The notes under the pieces are model-generated. The model saw only the letters and a program-made list of their open reading frames with translations. It ran no database searches and was not told where the DNA came from. The translations under genes and the position numbers were made by a program. Positions 1-64,000 of a DNA stretch of 64,000 nucleotides are shown here, one piece after another (positions within the stretch are counted from its first letter, which is position 1; every line of letters begins with the position of its first letter). This DNA is from an uncultured Gemmatimonadales bacterium (GTDB lineage Bacteria > Gemmatimonadota > Gemmatimonadetes > Longimicrobiales > RSA9). The stretch lies in the NCBI GenBank assembly GCA_963741945.1, contig CAVUKA010000001.1, positions 768,001 to 832,000 on the forward strand. The letters are read 5' to 3'.

Positions 1-370
1 ATGGGGGTCGGAAGTCGCTGAAGATGTAGCCGAAGCGCTGCTCCAGCAGGTGGCGGCACTCGGCGCCGGCGAACACGTCCAGGCGACGGCGGCGGTGCGC
101 CGAGATCGCCCGCAGGTCATCCACGCCGTGGATGTGGTCGGCGTGGCAATGCGTGATCCAGACGGCGTCGATGGCGCCGACGCCGGCGCCGGTGAGCTGG
201 AGCCGGAGCTCCACCGGCGTATCCACCAGCACGGTTCCGCGCTCGTCGTGCACCAGGACGGCGTGGCGCGTGCGGTGGTCTCGCGGGTCGTCGGACGTGC
301 ACGTGGGGCAGCGGCAGCCGATGACCGGGATCCCGAAGGATGTGCCCGTGCCCAGGAACGTCAGCTTCAC
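1..370 (-). CDS. MBL-fold metallo-hydrolase, PhnP/YycJ-like (partial, runs off window start)
   Basis: Manual translation from GTG at 370: MKLTFLGTGTSFGIPVIGCRCPTCTSDDPRD...VLVDTP...WITHCHADHIHGVDDLR (HxHxDH motif); GTGA overlap with pyk stop. Not in the ORF track. Confidence 0.9.
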   Translation of the reverse strand, partial: MKLTFLGTGTSFGIPVIGCRCPTCTSDDPRDHRTRHAVLVHDERGTVLVDTPVELRLQLTGAGVGAIDAVWITHCHADHIHGVDDLRAISAHRRRRLDVFAGAECRHLLEQRFGYIFSDFRPP

Positions 371-1800
371 AGCGCCTCGATGCGAAGGAGGTTCGTGGAT
401 CCGACGGTCATGAAGAAGGGGACGCCGGCGGTGACGGGGACGCGATCGCCCGGCGAGGCGAGGCCCATGGCGAGGATGGCCTGCCGGGCGCAGGCGAAGA
501 TCTCGTCGTAATTGGGCTCGCCTTCGATCCGGCAGAGCACGGGGCGCACGCCCCAGACCAGCCCGAGCTGCCGGTACACCTTCAGGTTGTTGCACACCCC
601 GATCACGGGCACGGGCGGACGGTAGCTGGACACCAGCCGCGACGTGAAGCCGCTGCGGGTGAGCGTCACGATGATGGGCGCGCCGAGGAGTCGCACCGCT
701 TCGACGGTGGCGGCGGCAATGGCGTGCTCCGTGGGCGTGGCGCCGGAGCGGAGGTGGTCCGACGTGGGCATGTCGTACTTGGGACCTTCGGCGAACGCCG
801 GCGTTCTCTCGATGGCGCGAGCGATCCGCACCATGGCCTCCACGGCCAGGACCGGGTGCTTCCCCATGGCCGTCTCGCCGGAAAGCATCACCGCATCGGT
901 GCCATCGAAGAGCGCGTTCGCCACGTCGCTGGCTTCGGCCCGCGTGGGCCGCTCGTTCTCCATCATGGATTCCAGCATCTGTGTGGCGGTGATCACCGGC
1001 CGCGCGTGCAGGTTGGCCGACTGGATGATGCGTTTCTGCGCGACGGGCACCTGCTCGAACGGGAGCTCCACGCCCAGGTCGCCCCGCGCAACCATGACCG
1101 CGTCCGTCCGCTCCAGGATCTCGTCCAGGTGCTCGAGGGCCACGTCCTTCTCGATCTTCGCCACGATCAGGATGTCGTCCGGGATCAGGGAGCGGAGCTC
1201 GTCCAGGTCCGTTGGCCGCTGCACGAACGAGAGCCCGATGAAGTCGACGCCGGCCTCCACCGCCATGGCCAGGTCCGTGCGATCCTTGGCCGTCAGCGCC
1301 GGCGTGCTCACGCGGACGCCCGGGAGATTGATGCCCTTGTTCGGCAGGAGCAGCCCGCCCCGGAGCACGGTGGCCCGGACGCGGGGCGCCTCGCTCGCGA
1401 CGACGCTCAGCTCCAGCTTGCCGTCGTCCAGGAGGACGTGGTCGCCGGGGCCCAGGTCGTCGGCCAGCTCCGGGTAGGTGGTGGGGATCTCGTCGCCCGT
1501 CGCTCCGGCCTCCGGAGCGAGCACGACCGTGTGCCCTTCCTCCAGGGTGACGGCCGCGCGCATGGCGCCGACCCGGATCTTGGGACCCGCCAGGTCGGCC
1601 AGCACCGCGATCGGGACGTCCATCCGCGCGGCCAGCTCGCGGACCCAGCCGATCACGCGCCGGTGCTCGTCATGGGTGCCATGGGCCATGTTGATCCGGA
1701 TCACGTTCACGCCTGCCCGGCAAATGGCCTCGATCCCGTCCCGCGACGACGTGGCCGGCCCCACCGTGGCCACGACCTTCGTCCTGAGTGCTTCCGTCAT
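367..1800 (-). CDS. pyk: pyruvate kinase
   Basis: RTKVVATVGPA, DLAGPKIR, AKIEK, MVARGDLGVE, TQMLESM, PTRAEASDVANA, DAVMLSGETA motifs. Confidence 0.97.
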   Translation of the reverse strand: MTEALRTKVVATVGPATSSRDGIEAICRAGVNVIRINMAHGTHDEHRRVIGWVRELAARMDVPIAVLADLAGPKIRVGAMRAAVTLEEGHTVVLAPEAGATGDEIPTTYPELADDLGPGDHVLLDDGKLELSVVASEAPRVRATVLRGGLLLPNKGINLPGVRVSTPALTAKDRTDLAMAVEAGVDFIGLSFVQRPTDLDELRSLIPDDILIVAKIEKDVALEHLDEILERTDAVMVARGDLGVELPFEQVPVAQKRIIQSANLHARPVITATQMLESMMENERPTRAEASDVANALFDGTDAVMLSGETAMGKHPVLAVEAMVRIARAIERTPAFAEGPKYDMPTSDHLRSGATPTEHAIAAATVEAVRLLGAPIIVTLTRSGFTSRLVSSYRPPVPVIGVCNNLKVYRQLGLVWGVRPVLCRIEGEPNYDEIFACARQAILAMGLASPGDRVPVTAGVPFFMTVGSTNLLRIEAL

Positions 1801-3411
1801 CCGTCCCCCCACACGACCTCGCCGCCGACCACCGTGACCACCGCCCGCATCTCCAGCAGCGCCTCCGGCGCCATGCCCAGGGGGTCACCGTCCCAGGCGA
1901 CGAAGTCGGCGAACGTCCCCGGGGCGAGCCGCCCCTGGCGGCCATCTCCCGCTGCACGGGCCGCGCCGGCGGTGTAGCCGGCCAGCGCCCGAACGGCCGG
2001 GATTCGCTCGTCCGGGTGCCACCCGTCGGCCGGCTCGCCCGCCAGATCGCGCCGGGTCACTGCGGCGTAGAGCCCGTGACGGGGATCGGGGGGCTCCACC
2101 GGCGCATCCGATCCCAGCGCCAGCGTGGCGCCGGCCGCTTCCAGCGAGCGGAAGGGGTACGCGTCGCGCGCCCGGTCCCCCCAGTGACGGTCGGCCGCCC
2201 GCCAGTCGGTCATCAGAATGCGACGGCTGGACGGAGCAGATCGCGCTGCGCAGCGTCGGGTGTGGCGCCGATCCCAGATGGTCGCGGCGGATCAACTGGG
2301 CGTGCTCGATCCGGTGCGGCACCGGCCCGGTGAGGGAGCCGCCCTCGGCGTGCAGCACGTCCAGCACCAGGTCGTTGGCGGCGTCGCCGATGGCGTGGAC
2401 GGTCATGGCCAGGCCCGCCGCCGAGCCCCGGCGCACGGCGGCGCGGAACTCGTCGGGCGGGAGCGTGGAGACGCCCCGGTCGTCATCGGTGCCCTCGTAC
2501 GGAGCACGCATCCACGCGGTCCGGGAGCCGAGCGCGCCGTCCAGGAACATCTTGATCCCGCCGACCCGCAGCCAGTCACCGCCGAAGCCGCTGCGCAGGC
2601 CCAGGCGGATGGCCTCGTCCAGCTTCGCCAGTGGCAGGTGCTGGAGGACGCGCAGGCGGAGCTCGTCGGAGGCGCGTGCCATTTCCAGCAGCCCCAGCGA
2701 ATCCGGTTCCACCGTATGCACGCCCGTGACACCCAGGCGGTGCAGCGCGGCCTGGCCCGCCAGAAGCGCGTCGCGCCGCTCCCGTTCGGTTGCCGCGGGC
2801 GCGGCGGCCGTGAGAAGCGGGACGGCGTTGTCGCGCAGGACGCCCGTCGGCTCGCCACTGGCGTCCCTCACGATGCGACCGCCGGCGGGGGATGGCGTAT
2901 CGCGATCGATGCCGGCCAGGCGAAGCGCCGCGCTGCTGGCCCAGACCGAGTGCATGTCGTGGCTGTGCAGCAGCACCGGGCGGCCGGGGAGCGCCGCATC
3001 GAGGTGACGGCGGTGCGGCGGCGCCTTCCAGCGGTGCGGATCCCAGCCCCGGCCGACCACCCAGCCCGAAGCGTCGCCGGTGCGTCCCTGCCCCCCGGCG
3101 AGCGCGTGCTCGGCCACGCGTGTGGCGGCTTGCTCGGGCGACGTGGTGATCGTGAGATCCACGGCGAGAAGCGACAGCGCCCATTCCACCAGGTGGACGT
3201 GTGCGTCCGTGAGCCCCGGCGTGATCGTGAGGTTCGGAAGATCCAGGCGCCGGGCATCGCCGGCCATCGCCTCCAGCTGGTGGCCATCGCCCACGGCCAG
3301 AACACGACCATCGCGCACCAGCACGGCGCCGGCGGGAGCCGCATCGGTGCCCGGGGCCGCGTGGACGCGGGAGGCCCGGATCAGGAGCATGGGTTTGGAG
3401 TCCGTCGCCAT
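1797..3411 (-). pseudogene. amidohydrolase 3 family (YtcJ-like), split by a 1-nt insertion near 2217
   Basis: PGLTDAHVH, KMFLDGALGSRTAW, HAIGDAAN, HRIEHAQ in ORF 1885..3726; continues as MTDW...LGSDAPVE...GRLAPGTFADF in ORF 1797..2213. Removing one T restores QPSHLMTDW. Confidence 0.9.
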
Positions 3412-3582
3412 GGCCGTGACCGATCGTTCGGGGAGCGCCGGACCGCGCGCGGTGGAAAACCGGGGCGTCAGACCGTACCTTGTCGCGTCCCTGCGCGGGA
3501 GCGGCGCGATCTCGGGCGAAATCGTACCAGCGCCGCCCGGCGCGCGCAAACAGGCAGACTCCTTGCACCACCACCGGCCCGA

Positions 3583-4725
3583 ATGCAGCTGATCGGAAAC
3601 ATACGCGAGCTGGAAACCCTGGCGGACCGCCTGGCGGGCGAGCCGCTCGTCGCCGCGGACACGGAAGCAGCCGGGTACCACCGTTACCTCGACTCGCTGT
3701 GCCTCGTGCAGCTGTCCACGCGCCACGAGACGTGGCTCGTGGACACGGTGGCACTCGGGTCACTGAACCCGCTGGCCGACGTCTTCGAGGACCCGGCCGT
3801 GGAGATCCTGTTCCACGACGCCGACTACGACCTCCGACTGCTGGACCGCGACTTCGGCATGCATGTCGCCGGCCTGTTCGACACCAAGATCGCCGCGCGT
3901 TTCGTGGGCGAGCGATCGTTCGGGCTCGCCAGCCTGCTGGAAGACGAGCTCGGGATCGCGCTGGAAAAGAAGTACCAGCGCGCCGACTGGGCCCGACGTC
4001 CGCTCCCGGAGGACATGCTGGAATACGCCGCCATGGACACGCGCTACCTCCCCCAGCTCCGGGACGTGCTCCGGTCCCGCCTGGAGGAGATGGGACGACT
4101 GGCCTGGGCCGAGGAGGAGTTCCGCATCACCGAGAAGACGCGCTGGGAACCGCCCGACGATGCCGACCCGGCGTTCCTGCGCATCAAGGGCACGCGCGAC
4201 CTCGACGGCCGCGGCCTGGCCGCGCTGCGGGAGCTGTACGCGTGGCGCGAACAGGTGGCGGAGGAGCGCGACGTGGCCCCCTTCCGCGTCCTCAACAACG
4301 AGGCCCTGGTGGAGGTGGCCCGGAGCATGCCCCACCGCACGCAGGAGCTCGACGACGTGCAGCGGCTCTCGGCGGGGAACGCCCGCCGGTACGGCGACGC
4401 CCTCGTGGCCGCCGTCGAGCGCGCCCGGGCTCTCCCGGACTCCGAGCTCCCGGAGCGGCCGCGACCCCCGCGGCGACCCCCGCGGGATCCGGAGTTCGAA
4501 CGGGAGGTGGACCGGCTGAAGAAGGCGCGGGACCAGCAGGCCCAGCGACTGGGGCTCGACCGGGGTTTCCTCATGCCCCGCTCACAGCTCGAAGCGGTGG
4601 CACGGACGCGGCCTGGCTCCCTCGAGGCGCTCGCGGGAGTCGACGGCATGCGAGAATGGCAGGTGGAAGCCCTCGGGGGCGCCCTCCTGGAAGAGCTGCA
4701 CGGGAACGGAACGAGAGAGAACTAG
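3583..4725 (+). CDS. rnd: ribonuclease D (DEDD 3'-5' exonuclease plus HRDC)
   Basis: AADTE, LCLVQLST, FHDADYDL, FDTKIAA, QRADWARRPL, YAAMD, WREQVAEERDVAPFRVLNN (HRDC). Confidence 0.92.
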   Translation: MQLIGNIRELETLADRLAGEPLVAADTEAAGYHRYLDSLCLVQLSTRHETWLVDTVALGSLNPLADVFEDPAVEILFHDADYDLRLLDRDFGMHVAGLFDTKIAARFVGERSFGLASLLEDELGIALEKKYQRADWARRPLPEDMLEYAAMDTRYLPQLRDVLRSRLEEMGRLAWAEEEFRITEKTRWEPPDDADPAFLRIKGTRDLDGRGLAALRELYAWREQVAEERDVAPFRVLNNEALVEVARSMPHRTQELDDVQRLSAGNARRYGDALVAAVERARALPDSELPERPRPPRRPPRDPEFEREVDRLKKARDQQAQRLGLDRGFLMPRSQLEAVARTRPGSLEALAGVDGMREWQVEALGGALLEELHGNGTREN

Positions 4726-4739
4726 AACGCGGAGGCCTC

Positions 4740-5117
4740 ATGGGCGCGGATATTGTCGAGCGCGGCGACATCTCGGTCTACCTGGTCGCGGGTGTGCCGA
4801 AGAGCTTCAAACGGAAGCTGCAGAAGTTCGTGGAGAATGAAGCCAAGGAAGATGGCGACGTCTACATGCTGGATGACGAGCTGTCGGAATGGGTCATCTC
4901 GCACATCCGGAACGAGAAGCGCGGCGGCCGCGACCGCACGCCCGCTTCCGCGGCCCTGTGGCGCGCCTACGCCGCCCTCAGCGCCGCGCGCTACCACCTC
5001 CAGCATTCGCCTGCAGAGGAAGAACGCGTGCGGACGCTGCGCAACCAGGTCGAGGACATCTGGCGCGAGCTCAGCCCCATGTTCGACGAGGAGGGCGAGC
5101 CCGAGCTGGAGGGCTGA
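4740..5117 (+). CDS. hypothetical protein (125 aa)
   Basis: GGAGG SD before ATG 4740; normal high-GC codon pattern; directly follows rnd. Confidence 0.75.
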   Translation: MGADIVERGDISVYLVAGVPKSFKRKLQKFVENEAKEDGDVYMLDDELSEWVISHIRNEKRGGRDRTPASAALWRAYAALSAARYHLQHSPAEEERVRTLRNQVEDIWRELSPMFDEEGEPELEG

Positions 5118-5155
5118 GCCGCCAGGGCCGGAGGGGCCCGGGTCGCCTGCCTGTC

Positions 5156-5180
5156 GGGTTCTGTTTGCGGGAGTTGTTGG
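5156..5180 (+). repeat. dispersed 25-bp motif, copy 1 (IS1595 TIR-like)
   Basis: GGGTTCTGTTTGCGGGAGTTGTTGG between convergent genes; preceded by CTGTC as at 14282. Confidence 0.9.
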
Positions 5181-5199
5181 CTGGCCGCCCGCCCACCCG

Positions 5200-5703
5200 C
5201 TACGGCATCGGCAGCGCGCCCCCGCCGCCACGCCACGGGTCGAAGCCGAACGTGTAGTAGTCGCTCGGGCGGCCCGTCACCGCTTCCGCGGCCTCGCCGA
5301 GTCGCGCCACCGTGTCTCCGTCCTCGCCGGCACCTTCCGCCGCGGCCTGGATCGACACCAGCAGCTCGCGCACGTCATCCGGCCGAAGCAGCACGTACGA
5401 CCGAGGGTCCTCCGCCTCGCCGCGCCGGTGGACGACGAGCTCCACCTGGTCCGCGTCCGCCGAGAGCTTCCATACGTCGTTCGTTTTCTTCAGCAGCTTG
5501 TCCGACGTCTTCACCTCGGCGTGCACCGCCTTCACCAGGCGCTTCACGTCCACATCCGCGCCCTCGCCCCTGCGCGCGCCGAAGCGCTGCCCCAGCTCAC
5601 GCGGGTCGCTGTCCTCCGCCCGGGACACCGCCCGGTTCATTAGCCCGCCCACCTGGGCGTAGATCCCGACCACGAGCGGGACGGGGTCGATTACGATCCG
5701 CAT
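5200..5703 (-). CDS. hypothetical protein (167 aa)
   Basis: AAGGAG SD upstream; plausible composition; no family recognised. Confidence 0.7.
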   Translation of the reverse strand: MRIVIDPVPLVVGIYAQVGGLMNRAVSRAEDSDPRELGQRFGARRGEGADVDVKRLVKAVHAEVKTSDKLLKKTNDVWKLSADADQVELVVHRRGEAEDPRSYVLLRPDDVRELLVSIQAAAEGAGEDGDTVARLGEAAEAVTGRPSDYYTFGFDPWRGGGGALPMP

Positions 5704-5977
5704 TGAGACTGTCTCCTTGTTCCGCTTCCATCATCCTTACGACGTCGACCGCCGGACCACGACCACCCCACTGAGGCCGCGCCACCACGGCCACTCCACA
5801 CCGGCCAGTCCCATTCATCGACCGTCCTGCGCCGGCCGCCCCACAGTCTGGCGGCCGACGCCTCGCTCGTCCAGGCAGCGGGGTGGCGCGCGGCACCCCG
5901 CCCGCTCATCTTTTCCTGCCGCCAGTGGGCCCGGACGCGCCGGTTCCGCCCCACGCAAGACTTCTGCAAGGAACAGC

Positions 5978-6418
5978 ATGAAGCGTACACCCGCCCTCGT
6001 CATCGCCTGCGCGGCCGCACTCACGCTGTCGGCGTGCAAGGACGTTGGTCTGGACGTCAACATCCCCGTGGAGGAAGCCGCCACGCGGCCGCAGTCGCAG
6101 CTGATGGCGGCGGTCCACGCTCCGCCGCGAACGCCGGTTCCCCCCATCGTGATCGACGGGCGGCGCTGGGTGGCCTCGGGCTTCCCCCTGCAGCTCGTTG
6201 CGCGGGATCTACAGCCGATCGGCGCCGCGACCGGGGAGACCGTGTACGCGCGGAAATGGGACTCCGCACCCTACGACGAGGTGTTCACCCAGGCCCCGCC
6301 GGACGTGGCCGCTTCGGGAACCACCGCGCTCGAGGCCATCATCCACCCGCGGCCGTGGCTGTCCTACGCGCCGGTGGTGGGAAGGACCGGGCCAGTCCCC
6401 GCTCGGGCCGGAGACTGA
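5978..6418 (+). CDS. hypothetical lipoprotein
   Basis: MKRTPALVIACAAALTLSAC lipobox; AAGGA SD. Confidence 0.8.
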   Translation: MKRTPALVIACAAALTLSACKDVGLDVNIPVEEAATRPQSQLMAAVHAPPRTPVPPIVIDGRRWVASGFPLQLVARDLQPIGAATGETVYARKWDSAPYDEVFTQAPPDVAASGTTALEAIIHPRPWLSYAPVVGRTGPVPARAGD

Positions 6419-6435
6419 CCGCCCGCTGCGGCGGG

Positions 6436-6555
6436 GCCGGGCGGCGCGGAGCCGGGCGGCGGGGGGGCGGGCGGCGCGGGGCCGGGCGGCGCGGGGCCGG
6501 GCGGCGCGGGGCCGGGCGGCGCGGGGCCGGGCGGCGCGGGGCCGGGCGGCGCGGG
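6436..6555. repeat. 15-bp tandem repeat (GCCGGGCGGCGCGGG) x8
   Basis: Five perfect units from 6481 plus three variant units, between convergent genes. Confidence 0.95.
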
Positions 6556-6591
6556 GAAGTCGGCGAGGGGGAGGGCGGGTGGCCGCTCGCG

Positions 6592-6924
6592 CTATGCGCC
6601 AGCCTCGCGCTCGAGCGCCGAGCGGGAGACCGCGTGGTGCGATCCGTGCCACACCACGGCGCCTGAGCGCAGCAACAGCGCCTGCGGCGACGCGTGGCGG
6701 ACGCCGAGTTCCCGCTCGACGGCTCGCGACAGCGGTCGATCGCGAACCACATCCACTTCGTAGATCGGCACGTCCGGGTGTGCTGCGGCGAACGCCAGGA
6801 CTTCGCGGCGAGCCATGGAGGAGACGCCGCACAGTGGGCTGTGCTTGTAGATGAGCGCCAGCGGCTCGCGCAGCGCCTCGGCCAGTCCGCTTTCCGTCGT
6901 CAGCCGCTTCGGCTCCCCAGCCAC
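6592..6924 (-). CDS. ytxJ: YtxJ/BrxC family monothiol redoxin (DUF2847)
   Basis: IYKHSPLCGVS and GVRHASPQALL...VWHGSH motifs. Confidence 0.85.
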   Translation of the reverse strand: MAGEPKRLTTESGLAEALREPLALIYKHSPLCGVSSMARREVLAFAAAHPDVPIYEVDVVRDRPLSRAVERELGVRHASPQALLLRSGAVVWHGSHHAVSRSALEREAGA

Positions 6925-6963
6925 ACGTCCCTCCGCTCTGCGGCGGCGGCCGTCCGGCCGCCC

Positions 6964-7305
6964 TTAGTCGCCGATGTCGAACAGGATGCTGTCGGACGAC
7001 GAGCCGGGTTTCCGCTCGCGCGCGCCACTCCCGGGCTCCGGGTCACCGGAGCCGGGCGGGAGCGTCCTCTCTTCCTGCCGCCGCGCCACCAGCCGCTCGA
7101 GGAAACGTTGCTGGTCCTGCAGGTCGTCGAGGCGCGCCTCGAGGCGCGTGAGCGCGGTTTCGATCCGCTCCATGTCCACGGCCGGCAGCGAGGGCTCCCG
7201 TCGGCTCTCCAGCGTCCGGTGGTCCCGACCGATCCACTGGAGCCCCCGCACGAGCACGAGGACGCCGGCCACGATCGTAAAAACGAACATCATGAATCCG
7301 ATCAC
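6964..7305 (-). CDS. small membrane-anchored coiled-coil protein
   Basis: N-terminal TM helix, then ERIETALTRLEARLDDLQDQQRFLERL. Confidence 0.7.
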   Translation of the reverse strand: MIGFMMFVFTIVAGVLVLVRGLQWIGRDHRTLESRREPSLPAVDMERIETALTRLEARLDDLQDQQRFLERLVARRQEERTLPPGSGDPEPGSGARERKPGSSSDSILFDIGD

Positions 7306-7353
7306 GTTTCCTCCGGCGCTGCGGCTTCCGCTCTCCCGCGTCCGCGGTTCGCG

Positions 7354-7632
7354 CTAGAACAGCTTCCCACCAAGCGACGGCTCCTTGTCCGTGCGCGTGC
7401 CCAGCTTCACGAACGTGGCGATACGCGCGGTCCCTTCCGCGTGCAGCGTCTCGTGAACCCGCTGGATCGCTGCCAGGATGTCGCCGAGCTCGCCTTCCAT
7501 GTTGGTGCCGTTCGCGTGCAGCTCGACGTGCACCCCGGATCCGGCGAGGATCTGGTGGGCCCGCTTCACTTCGGCGCGCACCGACACGCCCGCCCCGATG
7601 GGGATCACCTGTACTTCCGCCGTCGCCTTCAT
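7354..7632 (-). CDS. MTH1187/YkoF thiamine-binding family protein
   Basis: AEVQVIPIG...HANGTNMEGE...RTDKEPSL, 92 aa. Confidence 0.88.
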   Translation of the reverse strand: MKATAEVQVIPIGAGVSVRAEVKRAHQILAGSGVHVELHANGTNMEGELGDILAAIQRVHETLHAEGTARIATFVKLGTRTDKEPSLGGKLF

Positions 7633-7647
7633 CGCCGCACCATCAGC

Positions 7648-7818
7648 TCAGGCGACGGGGGGCGTCAGCACCAGGAGCACCGCCAGCGGCGCCTTCCCGC
7701 CCCCGGGATCCTGGTCCGGTTTCGGCGTCGGGTCCCGTTGCGGGCCCGTTGTGTCCCTGCACGCGGTCACGCCGGCCCCCAGCACGAGGGCCATCGCCAG
7801 CACGAGAGTCCGCTTCAT
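7648..7818 (-). CDS. small lipoprotein (56 aa)
   Basis: MKRTLVLAMALVLGAGVTAC lipobox; ATGA overlap with the upstream DDAH stop. Confidence 0.7.
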   Translation of the reverse strand: MKRTLVLAMALVLGAGVTACRDTTGPQRDPTPKPDQDPGGGKAPLAVLLVLTPPVA

Positions 7819-8624
7819 GCTTCCGCCTCCGCGCGGAAGACGAGACTGCAGCACGTCACACCCGCCTCCGCTTTCTCGAGTTCCGATACATCCACTGAAA
7901 CCTGCCTGGAAACGCCCGCCGCGGCAATCCGGTCCGCGGTCCGCGGATGGCCTGCGGCCAGGAGCACGGCGTCGCCCACGCGCAGCACGTTGGCGGCGAC
8001 GGGCTCCCCCGCGGCCACCTCTACAACGCGCAGGTCGCGGAACGTGCGACGATCCACCCAGTCGGGGTTCAGCACCACCATGTCGTCCGCGGCGACCGAG
8101 ACGGCAGACTTCAGGTGCAGGCAGCCGCGCACCGGGACGCGCCTCACCTGGTACCCGAACGGCTCCAGCGTCTCCTGGAGCTGGCGCGCGCCCTCCAGGT
8201 CGGTCCGCTCCGACGCCCCCACGAACACGAGGTTTCCGACCACCAGCACGTCACCGCCATCGACACGCCCGGGGGCCTCGATGTGGCGAACGGTGCGGTG
8301 GCGCGCCAGCGCCTCCGCCACTCCTGTGACCTCCCCCCTCCGCGAAAGGGCGCCCGGCCGGGTCACGACGGCCACCTCGTCCACCACCACGGCCACATCC
8401 TCGACGAACACGCTGTCGGGGTGATCCGGCGCATCCGGCAGCCGCCGCACTTCACAGCCGAGATCGCGCAGCGCCCGTTCGTACGTCGCGTGCTGGGCGC
8501 GGGCGACCTCGAGGTCGATCGGCTCGCGGGGCAGGTGCGTCAGCTCGCACTCGGCGAGGCGCGGGCTCACCGCGCGCGTGTATGCGATCCACATGGCTCC
8601 CTCCGCTTCCACGTCCGTGCTCAT
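7815..8624 (-). CDS. dimethylarginine dimethylaminohydrolase (DDAH)
   Basis: CELTHLPR, PDSVFVED, RRGEV, DGGDVL, LHLKS, SELEKAEAGVTCCS. Confidence 0.92.
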   Translation of the reverse strand: MSTDVEAEGAMWIAYTRAVSPRLAECELTHLPREPIDLEVARAQHATYERALRDLGCEVRRLPDAPDHPDSVFVEDVAVVVDEVAVVTRPGALSRRGEVTGVAEALARHRTVRHIEAPGRVDGGDVLVVGNLVFVGASERTDLEGARQLQETLEPFGYQVRRVPVRGCLHLKSAVSVAADDMVVLNPDWVDRRTFRDLRVVEVAAGEPVAANVLRVGDAVLLAAGHPRTADRIAAAGVSRQVSVDVSELEKAEAGVTCCSLVFRAEAEA

Positions 8625-9160
8625 CCGCCAGCCGTTAAACGCGCGTCACCCAGCCGGTACACGCTGATGGTCGCGTCGCCCACACGGTGCCGCTCGGCGG
8701 AGCCGGGCAGATGATGGTCGGCGGCGTGCTCCACGGCCAGCACGGTCGCGAATGGGACATCGATCCAGCGCTCCACCAGCCGGTCCGTCTGGCGGGAGCC
8801 GTACGGCGGGTCGGCCAGCACCAGCTCGTAGGCGTGGGGAGAAAGCATGAACGCGAATCGGAGGGCATCGCGCTTGAACACCCGCGCCCGCGATTTCGCG
8901 CGCAGCGCGGCGACGTTCGCCTTCAGCGCGTGCAGCGTCGAGGGATTGTTCTCGACGAAGTCCACCGACGCGGCGCCGCGCGAAAGCGCCTCGAGCCCGA
9001 CGGCCCCCGTCCCGGCGTAGAGCTCCAGCACACGGGCGCCCGCCAGGTCCGGCTGCAGCAGCTCGACCCACCGGTCGCGCACCGCTTCCGCCGTCGGACG
9101 GACCCGTCCGGCCGGGGACGTGAGGTCCGTCCCCGCCCACTTCCCGGCAATGATCCTCAC
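8621..9160 (-). CDS. rsmD: 16S rRNA m2G966 methyltransferase RsmD family
   Basis: MRIIAGKW, VRPT, LELYAGTGAVGLEALSRGA, ADPPY. Confidence 0.9.
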   Translation of the reverse strand: MRIIAGKWAGTDLTSPAGRVRPTAEAVRDRWVELLQPDLAGARVLELYAGTGAVGLEALSRGAASVDFVENNPSTLHALKANVAALRAKSRARVFKRDALRFAFMLSPHAYELVLADPPYGSRQTDRLVERWIDVPFATVLAVEHAADHHLPGSAERHRVGDATISVYRLGDARLTAGG

Positions 9161-9519
9161 CGGGCGCGGAGCCCGTTGCGGTGCAGCGACAGCGCAGCTT
9201 CGAACCGCTCGCGCGCCTCCGCTTCCGTCTCACCTGTCGCCACGCAGCCGGGGAAGCCGTCGGCGTGTGCCGAAAAACCGGTCCGCGTCGCTTCGAGAAC
9301 AGGTGCGGCCTCCGCGTCCGGGTCCACCGGAGGCGCCGCCCCGGCCGCGCGCGAGCGGGCGGCATCGGCCGCCTGCGGGCCCAGCTCGTGGGTGTGCCCC
9401 ACCCAGACGGTGACCACGCCGGGCCTGTCCCCATGGACGTACTGGCGGCAGGCGCCTTCGGTGTCGCCCAGGTACCAGCCGTCGTCCTTCAAGCTCTTCA
9501 GCAGGTGTCGACCTTCCAT
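9157..9519 (-). CDS. HicA-like/HicB-like fusion protein (120 aa)
   Basis: N-half LKDDGWYLGDTEGACRQYVHGDRPGVVTV resembles HicA; C-half VLEATRTGFSAHADGFPGCVATGETEAEARERFEAALSLH resembles HicB; GTGA overlap with rsmD. Confidence 0.8.
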   Translation of the reverse strand: MEGRHLLKSLKDDGWYLGDTEGACRQYVHGDRPGVVTVWVGHTHELGPQAADAARSRAAGAAPPVDPDAEAAPVLEATRTGFSAHADGFPGCVATGETEAEARERFEAALSLHRNGLRAR

Positions 9520-9658
9520 GGTCCGGAATATAGGGGGGCGCCGCACCGATGGGCGAGCCCGGCGCGGCCGGCGGGGAGAGCGTCCGGGGGGCGGGAAGGC
9601 GCCGGGGTTGAAATGCGGGAAGCGGCCGGCGCAGACCGCCACCCGCCGGCAGCCGCGC

Positions 9659-11251
<1,593 letters not shown>

Positions 11252-11292
11252 AGCCCCGGATGGTCGCGGAAACGAAGCTCGAGATCAAGCCA

Positions 11293-12063
11293 TCAGTGGC
11301 CGCCGACCCGGACGCTCAGGCGCAGCGTGCTCGACACGGGGATGCCGTCGTGGAGGCGGGGTGCGTACTCCCAGTCGCGCGGAAATTCGATCAGGTACTG
11401 GTCGATGGTGTGATACCCCGTGGGGTGCGGCAGCTGCACGTCCATGACACGGCCCTGCTCGTCCAGGCTGATGAGCACATCGAAGCGGCGCCCCCGGTTC
11501 TCCAGGTACTCCACGTATTCCCGGCTGGTCAGCATCGGGAGGCGAATTCCCGGGAGGCGGCGCAACGGGTACGCGTCGCAGACCACCGACGGCAGCACGG
11601 CATCCAGGCGCCCGGCCACCAGCCGCAGCTGCACGCCCGAGCCCCCGCGCCAGTCCTCGACCAGCGACTCCTGCAGCAGGTGCACCAGCTCCGCCGTCTG
11701 GACCGGCGCCATGGTGCTGGACAGGACCCGGACCCAGTCCAGCCGGCCATCGTCCGCGTACCGCAACGACAGCAGCACCGTATCTCCGGGCGCATCGGCG
11801 GCGCCGCGGGCCCAGAGCGCGATGTTCCCGGCCGTCCCCGCTCGCGCCAGGTCGGTCAGCGCGGGCACTTCACCACGCCGGCCCACGTGATCACAGCGAC
11901 GTCCTGTCACACCCGGAACAGCAAAGCTCGCCGGTACCGGCTCCTGTTCCGGCCGCGGCCCACCCCCGCACGCGCTCGCCAGTGCCGGCAGGACCAGCAC
12001 CATCGTCGCCAACGGCGCGCGAAGACTGGCCGCGCGCCGAAGCCGTCGCCGGCTCCACTCCAT
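11293..12063 (-). CDS. lipoprotein with TonB C-terminal-like domain
   Basis: LASAC lipobox; C-terminal VLISLDEQGRVMDV...WEYAPRLHDGIPV resembles TonB_C; start may be 12078. Confidence 0.6.
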   Translation of the reverse strand: MEWSRRRLRRAASLRAPLATMVLVLPALASACGGGPRPEQEPVPASFAVPGVTGRRCDHVGRRGEVPALTDLARAGTAGNIALWARGAADAPGDTVLLSLRYADDGRLDWVRVLSSTMAPVQTAELVHLLQESLVEDWRGGSGVQLRLVAGRLDAVLPSVVCDAYPLRRLPGIRLPMLTSREYVEYLENRGRRFDVLISLDEQGRVMDVQLPHPTGYHTIDQYLIEFPRDWEYAPRLHDGIPVSSTLRLSVRVGGH

Positions 12064-12165
12064 CGGTATCAATAGCATACAGTATGGTGGCGCACTGCGG
12101 GCCGCCGTTCAAGGCCGACGCCGCCCCACTCGACTCCGCTTTCCTGCGCCGCCACCACGAGCGGC

Positions 12166-12194
12166 TTGCGGCCACGCCCGTGCTGGACTACGCT
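12166..12194 (+). promoter_or_regulatory. putative sigma70 promoter of the cold-shock gene
   Basis: TTGCGG-N17-TACGCT about 115 nt upstream of the csp ATG; a long 5' UTR is typical of csp genes. Confidence 0.4.
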
Positions 12195-12308
12195 GGATGC
12201 GCCGATCGCGGGACCCGGGGAACGGCTCCGGGGTCGCCGCGCGAAGCACGATCCTTGCGACGCTTCCCCGCGACAGTTCACCCACAGCCCACAGGTACAG
12301 AGCAAATC

Positions 12309-12527
12309 ATGGCGCGAGAGACCGGTACAGTCGTGCGATTCATGGACGACAAGGGTTACGGCTTCATCCAGCCCGACAAGGGCGGCAAGGACGTCTTCGT
12401 TCACCACTCCAGCATCGAGGGAAGCGGCTTCAAGTCCCTCGCGCAGGGCGAGCGGGTCGAGTACGAGCTGGTGCAGGATCCGAAGGGTCCGCGGGCAGAG
12501 AACGTCGTCCGAGTGGAAGAGGGCTAA
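12309..12527 (+). CDS. cold-shock protein (CspA family)
   Basis: KGYGFIQP (RNP1), DVFVHHSSI (RNP2), GFKSL, KGPRAENV. Confidence 0.96.
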   Translation: MARETGTVVRFMDDKGYGFIQPDKGGKDVFVHHSSIEGSGFKSLAQGERVEYELVQDPKGPRAENVVRVEEG

Positions 12528-12586
12528 GCTTACAGCCCCGGGCCTGCCTCCGACGTCGGCAGGCCACTTCATCCGCTTCCGCTTTC

Positions 12587-12623
12587 CTCACGGGCACGCG
12601 CAGGGGATGCGTGTGCCCGTGAG
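12587..12623 (+). terminator. stem-loop downstream of csp
   Basis: CTCACGGGCACGCGCA-GGGGA-TGCGTGTGCCCGTGAG, 16-bp stem with one G-U pair; no U tract. Confidence 0.5.
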
Positions 12624-12733
12624 CGACGTCTGTTCTGCCCGCCCATGGGAGCCGGATGCGGTGGGAGCGCCGGGGCCCCGCCCTCGGTGATGGTGCTCGC
12701 CGCGGCCCGGTCGGCTGGCTAGAATCCCGCCCC

Positions 12734-14053
12734 ATGCCGAATCGGATCCGCACCTCCCTTGGCCGCGCCTTCCGCGCGCTCCGGCGACGAAACTACAGGC
12801 TGCTGTTCGTCGGTCAGGCCATCTCCCTGACGGGGACGTGGATGCAGCAGCTGGCGTTGAGCTGGCTGGTCTATCGGCTGACCGGCTCCGCCTTCTTCCT
12901 CGGGCTGGTGGCGTTCGCGGGCCAGTTGCCCGGGTTCGTCATTGCCCCGCTGGCCGGGGTGCTGGCGGACCGGTGGAACCGTCACCGCATCGTGATGACC
13001 ACGCAGAGCCTCGGAATGGTGCAGGCCGTGGCCATTACGGTCCTGGTCCTCGGCGGCTGGGTCCAGGTCTGGCACATCGTGGCGCTGGCAGCATTGCTCG
13101 GCGTGGTCACGGGCGTGGACATACCGGCGCGCCAGGCGCTGTTCGTCGACCTCGTCGAAGGCGACCGCGAAGACCTCGCCAATGCCATCGCGCTGAACTC
13201 CTCCCTGTTCAATGCGACCCGCCTGATCGGTCCATCGCTTGGCGGCTTCCTCATCGCCGAGCTGGGGGAAGGTCCGGTCTTCGCGATCAATGCGGTCAGC
13301 TATGTGGCCGTGATCGCGAGCCTCGCCGCCATGCGGCTGCCCCCGCTGGTGCCGGGGGCCGCCACGGGGAGCGTGCTGGAGCGCCTGCGCGAGGGCTTCG
13401 GCTACGCCGCCGAGTTCCAGCCCATACGGGCGTTGCTCCTACATCTCGGCGCCGTGGCGCTCGTGGGTATGCCGTACGTGGTACTGCTCCCCGTTTTCGC
13501 CGACACTGTGCTCGGCGGCGGTGCACGCACCCTCGGGTTGCTCATGTCCGGCGCGGGGCTGGGGGCGCTCATCGGCGCGCTCTGGCTGGCGACGCGGCCC
13601 AGCGTGCGCGGCTTGAGCCTCGTCATCACCGTCGCCGCAGCCGTGTTCGGTGTGGGGCTGGTCTGCTTTTCTGCCAGTCGCGCGCTCCCGCTGTCCATGG
13701 CGCTCCTCGTGGTCACGGGCGGCGGAATGATGGTCATGTCCGCGTCCACCAACACCGTCCTCCAGACTGTGGTGCCGCCCGCTCTCCGCGGCCGCGTCAT
13801 GAGCCTTTACACCATGGCATTCATGGGCATGGGGACGATAGGCTCTCTCGCGGCCGGCTGGCTCGCGACGCGCTTTGGCGCACCGCCCACCGTGGCACTC
13901 GGAGGCCTCGGCTGCATCGCCGCCGCAGCCTGGTTCGCCCGACAACGCGCCGCGCTGCGGGACCATGTCCGTCCCATCTACCGGGAGCTCGGCATCATAC
14001 CCGAAGTCGCTTCCGGCCTCCTCAACGCGAGCGAGTTGCGAACGCGAGGCTGA
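12734..14053 (+). CDS. MFS transporter (DHA3/EntS-like)
   Basis: GQAISLTGTWMQ, GVLADRWNR, PARQA, NAIALNS, LRGRVMSLY; about 12 TM helices. Confidence 0.92.
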   Translation: MPNRIRTSLGRAFRALRRRNYRLLFVGQAISLTGTWMQQLALSWLVYRLTGSAFFLGLVAFAGQLPGFVIAPLAGVLADRWNRHRIVMTTQSLGMVQAVAITVLVLGGWVQVWHIVALAALLGVVTGVDIPARQALFVDLVEGDREDLANAIALNSSLFNATRLIGPSLGGFLIAELGEGPVFAINAVSYVAVIASLAAMRLPPLVPGAATGSVLERLREGFGYAAEFQPIRALLLHLGAVALVGMPYVVLLPVFADTVLGGGARTLGLLMSGAGLGALIGALWLATRPSVRGLSLVITVAAAVFGVGLVCFSASRALPLSMALLVVTGGGMMVMSASTNTVLQTVVPPALRGRVMSLYTMAFMGMGTIGSLAAGWLATRFGAPPTVALGGLGCIAAAAWFARQRAALRDHVRPIYRELGIIPEVASGLLNASELRTRG

Positions 14054-14127
14054 CGGCCGGGAGCGACGCCCCCGATACCGGACGTTCCGCGGCGATGATC
14101 GGCCCCCAGCGCATCGCAGGAGCGGCC

Positions 14128-14198
14128 GGGTGCGGCCGGCGAGGCACGGTGCGGCCGGCGAGGCCAAGTGTGGCCGACAAAGTCCGGTGCGGTCTGTC
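14128..14198. repeat. degenerate 19-bp tandem repeat (GGTGCGGCCGGCGAGGCAC) x3-4
   Basis: Two near-identical units followed by two diverged units. Confidence 0.6.
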
Positions 14199-14281
14199 GG
14201 TACGAAGGACGACGAGGGTGCAAGCACAGCCCCCGGGCGAGCGGCCGCGCTGTCGCGCTCTCCGGAGGCCACCAGGCTGTC

Positions 14282-15692
14282 GGGTTCTGTTTGCAGGAGT
14301 TGTTGGACCCCTCTTCCGATGATCTCCCATGAGCCTGTGCGGTGGGGTTCTGTTGGCGGGCATTGTTGGGATCACACGACGCGGTCTGCCGCCCCACGCT
14401 CGCAGCACGGAGGAGAATGTCCCCCCTAGCCATGGAAGTGCCCGGCGCGGCGAGGCACAGTGCTCCCCATGGCGCACCGCCCACCCCTTTCCTCACGGAG
14501 CATCCGTGCCGAGCCAGGCACGATCCGACGATGCGCACCAATGCCGCCGTTGGTGCCAACGCCGCACCGCGCTGTCAATCGGCCGCGCTGCGATCTCTTC
14601 CCGCAGCTGCGGCTGCAGTCGATCCCATTCCCGTTCAATGAGTTTCGCCGGACCGCCTTCGGCCATCGACGGCCCTGCCCCCGCTGCGGCGGGATCCGCG
14701 TATACGGGTGGGGCGGATTCCGCGGACGTCGTCGCTTTCGCTGTGTCGCATGCGGCCGCACATTCAGCGACTTCACCGGCACGCCGCTCCAACACCTGAA
14801 ACGCCTGGACCGCTGGCTCCCCTTCTGCGCTGTGTTCGGCATGGGACTGACCGTCCGTCGCACAGCCAGCCTCCTGGGCATCGACCCGACGACATCGTTT
14901 CGCTGGCGACACCGCCTCCTCGGCCCCGTCGTCGCCAGCGAGCATTATCCGCTCTCCGGGTTCGTGGATTGGGGCGATGCCTGGTTCACGTTCTCCGAGA
15001 AGGGCAGCCGAAGGCTCGATCGCCCGGCGAGGCGGCGGGCGCCACCTTTCTGGAGCGGCGGCGAGCCGCGCACATACGTGCTCCTGGCCAACGACAGCCA
15101 GGGGCGCGCCGTTGGGCGGCACGTTGGAGCGCGGCGGCCGGGGCGGACCACGGTGCTGGAGCTCGTGATCCCGCGCGTTGCGCCGGGTACTACGCTGCTC
15201 ACCGAGTGCGGACCGTTCGGGGACGGCGCCCGCATCGCCCGGCTCACGGGATTGCCCTGGCGCTGGCGACGCAAGCTCGATCGCGCCACCGCCCCATCCC
15301 TCGAGCCGCTCCGGGTCTACACCTCCCGCCTGAAACGGTGGATGCGGCCATTTCACGGGGTCGCGACGCGCTACCTCGATCACTACCTCGGGTGGTTCAG
15401 GCTCGTCGACGGTCCGCTCGTTGAAGCCGGCGACCCGGTCCCGGCGGCGCTCATCCTGTCCTCCGGCCGCTTCCCCTGACCTGCCGGCAGGGTCCTCGGC
15501 GGCGGATGCCGGATCCGAGGATTGGAGGGCGGCCAGAGGGGTTCAGGTCGCCCGCCAGGCACGCCAGCAGGTTGGATCGGCCGCCAGCGTCGGGGTCCAG
15601 GCCGCGCACCCCACAATTCCCGCGAACAGAACCCCATGGGGCTGATCGCCGACGCTGCCCCACTGCCCCAACAACTCCCGCCAACAGAACCC
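14282..15692. mobile_element. IS1595-family (ISPna2-like) element or domesticated derivative with doubled terminal inverted repeats
   Basis: 25-bp motif at 14282-14306 and 14345-14369 (+), and at 15610-15634 and 15668-15692 (-), flanking a transposase-like ORF; no target-site duplication seen. Confidence 0.8.
14541..15479 (+). CDS. IS1595-family transposase-like protein, catalytic residues apparently altered
   Basis: Zn ribbon CPRC...FRCVACGRTFSDFTGTPL; HTH TVRRTASLLGIDPTTSFRWRHR; C-terminal SRLKRWMRPFHGVATRYLDHYLGWFR; start may be 14469. Confidence 0.88.
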   Translation: MPPLVPTPHRAVNRPRCDLFPQLRLQSIPFPFNEFRRTAFGHRRPCPRCGGIRVYGWGGFRGRRRFRCVACGRTFSDFTGTPLQHLKRLDRWLPFCAVFGMGLTVRRTASLLGIDPTTSFRWRHRLLGPVVASEHYPLSGFVDWGDAWFTFSEKGSRRLDRPARRRAPPFWSGGEPRTYVLLANDSQGRAVGRHVGARRPGRTTVLELVIPRVAPGTTLLTECGPFGDGARIARLTGLPWRWRRKLDRATAPSLEPLRVYTSRLKRWMRPFHGVATRYLDHYLGWFRLVDGPLVEAGDPVPAALILSSGRFP

Positions 15693-15837
15693 CAGTGAAT
15701 CGAGGGGTTGGCCTCCACCTCCGCTGGGCTTAGGGTGCGATATCATGAGTGCCCGGGGCGGATCGCCGGGGGCCCGCGTCTGGTCGCCGAGCTGGCAGGC
15801 GCGGCGATATCCCAACGCTCGGAGGAGAAACCGAACG

Positions 15838-16032
15838 ATGGCGGAGATCGAGTACGAACGCGAGAACGAGCGCGTGGTCATTGCCAGGCAGGATGGTGAG
15901 GAGGTCGCCCGGATCGTAGAGGTCCCCGGCACGAACGTGACGAGCTTCCGCATGAAGGATGGCAGCAAGCGCGGCGATCGGGTGGCCGACCTGGAGGAGG
16001 CCAAGAAGCGGATCGAGAGCTACCTCAGCTGA
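15838..16032 (+). CDS. hypothetical protein (64 aa)
   Basis: GGAGGAG SD; typical codon usage. Confidence 0.7.
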   Translation: MAEIEYERENERVVIARQDGEEVARIVEVPGTNVTSFRMKDGSKRGDRVADLEEAKKRIESYLS

Positions 16033-16088
16033 CCGGAGTCACGGGCCCCCGAGCCTCGGGGGCCAGACTCGCCCCTGACGACGGCGGC

Positions 16089-16718
16089 TCAGGCAACTTC
16101 CGGCGTGATGATGTCGACCGCGCGCCAGCAGTACCAGGCGACGGCGCTCCTCCACGGCCGATAGCCGACCCCGATCCATTCCATCTCTTTCGGCGCCGGC
16201 GGCGCTTCCAGCCCCAGCACGCGGGCCATCCCGGCACGCACACCCAGATCGCCCACGGGCCATACGTCCGGGCGCCGGAGATCGAATAGCAGGTACATCT
16301 GGGCGGTCCATGGCCCAATGCCGCGAACACGCGTAAGCCTGGCGACCACTTCAGCGTCCGTGAGATCGTCCAGGTCACCGAGCGGTACGTCGCCGGAAAG
16401 CGACCGGGCGGCCAGGTCCTGGATCGCCGCGGCTTTCGCCCCGGACAGTCCGGCGGCGCGCAGCACTCCGTCGCCCGCGCCCAGCACGGACTCCGGCGAA
16501 ACGTCGCCGTCGAGCGCCGAGACGAAGCGGCCGTGGACGGTGCGCGCGGCCGCGCCAGCCAACTGCTGATACACGATCGCCGCCGACAGCGACTGGAACG
16601 CGTCACCCCTGGGCGGCCGCAGCCGAACCGGTCCCACCCGCTCCACCAGCGGACCGAATCCGGGATCCCCGCGCAGTCGCTCTGTCGCCTCCGGCCAGAC
16701 CGTCACCTCTTCATTCAT
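16089..16718 (-). CDS. DNA-3-methyladenine glycosylase 2 family (AlkA/HhH-GPD)
   Basis: IVYQQL, LRAAGLS, LTRVRGIGPWTAQM, DVWPVGDLGVR, YRPWRS. Confidence 0.92.
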   Translation of the reverse strand: MNEEVTVWPEATERLRGDPGFGPLVERVGPVRLRPPRGDAFQSLSAAIVYQQLAGAAARTVHGRFVSALDGDVSPESVLGAGDGVLRAAGLSGAKAAAIQDLAARSLSGDVPLGDLDDLTDAEVVARLTRVRGIGPWTAQMYLLFDLRRPDVWPVGDLGVRAGMARVLGLEAPPAPKEMEWIGVGYRPWRSAVAWYCWRAVDIITPEVA

Positions 16719-16905
16719 CCGGCGCCTTTCGTTCACTCGGCGTCCCATCGGGGGCCGAAAATGAAGCCGAGTGGACCCGGTCGCAACGGCCCCACGCCAG
16801 ACCGGCGGGGGAGAGCCGCGGGATCCCGAGGCGTTTGCCGCCGATCTCCCCTGCCCGCATCTTCCACGCTCCAACTGAACGATCCGAGACTTTTCGAGAG
16901 GAATC

Positions 16906-19164
16906 ATGCGACACCGTCTCGTCACCTTCGCGGCGCTGGCCGGCGCCGCGGCCTTAACGGCGTGCGGCGGCGGAGCCGTACGCGCTCCGGCAGCCATGAG
17001 CTCGCCCGTCCCTGCCCGCTCGAACGTGTACGCCCCGGATTCGCTGACCCGGGCCGATTACGCACGGGCCGAGCAGTTCCTGCCGGGGAACCTCCAGGAC
17101 AGCGTTTTCGGGACGCGCGTCTCACCTACGTGGCTTCCCGATGGCCGCGTCTGGTATCGGCACCCCACGCCATCCGGCGAGCAGGTCGTGGTGGTGACAC
17201 CGTCCACGGGTGACGTCGAGCGCCTGAGCGCCGATGATTCCCGCGCTCGGGCGCTCGCACCGGCGGACACAGGATGGGCGGCGTCGGACGACGGCAGGGC
17301 ATGGCTCCGGAACGCGGTGGTGTCGCCGGATGGGAAGTGGGCCGCGTTCCTGCAGGATCACGACCTGTGGCTCCGCGACCTCGCCACCCAGCGCGATTAC
17401 CCGCTGACCACGAACGGCGAGGACGGGTACGGCTACGCCACCAACAACGCCGGCTGGGTGCGGAGCGACCGCCCGGTGCTCCGCTGGTCGCCGGACTCCC
17501 GTCGCATCGCGACATTCCGCCACGACGCCCGTGGCGTGGGCCGCATGGTCGTGGCGCACACCCGCGCAGGACATCCGGTGGTGGACTCGTGGCGCTATCC
17601 CCTGCCCGAAGACACGGTGATCTTCCGCATCGAGCGGCTGGTGGTGGACGTTTCGAACCCCGCGTCGCCTTCCGTGGTCCGCTTCAAGATGCCCCCCGAC
17701 CCACACCGCTCCTCGGTATGCGACCACGTGTACTGCAATGGCACCTTCGCGGACCTGGAGTGGACGCCGGATGGCCGGCGCGTGGCGTTCGTCTCCACCT
17801 CCCGCGACCACAAGCGAGCCACGCTGAGGGTGGCCGACGCCGTCACCGGCAATGTCCGGACCGTCCTGGAAGAAACCTCGCCGACATTCCTCGAGACCGG
17901 CTACGACCGCTGGAACTGGCGGCTCCTTCCCGACAGCCACGAGGTGATCTGGTACTCGCGGCGCGACGATTGGGGCAAGCTCTACCTGTACGACCTGGAC
18001 TCCGGCGATCTGAAGCACGCGATCGGCCCCGGTCACTACAATGTTCTGGACGTGCTGCGCGTGGATCCCGATACGCGCACCCTCTGGTTCGTGGCCGACG
18101 GCGCTCGGGACGGAAACCCGTACTTCACCGATTTCTACCGCGTCAGCCTCGACGGCGGGGCGCCAACCCTGCTCACCGCCGAGAGCGCGAATCACGAGAT
18201 CTCCCTGTCGCCGGACGGCCGCTGGTTCGTGGACAGCTATTCGACCCCCACGGAGCCGCCCGCTACCGTGCTGCGCGACACGCGCGACGGCCGCATCGTC
18301 GCCCGGCTGGAGAAGGCTGACGTCTCTCGCCTCCTCGCCGCCGGCTGGCAACCTCCGATGCCGTTCACCGTGAAAGCCAGGGATGGGAAGACAGACCTGT
18401 ACGGCCTGCTGTTCCGGCCCACGCGCTTCGATCCCTCGAAGAAGTACCCTGTGATCAACTACGTGTACCCTGGCCCGCAGAGCGGGAGCGTGAGTACGTG
18501 GGGGTGGAGCGCCGCGCGCCGCGATCACCAGTCGCTGGCGGAGCTCGGATTCGTCGTGGTGGCGCTGAACGCCATGGGGGGGCCGATGCGCACGCAGTCG
18601 TTCCAGGCCACCTACTACGGCGACATGGGTGACAACGGGCTCCCGGACCAGATCGCGGGGATTGAGCAGCTGGCCGAGCGCTACCCGTGGATGGACCTGG
18701 ATCGCGTCGGCATCTGGGGACACTCGGGCGGCGGGTTCGCATCCACCAATGCCATCCTCCGGTACCCGGACTTCTACAAGGTGGCAGTCAGCGAGGCAGG
18801 AAATCACGACAACCGGGTGTATGAGGACGACTGGGGGGAGAAGTGGCAGGGGCTGCTTCGCGACCTCGGCGATGGCACGACGACCTACGACAACCAGGCG
18901 AACCAGCGCCTCGCGGGCAACCTGAAGGGGAAGCTGTTGCTGGCCCATGGCGCCGTGGACGACAACGTGCCGTACTTCAACACCCTGCTCGTGGTCCAGG
19001 CGCTGATCGACGCCAACAAGGACTTCGACCTGATCATCTTCCCGGACCAGCGACACGGGTTCGCCATGACGCCGTACATGATCCGGCGACGTTGGGACTA
19101 CTTCGTCCGGAACCTGCTCGGGGCCGAGCCACCGGCCGGGTACGAGATCGGCGCGGAACGCTAA
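16906..19164 (+). CDS. S9 family peptidase (DPP IV-like) lipoprotein
   Basis: LTAC lipobox; YPGPQ; GIWGHSGGG nucleophile; HGAVDDNV; RHGF. Confidence 0.95.
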   Translation: MRHRLVTFAALAGAAALTACGGGAVRAPAAMSSPVPARSNVYAPDSLTRADYARAEQFLPGNLQDSVFGTRVSPTWLPDGRVWYRHPTPSGEQVVVVTPSTGDVERLSADDSRARALAPADTGWAASDDGRAWLRNAVVSPDGKWAAFLQDHDLWLRDLATQRDYPLTTNGEDGYGYATNNAGWVRSDRPVLRWSPDSRRIATFRHDARGVGRMVVAHTRAGHPVVDSWRYPLPEDTVIFRIERLVVDVSNPASPSVVRFKMPPDPHRSSVCDHVYCNGTFADLEWTPDGRRVAFVSTSRDHKRATLRVADAVTGNVRTVLEETSPTFLETGYDRWNWRLLPDSHEVIWYSRRDDWGKLYLYDLDSGDLKHAIGPGHYNVLDVLRVDPDTRTLWFVADGARDGNPYFTDFYRVSLDGGAPTLLTAESANHEISLSPDGRWFVDSYSTPTEPPATVLRDTRDGRIVARLEKADVSRLLAAGWQPPMPFTVKARDGKTDLYGLLFRPTRFDPSKKYPVINYVYPGPQSGSVSTWGWSAARRDHQSLAELGFVVVALNAMGGPMRTQSFQATYYGDMGDNGLPDQIAGIEQLAERYPWMDLDRVGIWGHSGGGFASTNAILRYPDFYKVAVSEAGNHDNRVYEDDWGEKWQGLLRDLGDGTTTYDNQANQRLAGNLKGKLLLAHGAVDDNVPYFNTLLVVQALIDANKDFDLIIFPDQRHGFAMTPYMIRRRWDYFVRNLLGAEPPAGYEIGAER

Positions 19165-19251
19165 CATCGACGCGACGCGGAAGGGGGCGTCCGGTGGGCG
19201 GCGGCCGGGCGCCCTCCCGCGCTCGACGGCTTCGCATCAGCAGGAGGTGGG

Positions 19252-19845
19252 ATGGACGACACGAAAGGGCGATCGGTCCCGACTCGCGGGATCGAGGTCT
19301 GGCTCCCCGAGTGGGTGCACGAAGCCATGCCGGCGGCGGGCGTCCTCGAGTCTGTCGAGGACCGCATGCGCCTGGTGATCGAGCTGTCGCGTGAGAACGT
19401 GCTCCGCCGCGAGGGAGGCCCGTTCGCGGCAGCCGTATTCGAACGAGACACGGGTCGGCTGGTCAGTGTGGGGTTGAACAGCGTCGAGCGACTGAGGAAC
19501 TCCGCGCTCCACGCCGAGATGACGGCCCTCATGTTCGCGCAGCAGCGCCTTGGTGTGTTCACGCTTGCGGCAGAGGGCCTGCCGGCGCACGAGCTGGTGT
19601 CCTCGTGCGCCCCATGCGCCATGTGCCTGGGCGCCGTTCTGTGGAGCGGCGTGCGGAGGCTGGTTTGGGGCGCGGGGCGTGAAGATGCCCTCCGGATCCA
19701 GTTCGACGAGGGCCCGGTCTTTCCGGAGTCCATCCGCTACGTGGAGGAGCGAGGCGTCGAGATGATGCCGCACGTTCTGCGCGAGGAAGCCCGCGCGGTC
19801 CTGCAGCTCTATGCCGGGCGTGGCGGGCTCATCTACAACGGGTAG
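19252..19845 (+). CDS. nucleoside/guanine deaminase (CDA superfamily)
   Basis: GGPFAA, HAE, PCAMC zinc motifs, FDEG. Confidence 0.9.
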   Translation: MDDTKGRSVPTRGIEVWLPEWVHEAMPAAGVLESVEDRMRLVIELSRENVLRREGGPFAAAVFERDTGRLVSVGLNSVERLRNSALHAEMTALMFAQQRLGVFTLAAEGLPAHELVSSCAPCAMCLGAVLWSGVRRLVWGAGREDALRIQFDEGPVFPESIRYVEERGVEMMPHVLREEARAVLQLYAGRGGLIYNG

Positions 19846-19862
19846 ACCGGGGCGCGCGCCCG

Positions 19863-19948
19863 GCGCTCTGTTCGCGGGAGTTGTTGGACACGCGCGCTCC
19901 GAGGTCGGACACGGCCGGCGGCGGGGCGCTGTTCGCGGGAGTTGTTGG
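19863..19948 (+). repeat. tandem pair of the 25-bp dispersed motif
   Basis: GCGCTCTGTTCGCGGGAGTTGTTGG (19863-19887) and GGGCGCTGTTCGCGGGAGTTGTTGG (19924-19948), 61-bp period, between convergent genes. Confidence 0.9.
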
Positions 19949-19964
19949 GCCACCCATCACCCCC

Positions 19965-20711
19965 TCACGGCGCCACCGCTCCGTAAAGCCGCGGCAGATC
20001 CTGCACCGTCACGATTCCCAGCAGTTTCTCCGATGACGCGCCGGTGGACGTGACGAGCACCGCCTCCAGCCGCCGGCCGCGCGCCGGCGCTTCCGTGAAC
20101 AGTCGCACCACGTCCGCCACCAGGCGGTCGCGCGACACGAGGTCGAAGCGCTTCACCCCGTTCCCGAACTCCAGGACCTCCCGCACGGGCTCCTCGTGAA
20201 GGGTGTCAAGCGGCCCGGCCAGCTTCGTGGCGATCCAGCGCGCAATGGCATGGGCGGTGAGCAGGCCGATCAGCTCGTCGCCGGCGTACACGGGCAGTCG
20301 CGTGAACCCGCCCTTCACCATCCGCTCCGCGGCTTCCCCGATCGGGTCCTCCGCCGAGCAGGTCACCACCGGTCGGGACATGGCCTCGTCGATCCGAGGG
20401 GGGTGGACGAGCAGGGCGACGATGGCGTCGAGCCGCTCCACCGTCGCACCGTGCGGCTCCGCGATCACGTACCCGCCGCCCCTGTCGTGGACGATGGCGT
20501 TCCGCAGGTCGGCGAACTCCAGCAGGTCCTCTTCGACCGCCCGCACGACGACGTTGCGTTTCGCCGCCTGCCTCACCATCCAGCGGAACGAGTCCTTGGA
20601 CGACGTCCCCAGCATCCGCTTCAACGCGTCTTCCGCCTGTGCGAACGCGATCAGGAATCGATCAGAATTCGTCTCGGCCACGGCCCCCTCACCGTCGGTT
20701 TCGGCAATCAC
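19965..20711 (-). CDS. CBS-pair protein with N-terminal HEPN-like (RxxxxH) domain
   Basis: LRNAIVH in a helical N-terminus; MSRPVVTC...FTRLPVY...LIGLLT and LLGIVTVQDL CBS repeats. Confidence 0.85.
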   Translation of the reverse strand: MIAETDGEGAVAETNSDRFLIAFAQAEDALKRMLGTSSKDSFRWMVRQAAKRNVVVRAVEEDLLEFADLRNAIVHDRGGGYVIAEPHGATVERLDAIVALLVHPPRIDEAMSRPVVTCSAEDPIGEAAERMVKGGFTRLPVYAGDELIGLLTAHAIARWIATKLAGPLDTLHEEPVREVLEFGNGVKRFDLVSRDRLVADVVRLFTEAPARGRRLEAVLVTSTGASSEKLLGIVTVQDLPRLYGAVAP

Positions 20712-20742
20712 GGCCGCAACATACGACGCCCGACGCCGTCGG

Positions 20743-21537
20743 TCACGGCAGCTTCAAGCCCACCCACTCGGCTGGGCCGGCAGTGGCGGGGGCGACGAGG
20801 AGGACCACGCGCCCACCCCGGAACGCCGGCCGAAGCCGATTCCCCAGCTGGACGACGCCGCGACGCACCGCTGCCCCCGTCGCAAGGACCCGGACCTCGT
20901 CGACGCCGCGGGCCCGGATCTCGGCCACCGTGTGGAGACCGCCGAACGGGTCCGGCCAGGGCCAGCCGCGACGATGGACGACGCGCCCATCGTCGCCAGT
21001 GAGGCGGAGCCCGGCGGCGGCGAGCGCACCGATGACGCCATCCTCGGTGCCGCCGAGCCCTTCCAGCTCGAGCCCGAGCTGTCGGGCCAGGCGGCGGGCT
21101 TCAGCCTGGGGGACCGGCTCGCGTTGGCAGCGGCGACCGAACGCGACGAGCGGACAGGGGACCGGCGGGGCGGGATCGGGCGGCGCAGCCAACAACTCCC
21201 GCGAACAGAGCTCGACGGGGGCCACCACCACCCCCGGATCGCTGCCCTCAGGCGCGAACTCCCGGATGGCGTTCCGGAGGAACTCCATGAGCACGGCCGG
21301 CAGTGGGGCCTCCAGCGTCCGACGGTGCTCCCCCGTCGCGGTCACGTCGATGGACGCTGCCCCGTTCTGGCTGGTGAAGGGGATGCGTGGATCCTTGAGC
21401 AGCTGGTGGCGGAGGACGATGTCGGCTTCGAACCCCGCCGGCAGAGTCTCGGCAATGCTGCGCGCCAGCTGGTTTGTCCCCGGCGCCCCGATGATGTCGG
21501 TGTCGTCGAGCCCGATGATCAGCTTCCGGCTAATCAA
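20743..21537 (-). CDS. TiaS-core-like (DUF1743-type) hypothetical protein
   Basis: [12 protein letters not shown]...[25 protein letters not shown]; probable TTG start overlapping the upstream stop. Confidence 0.75.
21189..21213 (-). repeat. 25-bp dispersed motif inside a CDS
   Basis: GAGCTCTGTTCGCGGGAGTTGTTGG, read as ELCSRELL in the 20743..21537 protein. Confidence 0.85.
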
Positions 21538-22483
21538 TGGGTTTGAGCCCTGCGAGGATCGCCTCCCGTCGTGGCTCGAGGAAAGGCGGAAGCACGACCT
21601 TCTCGCCCAGCGTATCAGGGCTCTCGTCCACGGCGAAGCCGGGGCCGTCCGTCGCGATCTCGAAGAGGACGCCGTTGGGCTCACGAAAATACAGGCTGCG
21701 GAACCAGAAACGGTCCACGGGCCCGGAGTTGGGAACGCCCATCTCCCCCAACCGCCCGACCCACTGCTCGTACTCCTGCGTGTCCGGGGTGCGGAACGCC
21801 ACGTGGTGCACGCCGCCCGCGCCTTGCCGGGACGGGGGGAGGTCGGGCTGGACGGCCACGTGGAGCTCGCCCTGCGGGCCGTCGGCGCCCATCCGAAACA
21901 CGTGGACGCCGGCGGGTCCATGGATCTCGTCCGCGTAATCCCGCGCCAGCTCCATGCCGAGCACCTGCGTCAGCAGGACATTGGTGGGCTGGAGCGTTGG
22001 CGCGCTCATGACGATCGGCCCGAGCCCCCGGATCTGGTGCTCCGCGGGCACCGGGCAGCCGTCCCAGTACGCGGGCGCATCGCCGGCGCCGCCGTCGTCC
22101 ACCAGCGAGAGCCGCTGCCCTTCGGGGTCGTCGAAGTCCATGGTCGCGCGGCCGTCCCGCTCCACGATGTCGCCGTGGATCACACCGCTGCGGTCCAGGT
22201 GCTCGAGCCACCACTCGAGCGATTCGGCGCCGTCCACCCGCATGTGCGTTCGGACGAGGCTGCGCGTGCCGCGGCGCTCCCGGGGCACCGGCCAGTCGAA
22301 GAAGGTGATGTCCGTACCGGGATTCCCACGGCCGTCGGCGTAGAAGAGGTGGTAGGCGGACACGTCGTCCTGATTCACGCTCCGCTTCACCAGGCGGAGG
22401 CCGAGGACTCGCGTGTAGAAGCGATAGTTCTCCCGGACGTCTGCGGTGATGGCCGTGAGGTGGTGGACGCCGCGCAGCTCCAT
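21530..22483 (-). CDS. ring-cleaving dioxygenase/glyoxalase (MhqO-like VOC)
   Basis: [59 protein letters not shown]. Confidence 0.93.
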
Positions 22484-22499
22484 GGCGATGCTCTCCGTG

Positions 22500-23123
22500 T
22501 CAGGGGCTCGGGGGCGGACGCCTGCCGCCCGGGGGGTCGCGGAGCTGGAACCAGGCGAGCGCACTGATCCCGCCGGCAACCAGCCCGGCGGCAGCATAGG
22601 TCCAGACCGCCTGGGAAAGCCAGAGCGTGAAGGGGCGGGGGCCGGCCAGCCCGCCCACCCCGACCGCCTTGGTCACCGCCCGCACCAGGAACGCGAGCGT
22701 GTTGGCGGCCCCACCGCCGAGAAGGAAGGCCAGGTGGAGGCGGGCACCGTGTCGTCCGTACCGGAGGGCGAGGTCGAGCAGCGGTCCCGTGGCCAGCAGG
22801 CTCGTGAGGGCGCCCGGTCCGGGGAACGCAAAGCCCATGAGACCGAAGCCGGCGAGCCCGGCGGCGGCCCCCATCCCCATGGCCGTGCCCGCCGCCCGTC
22901 GCGGGACGAGGGCGAAGCCGAAGGCCATCGGGAAAACGGCGAAGACAATGTGGTGTCCGGGAATCCGGAGCCCGAGATCCACGAACATGGTCAACGCCGC
23001 CGCGATGATCCCGAGGCCCACGAGCGCGGTGAGCTCGACGGCCCGCACACGAGCGCCCCCCGCGAGCGTCGGGACGCGGGACTGTCCGCGCAACGCGTCA
23101 TCGACGGTCAAGACGTACGGCAT
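22500..23123 (-). CDS. integral membrane protein, possibly ECF S-component-like
   Basis: About 6 hydrophobic helices with LRIPGHH motif; directly follows a TonB receptor. Confidence 0.65.
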
Positions 23124-23136
23124 CGCTTCTCCGTTC

Positions 23137-25176
23137 TCACCAGCCCAGCCGCGCGCCGAGGAAGAGCGTGCGGGTCGCCTGGGGCGAGCCGTATTCCTCC
23201 TCGTACGCGACGTCGAACAGGTTGTCGGCGCCCGCGTAGACCTCCGCCCGCGTCCCGGGCAGGTTCTGCGCCAGCTGCACGCCGATGATGGTGTAGTCCG
23301 GCAACTTCCCCTTCTCGACCGGCTCCTGACGCGAATAGTAATACTGCCCGGCCACGTGCAGCCCTGTCGCGGTGGCCTTCAGTCCGAACGGGAACGTGTA
23401 GCGCGTCTCGAGCGTCGCCCGGTGGCTTGGACGGTACTGCAGCTCCTGCCGCTCCGCACCGGCCGACAGGTCCACCGCGTCCATGAACGTGTAGCCGCCG
23501 CGGACGACCAGCGCGTCCACCGGCCTTGCCTCCGCCGACAGCTCCACGCCCGTGAACCGGTAGCGCTGGAAGTTGGCGAACGGCTCGTCGCGGGACGGCC
23601 GCTCGATATAGTCGCGGACCGTCATGCGGAAGAGGGTCACGTCCACGGCCCCCGCCTCCATCTCGTGCCTCGCCCCCGCTTCCACCACCTCCGCGCGCTC
23701 CGTCGTCAGCGACGCGTTCCCCGCCTCCTCGTCGTAGAGCTGGCGGATGGTGGGGAACCGGAACTTCCGGGCGGCGGCGACGCGCAGCCGCGTGCGCCGG
23801 GAGGCATCGAAGCTGAGCGCGCCCATGTACCCGTCCGCGCCGGACATCCGCTTCTCGCCGGCGATGGTATCGGCCGCAGCGTCGCGCCGCATCCAGTGAT
23901 GCATGTACCCGGCGACGAGCCCCACCCTCGCAGTGGGGCGCAGCTGGTACTCCAGCGCCATGCCATAGCGGGCGAGCGCCCGCTCGTCGGTGTAGCCGCG
24001 CACATCCCAGGCCCGGTCCCGTCCCGAGCCGACCGCAACATCCCGCACGCGGAGGTCCACGCTCCACGCGTCTCGCTCGGCGGACAGCGCCAGAGCGAGT
24101 CGTCCGATAGCCCCGCTGGCCGTGACGGCCTGGACCCCCACTCCCGTCAGCCGCGTCCGCGACCGCGAGTCGTAGGTCCCGCGCGCGTTCACGTCCGACA
24201 TGGCGCTGTACGTGGAGTCGTCGTAGCGCGCCTCGTGCAGCGCCAGCCCATTAAGGTACGCCCACGAGCGCAGCCGCGGCCCGGCGGCCGCGCCCAGCGA
24301 CGCGGCGAGCTGGGCGAACCCGTCATCACGCCCTTCGACCCGCTCGAACGTGGGATTCCGGGCGAACGGGTCGGAGCGGTCCGTCACCACGCCTGGCGGG
24401 ATCCCGTACCCGCCGTGCCCGAGTCCGGCCGTGAGTCCCAGGTCCAGGTCGCTCCGCGGCGACGCCGTGACCAGCACCATTCCCGACACCCGCTCTCTGT
24501 CGCTGTTCGCCCGCTCCGCCGCGCTCCCCGCCGGCCCGACCGTCGGAGAGCCGACCACGGATGGGAAGCCGTCGACCGACGATGCGCTCCCCGAAACGAA
24601 CGCCGACACCGCGCCGCCCCCTCCGCCCGCACGCATGGAAGCCAGCCGGCCGCGCACGTCTCGCACTTCGCCCCTGGCTTCACCGGAGAAGCCACGGCCA
24701 CCGGAGCGCGTGATGATGTTGATCGTGCCCGCCAGACCCCCTTCGCCGTACAGCACGGACCCGGTGCCCGTGGTCACCTTGATGCGCGCGATCTCTTCCG
24801 CCGGAATGAACGCCGGGTCGAACTGGCCGTCGTAGGTCGAGTTCAGCGGAATCCCGTTCAGCAGTAACAGAACGTGCCTCGAGCGAAGCCCCCGCAGGTC
24901 CACCCGCGGCACACCCTGGCCGCCCGTGCGGATGTTCATCCCCGGCACCAGCACCAGCGCCTCGTCCAGCGTGCGGGCGCCGATCGCCTCAATCTCCTGA
25001 GCCGTGATGACGCGCACGGTGGCGGCCGCTTCCGAGACCGGCCGATCCACGCTGGCGACGATCTCCCCCATGTCGTACGCGGGCGGAGCCGGCTCCTGGG
25101 CGCTCACGCCGCCTTCCGCGGCGGTCAGCACGGCGAGAAGGGGGGCGACAGCGACAGCAGGCCAACGAGCTCTCAC
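23137..25176 (-). CDS. TonB-dependent receptor
   Basis: Signal peptide; plug motifs LRG...LLLNGIP, GSVLYG, GTINIITR; C-terminal DNLFD...LFLGARLGW. Confidence 0.93.
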   Translation of the reverse strand: MRARWPAVAVAPLLAVLTAAEGGVSAQEPAPPAYDMGEIVASVDRPVSEAAATVRVITAQEIEAIGARTLDEALVLVPGMNIRTGGQGVPRVDLRGLRSRHVLLLLNGIPLNSTYDGQFDPAFIPAEEIARIKVTTGTGSVLYGEGGLAGTINIITRSGGRGFSGEARGEVRDVRGRLASMRAGGGGGAVSAFVSGSASSVDGFPSVVGSPTVGPAGSAAERANSDRERVSGMVLVTASPRSDLDLGLTAGLGHGGYGIPPGVVTDRSDPFARNPTFERVEGRDDGFAQLAASLGAAAGPRLRSWAYLNGLALHEARYDDSTYSAMSDVNARGTYDSRSRTRLTGVGVQAVTASGAIGRLALALSAERDAWSVDLRVRDVAVGSGRDRAWDVRGYTDERALARYGMALEYQLRPTARVGLVAGYMHHWMRRDAAADTIAGEKRMSGADGYMGALSFDASRRTRLRVAAARKFRFPTIRQLYDEEAGNASLTTERAEVVEAGARHEMEAGAVDVTLFRMTVRDYIERPSRDEPFANFQRYRFTGVELSAEARPVDALVVRGGYTFMDAVDLSAGAERQELQYRPSHRATLETRYTFPFGLKATATGLHVAGQYYYSRQEPVEKGKLPDYTIIGVQLAQNLPGTRAEVYAGADNLFDVAYEEEYGSPQATRTLFLGARLGW

Positions 25177-25200
25177 GGGCGGCGCTCCAGGGCGGCAGGA

Positions 25201-25241
25201 TCAGGACAGTCATGAAGAGCAGGCGAGCGCACGCCTGTCAA
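25201..25241 (-). promoter_or_regulatory. possible promoter/operator of the TonB receptor cluster
   Basis: TTGACA on the minus strand (25241-25236) and imperfect palindrome TCAGGAC-A-GTCATGA (25201-25215); -10 element is weak. Confidence 0.35.
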
Positions 25242-25333
25242 TGCGCCTCGCCGTCCGCGGGACGCGCGCAAGACTGGCGCCTCGTCGCGGCGTCGGCTAG
25301 GCTCTCGCCAATGCCCAGTCGAACATCGGGGAG

Positions 25334-26023
25334 GTGGCCTTGAGCGCGGAACCAGCCGGCGAGAAGGCCCGGCGGGAGATGACGTTTCTGCTGGCCGGGC
25401 CGGAACGGCGGGTGCTCGTCGCCATGGCTCGCCGTCTCCCGCCGTGGCTCACTTCGGACCACCTCACGATCATCGGCGTGTTTGGCGCCGTCGGCGTCGC
25501 CGCCGGGTACGCCCTGTCCGGGCGCGGCCCCGGCTGGCTCTGGCTCGCCACGGGGATGCTGGTGGTCAACTGGTTCGGCGACAGTCTGGATGGCACCGTC
25601 GCCCGGGTCCGCCATTGCGAGCGCCCCAAGTACGGCTACTACATCGACCACGCCGTCGATGCGCTCACCACCGCCCTCATTGCCGGCGGCATCGGCTTCT
25701 CCCCGTTCGTCTCGCTCTGGGTCTCACTCCTGGTGGTGATCGTCTATCTGATGCTCTCCATCAACGTCTACCTGGAGTCCGCCGTCTACGGAGTGTTCAA
25801 CATCTCGTACGGCATCTTCGGACCCACGGAGGGACGCATCGTGCTGGCCGTCGTGAACACCGCGCTCTACTTCGCCGTGCTCAACGGCCTGTCGGCGACC
25901 GCGATCCAGCCCGTCGCCGACCCCGTGGTCAGCGCCGGCGTTGGCGTGATGTTCCTCATGCTCGTGGTTCGCTTCGCCCGCAACCTCCGTGTCCTCGGCG
26001 CCCGCGAGCCACTCGAGCGATAG
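25334..26023 (+). CDS. CDP-alcohol phosphatidyltransferase family protein
   Basis: GDSLDGTVARVR...YGYYIDHAVD signature; GPTE. Confidence 0.92.
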   Translation: MALSAEPAGEKARREMTFLLAGPERRVLVAMARRLPPWLTSDHLTIIGVFGAVGVAAGYALSGRGPGWLWLATGMLVVNWFGDSLDGTVARVRHCERPKYGYYIDHAVDALTTALIAGGIGFSPFVSLWVSLLVVIVYLMLSINVYLESAVYGVFNISYGIFGPTEGRIVLAVVNTALYFAVLNGLSATAIQPVADPVVSAGVGVMFLMLVVRFARNLRVLGAREPLER

Positions 26024-26132
26024 GCAGGCGCGCGAGGAGCCGAGCCCCGGCGGTCGCGGCCGGGACCGACCGTCGCGCTGCCGCGACCGGTGGCCGATAT
26101 TGAGCGGCACCACAGTCGAGCGGAGAGAGCAC

Positions 26133-27212
26133 ATGAGCGATGGGAGAATGGGGCAGGCGGGCGACGGCGAAGGCGCAGGGGGCGCCGCCAACAATTCCCG
26201 CGAACAGAACCCCAGTGATCTGGGCCGCCGCGCGTTTGTGCGGGCGGCTGCTGGCGCGGCGGCGACACTGACCGGCGCCGGCCTGCTGTCCGCGCCGCTA
26301 CTGGGCGCCAGCACCAGCCGCGGGCGCCGCGCCGCCGGCCACCGTCCCCCGGCGCTCGCGCCCGAGCCGTGGGGCAGTCTCGTCCCCGTCGCCGAAGACG
26401 CCTGGGCAGTGATCTCGACGCCGCTGGCGTCCGGCCCCGAAGCCCGGCGCACGGTGTGCAACGGCGGGCTGGTCGCCGGCAAGGACGCGGTGCTCGCGAT
26501 CGAGGGGTTCGCCTCGCCCGCCGGCGCCACGTGGCTCGCGGCGGAAGCTGAGCGGCTGGTCGGCCGTCCCCCCACGCATGTCGTGCTGACACATTACCAC
26601 GCCGATCATACGGGCGGCACCGTGGGCTACGTCCGCGACGGCGCGCCGCCCACGATGCTCGCGACCGAGACCACTCGCCGCCTGACGGCCCGGCACGAGG
26701 CCGAGCTGCGCGATGGCGCCAGGGCCGCTCCGCCGGTGCTGCTCCCCGACCACCTGATCCCGGATCAGGGCGATCCCGTCGAGCTCGACCTGGGCGGCCG
26801 GCACGTCCGGCTCGTGGGGCGCGCGGGGCACACGCCCAGCGATCTGGTGGTCGAGCTCGGCGACGCCCCCGTGATCTTCACGGGAGACCTGGTCTGGATC
26901 GGCATGTTCCCGAACTACGTGGACGCCATCCCCTCCCTGCTCTCCCGCAACGTGCGGGCGTTGCGCGCGCAGAACGCCGAGACCTACGTCTCCGGCCACG
27001 GGACGCTGGGCACGCCCGCAGATCTCGACCGCTACATCGCCCTGCTGGACCATGTCGAGACCGCAGCCCGCCGTGCCGTCGACGCCGGCCTCCCCGTAGA
27101 ACAGGCCGCGGCCGATTATACGATCCCGGCGTCGCTCGGGTCGTGGCACATGTTCTCCCCGCGCTACGCCGAGATGGCGTTCAGGGCCTGGGCCCGGGAG
27201 CTGGCGGACTAG
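26133..27212 (+). CDS. MBL-fold metallo-hydrolase with Tat-like signal
   Basis: LGRRAFV twin-arginine motif; THYHADHTGG, GHTPSD, FTGDL, SGHG; start uncertain. Confidence 0.88.
   Translation: MSDGRMGQAGDGEGAGGAANNSREQNPSDLGRRAFVRAAAGAAATLTGAGLLSAPLLGASTSRGRRAAGHRPPALAPEPWGSLVPVAEDAWAVISTPLASGPEARRTVCNGGLVAGKDAVLAIEGFASPAGATWLAAEAERLVGRPPTHVVLTHYHADHTGGTVGYVRDGAPPTMLATETTRRLTARHEAELRDGARAAPPVLLPDHLIPDQGDPVELDLGGRHVRLVGRAGHTPSDLVVELGDAPVIFTGDLVWIGMFPNYVDAIPSLLSRNVRALRAQNAETYVSGHGTLGTPADLDRYIALLDHVETAARRAVDAGLPVEQAAADYTIPASLGSWHMFSPRYAEMAFRAWARELAD
26188..26212 (-). repeat. 25-bp dispersed motif at the 5' end of the MBL gene
   Basis: CCAACAATTCCCGCGAACAGAACCC followed by CAGTGA, the same flank as the copy at 15668. 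Confidence 0.9.
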
Positions 27213-27431
27213 GCGCGTAAGCCGCGCCCCGACCCATGCCGCCCGTCCTCACCCGCCCCGTCGCGGCGGCGCCGGCGAGGCTGGCCGCGTCCGGCGCGGT
27301 GGCCCGGCCGGCGGCACCGACTGCCGCGGCGGCCGCCCCTCGCAAGCCGGCTTCGCCCGTTCCGGTACCGCGCGCCCCGGCCGCCGCCGCTTCCCGCCTG
27401 GTCCTCTTCCCATTCCGCACCCCTCCCGCTG

Positions 27432-27746
27432 CTACCGCACCATGGTGAGCAGCATCTTGAACCGCTTCTCCGCCCTGACCGCGTGCGGACGATGTGCGGG
27501 CAGGATGATCCCCTCGCCCGCCGCCACCTCGAACCAGTCCTCGCCGATCCGGATGTTCGCCTCACCGTCGATCACGTGCAGCAACGCCGCGAACGGGGTG
27601 GTGTGCTCGCTGAGCTCCTCACCCTCCGCAAACGCGAACGCCGTTGTGTTGCCACCCTTCTCCGCCACCAGCTTCCGGCTCACCACCGAGCCCTCCTGGT
27701 AGGCGATGAGGTCGGCCATCGGCGTCGGCACTTCGAGTACTCCCAT
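27432..27746 (-). CDS. cupin domain protein
   Basis: YQEGSVVSR, FAFAEGEELSEHTTP, PAHRPHAV, FKMLL. Confidence 0.9.
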   Translation of the reverse strand: MGVLEVPTPMADLIAYQEGSVVSRKLVAEKGGNTTAFAFAEGEELSEHTTPFAALLHVIDGEANIRIGEDWFEVAAGEGIILPAHRPHAVRAEKRFKMLLTMVR

Positions 27747-27898
27747 CCTGTCCCTCCCATTGGATCTCCGTCGGCCGTGCTCCACGCACGCCCACGGCAG
27801 AATACGATGGGCAAATACCAATCCCGCCGCGAGCCTGCCGGTCGAACCGCGGATCGGCCCTGCACCCGATCCCCCCTTCCTGCTAGATTCCCGCCGCC

Positions 27899-29887
27899 AT
27901 GATCTCCGTATCGAACCTGTCCAAGTCCTTCGGCGCGCAGACGCTCTTCGAGGGGGCCAGCTTCCAGCTGAACCCCGGGGAGCGGTACGGGCTGGTGGGC
28001 GCCAACGGCTCCGGCAAGACCACGCTGCTGCGGATCCTCGCGGGCGACGAGGATCCGTCGTCGGGTTCCGTCGCCATCCCGTCACGCGCGAACCTCGGCG
28101 TCCTCCGACAGGACCAGTTCCTGTACGAGGACGAGGAGATCCTGGCCGTGGCCATGCGCGGCAACGCGGAGCTGTGGAGCGCCATCGTGGAGAAGGAGCG
28201 GCTGCTCGCCCGCGCGTCCGAGGACTTCGACGCGGGGCGGTACGGCCGGCTCGAGGAGACCATCGAGCGGCACGATGGCTACGCCGCCGAGGCCAGGGCA
28301 GCGGAGATCCTGGAGGGTCTCGGCATTCCAGCGGAAGTCCATCGTCGTCCGCTCTCCACGCTCTCGGGCGGTTTCAAGCTGCGCGTGCTCCTCGCCCAGG
28401 CGCTGGCGGGAAAGCCGGACGCGCTGCTGCTCGATGAGCCCACCAACCACCTGGACATCGTCTCGATCCGCTGGCTCGAGAAGTTCCTCCGCGATTTCTC
28501 CGGGCCCGCGCTGGTGATCTCCCACGACCACCGCTTCCTCGACAATGTGGTCAGCCAGATCCTGGACGTGGACTATCGTACGGTCACGCTCTATCGGGGC
28601 AATTACAGCGACTTCATCGAAGCGAAGCGGGACGAGCGGGAGCGGCGGGAGAAGGAGATCGAGTCGAGGGAGAAGGAGATCGCGCACCACCAGCTCTTCG
28701 CGGACCGGTTCCGCGCCAAGGCGAGCAAGGCCCGACAGGCCCAGAGCAAGCTGAGGCTCATCGAGAAGAAGGCCGGAGAGCTGGAGCCGCTCGCGCCCTC
28801 GTCGCGCCGTTACCCGACATTCCGTTTCCACCCTCGCCGCCCGCCCGGGCGCGAGGTCCTGGAGGCCACGGGGGTCGAGAAGTCGTATGGCGAGAACCGG
28901 GTGCTCCACGGTGTCGACCTCCAGGTCCGACGAGGCGACCGGCTGGCCATCATCGGGCCGAACGGCATCGGCAAGTCCACGCTCCTGAAGATCCTGGTGG
29001 GCGAGCTCGAGCCGGACGCGGGGGAAGTCGAGTGGGGCTATGCCACGCAGCCGGGCTATTTCGCGCAGGACCACCACGAGCAACTGGGCGAGGAAGCCAT
29101 CACGGCACAGCAGTGGATCGCGCACCACGCACCGGGGCTCACCACGAGCTATCTGCGCGGCGCCATGGGCATGGTCCTGTTCTCTGGCGACGAGGCGGAG
29201 AAGCGTCTGTCGGCGCTCTCCGGCGGCGAGGCCGCCCGCCTCGCCTTCTGCCGCCTGGCCCTCGCCCGCCCCAACGTCCTCGTCCTCGATGAGCCGACCA
29301 ATCACCTGGACATGGAATCCATCGAGGCGCTCGTGGACGGCCTGCGCGAGTTCGATGGCACCCTGATCCTCGTCTCTCACGACCGCTGGTTCGTGAGCCA
29401 GCTCGCCGACCGGATCGTCGAGATCTCCCGCGACGGCATCCGGGACTATCGCGGCACGTACGAGGAGTACGTCCACGCCCTCGGCGATGACCACCTGGAC
29501 GCCGATGCCGTCCTGGAGCAGGCGCGCTCGGGAAAGCGGAAGGAGAAGGCCGGGAAAGCCGCGGGCGAGAACGGCGCGCGGCAGTCGCCATCGGCCCGCA
29601 CGTCCAGAGACCGCCGGGGCGACGCCGCGAGCCCCCCGCCGCTGCCGCTGAACCCGTTCAAGCTGAAGCTGCGCCGCGACGAGATCACGGAGCGGATCCA
29701 CGCCGCGGAGACTCGCCTGGCCGAGATCGAGCGCGCGTTCACCGATCCCGGCCTGTACTCCGCGGATCGAGTCGATGAGGTGCGGGCGCTCGAGGAGGAG
29801 CGCGAGGCTGTCGGCTCCCGGGTGGAAGCGCTCATGGTGGAATGGGAGGACGTGGAGAAGCGGCTGGAAGAGTCCGATCAGCCGTAG
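27899..29887 (+). CDS. ABC-F family ATP-binding protein
   Basis: Two ABC domains (GANGSGKTT, GPNGIGKST), LSGG, LDEPTNHLD x2, no TM helices, coiled-coil tail. Confidence 0.95.
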   Translation: MISVSNLSKSFGAQTLFEGASFQLNPGERYGLVGANGSGKTTLLRILAGDEDPSSGSVAIPSRANLGVLRQDQFLYEDEEILAVAMRGNAELWSAIVEKERLLARASEDFDAGRYGRLEETIERHDGYAAEARAAEILEGLGIPAEVHRRPLSTLSGGFKLRVLLAQALAGKPDALLLDEPTNHLDIVSIRWLEKFLRDFSGPALVISHDHRFLDNVVSQILDVDYRTVTLYRGNYSDFIEAKRDERERREKEIESREKEIAHHQLFADRFRAKASKARQAQSKLRLIEKKAGELEPLAPSSRRYPTFRFHPRRPPGREVLEATGVEKSYGENRVLHGVDLQVRRGDRLAIIGPNGIGKSTLLKILVGELEPDAGEVEWGYATQPGYFAQDHHEQLGEEAITAQQWIAHHAPGLTTSYLRGAMGMVLFSGDEAEKRLSALSGGEAARLAFCRLALARPNVLVLDEPTNHLDMESIEALVDGLREFDGTLILVSHDRWFVSQLADRIVEISRDGIRDYRGTYEEYVHALGDDHLDADAVLEQARSGKRKEKAGKAAGENGARQSPSARTSRDRRGDAASPPPLPLNPFKLKLRRDEITERIHAAETRLAEIERAFTDPGLYSADRVDEVRALEEEREAVGSRVEALMVEWEDVEKRLEESDQP

Positions 29888-30230
29888 CCCGGTCCCGGCC
29901 GCCGCGTGAACGAAAGCGGGAGCAGCCGGGCCAGCCGGAGCGGCGGGCGGGATGGCCGCCGAAGGTCCGTGGGCTCGGGCCGGGGATCGCCGATCGGGTC
30001 CAGGAACCAGATGCCCGTCCCCGCCAGCGGATCGGCGGGCTCACGGTCGTCGAGCCAGACCACGCGCAGCGGCCGCCGGGGATCGGGGCGCAGCGCGCCC
30101 AGACCCGCCGCTTCCACCACGCCGGCCACCGCCGCCGCCAGCATCCCCCGCCAGATCTTCCGCTGCTTCACGCTCGCCTCCGGTCCCGGACTTCGCCCGC
30201 CCCAAGGAAGCTAACGCCACCCGATCGGGA

Positions 30231-30857
30231 CTACAGCCGGGCAATGGCGACGAAGTGACAGACGCTCCCGCCGAGCACGAAGAGGTGCCAGATCACGTGC
30301 GCGTACCGAATCCCATCCAGGTGGTACAGGAGCGTACCGGCCGTGTAGATCACGCCCCCCGCCACCAGCCACGCCAGCGTCGCTGGCGCCAGCTGGTGGA
30401 TCAGCGGCAGCCCCACCAGCAGCCCCAGCCACGCCATTCCCAGGTACATCACCGTCGAGAAGCGCGGGAAGCGGTCCAGGAAGTTCAGCTTGAAGACGAT
30501 GCCCGCCGCAGCCATCCCCCACATCGCCACCAGCAGCGTCCAACCCCAGGGCCGCCGCAGCCGCAGCAGCAGGAAGGGCGTGTACGACCCCGCGATCAGC
30601 AGGTAGATGGCCGAGTGGTCCAGCACACGGAGCGCCTGCTTCAGACCGCGCGACCGCGCGGCATGATAGAGCGTGGACGCCGTGTAGAGCAGCACCAGCG
30701 TGGCCCCGTACACGGTGTACGCCAGCAGCCGCCACCCGTCTCCCCGGCTCACCGCCTCGCCCACCAGGTAGCCGGCGCCCACCGCCGCGATCAGCGCCCC
30801 CGCACCGTGCGTGACGCTGTGGAAGAGCTCCTCCCGCTCCGTGTAGAATCCGTCCAT
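30231..30857 (-). CDS. hemolysin III / PAQR family membrane protein
   Basis: EE..HSVTHG, STLYH, DHSAIYLLIAGSYTP, HVIWHLFV. Confidence 0.93.
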   Translation of the reverse strand: MDGFYTEREELFHSVTHGAGALIAAVGAGYLVGEAVSRGDGWRLLAYTVYGATLVLLYTASTLYHAARSRGLKQALRVLDHSAIYLLIAGSYTPFLLLRLRRPWGWTLLVAMWGMAAAGIVFKLNFLDRFPRFSTVMYLGMAWLGLLVGLPLIHQLAPATLAWLVAGGVIYTAGTLLYHLDGIRYAHVIWHLFVLGGSVCHFVAIARL

Positions 30858-31037
30858 TGCGCACCTCTCGGCACCACTCCTCTGCAACGGCGGGGCCAGT
30901 CCTGCCCCTTTGGCGTGGAGGGGCGGACAGGCCCGTCCTCGTCCGGGCCGCCACGGCCGAAACCAGGCGCACGCCCGCGCCGTACTGCTCCACGACGGCG
31001 GTGCAGCCGTCCCGTACCCCCGTGCCCGGAGCCGTTC

Positions 31038-32267
31038 ATGTCTGCCGCAATGCGCCGTTTCTGCCCCGTATGCCTTTCGCTCCCCATCCTGCTGGCCATT
31101 CTCCCGGTCCCTCCGGTGGCCGCGCAGGGGTTGAAGCTCACCGCGGGTGATGTGGGACTCGGCATCGGCCCGGTCCCCCGCGTCGACGGTCTTCGCCTGA
31201 ACTTCCGCGACGACTACCGCTTCGAGCAGGTCCGGGGCATCAACGCCACGATCTGGGCTCCCCGCGAAGACGTCACCGGCAGGGTCCAGGGGCTTGCGCT
31301 CGGGCTCCCGCTGACGGGTGCCGGGGAGATCGAGGGCGTCGCGCTGGGGGCCGGCGTGGCCGCCTTCGAAGCGTTTCATGGCCTGGCGCTCGCGATGATT
31401 GGAATGGGAGCAGGGGAGGAGATCCAGGGCGTGGTGCTGAGCGGGATCGGCGCCGGCACCGGTGGCAGCGCGAAAGGGATCCTGGCCGCGGGCGCGGGTG
31501 TGGGTGCGGGCGGGGACGTGACCGGGATTCTGGTGGGCGGCATCGGCGCGGGCACCGGGGGTGCGCTCCAGGGGATCGCCGTGGGCGGCGTGGGCGTGGG
31601 CGCAGGCGAAAGCGTTACCGGTCTGTTGGTGGGTGGCGTGGGCGCGGGTACCGGCGGAAATCTGGACGGTATCGGCCTGGGCGGCGTCGGCGTGGGCGCG
31701 GGCGGAAACGTGCAGGGTATCCTCGCGGGCGGCATTGGCGCCGGTGCGGGGGGCGACGTGCGAGGGCTGGCCGCGGGCGGGATCGGGGTCGGCGCGGGCG
31801 GAGACCTGACCGGGCTGGCGCTGGGCGGGGCGGGCGTGGGGGCGGGCGGATCGCTTCGCGGCATCGCGTTTTCGCTCGGCGGCATTGGCGCGGGAGGCGA
31901 CCTGGTCGGCCTTTCGGTGGCGGGTCTCGGCGTGGGTGCCGGGGGTGAGCTGCGCGGCCTGGCGGTGGCCGGGCTGGCCGTGGGCGCGCCGGAAATCACG
32001 GGGCTGGTGATCGCCGGCGTGGGCGCGGGGGGCGAGTCGGTCCGCGGCGTGGTGCTCGCCCCCGCGTACTTCCGGCTCATCGAGGGGGGAGAGCTGCACG
32101 GCGCGGTGGTGAGCGCCTACAACGACATTCGCGGTGCGCAGCACGGGCTGGCCATCGGCATCGTGAACATCACGGACGAGCTGCATGGGCTTCAGATCGG
32201 GCTCGTGAACATCGCCCGCAACAAGGATCGCTTCCCGTTCCTCCCGCTGGCCAATTATCACCGGTGA
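31038..32267 (+). CDS. secreted glycine-rich 16-aa repeat (beta-solenoid, LA_2272-like) protein
   Basis: Signal peptide; about 14 GxxxGGxGxGAGGxxx units; C-terminal GLQIGLVNI...FPFLPLAN. Confidence 0.8.
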   Translation: MSAAMRRFCPVCLSLPILLAILPVPPVAAQGLKLTAGDVGLGIGPVPRVDGLRLNFRDDYRFEQVRGINATIWAPREDVTGRVQGLALGLPLTGAGEIEGVALGAGVAAFEAFHGLALAMIGMGAGEEIQGVVLSGIGAGTGGSAKGILAAGAGVGAGGDVTGILVGGIGAGTGGALQGIAVGGVGVGAGESVTGLLVGGVGAGTGGNLDGIGLGGVGVGAGGNVQGILAGGIGAGAGGDVRGLAAGGIGVGAGGDLTGLALGGAGVGAGGSLRGIAFSLGGIGAGGDLVGLSVAGLGVGAGGELRGLAVAGLAVGAPEITGLVIAGVGAGGESVRGVVLAPAYFRLIEGGELHGAVVSAYNDIRGAQHGLAIGIVNITDELHGLQIGLVNIARNKDRFPFLPLANYHR

Positions 32268-32336
32268 TGCGCCGACGGCACGGACCTGGCCGGGGTAGTA
32301 TGTTGGAAACGCCAGTTCAACCGGGCCGGGGGCGCC

Positions 32337-32792
32337 GTGGAGATACCCGAAGGATTTCCGGACGTCCGCTTCTTCTCGCTGGAGGAGGCGAACCGAACGC
32401 TGCCCTACGTGCGCAGCGTGGTGGAAGACATCGTGGAGGAGTACGAGCAGGTGGAGCCCCTGCTCACGTGGCTGAAAGCACTGCCCGCCGAGGCCCGTGA
32501 AGGGAAGCGTGCGCGCGACGTGAAGGCGGAGGTGGCCGCCCGGGCGGAGTCGCTGGACGGCCTGGTCCAGGAGCTCCACCGCGTCGGCTGCCAGTTCAAG
32601 GGGTTCCGCGAGGGGCTGGTGGACTGGCTCAGCCTGTACGGCGGCCGACCCGTGCTGCTCTGCTGGAAGCTGGGCGAGGCGCAGATCGAACACTGGCACC
32701 AGCTCGATGCCGGCTTTCTCGGACGACAGCCGATCCTGGACTCCCAGCGCGACGCCTTTCGCTCCGTCGCCGCGGGTGGCGCCGGGGAGTAG
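32337..32792 (+). CDS. DUF2203 family protein
   Basis: FSLEEANRTLP, GLVDW, LCWKLGE..I..WH...GF.GR.PI. Confidence 0.88.
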   Translation: MEIPEGFPDVRFFSLEEANRTLPYVRSVVEDIVEEYEQVEPLLTWLKALPAEAREGKRARDVKAEVAARAESLDGLVQELHRVGCQFKGFREGLVDWLSLYGGRPVLLCWKLGEAQIEHWHQLDAGFLGRQPILDSQRDAFRSVAAGGAGE

Positions 32793-32890
32793 CAGCCCTC
32801 CGGTCCGGGCCGATCGTCGGCGGCCGGGGCCATGACCCGCCACGCTCCCCGGCCGTCGCGCAGCGCCCGTCCCGGCCGTAGACTTCCCGC

Positions 32891-35222
32891 ATGGACGCCC
32901 TCAGCCTCGCTGCGCGCACCCCGCGCATTGCCGTCGATGACGCCGCCCGCGCCGCCCGCGAGCTGTGGGGCGAGCACGGCGATGTCACGGAGCTGCCGAG
33001 CGAGCGCGACCGCAACTTCCTGCTGACGCGCCCGGACGGCGCCCGCCGCGTTCTCAAGGTGTCGCGCCTGCACGAGGATCCGGCATTGCTGGAAGCGCAG
33101 AACGCGATGGTGAAGCGCGCGGCCGATCGCGTTCGCGCCTTCAGCTTCCCCGCACCCCTCCCCTCCCTCGCCGGCCGCGAGATCGAGACCGTCGACACGG
33201 GCGACGCCCGCCATCTCGCTCGCCTGGTCCGGTGGGTCCCCGGCATCCCGCTGGCGCGGCTACCCGCCCGCCCTCCCGCGCTGCTCCGCGACCTGGGTCG
33301 GCTGCTCGGCGCCCTCGATCGGGCGCTGACCGGGATCGACCTCCCCGCGCTGCACCGGGACTTCTACTGGGACGTACGCAGCGGGAAGCACCTGCTCGAG
33401 CGCCACGTGTCGGCGCTCCCCGAGGATCGCCGCGGCCCCGTCCAGCGCCGCGTGGCCCTGGCCGACCGCGTCCTCGCCGCTCGCGAGCCTCGCCTGCGCC
33501 GCGGCCTGATCCACGGGGATGGCAACGACTGGAACATCCTTGCCGAGGATGGCCACCCCCACCGCGTGACCGGGCTCCTGGACTTCGGCGACGCCGTCCA
33601 CTCCTGGCTGGCGGCGGAGCCCGCCGTGGCCGCCGCGTACGCCATGATGGGCCAGGACGACCCGGTCGCCGCCGCGGCCGCCGTGGTGGCCGGCTACCAG
33701 GCCGCCCACCCGCTCGACCGCGCGGAGCTGGAGGCGGTGTGGGCCCTGGCGGGGCTCCGGCTGGCCATGTCGGTGACGATTGCAGCCATCCAGCGGGAGC
33801 AGCGACCGGGCGACGCGTACCTGTCCGTGAGCGAGTCTGCGGCGTGGACGCTGCTGCGGGCCATGGATGACATCGACCCCGAAGATGCGACGGAGCGGAT
33901 CGTGGAGAGCGCAGGCCAGCTGACCACCCCCGAGATCATGGAGCGCCGGAGCCGGCACATCGGGCCGTCGCTGAGCGTCTCCTACCGACGGCCGCTGCAC
34001 ATCGTACGCGGCTGGATGCAGCACCTCTACGACAATGGGGGCGGCGAATACCTCGACTGCGTCAACAACGTGGCCCACGTCGGTCACTGCCACCCTCGCG
34101 TGGTGGACGCACTCTCCACCCAGGCCGCGATCCTGAACACGAACACCCGCTACCTCCATCCCGCGCTCGTCCGCTATCGCCGAGCGGCTCACGGCCACAC
34201 TTCCGGATCCACTCTCCGTCTGCTTCCTCGTCAATTCCGGCAGTGAGGCGAACGAGCTGGCGTTGCGTCTCTCCCGCGCGTACACCGGGCGCCGCGACGC
34301 CGTGGTCCTCGACTCCGCGTACCACGGCAACACCAACGCCGCCATCGACCTCAGCCCCTACAAGTTCAATGGCCCGGGCGGGGCGGGCGCGCCCGCCTGG
34401 GTCCACGTCGCACCGCTCCCCGACCCCTACCGCGGCCGATTCCGGGCGCCCGAGCGGGAGCTGGGGCAGCGCTACGCCGCCGACCTCGCCGCAGCCGTGG
34501 ACCGCGCCCGCGAGAACGGGGGCGTCGCCGCGTTCTTCGCCGAATCACTGGCCAGCTGCGGCGGACAGGTCGAGTTCCCGCCCGGCTTCCTCTCCGCCGC
34601 TTACGCCGCAGTCCGTGACGCGGGCGGCGTGTGCGTCGCCGATGAGGTCCAGGTGGGGTTCGGCCGCGTCGGCAGCCACTTCTGGGGCTTTCAGACCCAG
34701 GGCGACGATGTGATCCCGGACATCGTCACGCTCGGCAAGCCCATCGGCAACGGACACCCCCTCGGCGCCATCGTGACCACGCCGGCCATTGCCGACGCTT
34801 TCGCGAATGGGATGGAGTACTTCAACACGTTCGGCGGCAATCCCGTCAGCTGCGCCGTCGGACTGGCCGTCCTGGACGTCATCCGCGACGAGGGACTCCA
34901 GCAGCACGCACGCGACGTCGGAGACCGCCTCCTCGCCGGGCTCCGCCAGCTCGCGGCCGGATTCCCCGCCATTGGCCATGTCCGGGGACGCGGGCTCTTC
35001 CTCGGCATCGAGCTCGTCGTCGATCCCGTCAGCCGCGAGCCCGCCACACGCCTCGCCGGCGACGTCGTGGAGTCCATGCGCGACCGCCATCTCCTCCTCA
35101 GCACCGATGGGCCGGACGCCAACGTGATCAAGATCAAGCCCCCACTCCCCTTCTCCGAGGCAGACGCCGACCGCCTCACCACCGAGCTCGCCGACGTGCT
35201 CCGCTCGCTCACCGCGTCGTAG
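32891..35222 (+). pseudogene. APH-type kinase + class III aminotransferase/phospho-lyase fusion, split by a 1-nt insertion near 34178
   Basis: SERDRNF, HGDGNDWN, DFGD kinase motifs; YLDCVNNVAHVGHCHP; after the shift [30 protein letters not shown]. Confidence 0.9.
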
Positions 35223-35353
35223 CGCCCGCTGCGCCGGGTGACCGGCGAACGCTGACGCCGCGGCATCGGCTGACGGGCGGGCTCGTGCGCCGAGCCCCCG
35301 CCCCCGCCCACGGTTGCGGTGCGCGGCCGGAATGTGGACATTCAGGGCTTCAT

Positions 35354-38122
35354 ATGCTCACTCCCCCCACGCGCCAGCGATGGCACGCCCTTGCTCGCGC
35401 CATACGCGCGCACTTCGGTGCCGCGGAGCAGTCCGCGCTCCGGGTGGCCGGCCTGTTCGCCCTTTTCGGAGTGCTCTGGATCCTTCTCTCCGACCGGGTC
35501 GTGGAGACGGTGGTGATCCCGGGCTACGACCCCGCCACACTGCAGACGGTGAAAGGGCTCGTGTTCGTGCTGCTGTCCGCCGGGCTTGTGTTCTTGGTGG
35601 CGAGGCGCGGGTATGCGCGGATCAGGGCGAGCGAGCTGGCCGAGCACCGCGAAACGGAAGAGCGATTCCGCCGCATGGTGGAGCGGAGCGAAGAGGTGTT
35701 CTTCTATGAGCAGGACGCGGAAGGGCGGTTCAGGTACATCTCGCCATCCGTATCGGGCGTGCTCGGGTATGATCCGGCCGCACTCCTCGGCAGCTCGTTC
35801 GACGGCCTGCTGTCGGACGAGGACGAAGGCAGTGCGGAGCTGAGGCGGCGGGGGCTGCAGGGCGGCGACCGGCTTCCGAGCTACCGGCTTGCCGTTTCTC
35901 ACACCACAGGGCGTACGGTGGTGCTCGAGATCGTGGAGCGCCCCGTTTACGGATCGCCCGACCCGGCCGCGGCCCCCGGCCCGGTCGCGCTCCAGGGCCT
36001 CGCGCGGGACGTCACGGAGCGGCACGACACGCTGATGAAGCTGCGCCGCCGCCTGGAGGTGGAGGCCGGCCTCGCCAGGATCTCCTCCCTGCTGGCGGCG
36101 GGCGTCCGCGATGCCCCCGACCGTGTCACGGCGGAGCTGGGACGGCTGCTCGGGACGGACGCGGCCGCCCTCTTCCTGATGGAGCGGGAGCAACCGAAAG
36201 TCGAGCACGCCTTCGAGTGGCGGGCGGCCGGGATGACGATCCCCGACGGCGCGTCGCCAGCGCCCCTGCTCCCGGGAGGGTGGCTGGTGGATCGCCTCGG
36301 GCGTGGCGACGAGCTTCGGATCGAGGATGCGGACGCGCTGCCCGAAAGCGCCCGTGCGGACCGGGAGTTCCTGAAGCGCCGGGGCTTCCGAAGCGTCTTC
36401 GCCCTGCCGCTGGCGGGGAAGGACCTCTCGCTGGCGTTCATCGCGCTCTACGCGCGGGAGCCACGCGCCTGGGCCGCCGACGACCTTCAGACGCTGCGGG
36501 TGGCAGGCCGGATGGTGACGACCGAGCTCGAGCGACGCAGGGCCGAGGAGCTTCTGCGCCTGCTGTCGCGTGCCGTGGACCAGAGCCCGGCTTCGATCAT
36601 CATCACGGACATGGCCGGGGACATCGTATACGTGAACCCGAAGTTCACGGCCGTGAGCGGCTACGCGCCGGATGAAGTGATCGGCAGGAATCCCCGGCTG
36701 CTGCAGTCTGGCAAGCACGACGTGACGTTCTACCGGGGCCTCTGGGAAACGATCATGGCAGGCCGCGAGTGGCGGGGCGAGATCCAGAACCGCCGCAAGG
36801 ACGGCGACATCTTCTGGGAGGTGGCGGCGATCTCCGGGGTGCTGGCTCCGTCCGGTGAGGTCACCCACTTCGTCGCCGTGAAGGAGGATGTGACGGAGAA
36901 CCGGCTCCTGCAGAAGAAGTTCGAGCAGGCGCAGAAAATGGACGCGGTCGGGCGTCTGGCTGGCGGCCTGGCCCACGACTTCAACAACGTGCTCACGGCC
37001 ATCCACGGCCACGCCCGCCTCGTGCTCGATCAGCTGGACGCGTCGCAGCCGCAGCGGGATGACATCGAGGAGATCGTCATGGCGGCCGACCGCGCCGCCG
37101 GCGTGATCCGCCAGCTGCTCCATTTCAGCCGCCGGGGCGGGACCAGCCCGGAAGTGGTGGACCTGAACGATGTCGTGGGTGGTCTGAAACGCATGCTGCG
37201 GGGACTGCTCAGCGAGGAAGTCCGCCTGGAGGTCGAGCTGTGCACGCACCCCTGCCTGGTGCGGGCCGACCGGGGCCAGATGGAGCAGATCCTCATCAAC
37301 CTGGCCATCAATGCGCGCGACGCCATGCCCGGCGGCGGCGCGCTTCGGATCGGCCTGACCCGAACCGACCGCGCAGAGGCCAGCGAGCCGGTGGAAGCGG
37401 CAGGATTCGGCCGGTCGGACGAGGCTGCATCGGCGGAATCCTTCGTGCGGATCACGGTGACGGACACGGGTACGGGGATGAGCCCCGATGTCCAGCAGCA
37501 CGTGTTCGAGCCGTTCTTCACGACCAAGGAAACGGGTAAGGGCACCGGCCTCGGGCTCGCCACGGTTTACGGCATGGTGCAGGAGAACGGGGGCTGGATC
37601 AGCTTCCGCAGCGAGGAGGAGCGCGGCACGACGTTCACGCTCCATTTCCCCGCCCTCGAAGCTGACATGGCGCCCGGCGCTCCCCTGGCGGAGCCGGCGA
37701 GCGGGAACGGGGTGCCACGACCGGGGAATGAGGTGGTGCTCGTGGTGGAGGACGAGGCGTCGGTTCGCTCCGTGGTCCGGCGCGTGCTGAGTCGCCTCGG
37801 CTACACGGTCCTGGAAGCTTCGGACGGGGCCGACGCGGAGACGCGGGCCGCCGAGTACGGCGGCGCCATCCACCTCCTGCTCACGGACACCGTGATGCCC
37901 GGCATGCGTGGCCCCGAGGTGGCGCGCCGCCTCCGCGCGCGACGGCCCGAGATCCGGGTGCTGCTCATGAGCGGCTACACGTTCGACGAGGCGGACCCCC
38001 GGGCGTTGCTCGAGGACGCGGACTTCATCGGGAAGCCGTTCACCCCCGAGTCGCTCGCGGCCGCCGTCCGGAATGCGCTGGACCGGCTCCCCACCGGCGG
38101 TCCGGAGAGCCATTCAGCCTGA
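35354..38122 (+). CDS. hybrid sensor histidine kinase/response regulator (TM-PAS-GAF-PAS-HisKA-HATPase-REC)
   Basis: GRLAGGLAHDFNN, NLAINARDAM, DTGTGM, FEPFFTTK, GTGLGL, VVEDE...TDTVMPG. Confidence 0.95.
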   Translation: MLTPPTRQRWHALARAIRAHFGAAEQSALRVAGLFALFGVLWILLSDRVVETVVIPGYDPATLQTVKGLVFVLLSAGLVFLVARRGYARIRASELAEHRETEERFRRMVERSEEVFFYEQDAEGRFRYISPSVSGVLGYDPAALLGSSFDGLLSDEDEGSAELRRRGLQGGDRLPSYRLAVSHTTGRTVVLEIVERPVYGSPDPAAAPGPVALQGLARDVTERHDTLMKLRRRLEVEAGLARISSLLAAGVRDAPDRVTAELGRLLGTDAAALFLMEREQPKVEHAFEWRAAGMTIPDGASPAPLLPGGWLVDRLGRGDELRIEDADALPESARADREFLKRRGFRSVFALPLAGKDLSLAFIALYAREPRAWAADDLQTLRVAGRMVTTELERRRAEELLRLLSRAVDQSPASIIITDMAGDIVYVNPKFTAVSGYAPDEVIGRNPRLLQSGKHDVTFYRGLWETIMAGREWRGEIQNRRKDGDIFWEVAAISGVLAPSGEVTHFVAVKEDVTENRLLQKKFEQAQKMDAVGRLAGGLAHDFNNVLTAIHGHARLVLDQLDASQPQRDDIEEIVMAADRAAGVIRQLLHFSRRGGTSPEVVDLNDVVGGLKRMLRGLLSEEVRLEVELCTHPCLVRADRGQMEQILINLAINARDAMPGGGALRIGLTRTDRAEASEPVEAAGFGRSDEAASAESFVRITVTDTGTGMSPDVQQHVFEPFFTTKETGKGTGLGLATVYGMVQENGGWISFRSEEERGTTFTLHFPALEADMAPGAPLAEPASGNGVPRPGNEVVLVVEDEASVRSVVRRVLSRLGYTVLEASDGADAETRAAEYGGAIHLLLTDTVMPGMRGPEVARRLRARRPEIRVLLMSGYTFDEADPRALLEDADFIGKPFTPESLAAAVRNALDRLPTGGPESHSA

Positions 38123-38131
38123 ACGGCGCGA

Positions 38132-38788
38132 TCAGGGGCCCGGGCGGGGCAGCCGGCCCGAGCGCTGCGCGGTCCGGGCCTCCTCGATGGCGCGGCGGAC
38201 TTCACGCGGCCCGAGGTCCAGCGCCTCGCCCGCCCGATCGAGCAGCCTGCTCTCCTGCGGGTGGAGGTCGCCATCCGCGGTGCAGACGAGGTACGCGGCC
38301 GATACCAGGCTACGCCGCATGCGCATGGGGACCAGGAGGGCGAGCCGCGCCAGTCGCGGTATCGGCTCACCCCACTCGGCGCGAGCATGCGTCAGGAGCT
38401 CAGCGACTTCCATGTCGCCCAGCGGCTTCCCCGTGTACCAGCGGAGCACGGACCCGGCCACCTCCCGCTCCGATTCCCGTACGGCCGCGTCGGACAGCAT
38501 GACGGCCGCCATCACGGAAACGAGAGCCACTTCGTCCTCGGCCAGAACGGGGGCGATGCGCCGGGAGTCGGCGGCGGCGAAGGCGTGGCCACATTCGTCG
38601 CACGCATTGAAGAGCGCGGGTCGTCCGAAGCGGAACAGCGGTCGCCCGAGCGCGGTGAGGTGACGCTGGAGTATGACCCGCGAGCAGCCGCGCGGCGCCC
38701 CGCAGCGTGGACAGTCGAAGCTGCTCGCCGCCTTTTCTTCCCGGCGCCAGACCGTGCCCACCAGATCGCCGCCCCCTGAGCGCTCCAT
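38132..38788 (-). CDS. zinc-ribbon + TerB-like domain protein
   Basis: CPRC...CDEC; helical domain with ADGDLHPQESRLL. Confidence 0.75.
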   Translation of the reverse strand: MERSGGGDLVGTVWRREEKAASSFDCPRCGAPRGCSRVILQRHLTALGRPLFRFGRPALFNACDECGHAFAAADSRRIAPVLAEDEVALVSVMAAVMLSDAAVRESEREVAGSVLRWYTGKPLGDMEVAELLTHARAEWGEPIPRLARLALLVPMRMRRSLVSAAYLVCTADGDLHPQESRLLDRAGEALDLGPREVRRAIEEARTAQRSGRLPRPGP

Positions 38789-38946
38789 CCGACAAAGGTG
38801 CTCGGTGGCGCTGTGAGAGTCCAGGGGCTGGGCGTGCGGAACCCTCCGGCGTGCACTAGAGTACGAACCCCGTGCCGCGGCCCCGGTCGCGGAGCGATGT
38901 CGTACGCGCCGGACGCCGGCGCGCCCAGCTCCCGAGGATGCATTAC

Positions 38947-41136
38947 ATGTCGCGAACCAGATTGCTGTCGATCCCATTGGTGCTGCTGGCGGGGGCGTGT
39001 GCCCACGCCGCTCCGCCCACGACCCCCCCACAGGCCCCTGTCGCCTCGCACACGCCCTCTGCCGAGGCGGCGCGGGAAAACCCGTTCTTCGAACCGAGCC
39101 CGCTGCCGTTCCAGGCTCCGCCTTTCGACCGTATCCGCGACACCGACTACATGCCGGCGCTGGAGCGGGGAATGGCGCAGCACCTGGCGGAGGTGGAAGC
39201 GATCGCGGCCCAGGCTGACGCGCCGACGTTCGACAATACGATCGTGGCACTCGAGCGCTCGGGCGCCCTGCTGAATCGCGTGTCGAAAGTGTTCTTCTCC
39301 ATCACCTCGGCGAACACCGATGACACGCTCCAGGCCGTGCTGACCGAAGTCGCGCCCAGGTTGGCCGCCCACAGCGACGCCATCTACCTGAACGCGAAGC
39401 TGTTCGACCGCATCCGCACGCTCCACGACCAGCGGGATTCCATCGGGCTGAATGCCGAGCAGAAGCGCGTGGTCGACGAGTATTACAGCGACTTCGTCCG
39501 CTCGGGCGCGCTCCTGACGGAGATGCAGAAGGACACGCTGCGCGCGCTCAACCAGGAAGAGTCGACGCTGTCCACGGAGTTCCAGAACCGCCTCCTCGCC
39601 GGCACCAAGGCCGCGGCGCTGGTGGTCCGCGACAGGGAGATGCTCGCCGGCCTGAGCGATGCCGAGATCGCGGCAGCCGCCAGCGCGGCCGAGCAGCGGG
39701 GTCTGGATGGGGCCTGGGTCCTGCCGCTGCAGAACACCACCCAGCAGCCCGCCCAGGCGTCCCTCACGGATCGGTCCGTGCGGCAGCAGCTGTTCGAGGC
39801 GTCGACCCGGCGGGCGGAGCACGGTGACGCAAACGACACGCGCTCGCTCATCCAGCGGCTGGCGCAGGAGCGGGCGTTGCGCGCGAAGCTCCTCGGCTAC
39901 CCGGACTACGCCGCGTACGCGCTCGAGCCGCAGATGGCGGGGACGCCGGAGGCGGCCATCGGGCTGATGAAGCGGCTGGTCCCCGCGGCCACGGCGAAGG
40001 CGAGGGCCGAAGCGGCGGACATGCAGGCGCTCATCGATCAGCAGGGTGGCGATTTCCAGCTCCAGCCGTGGGACTGGCAGTACTACTCGGAGCAGGTCCG
40101 GAAGGCGAAGTACGACCTGGATGAGTCCCAGATCAAGCCGTACTTCGAGCTGAACCGAGTCCTGGAGGATGGCGTCTTCTACGCCGCCAACAAGCTCTAC
40201 GGCATCACGTTCCAGGAGCGGCACGACATTCCGGTCTACGCCCCCGACGTCCGGGTCTTCCAGGTCAATGACGCCGACGGCTCGCCGCTCGCGCTCTTCT
40301 ATTGCGACTACTTCAAGCGCGACAACAAGAGTGGCGGGGCGTGGATGGACACGTTCGTGGACCAGTCGGGACTGATGGGAACGAAGCCGGTGGTCTTCAA
40401 CGTGGCGAATTTCGCCAGGCCCGCGGCGGGACAGCCGGCGCTGCTGAGCTACGACGACGTGACCACAATGTTTCACGAATTCGGTCACGCGCTCCACGGA
40501 ATGTTCTCGAACGTGACCTATCCGAAGCTGTCCGGGACCAGCGTCCCCCGCGACTTCGTGGAGTTCCCGTCCCAGTTCAACGAGAAATGGGCCATGGACC
40601 CGGACGTGTTTGCGCACTACGCGCGGCACTACCGGACGGGCGAGCCCATGCCGCAGGCGCTGGTGGCCAAGATCAAGAAGGCGGGCACGTTCAATCAGGG
40701 CTTCGCCACCACGGAGTACCTGGCGGCTGCGCTCCTCGACATGGCGTGGCACACGCTGCCGGCGGATGCTCCCCGACAGGATGTGGACGCCTTCGAAGCG
40801 AAGGCGCTGGCCGACGCCGGGTTCGACGTGCCCCAGGTGCCGCCACGCTACCGGACGACGTACTTCGCCCACATCTGGGAGGGCGGTTACGCGGCCGGTT
40901 ATTACGCGTACATCTGGGCCGAGGTGCTGGACCACGACGCATTCGCCTGGTTCCAGGAGCACGGTGGCATGACCCGCGCCAACGGGCAGCGCTACCGTGA
41001 CATGGTCCTTTCGAAGGGCGGAACGGAAGAGGCGGGAGCCATGTACCGGGCGTTCCGGGGACGGGACCCGAGCATCGAGCCGCTGCTCGAGGCACGCGGT
41101 CTGGAAGCGAACACCGCTTCGGCCGGAGTGCACTGA
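38947..41136 (+). CDS. dcp: peptidyl-dipeptidase Dcp (M3), lipoprotein
   Basis: LAGAC lipobox; KSGGAWM, FHEFGHALH, PRDFVEFPSQ, GYYAYIWAEVLD. Confidence 0.95.
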   Translation: MSRTRLLSIPLVLLAGACAHAAPPTTPPQAPVASHTPSAEAARENPFFEPSPLPFQAPPFDRIRDTDYMPALERGMAQHLAEVEAIAAQADAPTFDNTIVALERSGALLNRVSKVFFSITSANTDDTLQAVLTEVAPRLAAHSDAIYLNAKLFDRIRTLHDQRDSIGLNAEQKRVVDEYYSDFVRSGALLTEMQKDTLRALNQEESTLSTEFQNRLLAGTKAAALVVRDREMLAGLSDAEIAAAASAAEQRGLDGAWVLPLQNTTQQPAQASLTDRSVRQQLFEASTRRAEHGDANDTRSLIQRLAQERALRAKLLGYPDYAAYALEPQMAGTPEAAIGLMKRLVPAATAKARAEAADMQALIDQQGGDFQLQPWDWQYYSEQVRKAKYDLDESQIKPYFELNRVLEDGVFYAANKLYGITFQERHDIPVYAPDVRVFQVNDADGSPLALFYCDYFKRDNKSGGAWMDTFVDQSGLMGTKPVVFNVANFARPAAGQPALLSYDDVTTMFHEFGHALHGMFSNVTYPKLSGTSVPRDFVEFPSQFNEKWAMDPDVFAHYARHYRTGEPMPQALVAKIKKAGTFNQGFATTEYLAAALLDMAWHTLPADAPRQDVDAFEAKALADAGFDVPQVPPRYRTTYFAHIWEGGYAAGYYAYIWAEVLDHDAFAWFQEHGGMTRANGQRYRDMVLSKGGTEEAGAMYRAFRGRDPSIEPLLEARGLEANTASAGVH

Positions 41137-41203
41137 CGCGCGGGCCGGGGCCACCGCTCTGGACGTTGCCCACGAGGTTCGCGTAGAAGGCACTTACGCG
41201 CGC

Positions 41204-41242
41204 GCCGGGGCCCCGGTTGCAACCGGGGCCCCGGCTTTCGTT
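41204..41242 (+). terminator. Rho-independent terminator (perfect 32-bp palindrome)
   Basis: GCCGGGGCCCCGGTTGCAACCGGGGCCCCGGC followed by TTTCGTT. Confidence 0.75.
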
Positions 41243-41251
41243 CTCGTCCGC

Positions 41252-41276
41252 GCGCTCTGTTTGCGGGAGTTGTTGG
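41252..41276 (+). repeat. 25-bp dispersed motif
   Basis: GCGCTCTGTTTGCGGGAGTTGTTGG between convergent genes. Confidence 0.9.
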
Positions 41277-41304
41277 TGGCCGCCTCGCCCCGCCCGCCCC
41301 CCCG

Positions 41305-42891
41305 CTACTTCCCCCCCAGCCGCTCCGCCAGCCAGTCCGCCATCGTGCCAAGCATCTCTCGGCTCACGTGCCGGTTGATCAGCGTGGCGTAGCCGGCCGG
41401 ATCACCGCTCGGATCCGGCAGCATCAGGTGGTTCAGTCCGGGGAACACCCGCACCGTCACATCATCGTTCCCGCCCGCCCGGAACGCCGCCGCCAGCGTG
41501 TCCGCCTGCTCTGGCGTGATCTGCCGGTCCGTTCCGCCCTGGAGAATGAGCACCGGCACGTCGCTCACCTCGCGCGCGGTGCGGAGCGGGTCGTAATCCA
41601 GGAAGAATGCGAGCCATGGCTGCCTCGCGGCCGCTTCCTCCAGCTGTTGCTCCGCGGCTGCCATGACGGAGTCCCGCTCGGCGGGAGCGATGGCCCCGTT
41701 GTGCTCGATCGACCAGTGCTGCTGGTATCGGATGATCTCCCGGCCCGTCTGCGCCGGGCCCGCGATCAGGACCAGCGCCGCCAGCCCGGTGTCGCTGGCC
41801 GCGACCATCGGACCGATCAGGGCGCCTTCACTGTGCCCGACGAGCCCCAACCGGTGGGCATCGATCCCTGGCTGGTCGCCCAGCCAGCGGACGGCGGCGG
41901 CGATGTCGCCGGCGAAATCGACGCTGGTGGCCGCGGCGGCATCGCCGCCTGACGCGCCGTAGCCGCGGTCATCGAGGCGGAGCACGGCGATACCCCGCCG
42001 CGAGAGCGTGTCCGCGATATCCCGGAACGGGCGGTACCCGGGGATGAGGGGAATCGCCTCGTCGCGATCCTGGGATCCCGAGCCGGTGATGAGCACCACG
42101 GCCGGGGACGGCCCCTGCCGCTCCGGCCGCGTCAGCGTCCCCGCCAGCTCGAACCCGCCGGGCGTGGGCACGCGCACGTCCTCGGCGGAGTAGGGCGCCC
42201 CGGCCGGCGAGGAGTAGTCGGGCGGCGCCACGGTGATGGGGCCCACGTGCGAGCCCTCGACGCGCGTGATCGTCAGGTTCTGCGATGGCACCCGGCCGCC
42301 GAGGATGCGCCCCTCGGGAGAGACGGCCACGCGGATGGCCGTGGTCCCGAGAGTCAGCGTGGCGGAGTCGGCCCCGCGCCATGCCACCGTCGCCGGGGCC
42401 GTCTGGCCGCCCTGCACCATGAAGAGCGGCACCTGGACCGTGTCGCCGCCCAGAGCTCGGGCGCGGCGCACCGCCTGTTCCATCAGGGCGAAAGAAGGGT
42501 TCAGGAACGGAATGGCACCCGGGCGGGTGCCCAGACGCTGTGTCGGCGCGTCGGCGGGGACGGAGAACGTGACCACCGCCGTGTCGCCCTGCATCGCGAT
42601 GCGGGCGGCTTGGCCCGGAGCGGAGTCGGGCGACGCGCCAGGCCGCCACGCCCGCAGCGCCAGCGTCGCGATCGTGGCACCGGGCCCTTCATCCGCCTGG
42701 AGGATCAGCCGGCCGAAGGCACGCCCGGTCAGCTCGCTTTCCAGGCGCCGGGCCCCCCGCGTCACGTTCTCCACCGCGAACGTGTCGCTCCCCAGCTGGA
42801 GCACGAATGCCGACCGCTCCTCCGCCTGCGCCGCCGCGTGCGTGGCCGTCCACGCCAGCAGCGCCATTGCCCCTGTCGCCATTCGCCTCAT
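41305..42891 (-). CDS. secreted alpha/beta hydrolase
   Basis: Signal peptide; ITGSGSQDRDE, RLDDRG, GHSEG, GLNHL. Confidence 0.9.
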   Translation of the reverse strand: MRRMATGAMALLAWTATHAAAQAEERSAFVLQLGSDTFAVENVTRGARRLESELTGRAFGRLILQADEGPGATIATLALRAWRPGASPDSAPGQAARIAMQGDTAVVTFSVPADAPTQRLGTRPGAIPFLNPSFALMEQAVRRARALGGDTVQVPLFMVQGGQTAPATVAWRGADSATLTLGTTAIRVAVSPEGRILGGRVPSQNLTITRVEGSHVGPITVAPPDYSSPAGAPYSAEDVRVPTPGGFELAGTLTRPERQGPSPAVVLITGSGSQDRDEAIPLIPGYRPFRDIADTLSRRGIAVLRLDDRGYGASGGDAAAATSVDFAGDIAAAVRWLGDQPGIDAHRLGLVGHSEGALIGPMVAASDTGLAALVLIAGPAQTGREIIRYQQHWSIEHNGAIAPAERDSVMAAAEQQLEEAAARQPWLAFFLDYDPLRTAREVSDVPVLILQGGTDRQITPEQADTLAAAFRAGGNDDVTVRVFPGLNHLMLPDPSGDPAGYATLINRHVSREMLGTMADWLAERLGGK

Positions 42892-42981
42892 CGCGGCTCC
42901 TCACGTTCGGAATTCAGACGACGCCCCCCGGGCACTGGCGGCGTTTCTACGCCCCCGGTCGCGGCCGACGCACGCCCGTTC

Positions 42982-43164
42982 TCATTCGAGGCGCCCCGGC
43001 GGCGGAGATCGGCGCATGTTCCCGGCGATCCCGATGATGGCGAGACCTGCCACCACGATCACGCCGATGGTGATCCAGACATTGGGCACGCCCACCATGG
43101 CGGCGGCCCAGGCGAGCCCGCCGATCAGGACGATGAAGCCTATGACATAAAGCGCTGTAGCCAT
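42982..43164 (-). CDS. small two-helix membrane protein
   Basis: AAGGAGG SD; MATALYVIGFIVLIGGLAWAA... Confidence 0.75.
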   Translation of the reverse strand: MATALYVIGFIVLIGGLAWAAAMVGVPNVWITIGVIVVAGLAIIGIAGNMRRSPPPGRLE

Positions 43165-43225
43165 TTGGAATCCCTCCTTTCCCCCGGGCAGGGGCAAGGA
43201 GGGTGCCACATGGGGGTGCGCTCGC

Positions 43226-44407
43226 CTACACGGCCGCCAGCGCCTGCTCCAGGTCCGCGATCAGGTCCGCCGCGTCCTCGATCCCCACCGCGTAGCGCAC
43301 CAGCCCGTCCGTGAAGCCGGCCGCGGCGCGGGCATCCGGCGACATGGAAGCGTGCGTCATGGAAGCCGGGTGCTCGATGAGCGTTTCCACGCCGCCGAGG
43401 GAAACGGCCAGCGTCGCCAGTTCCACATGATCCATCAACCGCCGGCCGGCATCGAGCCCACCCTTCACTTCGAACGCGATCATGGACCCGAAGCCGCTCA
43501 TCTGGCGCTTCGCCAGCTCGTGCTGCGGGTGAGAGGGAAGGCCGATGTAGCGCACCCACTCGACTTTGGGATGCGCTTCCAGCCAGCGCGCGATCTCCAT
43601 TGCCCCCTGCTGTGCCCGCTCGACGCGGATCCCCAACGTCTTCAGCCCACGCAGCACCAGGAACGCCTGGTGGGGGTCCATGTTCCCGCCCAGGCTCGTC
43701 ATGACTTCACGCAGCCTGGCCAGGATATCCTTCTCCCTGGCCACCAGGATCCCGCCCACGACATCGGCGTGGCCATTGATGAACTTGGTCACGGAATGGA
43801 GCGCGATGTCCGCGCCGAGCGCGAGCGGCTGCTGCAGGTACGGGCTGGCAAACGTGTTGTCCACGGCCAGAAGCGCGCCGTGCTCGTGCGCGATCTCCGC
43901 CGCGCCGGCGATGTCGGTCACGTGCATGGCCGGATTCGAGGGAGACTCCACGTACACCAGCCGGGTTTCCGGGCGCATCGCCGCGCGCAGGTTCTCCAGC
44001 TCCGACGTGTCCACGTAGGAGGCGACCACGCCAAAGCGGGAGAAATGCTTGTCCACGACAACCCGGCTCGGGCCGTACACCGAGGCCGTGCTCACCAGGT
44101 GCGCGCCCTGGCCCAGCAGCGCCATGTAGACCGTGCTGACGGCCGCCATGCCGGACGCCGTGGCGATCCCGCCAACGCCGCCCTCCAGCTCGGCGACGCT
44201 CTCTTCCAGCGCCCGGGTTGTGGGATTGCCCAGGCGCGTGTAGATGAAGCCGTCCTCTTCACCCGCGAACAGCGCAGCACCGTGGACGGCGTCCCGGAAG
44301 GCGAAGGTGGAGCTCTGATAGATGGGGACGTTCACCGCGCCCGTGGCGTCCGGGTGGTACGTCCCATGGACCAGCTTGCTGTTGATGCCGAGTTCCCGCG
44401 TGCTCAT
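43226..44407 (-). CDS. methionine gamma-lyase / Cys-Met PLP-dependent enzyme
   Basis: PIYQSSTF, YTRLGNPT, ESPSNP, VDNTF, HSVTKFINGHAD, AVSLGG. Confidence 0.93.
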   Translation of the reverse strand: MSTRELGINSKLVHGTYHPDATGAVNVPIYQSSTFAFRDAVHGAALFAGEEDGFIYTRLGNPTTRALEESVAELEGGVGGIATASGMAAVSTVYMALLGQGAHLVSTASVYGPSRVVVDKHFSRFGVVASYVDTSELENLRAAMRPETRLVYVESPSNPAMHVTDIAGAAEIAHEHGALLAVDNTFASPYLQQPLALGADIALHSVTKFINGHADVVGGILVAREKDILARLREVMTSLGGNMDPHQAFLVLRGLKTLGIRVERAQQGAMEIARWLEAHPKVEWVRYIGLPSHPQHELAKRQMSGFGSMIAFEVKGGLDAGRRLMDHVELATLAVSLGGVETLIEHPASMTHASMSPDARAAAGFTDGLVRYAVGIEDAADLIADLEQALAAV

Positions 44408-44621
44408 CGAGCCGACCTCCCCCATGGTTGCAGGCGGCCGCACCCCGGTTCGGGATGCCGCCGCGTTCGCGCCTGGCCGGGGGCTTCGGTCGGCCGTGCT
44501 CGCGGGCGGAAGATGGCGCGTGCTTCAGGGCATGGCAACGCCCGGTGAGCGGAGCGAGTAGGGGACGGGCGACGCCCTCGGAGTGCGGCTTCGGCCGGGC
44601 TGCTCGCTCCCGTTCGCCTCC

Positions 44622-45218
44622 TCAGCGCACACGGGCGCTTCTGAGGATCGACTCCGCCGTCTTGTCCCCGATCCCCGGGATGTGGGTGATGTCATGCTCG
44701 CTGTGGAATTCGCCGCCCAGCTCCTGGTCCCGGTAGCGCACGATCTTCTCTGCCGTGGCGGGGCCGATCCCGAACACGCTGTCCAGCTCCTCGGCCGTCG
44801 CCGTGTTCAGGTTCACCCGCTTCGTCTCACCATCGCCTCGGTCCGACCGGCGGCCGCCCGACGCGCGGCCTGACGCCCGCGGCGCGCTCCGACGGGTTTC
44901 GCCGTCCACCCACCGGGCGCTGTCATTCTCCTCGGCGGTCTCCCGGCTGATCAGCTTGTTGAAGTTGCTCGGACCGCCGGCGGCGAGGGTCTCCTGGTAC
45001 AGCAGCACCAGGTTCTTCTCGTCGAACTTGTCGAACCACTCATCCCACGAGATCGCCTCGAGCGATCTTTCGCCGGAGTAGTCCGGGAAGTCCAGTCGGA
45101 TCAGCCCCGGGTCATCCTCAGTATGCGTCGAGCGGACGGTGGAAGGGGTCCCATCCCGTTCTTCCACCCACTTCCGGATCCGCTCGTGATCGGTGGTCAT
45201 GTATCGTTCGCCCGCCAT
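44622..45218 (-). CDS. helix-hairpin-helix (ComEA-like) protein with N-terminal domain of unknown function
   Basis: VNLNTATAEELDSVFGIGPATAEKIV and IPGIGDKT; no signal peptide. Confidence 0.85.
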   Translation of the reverse strand: MAGERYMTTDHERIRKWVEERDGTPSTVRSTHTEDDPGLIRLDFPDYSGERSLEAISWDEWFDKFDEKNLVLLYQETLAAGGPSNFNKLISRETAEENDSARWVDGETRRSAPRASGRASGGRRSDRGDGETKRVNLNTATAEELDSVFGIGPATAEKIVRYRDQELGGEFHSEHDITHIPGIGDKTAESILRSARVR

Positions 45219-45503
45219 GGTGCTCCTCCTGCTGCGCACGGTAGTCCGGGCGCGGACCATATCTCCGCAACCCGTTGTGATCACGTGAGATAGGTGCAAA
45301 CAGCTTGCCAGCATCGCTGCGTCGAGACGGGTCTGGGACGGGCCTTCCACCGTCCGCCCGACGCCCGGTCACGGCCGCCCGCAATGCCGAGCGCCGCGCC
45401 CTCTCCTGCCCCTCGGTTGTCCCCTCTCCTGTGACGCGGTAGCATGTCCGGACCGGCCGGAGTCGCACCATCCCGTTCCACCATCTCCAATGCAGGAGCC
45501 AGC

Positions 45504-48500
45504 ATGCGGCCACTGACGCGCGTACCCCGGGGCGCGGCGCTCGCGCTTCTTCTCGCACTTCCCCTCCTTGCCGCCGGCCCGACGGCCGCGGCTGCGCAGC
45601 GGCGTGGCGATCGCGGCGGACCGCAGGTGAGCCAGCCGGCCCAGCTCCATTTCGATTACCTGGGGCCGGAGAGCGCCGGGCGGATCGCGGCGGTCGCTGG
45701 AGTGCCGGGGCGGCCGTCCACGTTCTACCTGGGGGCGGCTTCTGGCGGGGTCTGGAAGACAGTGGACGGCGGCGAGACCTTCGAGCCGGTGTTCGACGAC
45801 CAGCCGGTGCAGGCCATCGGCGCGCTGGCCGTGGCGCCGAGCGACCCGGCCGTGGTGTGGGCCGGGACGGGTGAGGCGTGGGCGATCCGCGACGCGGACA
45901 TCATGGGCGATGGCGTCTATCGCTCGACGGACGCGGGCAGGACGTGGCGACACATGGGGCTGGAGGCCACCGGGCGGATCGGCCGCATCGTGATCCATCC
46001 CGCGGATCCCCGAACGGTGTACGTGTGCGCGCTGGGGCGCGCCACGGGACCGCAGCAGGAGCGCGGCGTCTTCCGCACCACCGATGGCGGCGAGCACTGG
46101 AGCCGCGTCCTGTTCGTGGACGAGAACACCGGCTGCTCGGGGCTGGCCATGGACCCGACGCGCCCTGACGTCCTGTTCGCGGGCACCTGGGACGTTGTCA
46201 TGCACACGTGGGTCATGCACAGTGGCGGTCCCGGGAGCGGCCTCTACACGACGCGGGATGGTGGCGACCACTGGACCCGTATCGAGGATCCCGGGCTCCC
46301 GCAGCCGCCGGTGGGCAAGGTCGACGTCGCCGTCGCACCCTCGCGGCCCGACCGGGTCTACGCGCTGATCCAGACGGGGTCGCAGGGGTCGCTCTGGCGC
46401 TCGGATGACAGCGGACAGCGCTGGAAAGTGGTCAGCTGGGACCGCACGCTCATCGGCCGCGGCGGCTACTACATCCGGCTCGGCGTCAATCCGGTGGACG
46501 CGGACGAAGTGGTGGTGATGAACAGCAGCTCCCACCGCTCCACCGATGGCGGCCTGACCTTCCCCGACGAGGCGGGCGGGTGCGGCGACTGTCACGACAT
46601 CTGGTGGGACATGCTCGACGCGGACCACTGGATCGTCACCGGCGATGGTGGCGCCGGCGTGACCCGGGACCACGGCCGGAGCTTCCAGCCGATCCGCCTT
46701 CCCATCGGCCAGATGTACCACGTGGCCGTGGACGGCCGCACGCCCTACTGGGTGTACAGCAACCGCCAGGACAACGGTTCCATGCGCGGGCCCAGCAACA
46801 CCCCCGTCGCCGTCGACAACGTCCCCTCCTACGCGCCGCCGGACGCCAATCCCACACGCCGGAGCTCCGGCGAGGGAGGCGAGAACACGTGGGGCTACGG
46901 AGGTCCACCGCCTGCACGCTGGGAAGGCCCGCTCGGCGGGTGCGAGTCCGGCTTCACCATCCCGGACCCCACGAACCCGGACGTCGTCTGGGCCACCTGT
47001 TACGCGAACACGGTCACCCGCTACGACGCCGACCTCGGGCTCGCCCGCGGTGTCAGCCCCGGGATGCACACGCTCGATTCGCCCCCGGACGCGCTGAAGT
47101 ACCGCTGCCACTGGACGCCGCCCCTCGCCATCGACCCGTTCGACCCGGAAACGGTCTACTACGGCTGTCAGGTGATCTTCCGCACGCGCAGCCGGGGGCA
47201 GAGCTGGGACGTGATCAGCCCGGACCTCTCCACCCAGGACCGGTCGCGCATCGCGTTCTCCGGCGGGATCCCGGGCGAGGAGCCGGCGCACGCCACGGGC
47301 GACAATCTCGGGCAGTACTACGGCGAGGTGGTGTTCGCCATCGCGCCCTCGCCGCTGGAGCGAGGCCTGATCTGGGCGGGCACCAACGACGGGCTGATGT
47401 GGATCACCCGCAACGGCGGGAAGACGTGGGCGAACCTGAACGCGAACGTGCGTGGACTGCCGGAGTGGGGCACGATCCGCCGGATCGAGCCGTCGCACTT
47501 CCACGCGGGCACCGCGTACGTGACGGTGGACTACCACCTCATGGACGACCGCGACCCGTACGTCTACAGGACCGCCGATTACGGGAGAACGTGGACGAAG
47601 ATCAGCGACGAGCTCCCCCACGGTCATCCCCTCGACTATGTCATGGCGGTGGCGGAGAACCCGAACCGGGAGGGTATGCTCTTCGCCGGCACCGGCCACG
47701 GCTTCTACTACTCCATGGACGACGGCGCGAAGTGGACGCGGCTCCAGGGCGGGCTGCCGGCCGCGCCCGTGAGCTGGATCGCGGTCGCGCCGCGCTCCCA
47801 CGACGTCGTCGTGTCGACGTACGGTCGTGGGCTCTGGGTGCTGCGCGACATCACGCGGCTGGAGCAGGACGACGAGGTCCCAGCCGGCGCCGACGCCTAC
47901 CTTTATCGGCCCCGCCCCGCCGTCCGCCACCCCCGCAGCGGCCGCGCCGAGATCCTGTACCGTGTGGCGCAGATGCCGGACACCACGGCCACGTTCGAGA
48001 TCCTGGACGGGAGCGGCGCGGTCATCCGCACCATGGAAGCGGCGCCCCGGGCGGGACTGAACTCGGTGACGTGGGACCTGCGCTACAACGGCCCGAAGCA
48101 GCCGGAGCTGCGCACGCTCGCCCCGCTCAACCCGCACATCTGGGAGGGGGCGCGCTTCAAGGGGAAGGAGATTCGCCCGATCATCCATTGGGGGACCGAG
48201 GCCGCCCAGCGGCAGGGGCCGATCGCCGCGCCCGGCCGCTACGCCGTGCGGGTCACGCTGGCCGGGCACACGCTCACGCAGCCGGTGGAAGTGGTGAAGG
48301 ACCCGTCGATTCCGGCGAGCGACGCCGAGCTGGCCGCCTCCACGGCCGCGCAGCTCCGGGTCCGGGCCGGCATCGATTCCGTCGTCGCCATGACGAACCG
48401 CCTCGAGGTCATGCGCAAGCAGATCGAGGATCTCTCGCGCGAGCACGCGGGCGAGCCGACGCTGGCCGAGCCGCTGGCCGCGCTCGACAGCGCCATGATG

Positions 48501-48839
48501 GACATGGAGCTCCGCTTCCTCACCCGCGAGGAGCTGAACTCCGACGACAAGTGGTACGTGGAGCAGAACCGGCTCTACCTCCAGTACGTCTGGCTGTCCG
48601 CGGACCTGGGCTCCGGCGGCGGGGACGTGCAGGGCGGCGCCGACCACAGGCCCACGGTCGCGCAGATGGCGTGGCTCCGCTCGCTGGAGGAGGAGCTCGC
48701 GTCCGCCACAAAGGCTTACCACGCGCTGATGGAAACCACAGTGGCCGCGTTCAACGCCCGCATGGCCGGGAAGCTGCCGGCGATCACGCCGGAGCTCCCG
48801 GAGCACCATGCCTCGGAGGAGGACGGCCCCGGGAGCTGA
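45504..48839 (+). CDS. VPS10/BNR-repeat beta-propeller protein
   Basis: Signal peptide; many S/TxDxGxTW Asp-boxes; STYGRG; helical C-terminus. Confidence 0.92.
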   Translation: MRPLTRVPRGAALALLLALPLLAAGPTAAAAQRRGDRGGPQVSQPAQLHFDYLGPESAGRIAAVAGVPGRPSTFYLGAASGGVWKTVDGGETFEPVFDDQPVQAIGALAVAPSDPAVVWAGTGEAWAIRDADIMGDGVYRSTDAGRTWRHMGLEATGRIGRIVIHPADPRTVYVCALGRATGPQQERGVFRTTDGGEHWSRVLFVDENTGCSGLAMDPTRPDVLFAGTWDVVMHTWVMHSGGPGSGLYTTRDGGDHWTRIEDPGLPQPPVGKVDVAVAPSRPDRVYALIQTGSQGSLWRSDDSGQRWKVVSWDRTLIGRGGYYIRLGVNPVDADEVVVMNSSSHRSTDGGLTFPDEAGGCGDCHDIWWDMLDADHWIVTGDGGAGVTRDHGRSFQPIRLPIGQMYHVAVDGRTPYWVYSNRQDNGSMRGPSNTPVAVDNVPSYAPPDANPTRRSSGEGGENTWGYGGPPPARWEGPLGGCESGFTIPDPTNPDVVWATCYANTVTRYDADLGLARGVSPGMHTLDSPPDALKYRCHWTPPLAIDPFDPETVYYGCQVIFRTRSRGQSWDVISPDLSTQDRSRIAFSGGIPGEEPAHATGDNLGQYYGEVVFAIAPSPLERGLIWAGTNDGLMWITRNGGKTWANLNANVRGLPEWGTIRRIEPSHFHAGTAYVTVDYHLMDDRDPYVYRTADYGRTWTKISDELPHGHPLDYVMAVAENPNREGMLFAGTGHGFYYSMDDGAKWTRLQGGLPAAPVSWIAVAPRSHDVVVSTYGRGLWVLRDITRLEQDDEVPAGADAYLYRPRPAVRHPRSGRAEILYRVAQMPDTTATFEILDGSGAVIRTMEAAPRAGLNSVTWDLRYNGPKQPELRTLAPLNPHIWEGARFKGKEIRPIIHWGTEAAQRQGPIAAPGRYAVRVTLAGHTLTQPVEVVKDPSIPASDAELAASTAAQLRVRAGIDSVVAMTNRLEVMRKQIEDLSREHAGEPTLAEPLAALDSAMMDMELRFLTREELNSDDKWYVEQNRLYLQYVWLSADLGSGGGDVQGGADHRPTVAQMAWLRSLEEELASATKAYHALMETTVAAFNARMAGKLPAITPELPEHHASEEDGPGS

Positions 48840-48881
48840 TCTGCCGCGCAGCACCGGGAGATCCCCGGGGGGCGGTCAGAC

Positions 48882-49216
48882 CTACCGGCCCACCGCCATC
48901 CCCGGGATCGCCAGCGTGAGGAGCGCGGCGGCGGCCAGGGAGCTGGTCCGCATCCGGCGCCCGAGCCGCAGCTGAAATCGCCCGAGTGCCAGCCGTACAG
49001 CCAGATCCCGCTCACGAGCGTGGCGCCCGACGCGACCCCGATCCACACGTGGATCTTCCAGACGTTGATCAGATGGGCCATGACCCGGCCCCCACCGGGA
49101 CCCGCGCTCGCCACGCTCGGACCGACGAAGAAGGTCATCATCAGGGAGGAGCCATACCAGAACGCGCCGCCCACGACGTGCAGCACGCGAAGTAGATGGA
49201 GGAGCCCCGGGTTCAT
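48882..49216 (-). pseudogene. membrane protein remnant with apparent internal deletion/frameshift
   Basis: MNPG...LHVVGGAFW...SGIWLY in one frame; hydrophobic C-terminal helix AAAALLTLAIPGMAVGR* in another frame, joined near 48975. Confidence 0.55.
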
Positions 49217-49368
49217 GGGGCCCTCCGGGAGAAGCGGACGAGCATTGCCTCACCTCACCGTGCGGTAGGGAACGGAGAGCGGGGTTTCCTGTACACCACC
49301 GCCACCCCCCGCCTATCTTGATCGAAACCCGTCAAAAGCCATCCCCCGCAGCCGGAGCAGATCCCGGA

Positions 49369-52338
49369 ATGAGCCGCACCCCCCAAGCTGTTCTCGCCCT
49401 GTACATGACCGCAGTGCTCGCCGCAGGATGCGACGGAGGACCGACCGAAACCGCGCTTCCCCTTCGCGCCGAAGCACCTTCCCACGATCTCGCGCCTTCC
49501 AGCGGCGTCCGGTTCACGGAGCTGCACTACGACAACGCTGGCACCGACACCGGTGAGGCCATCGAGATCACCGGACCGGCGGGAACCGACCTGACCGGCT
49601 GGAGCGTGGTCCTGTACAACGGGTCCACCAGCGAGGCATACGACACCCGGGGTCTGTCCGGGTCGCTTCCCGCGACATGTGGCTCCGAGGGCGTCTTGGT
49701 GCTCGACTACCCGTCCAACGGCATCCAGAACGGCAGTCCGGACGGGCTGGCGCTCGTGGACGCCACGGGCACAGTCGTCGAATTCCTCTCGTACGAGGGC
49801 CAGTTCACGGCCGTGGGCGGCCCGGCCGACGGGCTGACGGGCACGGACATCGGCGTGGCCGAGGGCTCGTCCACCGAGATCGGCCAGTCGCTCCAGCGCC
49901 TGGACGACGCCTGGCGGCCAGCGGCGGTCTCGTCGTTCGGGGAATGCAACGCCGGCCAGGGCGGCGGGGGCGGCGGGGGCGCCGCGGCCTACCTGAGCGA
50001 GCTGCACTACGACAACACCGGAACGGACGCGAACGAGGCGTTCGAGGTGGCCGGTCCGGCCGGCACCGACCTGGCCGGCTGGTCGGTGGTGCTGTACAAC
50101 GGGAACGGCGGAGTCGTGTACGGGACCGTGCCGCTTTCGGGCGTCATCCCCGCCACGTGCCGGCCGCACGGCGGCCTGGCGTTCACGCACTCCGGCATCC
50201 AGAACGGTCCGGACGGTCTCGCCCTCGTGGACGCGGAGGGGACCGTCGTCGAGTTCTTCTCCTACGAGGCAACGTTCGACGCGACGGACGGGCCGGCCGC
50301 CGGGATGACGTCCATGGACATGGGCGTGGCCGAGAGCTCGTCCACGCCGGACACGGAGTCGCTCCAGCGCGATGGCGCGGACCAGGACTGGTACGGTCCG
50401 GCGGCGTCCACGTTCGGCTGCGAGGCCGCGGGCGGCGGCGACAACGGCGACTCGCCCTCCGGCCCGCTCTTCCTGAGCGAGATCCGAGCGGACCAGCCGG
50501 ACTCCGACACCGACGAGTACTTCGAGGTGGGCGGTGCCGCCGGCACCACCATGGGCGGCGTGAGTCTGGTGGTCATCGGCGACGGCTCCGGTGGGGATGG
50601 CGTGATCGAGAACGTCACCGACATCGGCGCCTACACGCTGTCGTCGGAAGGGGCGTTCGTCGCCGCCGAGAGCAGCTTCAGCCTCGGCACCGCGGACCTC
50701 ACCACGTCGTTGAACTTCGAGAACGGCGGGAACCCCACGTACCTGCTGGTGGTGGGCTTCACCGGCACGAACGGGCAGGACCTCGACACGGACGACGACG
50801 GCACGCTCGACGCCATGCCGTGGACGGAGCTGCTCGACTGCGTCTCGCTCATCCAGTATCTCGGCGCCCAACCCACTTACTGCGACGCCCGCGTCGGGCT
50901 GGACGACCAGGGCTTCACCACCGGGCACGCCGTCCGCACCGGAGACGGCTGGATCAGCGGCATCTTCACGCCGCCCAGCGGTGACACGCCCGGCACCCTC
51001 ACCTTCGACCCGGCCACCGCCGTGGCGGGCCAGATCGCGCCGTGGAATCCCGGCGCGCACGGCGAGCCGACGGCGGTGTCGCTCAGCGCGTCGTACGTGA
51101 CGCTCCCGGTGGGTTACAACCGCGCCCTCTACGTCACGGTCTTCGATGACTACCACGACGCGGTGGACGGCGCGACGGTGACGTTCACGTCCTCCGACGC
51201 GGGCGTCGTGACCTCGGACCGGTATGGCAACCTGACGGCGGAAGGCGTGGGCACCGCCACGCTGGAGGCGGCGGTGACCGGGGATCCGTCGGTGAGCACC
51301 ACGGTCGCCGTCGAAGTGGTACCGGACGTGGCCAGCGGCGTCGCCTACCAGGACCACCTGGAGTTCGGCACGCCCACCGACGCCGACCCGAGTGACGACA
51401 TCCTGCTCCAGAGGGACGAGTACGCGGTGGACTACAACCCGCTCCGCGGCGCGGCCAACTGGGTGAGCTACGACCTGGACGAGTCCCACATCGGCGACGT
51501 GGCCCGCTGCGACTGTTACACGCCCGACCCCGCGCTGCCGGCATCGGCGCCGCACGTGATCAACTTCGACTACACGGGGAGCGGCTACAGCCGCGGCCAC
51601 CTGGTGCAGTCGTTCGACCGCACGGTCACGCTGCCCGACAACGCCTCCACGTACCTGACCACGAACATCATCCCGCAGGCGGCGGCCAACAACACGGGGC
51701 CGTGGGGCGACTTCGAGTACTACATCAACGGGCGCGCGTTCGCGGGCGAGGAGGTGTACGTCATCGCCGGCGGCGTATGGACGCCCGATGCGCCCACCCT
51801 GAAGGACGAGGGGAAGGTGGCCATCCCCAGCTGGACGTGGAAGGTGGCCGTGTTCCTCGGTCGCGACGAGACGCTGGCCGACGTCCACTCCCTCGACGAC
51901 CTCGAGGTCACCGCCATCATGACGCCGAACCGCCTGGAGCCGGGCGTGGATGGTACGGTGGACGGCATCAAGGGTGACTGGGAGAGCTACCGGGTGGAGG
52001 TGGACCAGATCGAAGCGGCCACTGGCTACGACCTGCTGTCGCTGCTCCCCGACGAGCTGGAGGCGCAGATCGAGAGTGGGCTGGATGGCCTGTCGGCAGC
52101 CTTCGGCGGGTTCGTCGCCGACGGCGCCATCGACCTCCCGGCCGAGAACGCGCTCAGCCAGGAGCTCGAACAGGCGCTCATGCAGCTCGAGCGGGGCCGG
52201 CCCGAGCTGGCGGCCCAGCGCCTCGACACCTTCCTGAACCTCCTGCGGGTGTTCGAGAGGAACGGGAAGATCACTTCCGAAGCTGCGGCCGCGCTGCGGG
52301 CTGAGGTGGAGCACGTGCTCACGGCCATCACGACATAG
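49369..52338 (+). CDS. lipoprotein DNA/RNA non-specific endonuclease with lamin-tail and Ig-like domains
   Basis: LAAGC lipobox; two ELHYDNxGTD modules; Ig-like TFTSSD; ANWVSY, YSRGHL, TNIIPQ, IPSWTWKV. Confidence 0.9.
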   Translation: MSRTPQAVLALYMTAVLAAGCDGGPTETALPLRAEAPSHDLAPSSGVRFTELHYDNAGTDTGEAIEITGPAGTDLTGWSVVLYNGSTSEAYDTRGLSGSLPATCGSEGVLVLDYPSNGIQNGSPDGLALVDATGTVVEFLSYEGQFTAVGGPADGLTGTDIGVAEGSSTEIGQSLQRLDDAWRPAAVSSFGECNAGQGGGGGGGAAAYLSELHYDNTGTDANEAFEVAGPAGTDLAGWSVVLYNGNGGVVYGTVPLSGVIPATCRPHGGLAFTHSGIQNGPDGLALVDAEGTVVEFFSYEATFDATDGPAAGMTSMDMGVAESSSTPDTESLQRDGADQDWYGPAASTFGCEAAGGGDNGDSPSGPLFLSEIRADQPDSDTDEYFEVGGAAGTTMGGVSLVVIGDGSGGDGVIENVTDIGAYTLSSEGAFVAAESSFSLGTADLTTSLNFENGGNPTYLLVVGFTGTNGQDLDTDDDGTLDAMPWTELLDCVSLIQYLGAQPTYCDARVGLDDQGFTTGHAVRTGDGWISGIFTPPSGDTPGTLTFDPATAVAGQIAPWNPGAHGEPTAVSLSASYVTLPVGYNRALYVTVFDDYHDAVDGATVTFTSSDAGVVTSDRYGNLTAEGVGTATLEAAVTGDPSVSTTVAVEVVPDVASGVAYQDHLEFGTPTDADPSDDILLQRDEYAVDYNPLRGAANWVSYDLDESHIGDVARCDCYTPDPALPASAPHVINFDYTGSGYSRGHLVQSFDRTVTLPDNASTYLTTNIIPQAAANNTGPWGDFEYYINGRAFAGEEVYVIAGGVWTPDAPTLKDEGKVAIPSWTWKVAVFLGRDETLADVHSLDDLEVTAIMTPNRLEPGVDGTVDGIKGDWESYRVEVDQIEAATGYDLLSLLPDELEAQIESGLDGLSAAFGGFVADGAIDLPAENALSQELEQALMQLERGRPELAAQRLDTFLNLLRVFERNGKITSEAAAALRAEVEHVLTAITT

Positions 52339-52532
52339 GCCGAGCCACGCTACCCCGGCGGTACCGGGCGGCGCGAGACTGTACCCGGCGGCTCCCGGCC
52401 CCCGCAGACCGGGGTCGGGAGCGGGGGAGTACGCCGCCGAAACGCCCCCCATCGAGCGCCTCCACGCCTTCGTGGCGGCGCAGGGGCACGCTCCGGCGCG
52501 CAGGTGAAACCCGCCCCCCCGGCATCCGGGGC

Positions 52533-52986
52533 TCACGGCATGGTGACCCCGAAGCTGGTGGACAAGCGGAAGACGAAGTGCGACCACGTGTACGCCGCCT
52601 CGAACCGTGCCGGCGCCACCGGGTTCCAGCTCCCGTAGAGCTCGACGCCGAACCGGCGGGTGTTGCCGCCGTTCCGATAGAATGTCTCCAGCGGGCGGGG
52701 CGGCACCCGGTAGCGGTCGAAGTCGCCGTCCGTCTCCAGGTGGAAGAATGCGACGTCGAAACGGAACTGCCGACCCACCACCCCGCGCGCTCCGACTTCC
52801 TCCCCGCGCGACGTGGCGGGCTCCAGTGATTCGTTGAAGCCTCCGGCCGCCGCCGGGTTGTTGGCCAGCTCCTCCGTGGCGGGCGGCAGGAAGCCCTGTC
52901 CCCAGTTCGCGTAGAAGCTCAGCGTGGGCGACGGCGAGTACGAGAGCCCCACGCGGGCGGTGGCCCGGTCGAAGTTGCGTTCGCCG
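52533..52986 (-). pseudogene. orphan internal fragment of a TonB-dependent receptor
   Basis: RVGLSYSPSPTLSFYANWGQGFLPP...SLEPATS..EVGARG...YRNGGNTRRFGVEL; no plug, start or C-terminal barrel strand. Confidence 0.75.
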
Positions 52987-53101
52987 GGCGCTGCATACCG
53001 CCCAGCTCGACGGGCGTCACCACACTGGTGGCCGCGGGATTCTCCCGCAGCGGAATCGTGGTCCGCGCCACTGTCACCACGATGCCGAGCGCAGCCCGCC
53101 T

Positions 53102-55051
53102 TCAGCGGGCGGGGCAGCCCCCCAGCAGGCGCGTGGCTCCCGGGCGGGTGAGGACACCCCGCTCGGCCACGTGACGGATCTCGGCGACCATGTCCGGGCG
53201 GTAGCCCCGCCCCCAGAGGTAGACGAAGCCGGTGCCCTCGGCGCCGCCGAACGACCGGACGAACGCCGCCGGCCGCCCCAGCTCGTTACGGGCCAGCACC
53301 GTGGCTTCGCCGACGGAGTCGGGGGAGAACGCGGCCAGGTGGACCCGCGCCAGCCCCCACGCCTTCCCGGCCGGCGTCGGAGTGGCGGCGTAGTCGCTGG
53401 CGCCGGCCGTCGCCAGGTCGATGCCGGTGAGCGCGGCGGCCCGGGCCGGCTCGAAGGCCCTGGGCCGGCCCGTCGAATCCCGCACCAGCGCAAGCGGCGG
53501 GATCCCCGTCCAGACCACTTTCCCGCCTGCGTCCAGCCAGCGGCGCAGCAGTCCCGCTGAGTCGCCGGTCGGGGCCACGGCGGATGGTACGTGGTCGAGG
53601 GCGAACACGACCACGCCGGGCGCGTGGTCGCGCAGCCGCCCGGTGAGGTACCGCTCCAGCGCGGCCGCGTCGAGCCGTTCGTAGCCGGCGCGGGCCAGGT
53701 CATCGGCCAGGCGGGCGGCGCCGGGCGTGGCCGCGAAGCCGGCGAGCGCGCTGTCGTAGAACACCGCCAGATGAGGCGTTCCGGACGCGGGCGCGCTCGC
53801 GGCCCCCGGCGACGGCTCGCCGGCACGGAGCGCGTGGACGATCCCGGCGTCGTCACCGAACAGCACGAGGTCGCCGGCCACCACGGGCGACGACTGGATC
53901 ATGTCGCCCGCGGTGTAGCGCCAGAGCGTCTCCCCGGACACGGCGTCGAGGGCGGTGAGCACGCCGTCGTTTCCGGGCACGAGCAGCACATCGCCTGCCA
54001 GCGATGGCGAGCCGAGCACGCGCGTCCCCATGTCCACGCGCCACCTGCGGGCGCCGGTGTCCGCGTCCAGCGCTTCGACCACGTGGGCGTCGGACGTGCC
54101 GGTATAGACCGCGCCGCCGCCCACTGCGGGCGAGGAGACCACCCAGGACGGGGCGTAGTCGGCCACCCAGACCCGTTCTCCCGTGGCCGCATCGAGGGCG
54201 TAGAGGCGGCCATCGCGACCGCCCACGTAGACGCGCCCGTCCACCACGGCAGGCGACGCCTGGACCGTGCGGCGATCGAAGCCGAACGCCGCCGAGTTGA
54301 GAGAGGCGCCCTCCGTCGGGGATCTCCAGACCACGCTGTCAGTGGTGAGGTCGATGGCGTAGACCACCCCATCCGCGCCGCCGACGAACGCCCGCCCCTG
54401 CGCCAGCGCCGGCGAAGAGCGGAGGCGGGCGCCCAGATCGGTCGTGCGCAGGATCTCACCATCGCTCAGGCGGACGCGTCGCAGAACGCCGTCCCGCCCC
54501 GCGAGCACGACCTGACCGTTCGCCACCGCGGGCGACGCCGTGAAGTAGTCCCACCCTTCTCGCCCCCAGGGGAGCGGCAGCTCGGGACCCTCGTTCAGCG
54601 TCCACACCTCGCCGCCGTCGGAGGCGCGCACCGCGTGGACCCGGCCATCGCGGGCGGTCGCCACCACGATGCCGGCTGCCACGGCGGGCGAGGACGCGCT
54701 GGGCACCCCGAGCTCGGCACGCCAGCGGGTCTCCCCCGTGGCCAGGTCCAGCGCCCGCAGCCATCCATCCCCGCCGGCCACGTACGCCGCGTCACCTACC
54801 ACCGCCACCGAGCCGCGCACCGCCCCACCCGTGCACGCGCTCCACTCCACGCGCCGGAGGGCGCGGAAGTCCCCGCCGTCGTAGGCGCCCGTGTGGCTCG
54901 CCCCGCCCCGGAACTGCGCGCTGGCCGGGCTGCCCTGGCCATCCGGCGGGGCCGCACCCTGCGCGCAGGCGGAAAGGAGGAGGAGGAGAAGGAGGGGGAG
55001 GGAAAACGGGCCGCGCGGGCGCGGAAGGGCAGTCTTGCATCTATGCTTCAT
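53102..55051 (-). CDS. PQQ-like (BamB-type) beta-propeller lipoprotein
   Basis: LSAC lipobox; repeated SSPAV....V..G..DG.L.ALDA.TG...W. Confidence 0.88.
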   Translation of the reverse strand: MKHRCKTALPRPRGPFSLPLLLLLLLSACAQGAAPPDGQGSPASAQFRGGASHTGAYDGGDFRALRRVEWSACTGGAVRGSVAVVGDAAYVAGGDGWLRALDLATGETRWRAELGVPSASSPAVAAGIVVATARDGRVHAVRASDGGEVWTLNEGPELPLPWGREGWDYFTASPAVANGQVVLAGRDGVLRRVRLSDGEILRTTDLGARLRSSPALAQGRAFVGGADGVVYAIDLTTDSVVWRSPTEGASLNSAAFGFDRRTVQASPAVVDGRVYVGGRDGRLYALDAATGERVWVADYAPSWVVSSPAVGGGAVYTGTSDAHVVEALDADTGARRWRVDMGTRVLGSPSLAGDVLLVPGNDGVLTALDAVSGETLWRYTAGDMIQSSPVVAGDLVLFGDDAGIVHALRAGEPSPGAASAPASGTPHLAVFYDSALAGFAATPGAARLADDLARAGYERLDAAALERYLTGRLRDHAPGVVVFALDHVPSAVAPTGDSAGLLRRWLDAGGKVVWTGIPPLALVRDSTGRPRAFEPARAAALTGIDLATAGASDYAATPTPAGKAWGLARVHLAAFSPDSVGEATVLARNELGRPAAFVRSFGGAEGTGFVYLWGRGYRPDMVAEIRHVAERGVLTRPGATRLLGGCPAR

Positions 55052-55143
55052 CGTTCTGCATCGTCGCTGTGAACGTCGCGGCGGCTCGTCCCGCCGCCCG
55101 ACCAACGTATCAGGATCCCCGCCTGTGACGAACCTCCCACGAT

Positions 55144-55256
55144 GGTGCCCTCCGCGTTCTCCGCGCCTTCGCGTGCCCTCCGCGGTTCTTCGTGCCCCCC
55201 GCAGTTCCGCGTGCCCTCCGCGGTTCTTCGTGCCCTCCGCGGCTCTCCGCGCCTCC
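55144..55256. repeat. GTGCCCTCCGCG short-repeat cluster (repeat family 2)
   Basis: Core at 55145, 55173, 55192 (variant), 55211 and 55230; similar to the reverse complement of the 63581 unit. Confidence 0.8.
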
Positions 55257-55333
55257 CCCCTCGCGCGACGGCGCCCCATGCTGTAGGCTTGCAGACCCGA
55301 CTCGATCCTCGACCCGCCCGATGGAGCCGATGC

Positions 55334-57034
55334 ATGGACCGAGCGCACCTTCTCGCCGTGGCTCGCGGCGATCAGCCTGCCGACCTCCTCTTCACGAACG
55401 CGCGCGTGGTGAACGTGTTCACGGGCGAGGTGGAGGAGGTGGACGTGGCGGTGGCGGAGGGTCTGGTGGCGGGTCTGGGCACCGGCTACCACGGCAGCGA
55501 CACCGTGGACGCGGGCGGTGCCTTTCTGGTCCCCGGGCTGATCGACGCCCACGTCCACATCGAGTCCAGCATGGTTGCGCCGCCGGAGTTCGCGCGGGCC
55601 GTGCTCCCCCGGGGCACCACCACGGTGGTGACGGATCCTCACGAGATCGCGAACGTCCACGGGCTGGACGGGATCCGGTGGATGCTGGCGGCGAGCGAGG
55701 GGCTGCCGCTGTCGGTGTTCGTGATGGCGAGCTCGTGCGTGCCCGCCACGCCGCTGGCCACCGCGGGCGCGGATCTCGATGCCGCCGCGCTGGCCGGGCT
55801 GGACCACCCGCGTGTCCTGGGGCTGGCGGAGCTCATGAACTTCCCCGGCGCGATCGGGGGCGATCCCGCCGTGATGGCGAAGCTGGAGGCGTTCGCCGGC
55901 CGGCCCATCGACGGCCACGCCCCGGGCGTGACGGGGCAGGAGCTCAACGCCTACGTGGCGGCGGGGCCGGGCTCGGACCACGAGTGCACCACGGCGCAGG
56001 AAGCCACGGAGAAGCTGCGGCGCGGTCTGCGGGTCTTCCTTCGGCAGGCGACGAACGCCCGGAATCTCCGGGCGCTGCTTCCGGCGCTCACGCCCGCCAA
56101 CCGCCGGCGTGCCGCGTTCTGCACCGATGATCGGCATCCGGGCGATCTCCTGGACGAGGGCGGCATCGACGCCATGGTCCGGATGGCAGTGGCGGAGGGC
56201 TTGGCTCCGGTCGAAGCCGTTCGCCTTGCGACGCTAAACCCGGCCGAGTTCTTCGGCCTGGCGGATCGCGGGGCGATCGCTCCCGGTCGGCGGGCCGACC
56301 TGGTCCTGGCCCCTGACCTGGACGACTTCCGCGCCGCGGCCGTTTATTCCGCCGGAAGACTGGTGGCCCGCGACGGCGAGATGACCGCCGACGTGCCTGC
56401 GCCCCCGCCGCCGCCCTCCCCTTCGATGCGCGTCGACTGGGGCAGCCTCGGTCTGGAAATCCCGGCGCGAGCCGGGCGCACCCGGGTCATCCGGATGGTG
56501 CCGGACCAGCTGATCACGGGCTCGGAGGCTGTAGCGCCGACGGTGGTGGACGGCCGGGTGGTCGCCGACCCCGGGCGTGACCTTCTGAAGATCGCGGTCA
56601 TCGAGCGACACACGGGCAGCGGCAGGGTCGGGCTCGGGCTGGTGTCGGGAATGGGGCTGCGCGAAGGAGCCATGGCGGGCACAGTGGCGCACGACCACCA
56701 CAACATCATCGTGATCGGGGCTACGGACGAGGACATGCTGATGGCGGCAAGGGAAGTGGCGGAAGCGGGCGGCGGCCTCGCCGTCGCCCGGGACGGCATG
56801 CTGATGGCCGCGCTGCCACTGCCGGTCGGGGGCCTGATGTCGCTGGAGCCGGTGGAGGCCGTGCGGGACGGTCTGGACGCGGTGATCGCGGCCGTCCGCT
56901 CCCTCGGCTCACCCCTGCACGACCCGTTCATGGCCATGTCGTTCCTGGGGCTGGAGGTCATCCCGTCACTGAAGATCACGGACCGCGGGCTGGTGGACGT
57001 GGACGCGTTCGCGGCCGTGGAGCTGTGGGCGTGA
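55334..57034 (+). CDS. ade: adenine deaminase (AdeC type)
   Basis: PGLIDAHVHIESS, DPHEIANV, SSCVPAT, DGHAP, DHEC, FCTDD, AHDHHN. Confidence 0.95.
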   Translation: MDRAHLLAVARGDQPADLLFTNARVVNVFTGEVEEVDVAVAEGLVAGLGTGYHGSDTVDAGGAFLVPGLIDAHVHIESSMVAPPEFARAVLPRGTTTVVTDPHEIANVHGLDGIRWMLAASEGLPLSVFVMASSCVPATPLATAGADLDAAALAGLDHPRVLGLAELMNFPGAIGGDPAVMAKLEAFAGRPIDGHAPGVTGQELNAYVAAGPGSDHECTTAQEATEKLRRGLRVFLRQATNARNLRALLPALTPANRRRAAFCTDDRHPGDLLDEGGIDAMVRMAVAEGLAPVEAVRLATLNPAEFFGLADRGAIAPGRRADLVLAPDLDDFRAAAVYSAGRLVARDGEMTADVPAPPPPPSPSMRVDWGSLGLEIPARAGRTRVIRMVPDQLITGSEAVAPTVVDGRVVADPGRDLLKIAVIERHTGSGRVGLGLVSGMGLREGAMAGTVAHDHHNIIVIGATDEDMLMAAREVAEAGGGLAVARDGMLMAALPLPVGGLMSLEPVEAVRDGLDAVIAAVRSLGSPLHDPFMAMSFLGLEVIPSLKITDRGLVDVDAFAAVELWA

Positions 57035-59637
57035 GGGCGGGCGGCAGCCAGGGCGGCGGCCGTGACGCCGGCGCGCAGGCGGGGGACGCCCCGCACGGTC
57101 GCGGCTCCGGCACGCCCGGGTCGGTCGAGCTGACGCGGGACCTGGGCTTCTGGGACGTCACGCTCATCGGCGTGGGCGCCATGATCGGGGCGGGCATCTT
57201 CGTGCTGGTGGGATCGGCCGCGGGGCGGGCCGGGCCGGCCCTGCTGCTGGCGTTCGTGCTGAACGGCATTGTCGCGCTGCTCACGGCGCTGGTCTATGCC
57301 GAGCTGGGCAGCGCCATGCCGTCGGCGGGCGGCAGCTACGTCTTCATCCGGCAGGCGCTGCCCGGACCGTTCAGCTTCCTCGCGGGCTGGATGAGCTGGT
57401 TCGCCCACGCCGTGGCCGGGAGCCTGTACGCCCTGGGGTTCGGCAGCTTCCTGGTGGAAATCCTGCGCGTGGGCGGCTTCGATGTCGCCACGGCGGGATT
57501 CATGGCCGGGCTCCCGCACAACGTGCCGGAGCTCGGCTTCGGCGTGGCCATCGCGCTCCTCTTCTTCTTCATCAACTTCCGCGGCGCGAGCGAGACGGGG
57601 GCGGCGGGGCGGTTCGTGACCATGGCGAAGGTCCTGGTCATCTTCCTCTTCGTCGGTGGCGGGCTCCTGGTGCTGCTGCGCAATCCGGAGCGGCTCGCGG
57701 CGTTCCAGCCGTTCGCGCCGAACGGTCTGGCCGGCGTGTTCCTGGCCATGGGGATCACGTACGTGGCATTCGAGGGCTTCGAGGTGATCGTCCAGGCGGG
57801 AGAAGAGGTCAAGGACCCGAAGCGGACGATTCCGAAAGCGGTGATCACGGCCATGATCATCGTCATCCCCACGTACCTGCTGGTGAGCATCGCGCTGCTC
57901 GGCGCCATCGAACCGCCGCCCGGCGAGCCGTCCACCTGGCAGTGGCTCGGGAAGGTGAAGGAGCTCGGACTGGCCCGCGCCGCCGCGCAGGTCATGCCGT
58001 ACGGCAACATCGTCATCCTCCTGGGCGGCCTGCTCTCCACCATGAGCGCGCTGAACGCGACGACGTTCTCCGCCACCCGTGTCAGCTTCGCCATGGGCCG
58101 GGACCGGTTCCTTCCCGACTTCTTCTCCCGCATCCACCCGGAGCGGCGAACGCCGCACCTGGCGCTGGCGGGCACGGGCGCGCTGATCATCTTCATGCTC
58201 GTGGCGCTCCCGCTGGAGGGCGTGGCGGCCTCGGCGTCGCTGATGTTCCTGCTCCTGTTCTTCATGGTGAACGCCTCGTCGCTGTTCATCCGCTGGCGGT
58301 ACGGCGACAAGATGGCGTACGGCTACGTCACGCCGTTCTTCCCGGCCGTGCCGATCCTGGCTATCGCGATCCAGGCCCTCATCGCCAGTCAGATGCTCCA
58401 CTTCAGCACGGGTGTGCTCCTCACCGTCGTGGGCTGGCTCGCCGCCGGCGGAATGGTCTACTTCCTGTACTCCAGACGACGGGCGCGGGAGCTCGAGCCC
58501 GTGCCCGTGGTCGTTGCGGAGCGGACCGTTCTGGAAGGCTCGGGAAAGCCCCCGGTGGTCCTCCCCATCGCCCGGCCCTACGGCGTGGACGCGCTGGTGC
58601 GCACCGCCGCCGGCATCGCCCGCTCCCTCGACCGCCACGTCCTCCTGCTCCACGTGGTCACCGTGCCCGAGCAGCTGCCGATCTCCGCGGGGCTGCGGCT
58701 GGTGGAGGAGGGACGCGAGGAAGTGCGAGGCGTGGCCCGGATGCTCCGCGAGCTGGACGTGGAGGTGGAGCTCGTCGTCCGCCTCGCCCACCGTCCGGCC
58801 ACGGCCATCATCCGCACCATCGAGGCCCGGCGCGCGGACTTCTGCGTCCTCGGCTGGCGCGGCCACACGCACGGGCGGAACCGCGTCCTGGGAAGCAACC
58901 TGGATGCCATCCTGCGCGAGGCGAACTCGAACTTCGTGGTGATGCAGAACGTGGATCGACCGGTGCGGCGCGTGCTCTTCCCCGCCTCGAACCCGCTCCA
59001 GGCCCAGGTGGCGTTCGCCGTGGGGTACGGCCTCGCGCGAGCCGTGGACGCCGACCTGATCGACGTGGTCACCGTCTTCCCGGAGAACACCGAACGGGCG
59101 GAAGTGGACGAGCGCGTCATGGAGATGGCGCAGGCCGTGGGAGAGGCCGCGGGCGTCGAGATCGATGCGTGGGAGGACCCGGTGCGGCTGGACGGGCTGA
59201 CGGTGCACTTCCGGCCCGAGTACTCCAACGCCCCCGTGGACCGGATCCGCGCCATGAGCCAGGGCTACGACCTCCTCATCCTCGGCGCGGGCCCCGGCGG
59301 CATCGGCGGCCGGCACGTCCTCGGGAAGGTCACGTGGACGCTCGCCCGCAGCGCCCACTGCCCCACCGTGGCGGTGAAGCGGCGCACCGGTGGACTGCAC
59401 TTCCAGGTCCAGTCGTTCTTCGAGTTCTTCCGTGACCAGGCCCAGGCGCCGGCCGAGACCAAGGAGGAGGCCGCTCCCGGTGATGCCCCCGTGGACGACG
59501 CGGCGGCCGGGGGCGCGGCGGCGGCGGCCGGGGGCGCGGCGGCATCGGACGACCCGTCGGCGGAGGCGGCCACTCCCCCGGCACACGACACGCCCGAAGT
59601 GACCGGGCCCGACTCCGAGCCCGAGAGGGGGCGCTGA
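57031..59637 (+). CDS. APC family amino acid permease with C-terminal universal-stress (USP) domains
   Basis: IGVGAMIGAGIF, YAELGSAMP.AGG, FEGFE, EEVKDP; USP-like VLGSNLDAILR and LGKVTWTLARSAHCPT; GTGA overlap with ade. Confidence 0.92.
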   Translation: MRAGGSQGGGRDAGAQAGDAPHGRGSGTPGSVELTRDLGFWDVTLIGVGAMIGAGIFVLVGSAAGRAGPALLLAFVLNGIVALLTALVYAELGSAMPSAGGSYVFIRQALPGPFSFLAGWMSWFAHAVAGSLYALGFGSFLVEILRVGGFDVATAGFMAGLPHNVPELGFGVAIALLFFFINFRGASETGAAGRFVTMAKVLVIFLFVGGGLLVLLRNPERLAAFQPFAPNGLAGVFLAMGITYVAFEGFEVIVQAGEEVKDPKRTIPKAVITAMIIVIPTYLLVSIALLGAIEPPPGEPSTWQWLGKVKELGLARAAAQVMPYGNIVILLGGLLSTMSALNATTFSATRVSFAMGRDRFLPDFFSRIHPERRTPHLALAGTGALIIFMLVALPLEGVAASASLMFLLLFFMVNASSLFIRWRYGDKMAYGYVTPFFPAVPILAIAIQALIASQMLHFSTGVLLTVVGWLAAGGMVYFLYSRRRARELEPVPVVVAERTVLEGSGKPPVVLPIARPYGVDALVRTAAGIARSLDRHVLLLHVVTVPEQLPISAGLRLVEEGREEVRGVARMLRELDVEVELVVRLAHRPATAIIRTIEARRADFCVLGWRGHTHGRNRVLGSNLDAILREANSNFVVMQNVDRPVRRVLFPASNPLQAQVAFAVGYGLARAVDADLIDVVTVFPENTERAEVDERVMEMAQAVGEAAGVEIDAWEDPVRLDGLTVHFRPEYSNAPVDRIRAMSQGYDLLILGAGPGGIGGRHVLGKVTWTLARSAHCPTVAVKRRTGGLHFQVQSFFEFFRDQAQAPAETKEEAAPGDAPVDDAAAGGAAAAAGGAAASDDPSAEAATPPAHDTPEVTGPDSEPERGR

Positions 59638-59957
59638 TGCCGCTGGAAGAGCTGAGGAAGGAAGGGCTTCTCCTCCCCGAACGCCACTGGGGTCATTTCC
59701 CCAGGGCCAGCCTTCGCTCGCGCCTGTCCGTGCTCATCACGTTCTCCATAGGAATCGGCGCCGCGGCGGTCATCTGGTTCGGCGACGGCGGCTGGCTCAC
59801 GTTCCTGGGCACCGGCGTCTTCCTCGTCGACCTCTTCCTCATCCTCATCACCACCTTCCTGGTGGTCGACGCGCGCGTCGACCGTCTCGAAAGCATGGGC
59901 CTCGAAGGGGAGGTGGTGGGGCTGGAGGGAGGCCAGGCTCACGAGCCCGAGGAGTGA
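59637..59957 (+). CDS. small two-TM membrane protein
   Basis: TGATG coupling to the permease; two hydrophobic segments. Confidence 0.7.
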   Translation: MPLEELRKEGLLLPERHWGHFPRASLRSRLSVLITFSIGIGAAAVIWFGDGGWLTFLGTGVFLVDLFLILITTFLVVDARVDRLESMGLEGEVVGLEGGQAHEPEE

Positions 59958-59991
59958 CGCCGCAGGGGGCGCCCCCGTTCGGCGCTCGCGT

Positions 59992-60594
59992 TCAGTTGCC
60001 GGCCTCGCCCCGGCAGCGGCGGAGGATCTCGCGGATCCGATCGCGCGGGCGGTCGAGCAGCGGAGAGCGCAGCGCGTCCGGGAAGGGGACCACGTAGTTT
60101 TCGGGACCGGCGCCACCGCGGTTCATGACGAGGGCGCTCCTGCGCTCGAACCCCAGCGCGATGGTGGTCCCGGGCGCGGACGGGTCCGGTGGCTGGCGGT
60201 ACATGGCCGATCCGCGGCCGTCGCTGTACGCCACCACTTCACCAGCCGAATCCAGCGTCACGGCGACGGAGCGTCGCGCCCGCCCGTCACCGGCGGCCCA
60301 GCGGAGCCGGAGCACCCGCTGCGCGCCGATCTTCACCGGCTCACCGCACTCGCCGGGCCCTTCCGCGGGCGCATCCCACGGCACTGAGAGCGTGACGCTG
60401 TCCAGCGGAACGGACCGGACGCGCACTTCCTGCGTGTCGGCCCCCATGATTCGCCGCATGCGCATCTCGGCCGGGCTGGCGCCGTTCCGGACTTCCGGCA
60501 CCGGCTGCCGGTGCGCGCACGCCGCCACCGCGCCCACGGCCAGAACGGCGGCCACAGCAGCGCGAACAGCACCCGGTCTCCGGCTCGTCTTCAT
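59992..60594 (-). CDS. hypothetical lipoprotein
   Basis: GAGGAG SD; AVLAVGAVAAC lipobox. Confidence 0.65.
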   Translation of the reverse strand: MKTSRRPGAVRAAVAAVLAVGAVAACAHRQPVPEVRNGASPAEMRMRRIMGADTQEVRVRSVPLDSVTLSVPWDAPAEGPGECGEPVKIGAQRVLRLRWAAGDGRARRSVAVTLDSAGEVVAYSDGRGSAMYRQPPDPSAPGTTIALGFERRSALVMNRGGAGPENYVVPFPDALRSPLLDRPRDRIREILRRCRGEAGN

Positions 60595-60628
60595 CACGGC
60601 ACCACTCCTCAATTGGACCTTCTCGCTG

Positions 60629-60874
60629 CTACAGCGGCCGCGCGGGAACGTACACCTCGCCATCCAGGTCGTCCAGCTTTGCCTGCATCCACGCCCGGGC
60701 GTCCTGAACGGCCTGGTTGTAGACCTGCGGCCCCACCGCCTCCAGGAAGAAGTCCAGCAGGCGCTCCGCCCGAAACGCGCTCAGCTCCTCGTCGAACTCC
60801 TCCAGGTACACCCCCTGGAGCCCCGTCAGCATCCGCTTCCGCCGGTCCTCGTCCAGAACAACGCCCATGTCCAT
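60629..60874 (-). CDS. DUF2164 family protein
   Basis: LLDFFLEAVGPQVYNQAVQDA signature. Confidence 0.88.
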   Translation of the reverse strand: MDMGVVLDEDRRKRMLTGLQGVYLEEFDEELSAFRAERLLDFFLEAVGPQVYNQAVQDARAWMQAKLDDLDGEVYVPARPL

Positions 60875-61065
60875 CTCTCCCGCCGCCGGAGGTCCGCGCG
60901 CCCTTCGTGGCCAAGGTGCCGTCCACGGGCGCGCCGCGCCAGGCCGCCGGCGAGGAGCGTGGCCCGGGGTCGGCCCGGCCGATCCCCAGGCTCTTGCTGG
61001 GGTACGCGTTGTCCGTAGGTTGATCGGCACACCAGCGGGGAAACGAAGTCAGAGGAGCATCTGAG

Positions 61066-61470
61066 ATGTCGCGTCGCAGAGGACAGGGGCCGCAGCAGCA
61101 GATCCGGGGATTCCGGCCGGGGAAGGAGCCGCCGCAGCTGAAGAAGCAGCGGGCGAAGCAGCAGTTCGGGGAAGTGAGCGCCACGCAGGAAAAGCTCATC
61201 GAGATGTTCGCCGAGCGCACGCCGGAGGAGTCGCACCGGATGCTGCGGCGGTGGCGGTTCGGGTTCCTGGGCGGCGCCATCGCGCTGGCGGTCGTGGGCG
61301 GGCTGCTCTTCCTCTGGTCCATCGTGGCCGCCGTCATCGTGGAAGTGCTGGCCGGGGTGGTGCTCTTCTTCTGGTGGCAGCTCCACCGTCAGCGGGACGC
61401 GTTCGAGGCCATGGCCGACACCGTGGGCGGACGGGCCGGGCGGAAGGGGAAGCCGAAGCGGAAGAAGTAG
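61066..61470 (+). CDS. hypothetical two-TM membrane protein
   Basis: GAGGAG SD; basic termini; two TM helices. Confidence 0.75.
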   Translation: MSRRRGQGPQQQIRGFRPGKEPPQLKKQRAKQQFGEVSATQEKLIEMFAERTPEESHRMLRRWRFGFLGGAIALAVVGGLLFLWSIVAAVIVEVLAGVVLFFWWQLHRQRDAFEAMADTVGGRAGRKGKPKRKK

Positions 61471-61532
61471 GACGGCGGGCGCGGCGCGGGCGCGGGGGCG
61501 CGGGGCGCGGCGGCGTGGCGCGGCGGCGGGGC

Positions 61533-61787
61533 TCAGACTTGGGTGCCGTCCACGTAGCACCAGCGCCAGGACTCGCCCGGCTCGAAGCTCCGGATGATCG
61601 GGTGCCCGGCGTCGTGGGCGTGCTTGCGCGCGTGCCGGTTCTTCGACGAGTCGCAGCATCCCACGTGGCCGCACGTCAGACAGAGGCGGAGGTGGACCCA
61701 GCTGTCCCCGGTCTCGAGGCACTCCTTGCAGCCGGCGCCGCTGGGCGTGACATCGCGAATGGAATCCAGGTGTGTGCAGGCAGGCAT
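61533..61787 (-). CDS. UBP-type zinc finger protein
   Basis: CTHL...GCKEC...WVHLRLCLTCGHVGCCDSS..RHARKH...WCYVD. Confidence 0.93.
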   Translation of the reverse strand: MPACTHLDSIRDVTPSGAGCKECLETGDSWVHLRLCLTCGHVGCCDSSKNRHARKHAHDAGHPIIRSFEPGESWRWCYVDGTQV

Positions 61788-61897
61788 GGCCGGAATATAA
61801 TCGCTCCCGCCGCCGTCCGTGCGTTCCGCGCACCGTGCGAGCGGCCCTGCTCCATCCGCGACCGCCGGCCTGGCGCCCGGGAGCGTGCGGGGGCCGC

Positions 61898-62128
61898 TCA
61901 GCCTTCCGCGGCCGCGCGGCGACGCCGACGCCGACGCACCAGGAAGACCACGAGCAAGACCGCCATCAGCACCAGCGCGGCCTTCAGCAGGAACGCCACC
62001 GCGCCGATCAGGAACGCCACCGCGGACACGGCCAGCGGGCCCAGCAGCCCGGTAAGGAAGCGGGCCAGCGCCAGGCCCAGCAGCGTCATGATCCCGCCCG
62101 TCATCAAATAGCTCGCGCGAATGCCCAC
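61898..62128 (-). CDS. small membrane protein
   Basis: GGAGGA SD; hydrophobic stretch followed by a poly-Arg tail. Confidence 0.65.
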   Translation of the reverse strand: MGIRASYLMTGGIMTLLGLALARFLTGLLGPLAVSAVAFLIGAVAFLLKAALVLMAVLLVVFLVRRRRRRRAAAEG

Positions 62129-62268
62129 GGCCCTTCCTCCGTTGCGGTTGCCCCGTTCACCCGGCGCTCCCTACGCGGCCAGCGCCGACGAGGATTCAGC
62201 GCCAGACGCCCAACCGCCGATGGCCCGCCCCGGTTGCGCGGTCCGCCCGCCCGCCCGACACTCCCCGC

Positions 62269-63573
62269 ATGCACAGACCACTCGCAGTGTTCGCCCTCGC
62301 GCTCGGCACCCTCGCCGCCGCCGCCCCGCTCGCCCCGCTCTCCGCGCAGCTCGATGCCACGGAGCGGCAGATCTCCACCTACATCCACGACCATGAGGAG
62401 GACGGCATCGACCTGCTCGCCCGCCAGGTCCGGATCGGAAGCGGGACGCAGGACACCGCCGGCATCCGTCGCCTGGCCGGGATGATGACGCCGGTGCTCG
62501 AGGAGCTCGGATTCGACGTGCGCTGGATCCCGGGAGGCGACACCGGGCGCGCCGGCCACCTCGTCGCCGAGCGCACCGGGCCCGTCGGCAAGCGCGTCCT
62601 CCTCATCGGCCACCTGGACACGGCGCTCGAGGGCGAGGGGTGGTTCGAGCGCGACGGGATGACGGCCCGGGGTCCGGGCGTCAACGACATGAAGGGCGGC
62701 AACACGGCCATTCTCATGGCGCTCCGGGCGCTCCACGCCGCGGGCGCGCTCGAAGGCCGCACCATCCGCGTCATCTTCACCGGCGACGAGGAGTCCCCCG
62801 GTGAGCCGCTGGCGAGCGCGAGGGCGCCGCTGGTGGCGCTCGCCGACTCCAGCGACGTGGCGCTGGAGTTCGAGACCGCCATCGCCGGCGACGAGCACGA
62901 CTACGCCAGCACGGCCCGCCGCGGCTCCACCACCTGGCTGCTGGAAGTCGGCGGGAACACCGCCCACTCCTCCGGCATCTTCTCCCCAGGCACCGGCGCG
63001 GGCGCGGTGTTCGAGGCCGCCCGCATCCTGGACACGTTCTACACCGAGCTGAAGGGCGAGCAGTACCTGACGTTCAACCCCGCCGTGATCGTGGGCGGCA
63101 CGGATGTGGAATACCACCCCGAGACCGTGCGTGGCAGCGCGTCGTCCAAGACCAACATCGTGCCGCAGCGCGTGGTGGTACACGGGGGGATCCGGACCAT
63201 AAGCGACGAGCAGCTCGCCAGCGCCCGGCGTCGCATGGAAGCCATCGTCGCCCGGCACCTGCCGGAGACCACCGCCACCATCACGTTCTCCGACGGCTAC
63301 CCCGGCATGCCGCCCACCGCCGGAAACCGGGAGCTGCTGGCGCTCTTCGATCGGGCCAGCCGCGACCTGGGCGAGGGACCGGTGGTGGAGTTCGACCCGG
63401 GCGGACGCGGCGCGTCCGACCTCTCCTTCGCCGCCGGCCACGTGGCCCTCGGCGCCCTGGGCGGGCTCGGCGTCGAAGGCGAGGGCGCGCACACGCCCGA
63501 CGAGGACGTGGACCTCACGTCCCTCGCCAAGTCCGCGGAGCGCGCGGCGCTGCTGATCTACCGGCTCCGGTAG
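62269..63573 (+). CDS. M20 family peptidase (carboxypeptidase G2-like), secreted
   Basis: Signal peptide; LIGHLDT, GPGVNDMKGG, TGDEE, GAHTPDE. Confidence 0.92.
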   Translation: MHRPLAVFALALGTLAAAAPLAPLSAQLDATERQISTYIHDHEEDGIDLLARQVRIGSGTQDTAGIRRLAGMMTPVLEELGFDVRWIPGGDTGRAGHLVAERTGPVGKRVLLIGHLDTALEGEGWFERDGMTARGPGVNDMKGGNTAILMALRALHAAGALEGRTIRVIFTGDEESPGEPLASARAPLVALADSSDVALEFETAIAGDEHDYASTARRGSTTWLLEVGGNTAHSSGIFSPGTGAGAVFEAARILDTFYTELKGEQYLTFNPAVIVGGTDVEYHPETVRGSASSKTNIVPQRVVVHGGIRTISDEQLASARRRMEAIVARHLPETTATITFSDGYPGMPPTAGNRELLALFDRASRDLGEGPVVEFDPGGRGASDLSFAAGHVALGALGGLGVEGEGAHTPDEDVDLTSLAKSAERAALLIYRLR

Positions 63574-63580
63574 CCGCCGG

Positions 63581-63714
63581 GGAGGCGCGAAGAGCGCGGA
63601 GGAACACCGTCACGCGGAGGCGCGAAGAGCGCGGAGGAACACCGTCACGCGGAGGCGCGAAGAGCGCGGAGGAACACTGTCACGCGGAGGCGCGAAGAGC
63701 GCGGAGGGACACCG
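63581..63714. repeat. 35-bp tandem repeat x3.8 (repeat family 2)
   Basis: GGAGGCGCGAAGAGCGCGGAGGAACACCGTCACGC at 63581, 63616, 63651 (1 mismatch) and partial at 63686. Confidence 0.95.
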
Positions 63715-63785
63715 GGCAACGTGACCGGTCGGCCGGGGCGGACTGCGTGGGCGCCCGAACGGGACGGGGGCTCCGGGAGCGGAAA

Positions 63786-64000
63786 ATGAGCAAGAAGGGG
63801 AAGCGGAAGAAGAAGCGGGCGGAGGAGGGGGCGGCGCCGGAGCCCGCCACCCCTCGCACGCTGCACTCCGCCATCGTCGCCGAGGAGCTGGACCTCCACG
63901 GACTGGGCGCGGACGAGGCCGAGCGGCGGCTTCAGATGTTCCTCGAGCGCATGGCCGCCACGGCGCCCGGCGAGGTGGTGCGGGTGATCACGGGCCGAGG
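63786..64000 (+). CDS. Smr/MutS2 C-terminal domain protein (partial)
   Basis: Manual translation MSKKGKRKKK...EELDLHGLGADEAERRLQMFL...VRVITGR (LDLHG and ITGxG motifs). Not in the ORF track. Confidence 0.88.
   Translation, partial: MSKKGKRKKKRAEEGAAPEPATPRTLHSAIVAEELDLHGLGADEAERRLQMFLERMAATAPGEVVRVITGR

Follow-up and report, generated by a model that had tools for sequence, protein, structure and literature searches.

A triad-less IS1595-lineage transposase homologue and its low-copy, gene-proximal end repeats in a Gemmatimonadota genome

The 25-nt motif that recurs in the window (the whole stretch of 64,000 nucleotides analysed here) represents the terminal inverted repeat, and hence the putative transposase-binding end, of an ISPna2-type element of the IS1595 lineage, and this element is specific to its Gemmatimonadota (Longimicrobiales) family. 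Judged by alignment, the protein encoded between these ends (gene A) belongs to a large clade that lacks the catalytic D-D-N triad; Zn-ribbon, HTH and RNase-H-like fold are retained in this clade, together with many invariant residues. The motif family is low in copy number and lies near its gene, not genome-wide. In the reading that we prefer, with a probability of roughly 0.55, a dead transposase has been kept as a DNA-binding protein, with its orphan ends confined to the vicinity of the gene.

The 10 motif copies listed in the original prediction were all found again on the same strands (Table 1), each with 0-3 mismatches, and no match to the 25-mer appeared in 100 dinucleotide-preserving shuffles. 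The aligned copies shared a non-palindromic core of 25 nt, also as predicted, and their flanks were unrelated. The window, in which genes were called by codon-position GC and Pfam, contained one gene-bearing unit with doubled ends (14282-15692) and six orphan ends at five loci. The four copies of the unit bracket, in inverted orientation, an ORF open from a GTG at 14460 (14460-15479; the database call P0001 begins at 14541), and the arms of the terminal inverted repeats (25-28 nt) were 84-93% complementary. Three of the five orphan loci, with four copies, fell where convergent genes meet at their 3' ends, the other two inside coding sequence, and the adjoining genes were unrelated housekeeping genes. 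The copy at 5156 had the same tip as the outer left end of the gene unit, the copy at 41252 lay directly 3' of a GC-rich hairpin followed by a T-rich run, and the copy at 26188 occupied the N-terminal coding region of its gene and preceded a signal-like segment that contains RR. The further claim that solo copies lack an inverted partner stood except for 19924(+) and 21189(-), which form an inverted pair. A reading of the segment 19924-21213 as a further copy of the element was rejected, since its interior is unrelated and consists of host genes that are also present in the sister species G001. A CRISPR-like array of repeats spaced by 57-63 bp was rejected as well, because the repeats form inverted sets around a transposase homologue and the 58-bp units in G001 include conserved spacers, as in a plain tandem repeat.

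Table 1. Positions of gene A and the end repeats in the window.
Feature	Position	Strand	Remark
Orphan end repeat, site 1	5156..5180	+	Convergent gap 4726-5199
Outer left end repeat of gene-bearing unit	14282..14306	+	
Inner left end repeat of gene-bearing unit	14345..14369	+	63 bp downstream of outer left repeat
Gene A, IS1595-lineage transposase homologue	14541..15479	+	Zn-ribbon, HTH and RNase-H-like domain, without D-D-N triad
Inner right end repeat of gene-bearing unit	15610..15634	-	
Outer right end repeat of gene-bearing unit	15668..15692	-	58 bp from inner right repeat
Orphan repeat, first of direct pair (61-bp spacing)	19863..19887	+	Convergent gap 19846-19964
Orphan repeat, second of direct pair	19924..19948	+	Convergent gap 19846-19964
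Orphan repeat in variable linker of conserved minus-strand gene	21189..21213	-	ORF 20743-21921
Orphan repeat in clean 30-bp in-frame insertion	26188..26212	-	Metallo-beta-lactamase-fold gene
Orphan repeat	41252..41276	+	Convergent gap 41137-41304

The gene A protein matched the Pfam models DDE_Tnp_IS1595 (PF12762, 23 bits against a cut-off of 27) and Zn_ribbon_IS1595 (19.8 bits against 25.4) weakly and below threshold, and the match to HTH_23 was weak too. The NCBIfam model NF050000 (IS1/IS1595 Zn domain) scored 31.6 bits, over its cut-off of 28, and NF033547 scored 76.3 bits, just over its cut-off of 75; a paralogue on contig C3 reached 37.5 bits with the latter, below the cut-off. Full-length alignment to PF12762-bearing proteins gave E values of ~1e-41 to 1e-43, and the fold predicted by AF2 (pLDDT 87.1) had Mos1, retroviral intasomes, ISCth4 and Sleeping Beauty as its top Foldseek matches. 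Within IS1595, end motifs are known for the ISPna2-type subgroup and the catalytic signature is named DDNK. The D-D-N triad was present in 36 of 36 sister-clade proteins versus 0 of the 84 closest homologues of gene A, the nearest of which is 47-50% identical to it. In gene A the three catalytic columns are occupied by G, E and R, with Glu hence at the second, and an Asp adjoins the first. Across the triad-less clade, acidic residues were found at these columns in 23, 5 and 2% of the proteins; the four Cys of the Zn-ribbon were conserved at 95-100%, and Cys, FRWRH, KG and GVATRYL..YL..W at 88-100%. The original prediction of a DDE-type IS1595 protein was correct as to lineage and not as to a working DDE enzyme, the triad being lost in gene A and its 84 homologues. 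The features that define the IS1595 family are summarised in sections of PMC8101967, citing Siguier 2009.

An ordinary IS that is still mobile, either through other residues or by mobilisation of its ends in trans by a working transposase that is a visitor or sits in unassembled DNA, would explain the cluster by local hopping and the repeats as MITE and solo-end derivatives; we hold this to be improbable. Not only was the triad missing throughout the clade, an 8/8 target duplication was also seen in 0 of 13 gene-bearing units, the window's unit included, whereas an active control IS had a perfect 8-bp one at 5 of 7 copies. No pair of near-identical gene copies occurred in any genome examined, and the seven copies in the relative G048 were mutually diverged. 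Trans-mobilisation by a canonical IS1595 transposase was rejected: the source assembly (G000) has no PF12762 match besides gene A, only 4 of 72 relatives have one, and the two full-length PF12762 proteins among these belong to another subgroup without a similar end, which leaves no intact cognate transposase in G000 or the 72 relatives. Mobility is also at odds with orphan sites that add 0 or only 30 bp. On the other side, MITE-type inverted pairs do exist (at 889597/889650 of contig C1, four on contig C3, and pairs 77-190 bp apart in relatives), sites differ in presence between G000 and G001, each species' sites carry their own variant, and some repeats may be missing from an assembly that is 96.7% complete in 8 contigs. 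The triad-less clade further has four conserved acidic positions of its own (P0001 residues 77, 90, 134 and 153), none of them in the sister clade, and a relocated active site may be conceivable on this ground.

The active control, an ISPna2-like IS of Pseudoduganella buxea (L058-L069; NCBI 'IS1595 family transposase'), is present in at least 7 copies with 90-94% identity. Its transposase has the same architecture of Zn-ribbon, HTH and RNase-H domain and is 33-39% identical to the gene A protein from end to end, and the element size of ~1.1 kb is common to both units. The ends of the P. buxea element, which start with GGCGCTGT and finish with ...GGAACTTGTTGG, can be aligned to the window motif G(G/C)G(T/C)TCTGTT.GCGGGAGTTGTTGG. 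It prefers A/T-rich 8-mers adjoining terminators as insertion sites, and its position by terminator T-runs resembles that of the window's orphans in convergent gaps. Unlike the window's clade, however, the P. buxea clade combines a complete D-D-N-K motif in 36 of 36 proteins with target duplications and many similar copies, whereas ends doubled or tripled at a spacing of 50-63 bp are particular to the window's clade.

Dead transposases that persist as DNA-binding proteins are familiar from eukaryotes and are, to our knowledge, seldom documented for bacterial DDE elements. One parallel is IS1 InsA; another is given by domesticated eukaryotic transposases, such as SETMAR with Hsmar1/MADE1 ends, which still bind relic TIRs. 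The likeness to our case would lie in a DNA-binding module (Zn finger and HTH) that recognises ends without catalysis; in contrast, here a full-length protein with an apparently dead catalytic domain is found across a whole bacterial clade, and its putative bound sites are few and local. Under the preferred reading, the gene A protein would have lost transposition and survived as a sequence-specific DNA-binding protein at these ends; its likeliest role would be autoregulation, or repression through binding to the ends, in the manner of IS1 InsA. The orphan ends would be insertions that persisted where harm was small, in terminator-proximal convergent gaps and tolerant coding segments, and the sites in convergent gaps would follow from the preference of the sister IS for A/T-rich 8-mers by terminators.

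Scanning of the whole source assembly (4.09 Mb) yielded 12 motif copies, which without exception fall into a 117-kb stretch of contig C1 (C1:773161-889669), and only 2 of them lay outside the window. A variant of the motif belonging to the C3 paralogue was found in 8 copies within 70 kb, and a generic family pattern returned exactly these 20 sites (12 + 8) versus 0 for the reversed control. For three cognate variants, no copy was farther from its gene than 117 kb, 70 kb and 11 kb, respectively. The original prediction had proposed a genome-wide, high-copy family analogous to REP/RAYT systems and had named rarity outside the window beforehand as a ground for giving this up; such rarity was what the scan revealed, and the genome-wide REP-like reading fails because only 12 copies exist, 2 of them outside the window.

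REP/RAYT systems consist of a domesticated IS200/IS605 TnpA of HUH/Y1 type and of hairpin repeats spread by the hundreds over the genome. The window system resembles them in having a transposase-derived gene, under purifying selection, between repeats that stem from its own ends, and in some orphan repeats in 3' intergenic gaps. It differs in its DDE lineage, in its apparent inactivity, in its 12-20 copies near the gene and in its solo units, which are not palindromic and form no hairpins. Matches in Pfam and NCBIfam were of IS1595/IS1 type only, with none to the HUH/Y1 type of IS200/IS605, and the fold matches were DDE enzymes. The gene copy number of up to 7 in some relatives also speaks against a REP/RAYT-like system, which we consider very improbable. 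Single-copy vertical inheritance with flanking repeats was found for the C3 paralogue, syntenic in G001, and not for gene A. The analogy to a domesticated gene is strengthened by the triad loss and the synteny of the paralogue and breaks down at the HUH enzymology and the hairpin repeats.

Among the 72 relatives, 33 contained both the motif and the gene, 3 the motif only, 7 the gene only and 29 neither; this co-occurrence and the end sequence confirm that the motif is tied to an IS1595-type gene. Copy numbers ranged from 0 to 25 at <=2 mismatches, and inverted motif copies flanked the gene at all homologue loci that were scanned (L016, L017, L019-L024, L026, L028, L033, L034 and L044). Local clustering near the gene is not universal: the copies within 100 kb of a gene amounted to 7 of 16 in G013, 4 of 9 in G046 and only 1 of 5 in G047. 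In G043, 10 copies share an identical core of 26-36 nt between unrelated flanks, a pattern more in keeping with a small unit that moves or is selected for than with passive decay.

Bacterial MITEs such as Correia elements are short inverted pairs of IS ends without a gene. Gene-free inverted end pairs of this kind were found outside the window in the source assembly (73-74 bp) and in relatives. The system differs from MITEs in its lack of target duplications and of conserved interiors, and many ends are single or in direct tandem, as are the six orphans of the window. As to the possibility, raised earlier, that the copies dissolve into ordinary MITE ends with target duplications, several copies elsewhere are ordinary inverted pairs of this type, and no duplications were seen at the sites compared with G001.

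The orthologous sites in G001 were then compared. At the syntenic places of G001, ~90 bp with the motif were missing for the 5156 site and ~107 bp for the 19863/19924 site. The 26188 site was 30 bp longer than in G001, and the 21189 site showed no net gain (111 nt from anchor to anchor versus 115 nt in G001). Target duplications were absent from the sites compared, and gene A was missing at the syntenic site of G001. The C3 paralogue, in contrast, was syntenic in both species with an inverted pair at the matching upstream place, in which both arms carried the identical two substitutions; the paralogue and its upstream inverted pair have been vertically inherited between the two species. The dN/dS of the paralogue orthologues was ~0.23, a rough value since dS was near saturation at 1.5. 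The orphan sites of the two species lay at non-orthologous places, those of G000 (8 copies) and those of G001 (5 copies) each with the variant of that species. These species-specific sites look like spreading after the death of the protein, and the explanation that we judge best leaves the route unaccounted for.

The sites may be read instead as functional operators or architectural sites, the protein being a local regulator or DNA-bridging factor and the sites in its neighbourhood being under selection. This is unlikely in our judgement, even though the cores are sharply conserved and the flanks are not, the upstream pair of the paralogue is orthologous with matching changes in both arms, the three cognate variants stay close to their genes and some pairs lie directly upstream of gene starts. 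Convergent 3' gaps (3 of 5 window orphan loci) and coding sequence (2 of 5) are poor places for operators, the sister species have orphan sites at non-orthologous positions, and the adjoining genes are unrelated housekeeping genes.

A stronger version of the preferred reading, which we regard as doubtful, is that selection maintains the triad-less clade jointly with its end sequence and that the clade still seeds new end copies, matched to the variant of the resident gene, within ~100 kb of the gene. If true, it would imply either a relocated active site or cis spreading without a transposase, for example by templated insertion of patches or by conversion where ends are synapsed, and would amount to a protein-and-site system of a kind undescribed for bacteria. 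Should the sites prove to be still spreading locally, this would point to a mechanism by which short protein-bound sites are copied in the absence of a working transposase. The case is directly testable, since it offers an active/dead sister contrast, a conserved site of 20-25 nt and, within a single genome, two genes each with its cognate sites. It also bears on annotation, as 'IS1595 family transposase' labels in Gemmatimonadota would mostly mark non-catalytic proteins. No paper on such a Gemmatimonadota clade was found in our literature search, and the sections consulted of a review on prokaryotic exaptation (PMC8987985) contain no mention of DDE or IS1595.

Inverted pairs on contig C3 flank segments of ~210 bp and ~500 bp directly upstream of ORFs, which would suit an inverton system whose protein flips short non-coding segments between such pairs. 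We give this little credence: the catalytic residues are gone, most window sites are solo or direct repeats, and no joints in inverted orientation occurred in the public contigs, which provide only ~4x cover. No empty-site or excision joints were seen in these public reads (3 runs of one study, all stored as contigs, with no RNA data listed), a result that at this cover weighs neither for nor against any reading. As a separate observation, the same reads contained one low-depth joint, from 19929 to 9858.

A search of the window with the 25-bp end repeat (the motif), allowing up to three mismatches, returned exactly 10 copies (5156+, 14282+, 14345+, 15610-, 15668-, 19863+, 19924+, 21189-, 26188- and 41252+), which agreed with the original prediction in every position and strand, and 100 dinucleotide-preserving shuffles yielded no match. 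Aligned in one orientation, the copies shared about 25 nt and their flanks were unrelated. The window occupies G000:C1:768001-832000 of the source assembly G000 (4.09 Mb, 8 contigs, about 70% GC). The expectation that the genome would hold many copies was not borne out, because G000 had only 12 copies of the 20-nt core with up to three mismatches, all at C1:773161-889669; the two beyond the window formed an inverted pair 53 bp apart. Taken with the class of the enzyme and the form of the repeat, this copy number ruled out the proposed REP/RAYT-like system.

A generic family pattern found exactly 20 sites in G000, 12 of the gene-A type and 8 of the type of a paralogue on contig C3, and its reversed control found none. 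The chance of seven independent loci falling within 117 kb of 4.09 Mb was about 4e-9, and that of four paralogue loci falling within 70 kb about 2e-5. Local confinement was weaker in other genomes: among the matches listed, as read from their positions, 7/16 copies in G013, 4/9 in G046 and 1/5 in G047 lay within 100 kb of a gene.

Gene A, the ORF bracketed by four of the copies, gave weak IS1595 domain scores. The defining features of this family were taken from PMC8101967. In an alignment of the best 120 database homologues, all 36 sister-clade proteins carried D, D and N with a downstream K/R, in the contexts ADETY, TDG and NVNAYHSRFK, and those with a named source came from Pseudomonadota. 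The triad was found in 0 of the 84 closer relatives, here called the dead clade; gene A itself has G, E and R at these columns, and acidic residues occupied the three columns in 23, 5 and 2% of the clade. The four Zn-ribbon Cys, TxFRWRH, SxKG, the RxxRRR stretch and RFRGVATRYLxxYLxW were kept in 88-100% of it. The AF2 model of the gene A protein (109 sequences; pLDDT 87.1, pTM 0.84) had a beta-beta-beta-alpha-beta-alpha-beta core, and its best PDB matches were Mos1, the HIV and PFV intasomes, ISCth4 and Sleeping Beauty. As judged from the alignment and the model, the transposase fold is retained and the active site is gone.

Several observations were consistent with inactivity of the gene A protein. 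None of 13 gene-bearing units had an 8/8 target duplication, the seven gene copies of G048 were mutually diverged, and the closest gene A homologue anywhere was 47-50% identical. Moreover, G000 had no canonical PF12762 protein, and a PF12762 match occurred in only 4/72 relatives, where the two full-length proteins belonged to another subgroup without this end. A caveat is that, at four positions, acidic residues are conserved in the dead clade and absent from the sister clade. If the element were an ordinary, still-mobile IS, a hidden catalytic source would be required. The best-supported reading is that a relic IS1595-lineage element is present, whose protein survives as a non-catalytic, predicted end-binding protein. 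Of its end sequence, a few orphan copies would persist close to the gene, at places that tolerate insertions. The literature search found no paper describing either a dead clade of IS1595 proteins or the motif in Gemmatimonadota, and the passages searched in the review PMC8987985 gave no mention of DDE or IS1595.

The distribution of the motif was compared in 72 relatives of the same bacterial family, one per species, with source names in Longimicrobiales/Gemmatimonadota. The motif (up to two mismatches) was present in 36 and a gene homologue in 40; 33 relatives had both, 3 the motif only, 7 the gene only and 29 neither, with the reservation that kin are not independent. Two unpublished genomes are counted here, G017 with both and G076 with the motif alone. 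Inverted motif copies flanked the scanned homologues at loci L016, L017, L019-L024, L026, L028, L033, L034 and L044, where tip and core variant were specific to each element and left and right ends matched. Repeated direct copies at one end, spaced 50-63 bp, recurred (2+2 here, 3+3 in G019, 4+1 in G064). In G043 the cores were identical and the flanks unrelated. Ten copies at its loci L036-L044 had an identical core of 26-36 nt, and longer flanks (114-166 nt, 78-92%) were shared in some pairs only, which suggests that its orphan ends may comprise several subfamilies.

The nearest catalytically intact clade, in Pseudoduganella buxea, served as a positive control. This IS had at least seven full copies of about 1.1 kb with 90-94% identity. 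Its ends, which start GGCGCTGT and finish ...GGAACTTGTTGG, could be aligned with the window motif, and perfect 8-bp duplications lay exactly at the tip in 5/7 copies. The targets were A/T-rich 8-mers, in many cases the T-run of a terminator hairpin, which offers a simple reason why relic ends lie in convergent gaps of a 70% GC genome.

Features of the orphan sites and of the paralogue's repeats. Settings of the window sites are from a gene map based on codon-position GC and Pfam; G001 is the sister species.
Feature	Coordinates	Setting	Observation
Orphan site	5156	Gap between convergent genes	About 90 extra bp in G000 vs G001
Orphan site	19863/19924	Gap between convergent genes	About 107 extra bp in G000 vs G001
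Orphan site	21189	Inside coding sequence	Little or no net length change (111 nt G000, 115 nt G001)
Orphan site	26188	Inside coding sequence	Clean 30-bp in-frame insertion in N-terminal coding segment, G000 vs G001
Orphan site	41252	Gap between convergent genes	Little or no net length change (202 nt G000, 182 nt G001)
Paralogue of gene A	C3:645595-646419		46% identical to gene A
G001 tandem array	G001:C1:624253-624388 (L047)	Between two same-strand genes	3 x 58 bp, one motif copy per unit, spacers conserved

As shown in the table, four of the six solo copies lay in three convergent gaps, in agreement with the original prediction. The window neighbours were ordinary housekeeping genes (among them RNase D-like, RF3, MFS, peptidase, deaminase, CBS protein, TonB receptor and ABC-F). 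Copy 41252 came directly after such a hairpin and T-rich run. A regulon, in which the sites serve a regulator, fits these positions poorly. The orphan tips at 5156 and 26188 resembled the outer left and outer right ends of the gene-A unit, respectively, and the remaining tips were of the GCGCT- or GAGCT-type, like elements in other genera. The inner end pair with gene A (14345-15634) and the inverted orphan pair 19924+/21189- (19924-21213) each spanned exactly 1,290 bp; their interiors were unrelated, and the latter contained host genes also found in G001.

The window region was syntenic with G001:C2, and the gene-A motif was absent from G001, which had a different membrane-protein-like ORF where G000 has gene A and the MFS gene next to it. 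The host gene of the 21189 copy, at 20743-21921 (-), was conserved and open throughout in G000. In its G001 counterpart (reverse complement of L011-L013, about 29258-30426) the conserved halves were in different frames and the linker was 4 nt longer, suggesting a frameshift or an assembly error. Three tandem 19-bp units (14116-14191), 71-76% identical to a reference copy, occupied the interval from the MFS gene to the gene-A element's left end. In and beside the spacer that separates the two copies at the right end, one contig of run X1 (depth about 4x) differed from the window at 15631, 15646 and 15652 and lacked 2 nt at 15658, which suggests a strain variant.

The paralogue had its own variant, CTGTCACCGGGAACTGTTGG, with 8 copies forming four inverted pairs, all within C3:618107-688061. 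It was syntenic with the single homologue of G001, and an inverted pair lay at the same place upstream in both species; both arms carried the same two substitutions between G000 and G001, and the spacer was not conserved. From the Zn-ribbon onward, dN/dS of the orthologues was about 0.23, at a dS of about 1.5, near saturation. G001's own variant had 5 copies in its 4.3 Mb, namely the upstream pair and the tandem array 11 kb away, and the counterpart of the array site in G000 had no motif. Species-specific variants occurred at non-orthologous sites with the protein already dead. At two of the C3 pairs, the enclosed segment (about 210 bp in one, about 500 bp in the other) lay immediately upstream of an ORF, and one C3 arm overlapped what may be an extension of a secreted-protein-like ORF at its N-terminus. 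In addition, a 130-aa ORF ending in RCC (C3:645164-645556, -), the central part of which was conserved in G001, had a start ATG overlapping the paralogue's stop codon.

What the first reader, a model, noticed from the sequence alone, without database searches (positions are those of the whole stretch)
14541..15479. Intact IS1595-like ORF with all predicted catalytic residues replaced (possible domesticated DNA-binding protein)
Seen: an uninterrupted ORF of about 312 aa with conserved Zn ribbon, HTH and C-terminal FHGVATRYLDHYLGWF. Against my recalled ISPna2-type consensus, LSGIVEADETYF aligns to LSGFVDWGDAWF (D to G), LCTDG to LLTEC (D to E), and HIQNVNxY to SLEPLRVY (N to R). No target-site duplication is visible. 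Inference: a catalytically dead or repurposed transposase retained for binding the dispersed motif. Neutral decay is the alternative.
Basis: partly seen in the sequence, partly recalled or inferred. Interest (0 to 1): 0.7.

Follow-up and report, generated by a model that had tools for sequence, protein, structure and literature searches.

The report
Domesticated, catalytically dead IS1595 transposase
An intact gene descended from an IS1595 jumping-gene enzyme has lost all three catalytic residues, yet it and the short inverted repeats flanking it are conserved in a family of Gemmatimonadota, so it looks like a transposase turned into a site-specific DNA-binding protein.

Summary
Window 14541-15479 (+) is an open 312-aa IS1595-type gene. 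It keeps the C4 zinc ribbon, the HTH, an RNase H-like fold and the C-terminal helix. Aligned to canonical relatives, D-D-N is replaced by G145, E222 and R258.

This is not private decay. 84 of the 120 closest database homologues lack the triad; the 36 that keep it form a separate branch. Syntenic orthologues give dN/dS of 0.18-0.20 with unsaturated dS. The genome's own paralogue has a syntenic orthologue in the sister species.

The gene is flanked by two plus two copies of a ~28-nt inverted repeat that resembles canonical IS1595 ends. In orthologues this repeat is the only conserved island in otherwise unalignable spacers. About 20 copies lie in the genome, in two sequence classes, each clustered near its own paralogue. 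I saw no target-site duplication and no near-identical gene copies.

Best reading (0.68): a domesticated, catalytically dead transposase that binds repeats derived from transposon ends. DNA binding and cellular role are inferred. This particular copy has no orthologue, so selection on it is not measured. How the ~30-nt sites reach new spacers is unexplained.

My literature searches listed no bacterial IS1595 domestication. Interest 0.6.

The parts
14541..15479 (+). Open reading frame of the triad-less IS1595-like protein (312 aa plus stop; alternative GTG start at 14460)
14676..14759 (+). C4 zinc ribbon (CPRC ... CVAC, residues 46-73)
   Evidence: the four Cys are invariant in A1
14853..14915 (+). 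Helix-turn-helix ending in TSFRWRHR (residues about 105-125)
14964..14987 (+). Strand b1, VDWGDAWF: first catalytic Asp replaced by G145
14994..15038 (+). SEKGSRRLDRPARRR block, conserved in both triad-less and canonical proteins
15195..15212 (+). End of strand b4, LLTECG: second catalytic Asp replaced by E222
15297..15320 (+). SLEPLRVY: third catalytic residue (Asn) replaced by R258; K265 kept
15351..15398 (+). Conserved C-terminal helix FHGVATRYLDHYLGWF
14277..14312 (+). Outer left copy of the ~28-nt repeat (36-nt scoring window, 40.2 bits)
14340..14375 (+). Inner left copy of the repeat (36.4 bits), 63 nt after the outer one
15604..15639 (-). Inner right copy of the repeat, inverted (45.6 bits)
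15662..15697 (-). Outer right copy of the repeat, inverted (39.0 bits); 93% complementary to 14343-14370 over 28 nt
5151..5186 (+). Solitary class-1 repeat copy between convergent genes
19858..19954 (+). Two direct class-1 repeat copies (61-nt spacing), left of a CBS-domain gene
21183..21218 (-). Inverted class-1 repeat copy, right of the CBS-domain gene
26182..26217 (-). Solitary class-1 repeat copy (46.5 bits)
41247..41282 (+). Solitary class-1 repeat copy between convergent genes

Best explanation
The gene encodes a domesticated IS1595 (ISPna2-like) transposase that can no longer cut DNA. It is kept by selection as a sequence-specific DNA-binding protein.

Shown:
- The D-D-N triad is gone in this protein and in its whole clade.
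- The zinc ribbon, the HTH, a basic SEKGSR..RRR block and the C-terminal helix stay as conserved as in active relatives. The catalytic-core segments have relaxed but still fold as RNase H-like.
- Orthologues sit at fixed loci under purifying selection.
- The ~28-nt inverted repeats around the gene, which resemble canonical IS1595 terminal repeats, are conserved where the surrounding spacer is not.

Inferred:
- The protein binds these repeats through its N-terminal domains, as a transposase binds its ends.
- The retained core and C-helix hold two or more bound sites together, in a paired-end-like complex without chemistry.
- At its own locus this would bracket and probably autoregulate the gene. 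The roughly ten further intergenic sites near each paralogue would be extra binding sites with a local regulatory or architectural role.
For: Triad loss. G145/E222/R258 replace D/D/N. 84 of the 120 closest homologues lack the triad and 0 of those 84 have all three residues. At the three columns, 11 of the 84 have D at the first, 2 of the 84 have D at the second, and none has N at the third. The 36 triad-bearing proteins form one branch with support 1.0. The only acidic residues conserved at 80% or more in the clade are D77, which lies before the core, and D185, which is also conserved in canonical proteins.

Fold. The RNase H-like topology is kept, with pLDDT 77. Foldseek's best hits are Mos1, Sleeping Beauty, ISCth4 and integrases, at E 2e-5 to 1e-3.

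Selective pattern. Mean pairwise identity, triad-less versus canonical: zinc ribbon 0.63 vs 0.67; HTH 0.55 vs 0.68; SEKGSR block 0.64 vs 0.80; C helix 0.69 vs 0.79; b1 0.37 vs 0.80; b2-b3 0.34 vs 0.72; a1-b5 0.29 vs 0.61; loop 0.15 vs 0.84.

Purifying selection at fixed loci.
- Three genomes (L041, L042, L048) share both flanks at 85-89% DNA identity. The gene is 75-80% identical, omega is 0.18-0.20 at dS 0.44-0.75, and the dead core gives 0.22-0.33.
- The own paralogue L002 and the sister-species copy L012 have flanks 73-75% identical. Omega is 0.15 in Zn+HTH and in the C helix.

No sign of IS-like multiplication.
- Only 2 copies in this genome, 46% identical.
- Seven paralogues in G029 are 42-56% identical over 21 pairs; all are open and triad-less.
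- The maximum seen among relatives is 62.5%, between two copies in G017, an unpublished genome.
- 1 of 54 match rows carries a stop.

Repeats.
- Two plus two copies flank the gene.
- Homologues in most related loci are flanked the same way. Left and right copies of one locus are alike, for example 32 consecutive identical bases in L010.
- The right repeat is 27 of 27 identical in three orthologous loci, inside a spacer that otherwise does not align.
- Canonical multi-copy relatives (1051-1061 bp, 93-99% identical copies, 8-bp duplications) end in a related sequence: 17 of 24 bases shared with the class-2 repeat, counted by eye.

This copy looks like a normal clade member. It keeps 63 of 70 clade-conserved residues (clade median 94%). 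Its GC3 is 0.82 against 0.78-0.87 for its neighbours.
Against: - No orthologue of this particular copy was found. The sister species has a hemolysin-III gene where this genome has the MFS gene plus the IS-like gene. None of the 45 other related loci compared shares its neighbours. dN/dS for this copy is therefore unmeasured.
- DNA binding, oligomerisation and any effect on transcription are untested. No sigma-70-like promoter was found between the repeats and the start codon. No expression data were available.
- E222 is a conservative change. D146 and D143 lie next to the lost D1, so residual metal binding in this one protein cannot be excluded from sequence alone.
- Dispersed repeat copies sit in non-syntenic spacers in the two species of the genus and carry genome-specific variants. 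A pure binding protein does not explain this; it hints at some ongoing copying process.
- The canonical comparison set is taxonomically narrower than the triad-less set, so part of the contrast reflects sampling.
- The tree is unrooted. A single loss of the triad is the parsimonious reading, not a demonstrated one.
Confidence: 0.68

Rival explanations
1. Neutral relic. This copy is a dead insertion sequence drifting towards loss. Its open frame reflects the scarcity of stop codons in 70% GC DNA, not selection.
For: No orthologue in the sister species, and no shared neighbours in the 45 other related loci compared. Long spurious ORFs overlap the gene on other frames. Pfam domain scores are below the gathering thresholds. 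P0001 ranks in the lower third of its clade for conserved residues (rank 21 of 84 from the bottom).
Against: It still keeps 63 of 70 clade-conserved positions, including all four zinc-binding Cys and the whole C-helix motif. Its four flanking repeats are intact, and the best pair is 93% complementary. The clade as a whole is under purifying selection at fixed loci. Triad loss is clade-wide, so it long predates this copy.
Confidence: 0.12
2. Still a mobility enzyme. The protein, alone or with a host nuclease, still copies the ~30-nt repeats (not itself) into new intergenic places. This would be a REPIN/RAYT-like partnership built on a DDE scaffold with non-canonical chemistry.
For: - Repeat copies carry genome-specific variants shared by all copies. 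The class-2 central bases differ between this genome (8 copies) and the sister species (5 copies).
- Both dispersed sites tested between the two species are present in one and absent from the syntenic spacer of the other.
- Copy numbers differ among three close genomes: 11, 8 and 20.
- Sites cluster within tens of kb of the cognate gene, as expected for a cis-acting enzyme. Ten of 12 class-1 sites lie within a 36-kb span that contains the gene. All 8 class-2 sites lie within 42 kb of the paralogue. In G001 all 5 sites lie within 11 kb. In G013, 10 of 19 lie within about 85 kb.
- Each paralogue has its own repeat class.
Against: - No conserved acidic trio exists in the core, and the three catalytic columns hold many different residues across the clade.
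- No target duplications or clean insertion boundaries were seen.
- Only the ~30-nt core is shared between copies in this genome.
- Tandem 57-63-nt arrays suggest slippage or duplication, not transposition.
- In the orthologous trio the gene-flanking repeat is conserved in place, which selection alone explains.
Confidence: 0.12
3. Transposon immunity. The dead transposase is kept because it occupies the ends of incoming active IS1595 elements, or poisons their transposase as a dominant-negative partner, and so keeps the family out of the genome.
For: The genome has no match over the PF12762 cut-off other than this sub-threshold one, so no active IS1595 was found in a 96.7% complete assembly. 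The repeat resembles canonical ends. The C-terminal helix and the core, which I take to be multimerisation surfaces (an inference), remain under selection.
Against: It does not explain why the gene's own flanking repeats and the dispersed copies are conserved, nor why genomes keep up to seven divergent paralogues. The repeat differs from the canonical ends compared at 7 of 24 positions.
Confidence: 0.08

Closest known systems
IS1595 family insertion sequences, ISPna2-like group (as found here in Janthinobacterium, Massilia and a Pseudomonadota MAG)
   Same: N-terminal zinc ribbon, HTH, RNase H-like domain and C-terminal GVA(T/S)RYL helix, at 33-39% identity. Inverted repeats that start with GG and share 17 of 24 bases with the class-2 repeat. 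A single gene tightly bracketed by the repeats.
   Different: - Canonical copies keep D-D-N (36 of 36). They are multi-copy at 93-99% identity, 1051-1061 bp long, with 8-bp target duplications.
- The window gene lacks the triad and the duplication.
- It has doubled repeats on each side, only one 46%-identical paralogue, and relatives at fixed loci under purifying selection.
RAYT-REPIN systems (REP-associated tyrosine transposases; Bertels, Gallie and Rainey 2017, PMC5581495, abstract and passages read)
   Same: - A low-copy transposase-derived gene with syntenic orthologues in related genomes.
- It is flanked by short cognate repeats.
- The same repeats are dispersed in intergenic DNA, often as inverted pairs that can form hairpins.
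- Each paralogue has its own repeat class.
   Different: RAYTs are HUH/Y1 enzymes with intact catalytic residues, and REPINs can occur hundreds of times. Here the protein is DDE-derived and triad-less, and there are only 8-20 copies per genome. The genome's single Y1_Tnp hit (C1:755443-755721) has no repeat copy nearby.
Eukaryotic transposase domestications that keep end-binding (SETMAR/Hsmar1, CENP-B) and inactive PiggyMac-like partners in Paramecium (PMC6143343, search listing and abstract start only; SETMAR and CENP-B recalled, not seen)
   Same: The transposase DNA-binding domain is retained and selected. The catalytic site is altered or lost. Binding sites descend from the transposon's own terminal repeats.
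   Different: Those are eukaryotic, from mariner/pogo/piggyBac superfamilies, and often fused to host domains. This case is bacterial and unfused, and the gene still sits between its own repeats.
TldR, nuclease-dead TnpB-derived repressors in bacteria
   Same: A bacterial transposon-encoded nuclease that lost catalysis and was kept as a DNA-targeting regulator.
   Different: TldR is RNA-guided and RuvC-derived. This protein would recognise DNA directly through a zinc ribbon and an HTH.

Membership tests
IS1595 family transposase / insertion sequence | N-terminal zinc-finger domain (Zn_Tnp_IS1595; feature as stated in PMC8101967, passages read) | tested here: met
   NF050000 31.5 bits (cut-off 28). 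Pfam PF12760 19.8 bits is below its 25.4 cut-off. The four Cys are invariant in A1.
IS1595 family transposase / insertion sequence | C-terminal DDE_Tnp_IS1595 domain | tested here: inconclusive
   PF12762 23 bits is below its 27 cut-off. NF033547 75.9 bits is just over its 75 cut-off. The fold is RNase H-like.
IS1595 family transposase / insertion sequence | Intact catalytic triad (D, D, N/E) | tested here: not met
   G145, E222 and R258 occupy the three columns. 0 of 84 clade members have all three residues.
IS1595 family transposase / insertion sequence | Terminal inverted repeats bracketing a single gene | tested here: met
   28-nt arms, 93% complementary, two copies on each side. They resemble canonical ends.
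IS1595 family transposase / insertion sequence | 8-bp target-site duplication (PMC8101967, passages read) | tested here: not met
   None at the outer or inner repeats here, nor in the 17 repeat pairs printed. Canonical relatives do show them.
IS1595 family transposase / insertion sequence | Multiple near-identical copies (evidence of recent transposition) | tested here: not met
   2 copies at 46% identity in this genome. 42-56% identity among 7 copies in G029. Maximum 62.5%, in G017, an unpublished genome.
RAYT-REPIN-type system | HUH/Y1 transposase with catalytic Tyr | tested here: not met
   The protein matches IS1595 models and DDE-fold structures, not Y1_Tnp.
RAYT-REPIN-type system | Low-copy gene, vertically inherited | tested here: inconclusive
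   Met for the paralogue (syntenic with G001) and for the L041/L042/L048 trio. No orthologue was found for the window copy. Some genomes hold up to 7 paralogues.
RAYT-REPIN-type system | Gene flanked by cognate repeats that are also dispersed, often as inverted doublets | tested here: met
   20 sites above 26 bits in this genome. The reversed-genome control gave 1 hit of 14 bits or more, maximum 17.4. Four class-2 inverted pairs, and pairs in other genomes.
Domesticated transposase (general criteria) | Loss of catalytic residues with retention of the DNA-binding domain | tested here: met
Domesticated transposase (general criteria) | Purifying selection on orthologues at a fixed locus | tested here: met
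   Omega 0.18-0.20 in three syntenic genomes. Omega about 0.22 for the paralogue pair, where dS is saturated. Not measurable for the window copy itself.
Domesticated transposase (general criteria) | A host function | not testable with these tools
   No expression data. No recurrent neighbouring gene across the 47 loci compared, beyond shared synteny between related genomes. No PADLOC match.

The most novel reading that the evidence does not exclude
A second, independent kind of 'REP and its keeper' system. A vertically inherited transposase relic on a DDE scaffold has no catalytic triad, yet it still governs a small, co-evolving population of ~30-nt repeats derived from its own transposon ends. 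These repeats keep appearing in new intergenic spacers close to the gene. The protein would either recruit host enzymes to copy the sites, or organise the surrounding tens of kilobases of chromosome through paired-end-like bridges.
Probability: 0.2. Interest if true: 0.8.

Novelty: new variant of a known kind. Interest (0 to 1): 0.6.

Why it matters
Domestication of transposases into DNA-binding proteins is well documented in eukaryotes. In bacteria the best-studied cases, the RAYTs, keep their chemistry.

Here a whole clade of IS1595-type proteins has lost the catalytic triad. It has nonetheless kept, under measurable purifying selection, both its DNA-binding parts and the repeats derived from the transposon ends. 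It was found in 20 of 36 sampled genomes of one family of Gemmatimonadota, with up to seven paralogues per genome.

That gives a testable bacterial example of a transposase turned site-specific binder, with its binding sites already mapped by sequence. It also shows that the 'IS1595 family transposase' label carried by the named database homologues of this clade should not be counted as mobile DNA.

The clustering of each repeat class around its own paralogue, and the turnover of sites between sister species, pose a concrete open question: how do short repeats spread without an evident enzyme?

My searches listed no bacterial IS1595 domestication. They were: 'IS1595' + 'domesticated'; 'domesticated transposase'/'prokaryotes'/'catalytically inactive'; 'Longimicrobi' + 'transposase' + 'repeat'; 'REPIN'/'RAYT'/'DDE transposase'. 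Only listings and abstract starts were read, except for two papers (PMC8101967 and PMC5581495). Supplements were closed.

Tried and rejected
- Expression: no RNA holder was listed for window 14200-15750.
- Laying the contigs of two DNA runs on window 4000-23900 showed only low-depth contigs of a near-identical strain and nothing about mobility.
- Promoter scan of 14050-15800: 0 sigma-70-like sites.
- Empty-site test in the sister species: no clean empty site. The whole segment between the cold-shock gene and the small conserved ORF differs.
- Insertion boundaries of dispersed repeats, G000 against G001: the spacers are too diverged to define ends or duplications.
- MITE hypothesis (inverted pairs as internal-deletion derivatives of the gene element): rejected for this genome, G010 and G013, where only the ~30-nt core is shared. 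In G033 three copies share a longer unit of about 250 nt.
- Link to a Y1/RAYT enzyme: there is one Y1_Tnp hit 27 kb from the gene, with no repeat copy nearby.
- Link to origin or terminus: cumulative GC skew is monotonic across both repeat clusters.
- Defence-system link: no PADLOC match for either paralogue or for the repeat-flanked CBS protein.
- Conserved neighbour gene: none across the 47 loci, apart from synteny within two groups of related genomes.
- Earlier notes of this scan: nothing near the window and nothing on these words.
I did not run it, so that claim rests on the printed pairs.
- The first try of the search for related loci failed because the machine was busy. It was repeated and answered.
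Full report
**What is there**

Window 14541-15479 (+) is an uninterrupted 312-aa ORF. An in-frame GTG at 14460 would add 27 residues. Similarity to relatives begins near residue 28 of the 312-aa form, which is also the public gene call (P0001).

- NCBIfam's IS1595 transposase model is just met: 75.9 bits against a cut-off of 75.
- The IS1/IS1595 zinc-domain model is met: 31.5 bits against 28.
- The two Pfam IS1595 domains score below their gathering thresholds: 23 bits against 27, and 19.8 against 25.4.

The protein is therefore a divergent family member, not a chance ORF.

**The triad**

I aligned the protein with 11 close homologues and 10 canonical ~321-aa homologues from Pseudomonadota (A1). 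The canonical proteins read EADETY, LLVTDGHP and HVQNVNAYHSRFK. The window protein reads VDWGDAWF, TLLTECGP and SLEPLRVYTSRLK. The three catalytic columns hold G145, E222 and R258, with K265 kept.

In an AlphaFold model built on A1 (pLDDT 77, pTM 0.72), these residues sit on b1, just after b4, and at the start of the helix after b5. The core keeps the RNase H-like order of strands and helices. Foldseek's best solved matches are Mos1, Sleeping Beauty, ISCth4 and retroviral integrases (E 2e-5 to 1e-3).

That D-D-N(+K) is the triad of this IS group is recalled from Siguier et al. 2009, which I did not see.

**The loss is clade-wide**

- Of the 120 best database homologues, 36 carry D-D-N and 84 do not. 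None of the 84 has all three residues. The columns hold many different residues: 11 D at the first, 2 D at the second, no N at the third.
- A FastTree of the 120 puts the 36 canonical proteins on one branch with support 1.0 (unrooted).
- Where the sources give names, the triad-less proteins come from Longimicrobiales or Gemmatimonadota MAGs.
- The protein query matched 25 of 61 related genomes, including 20 of 36 in the window's own family. There were 1-7 matches per genome, and only 1 of 54 match rows carried a stop (these counts include G017, an unpublished genome).
- In an even sample of the phylum it matched only 8 of 301 genomes at E<=1e-20.

**Selection**

Within the triad-less set, the zinc ribbon, the HTH, the SEKGSR..RRR block and the C-terminal helix are about as conserved as in the canonical set. 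The strands and loops that carried the triad have relaxed (figures are given under Best explanation). The canonical set is taxonomically narrower, so the contrast is partly a sampling effect.

Two sets of orthologues give direct tests.

1. The closest relatives of the window protein (45-49% identity) lie in three genomes with the same neighbours on both sides: L041, L042 and L048. L007 is the same DNA as L042 and is counted once. The flanks are 85-89% identical and the gene 75-80%. Nei-Gojobori omega is 0.18-0.20 at dS 0.44-0.75, and 0.22-0.33 even in the dead core.
2. The window genome's only paralogue (C3, 46% identity) is syntenic with the single copy of the sister species G001. Omega is 0.15 in Zn+HTH and in the C helix. 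In the dead core pN/pS is 0.57. dS is saturated, so these are rough.

No near-identical gene copies were seen anywhere. Seven paralogues in G029 are 42-56% identical. The highest value among relatives, 62.5%, is between two copies in G017, the unpublished genome.

**The repeats**

The gene is bracketed by a ~28-nt repeat. Two direct copies lie upstream (14277-14312 and 14340-14375). Two inverted copies lie downstream (15604-15639 and 15662-15697). The best pair is 93% complementary.

The same arrangement surrounds homologues in most related loci. The left and right copies of a locus are visibly more alike than copies of different loci. For example, 32 consecutive identical bases in L010 and 24 in L020 (a permutation test of this was not run). 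In three loci, including the own paralogue, a tight inverted pair lies just upstream of the gene instead.

Canonical relatives give a reference point. Seven or more copies in a Janthinobacterium and three in a Pseudomonadota MAG are 1051-1061 bp long and 93-99% identical, with 8-bp target duplications. They end in a GG-initial inverted repeat that shares 17 of 24 bases with the class-2 repeat (counted by eye). The repeat is therefore best read as a descendant of the transposon's ends.

No target duplication accompanies it here or in the pairs printed.

In the orthologous trio, the spacer downstream of the gene cannot be aligned except for one island. That island is the right-hand repeat, 27 of 27 bases identical in all three genomes. 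The repeat is therefore under selection in its own right.

**Dispersed copies**

A weight matrix built from 45 copies finds 20 sites above 26 bits in the window's genome. The reversed-genome control gave one hit of 14 bits or more, maximum 17.4. The sites fall into two sequence classes.

- Class 1: 12 sites, all on contig C1. Ten lie within a 36-kb span that contains the window gene.
- Class 2: 8 sites, all on C3, as four inverted pairs within 42 kb of the paralogue.

By a crude GC3-based gene call nearly all sites are intergenic: some between convergent genes, some in divergent promoter regions. Only the ~30-nt core is shared between copies.

The sister species has 5 copies of its own variant, all within 11 kb of its gene. 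I tested two dispersed sites between the two species. Each is present in one and absent from the syntenic spacer of the other. Other genomes hold 4-20 copies against controls of 0-1, as pairs or as tandem arrays with a 57-63-nt period.

**Reading**

The best-supported explanation is a domesticated, catalytically dead transposase kept as a site-specific DNA-binding protein whose sites descend from its own ends. Binding, bridging of sites and any regulatory effect are inferences.

Neutral decay is disfavoured for the clade. It is not excluded for this copy, which has no orthologue in the sister species or in the 45 other related loci compared. The copy does keep 63 of 70 clade-conserved residues and has host-like GC3.

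The turnover, the genome-specific variants and the near-gene clustering of the ~30-nt sites are not explained by a passive binder. They keep alive a REPIN/RAYT-like reading in which the sites are still being copied. RAYT features were taken from PMC5581495 (abstract and passages). IS1595 family features were taken from PMC8101967 (passages).

My four literature searches listed no bacterial domesticated IS1595.

Noticed in passing
window 19858-21218: A 248-aa CBS-domain gene (19965-20711, minus strand; PF00571, E 1e-16) has an N-terminal part containing an R-x4-H word that looks HEPN-like by eye. It sits between two direct copies and one inverted copy of the class-1 repeat. This is the same architecture as around the IS1595-like gene but with a different cargo. 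No PADLOC hit.
   Followed up: partly
window 14116-14191: Three and a half copies of a 19-nt GC-rich tandem repeat lie between the MFS gene's stop codon and the outer left repeat.
   Followed up: no
window 12584-15787 versus L034 500-1501 (G001): Between a conserved cold-shock gene and a conserved 95-aa ORF, this genome carries an MFS_3 transporter plus the IS1595-like gene. The sister species carries a hemolysin-III-like 230-aa membrane protein instead.
   Followed up: partly
G000:C1:755443-755721 (about 12 kb before the window start): The genome's single Y1_Tnp (PF01797, 28.9 bits) hit, a possible RAYT/IS200-type gene. It is not associated with the repeat studied here.
   Followed up: no
L148 2250-3408 (G339) versus L143 733-777 (G341): Directly beside a syntenic repeat copy, one genome has an extra 1.16 kb holding a 156-aa predicted lipoprotein gene. 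The other genome has 44 bp there. Together with the window locus, this makes two cases of gene-content differences abutting a repeat copy.
   Followed up: partly
G339, G340, G341 contig ends: Many repeat copies lie 90-520 bases from contig ends in these MAGs. A roughly 150-nt unit around some copies recurs at several contig ends. The repeats therefore break assemblies, and true copy numbers are probably higher than counted.
   Followed up: no
L041 3352-4100 and L042 3349-4260: The spacers downstream of the orthologous genes are filled with different lineage-specific tandem repeats (units of about 14-24 nt) around the one conserved repeat island.
   Followed up: no
L124, L125, L126 (G033): Three copies of a roughly 250-nt repeat carry a central inverted pair of the motif. 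One copy is in the opposite orientation. In that genome the repeated unit extends well beyond the 30-nt core.
   Followed up: partly
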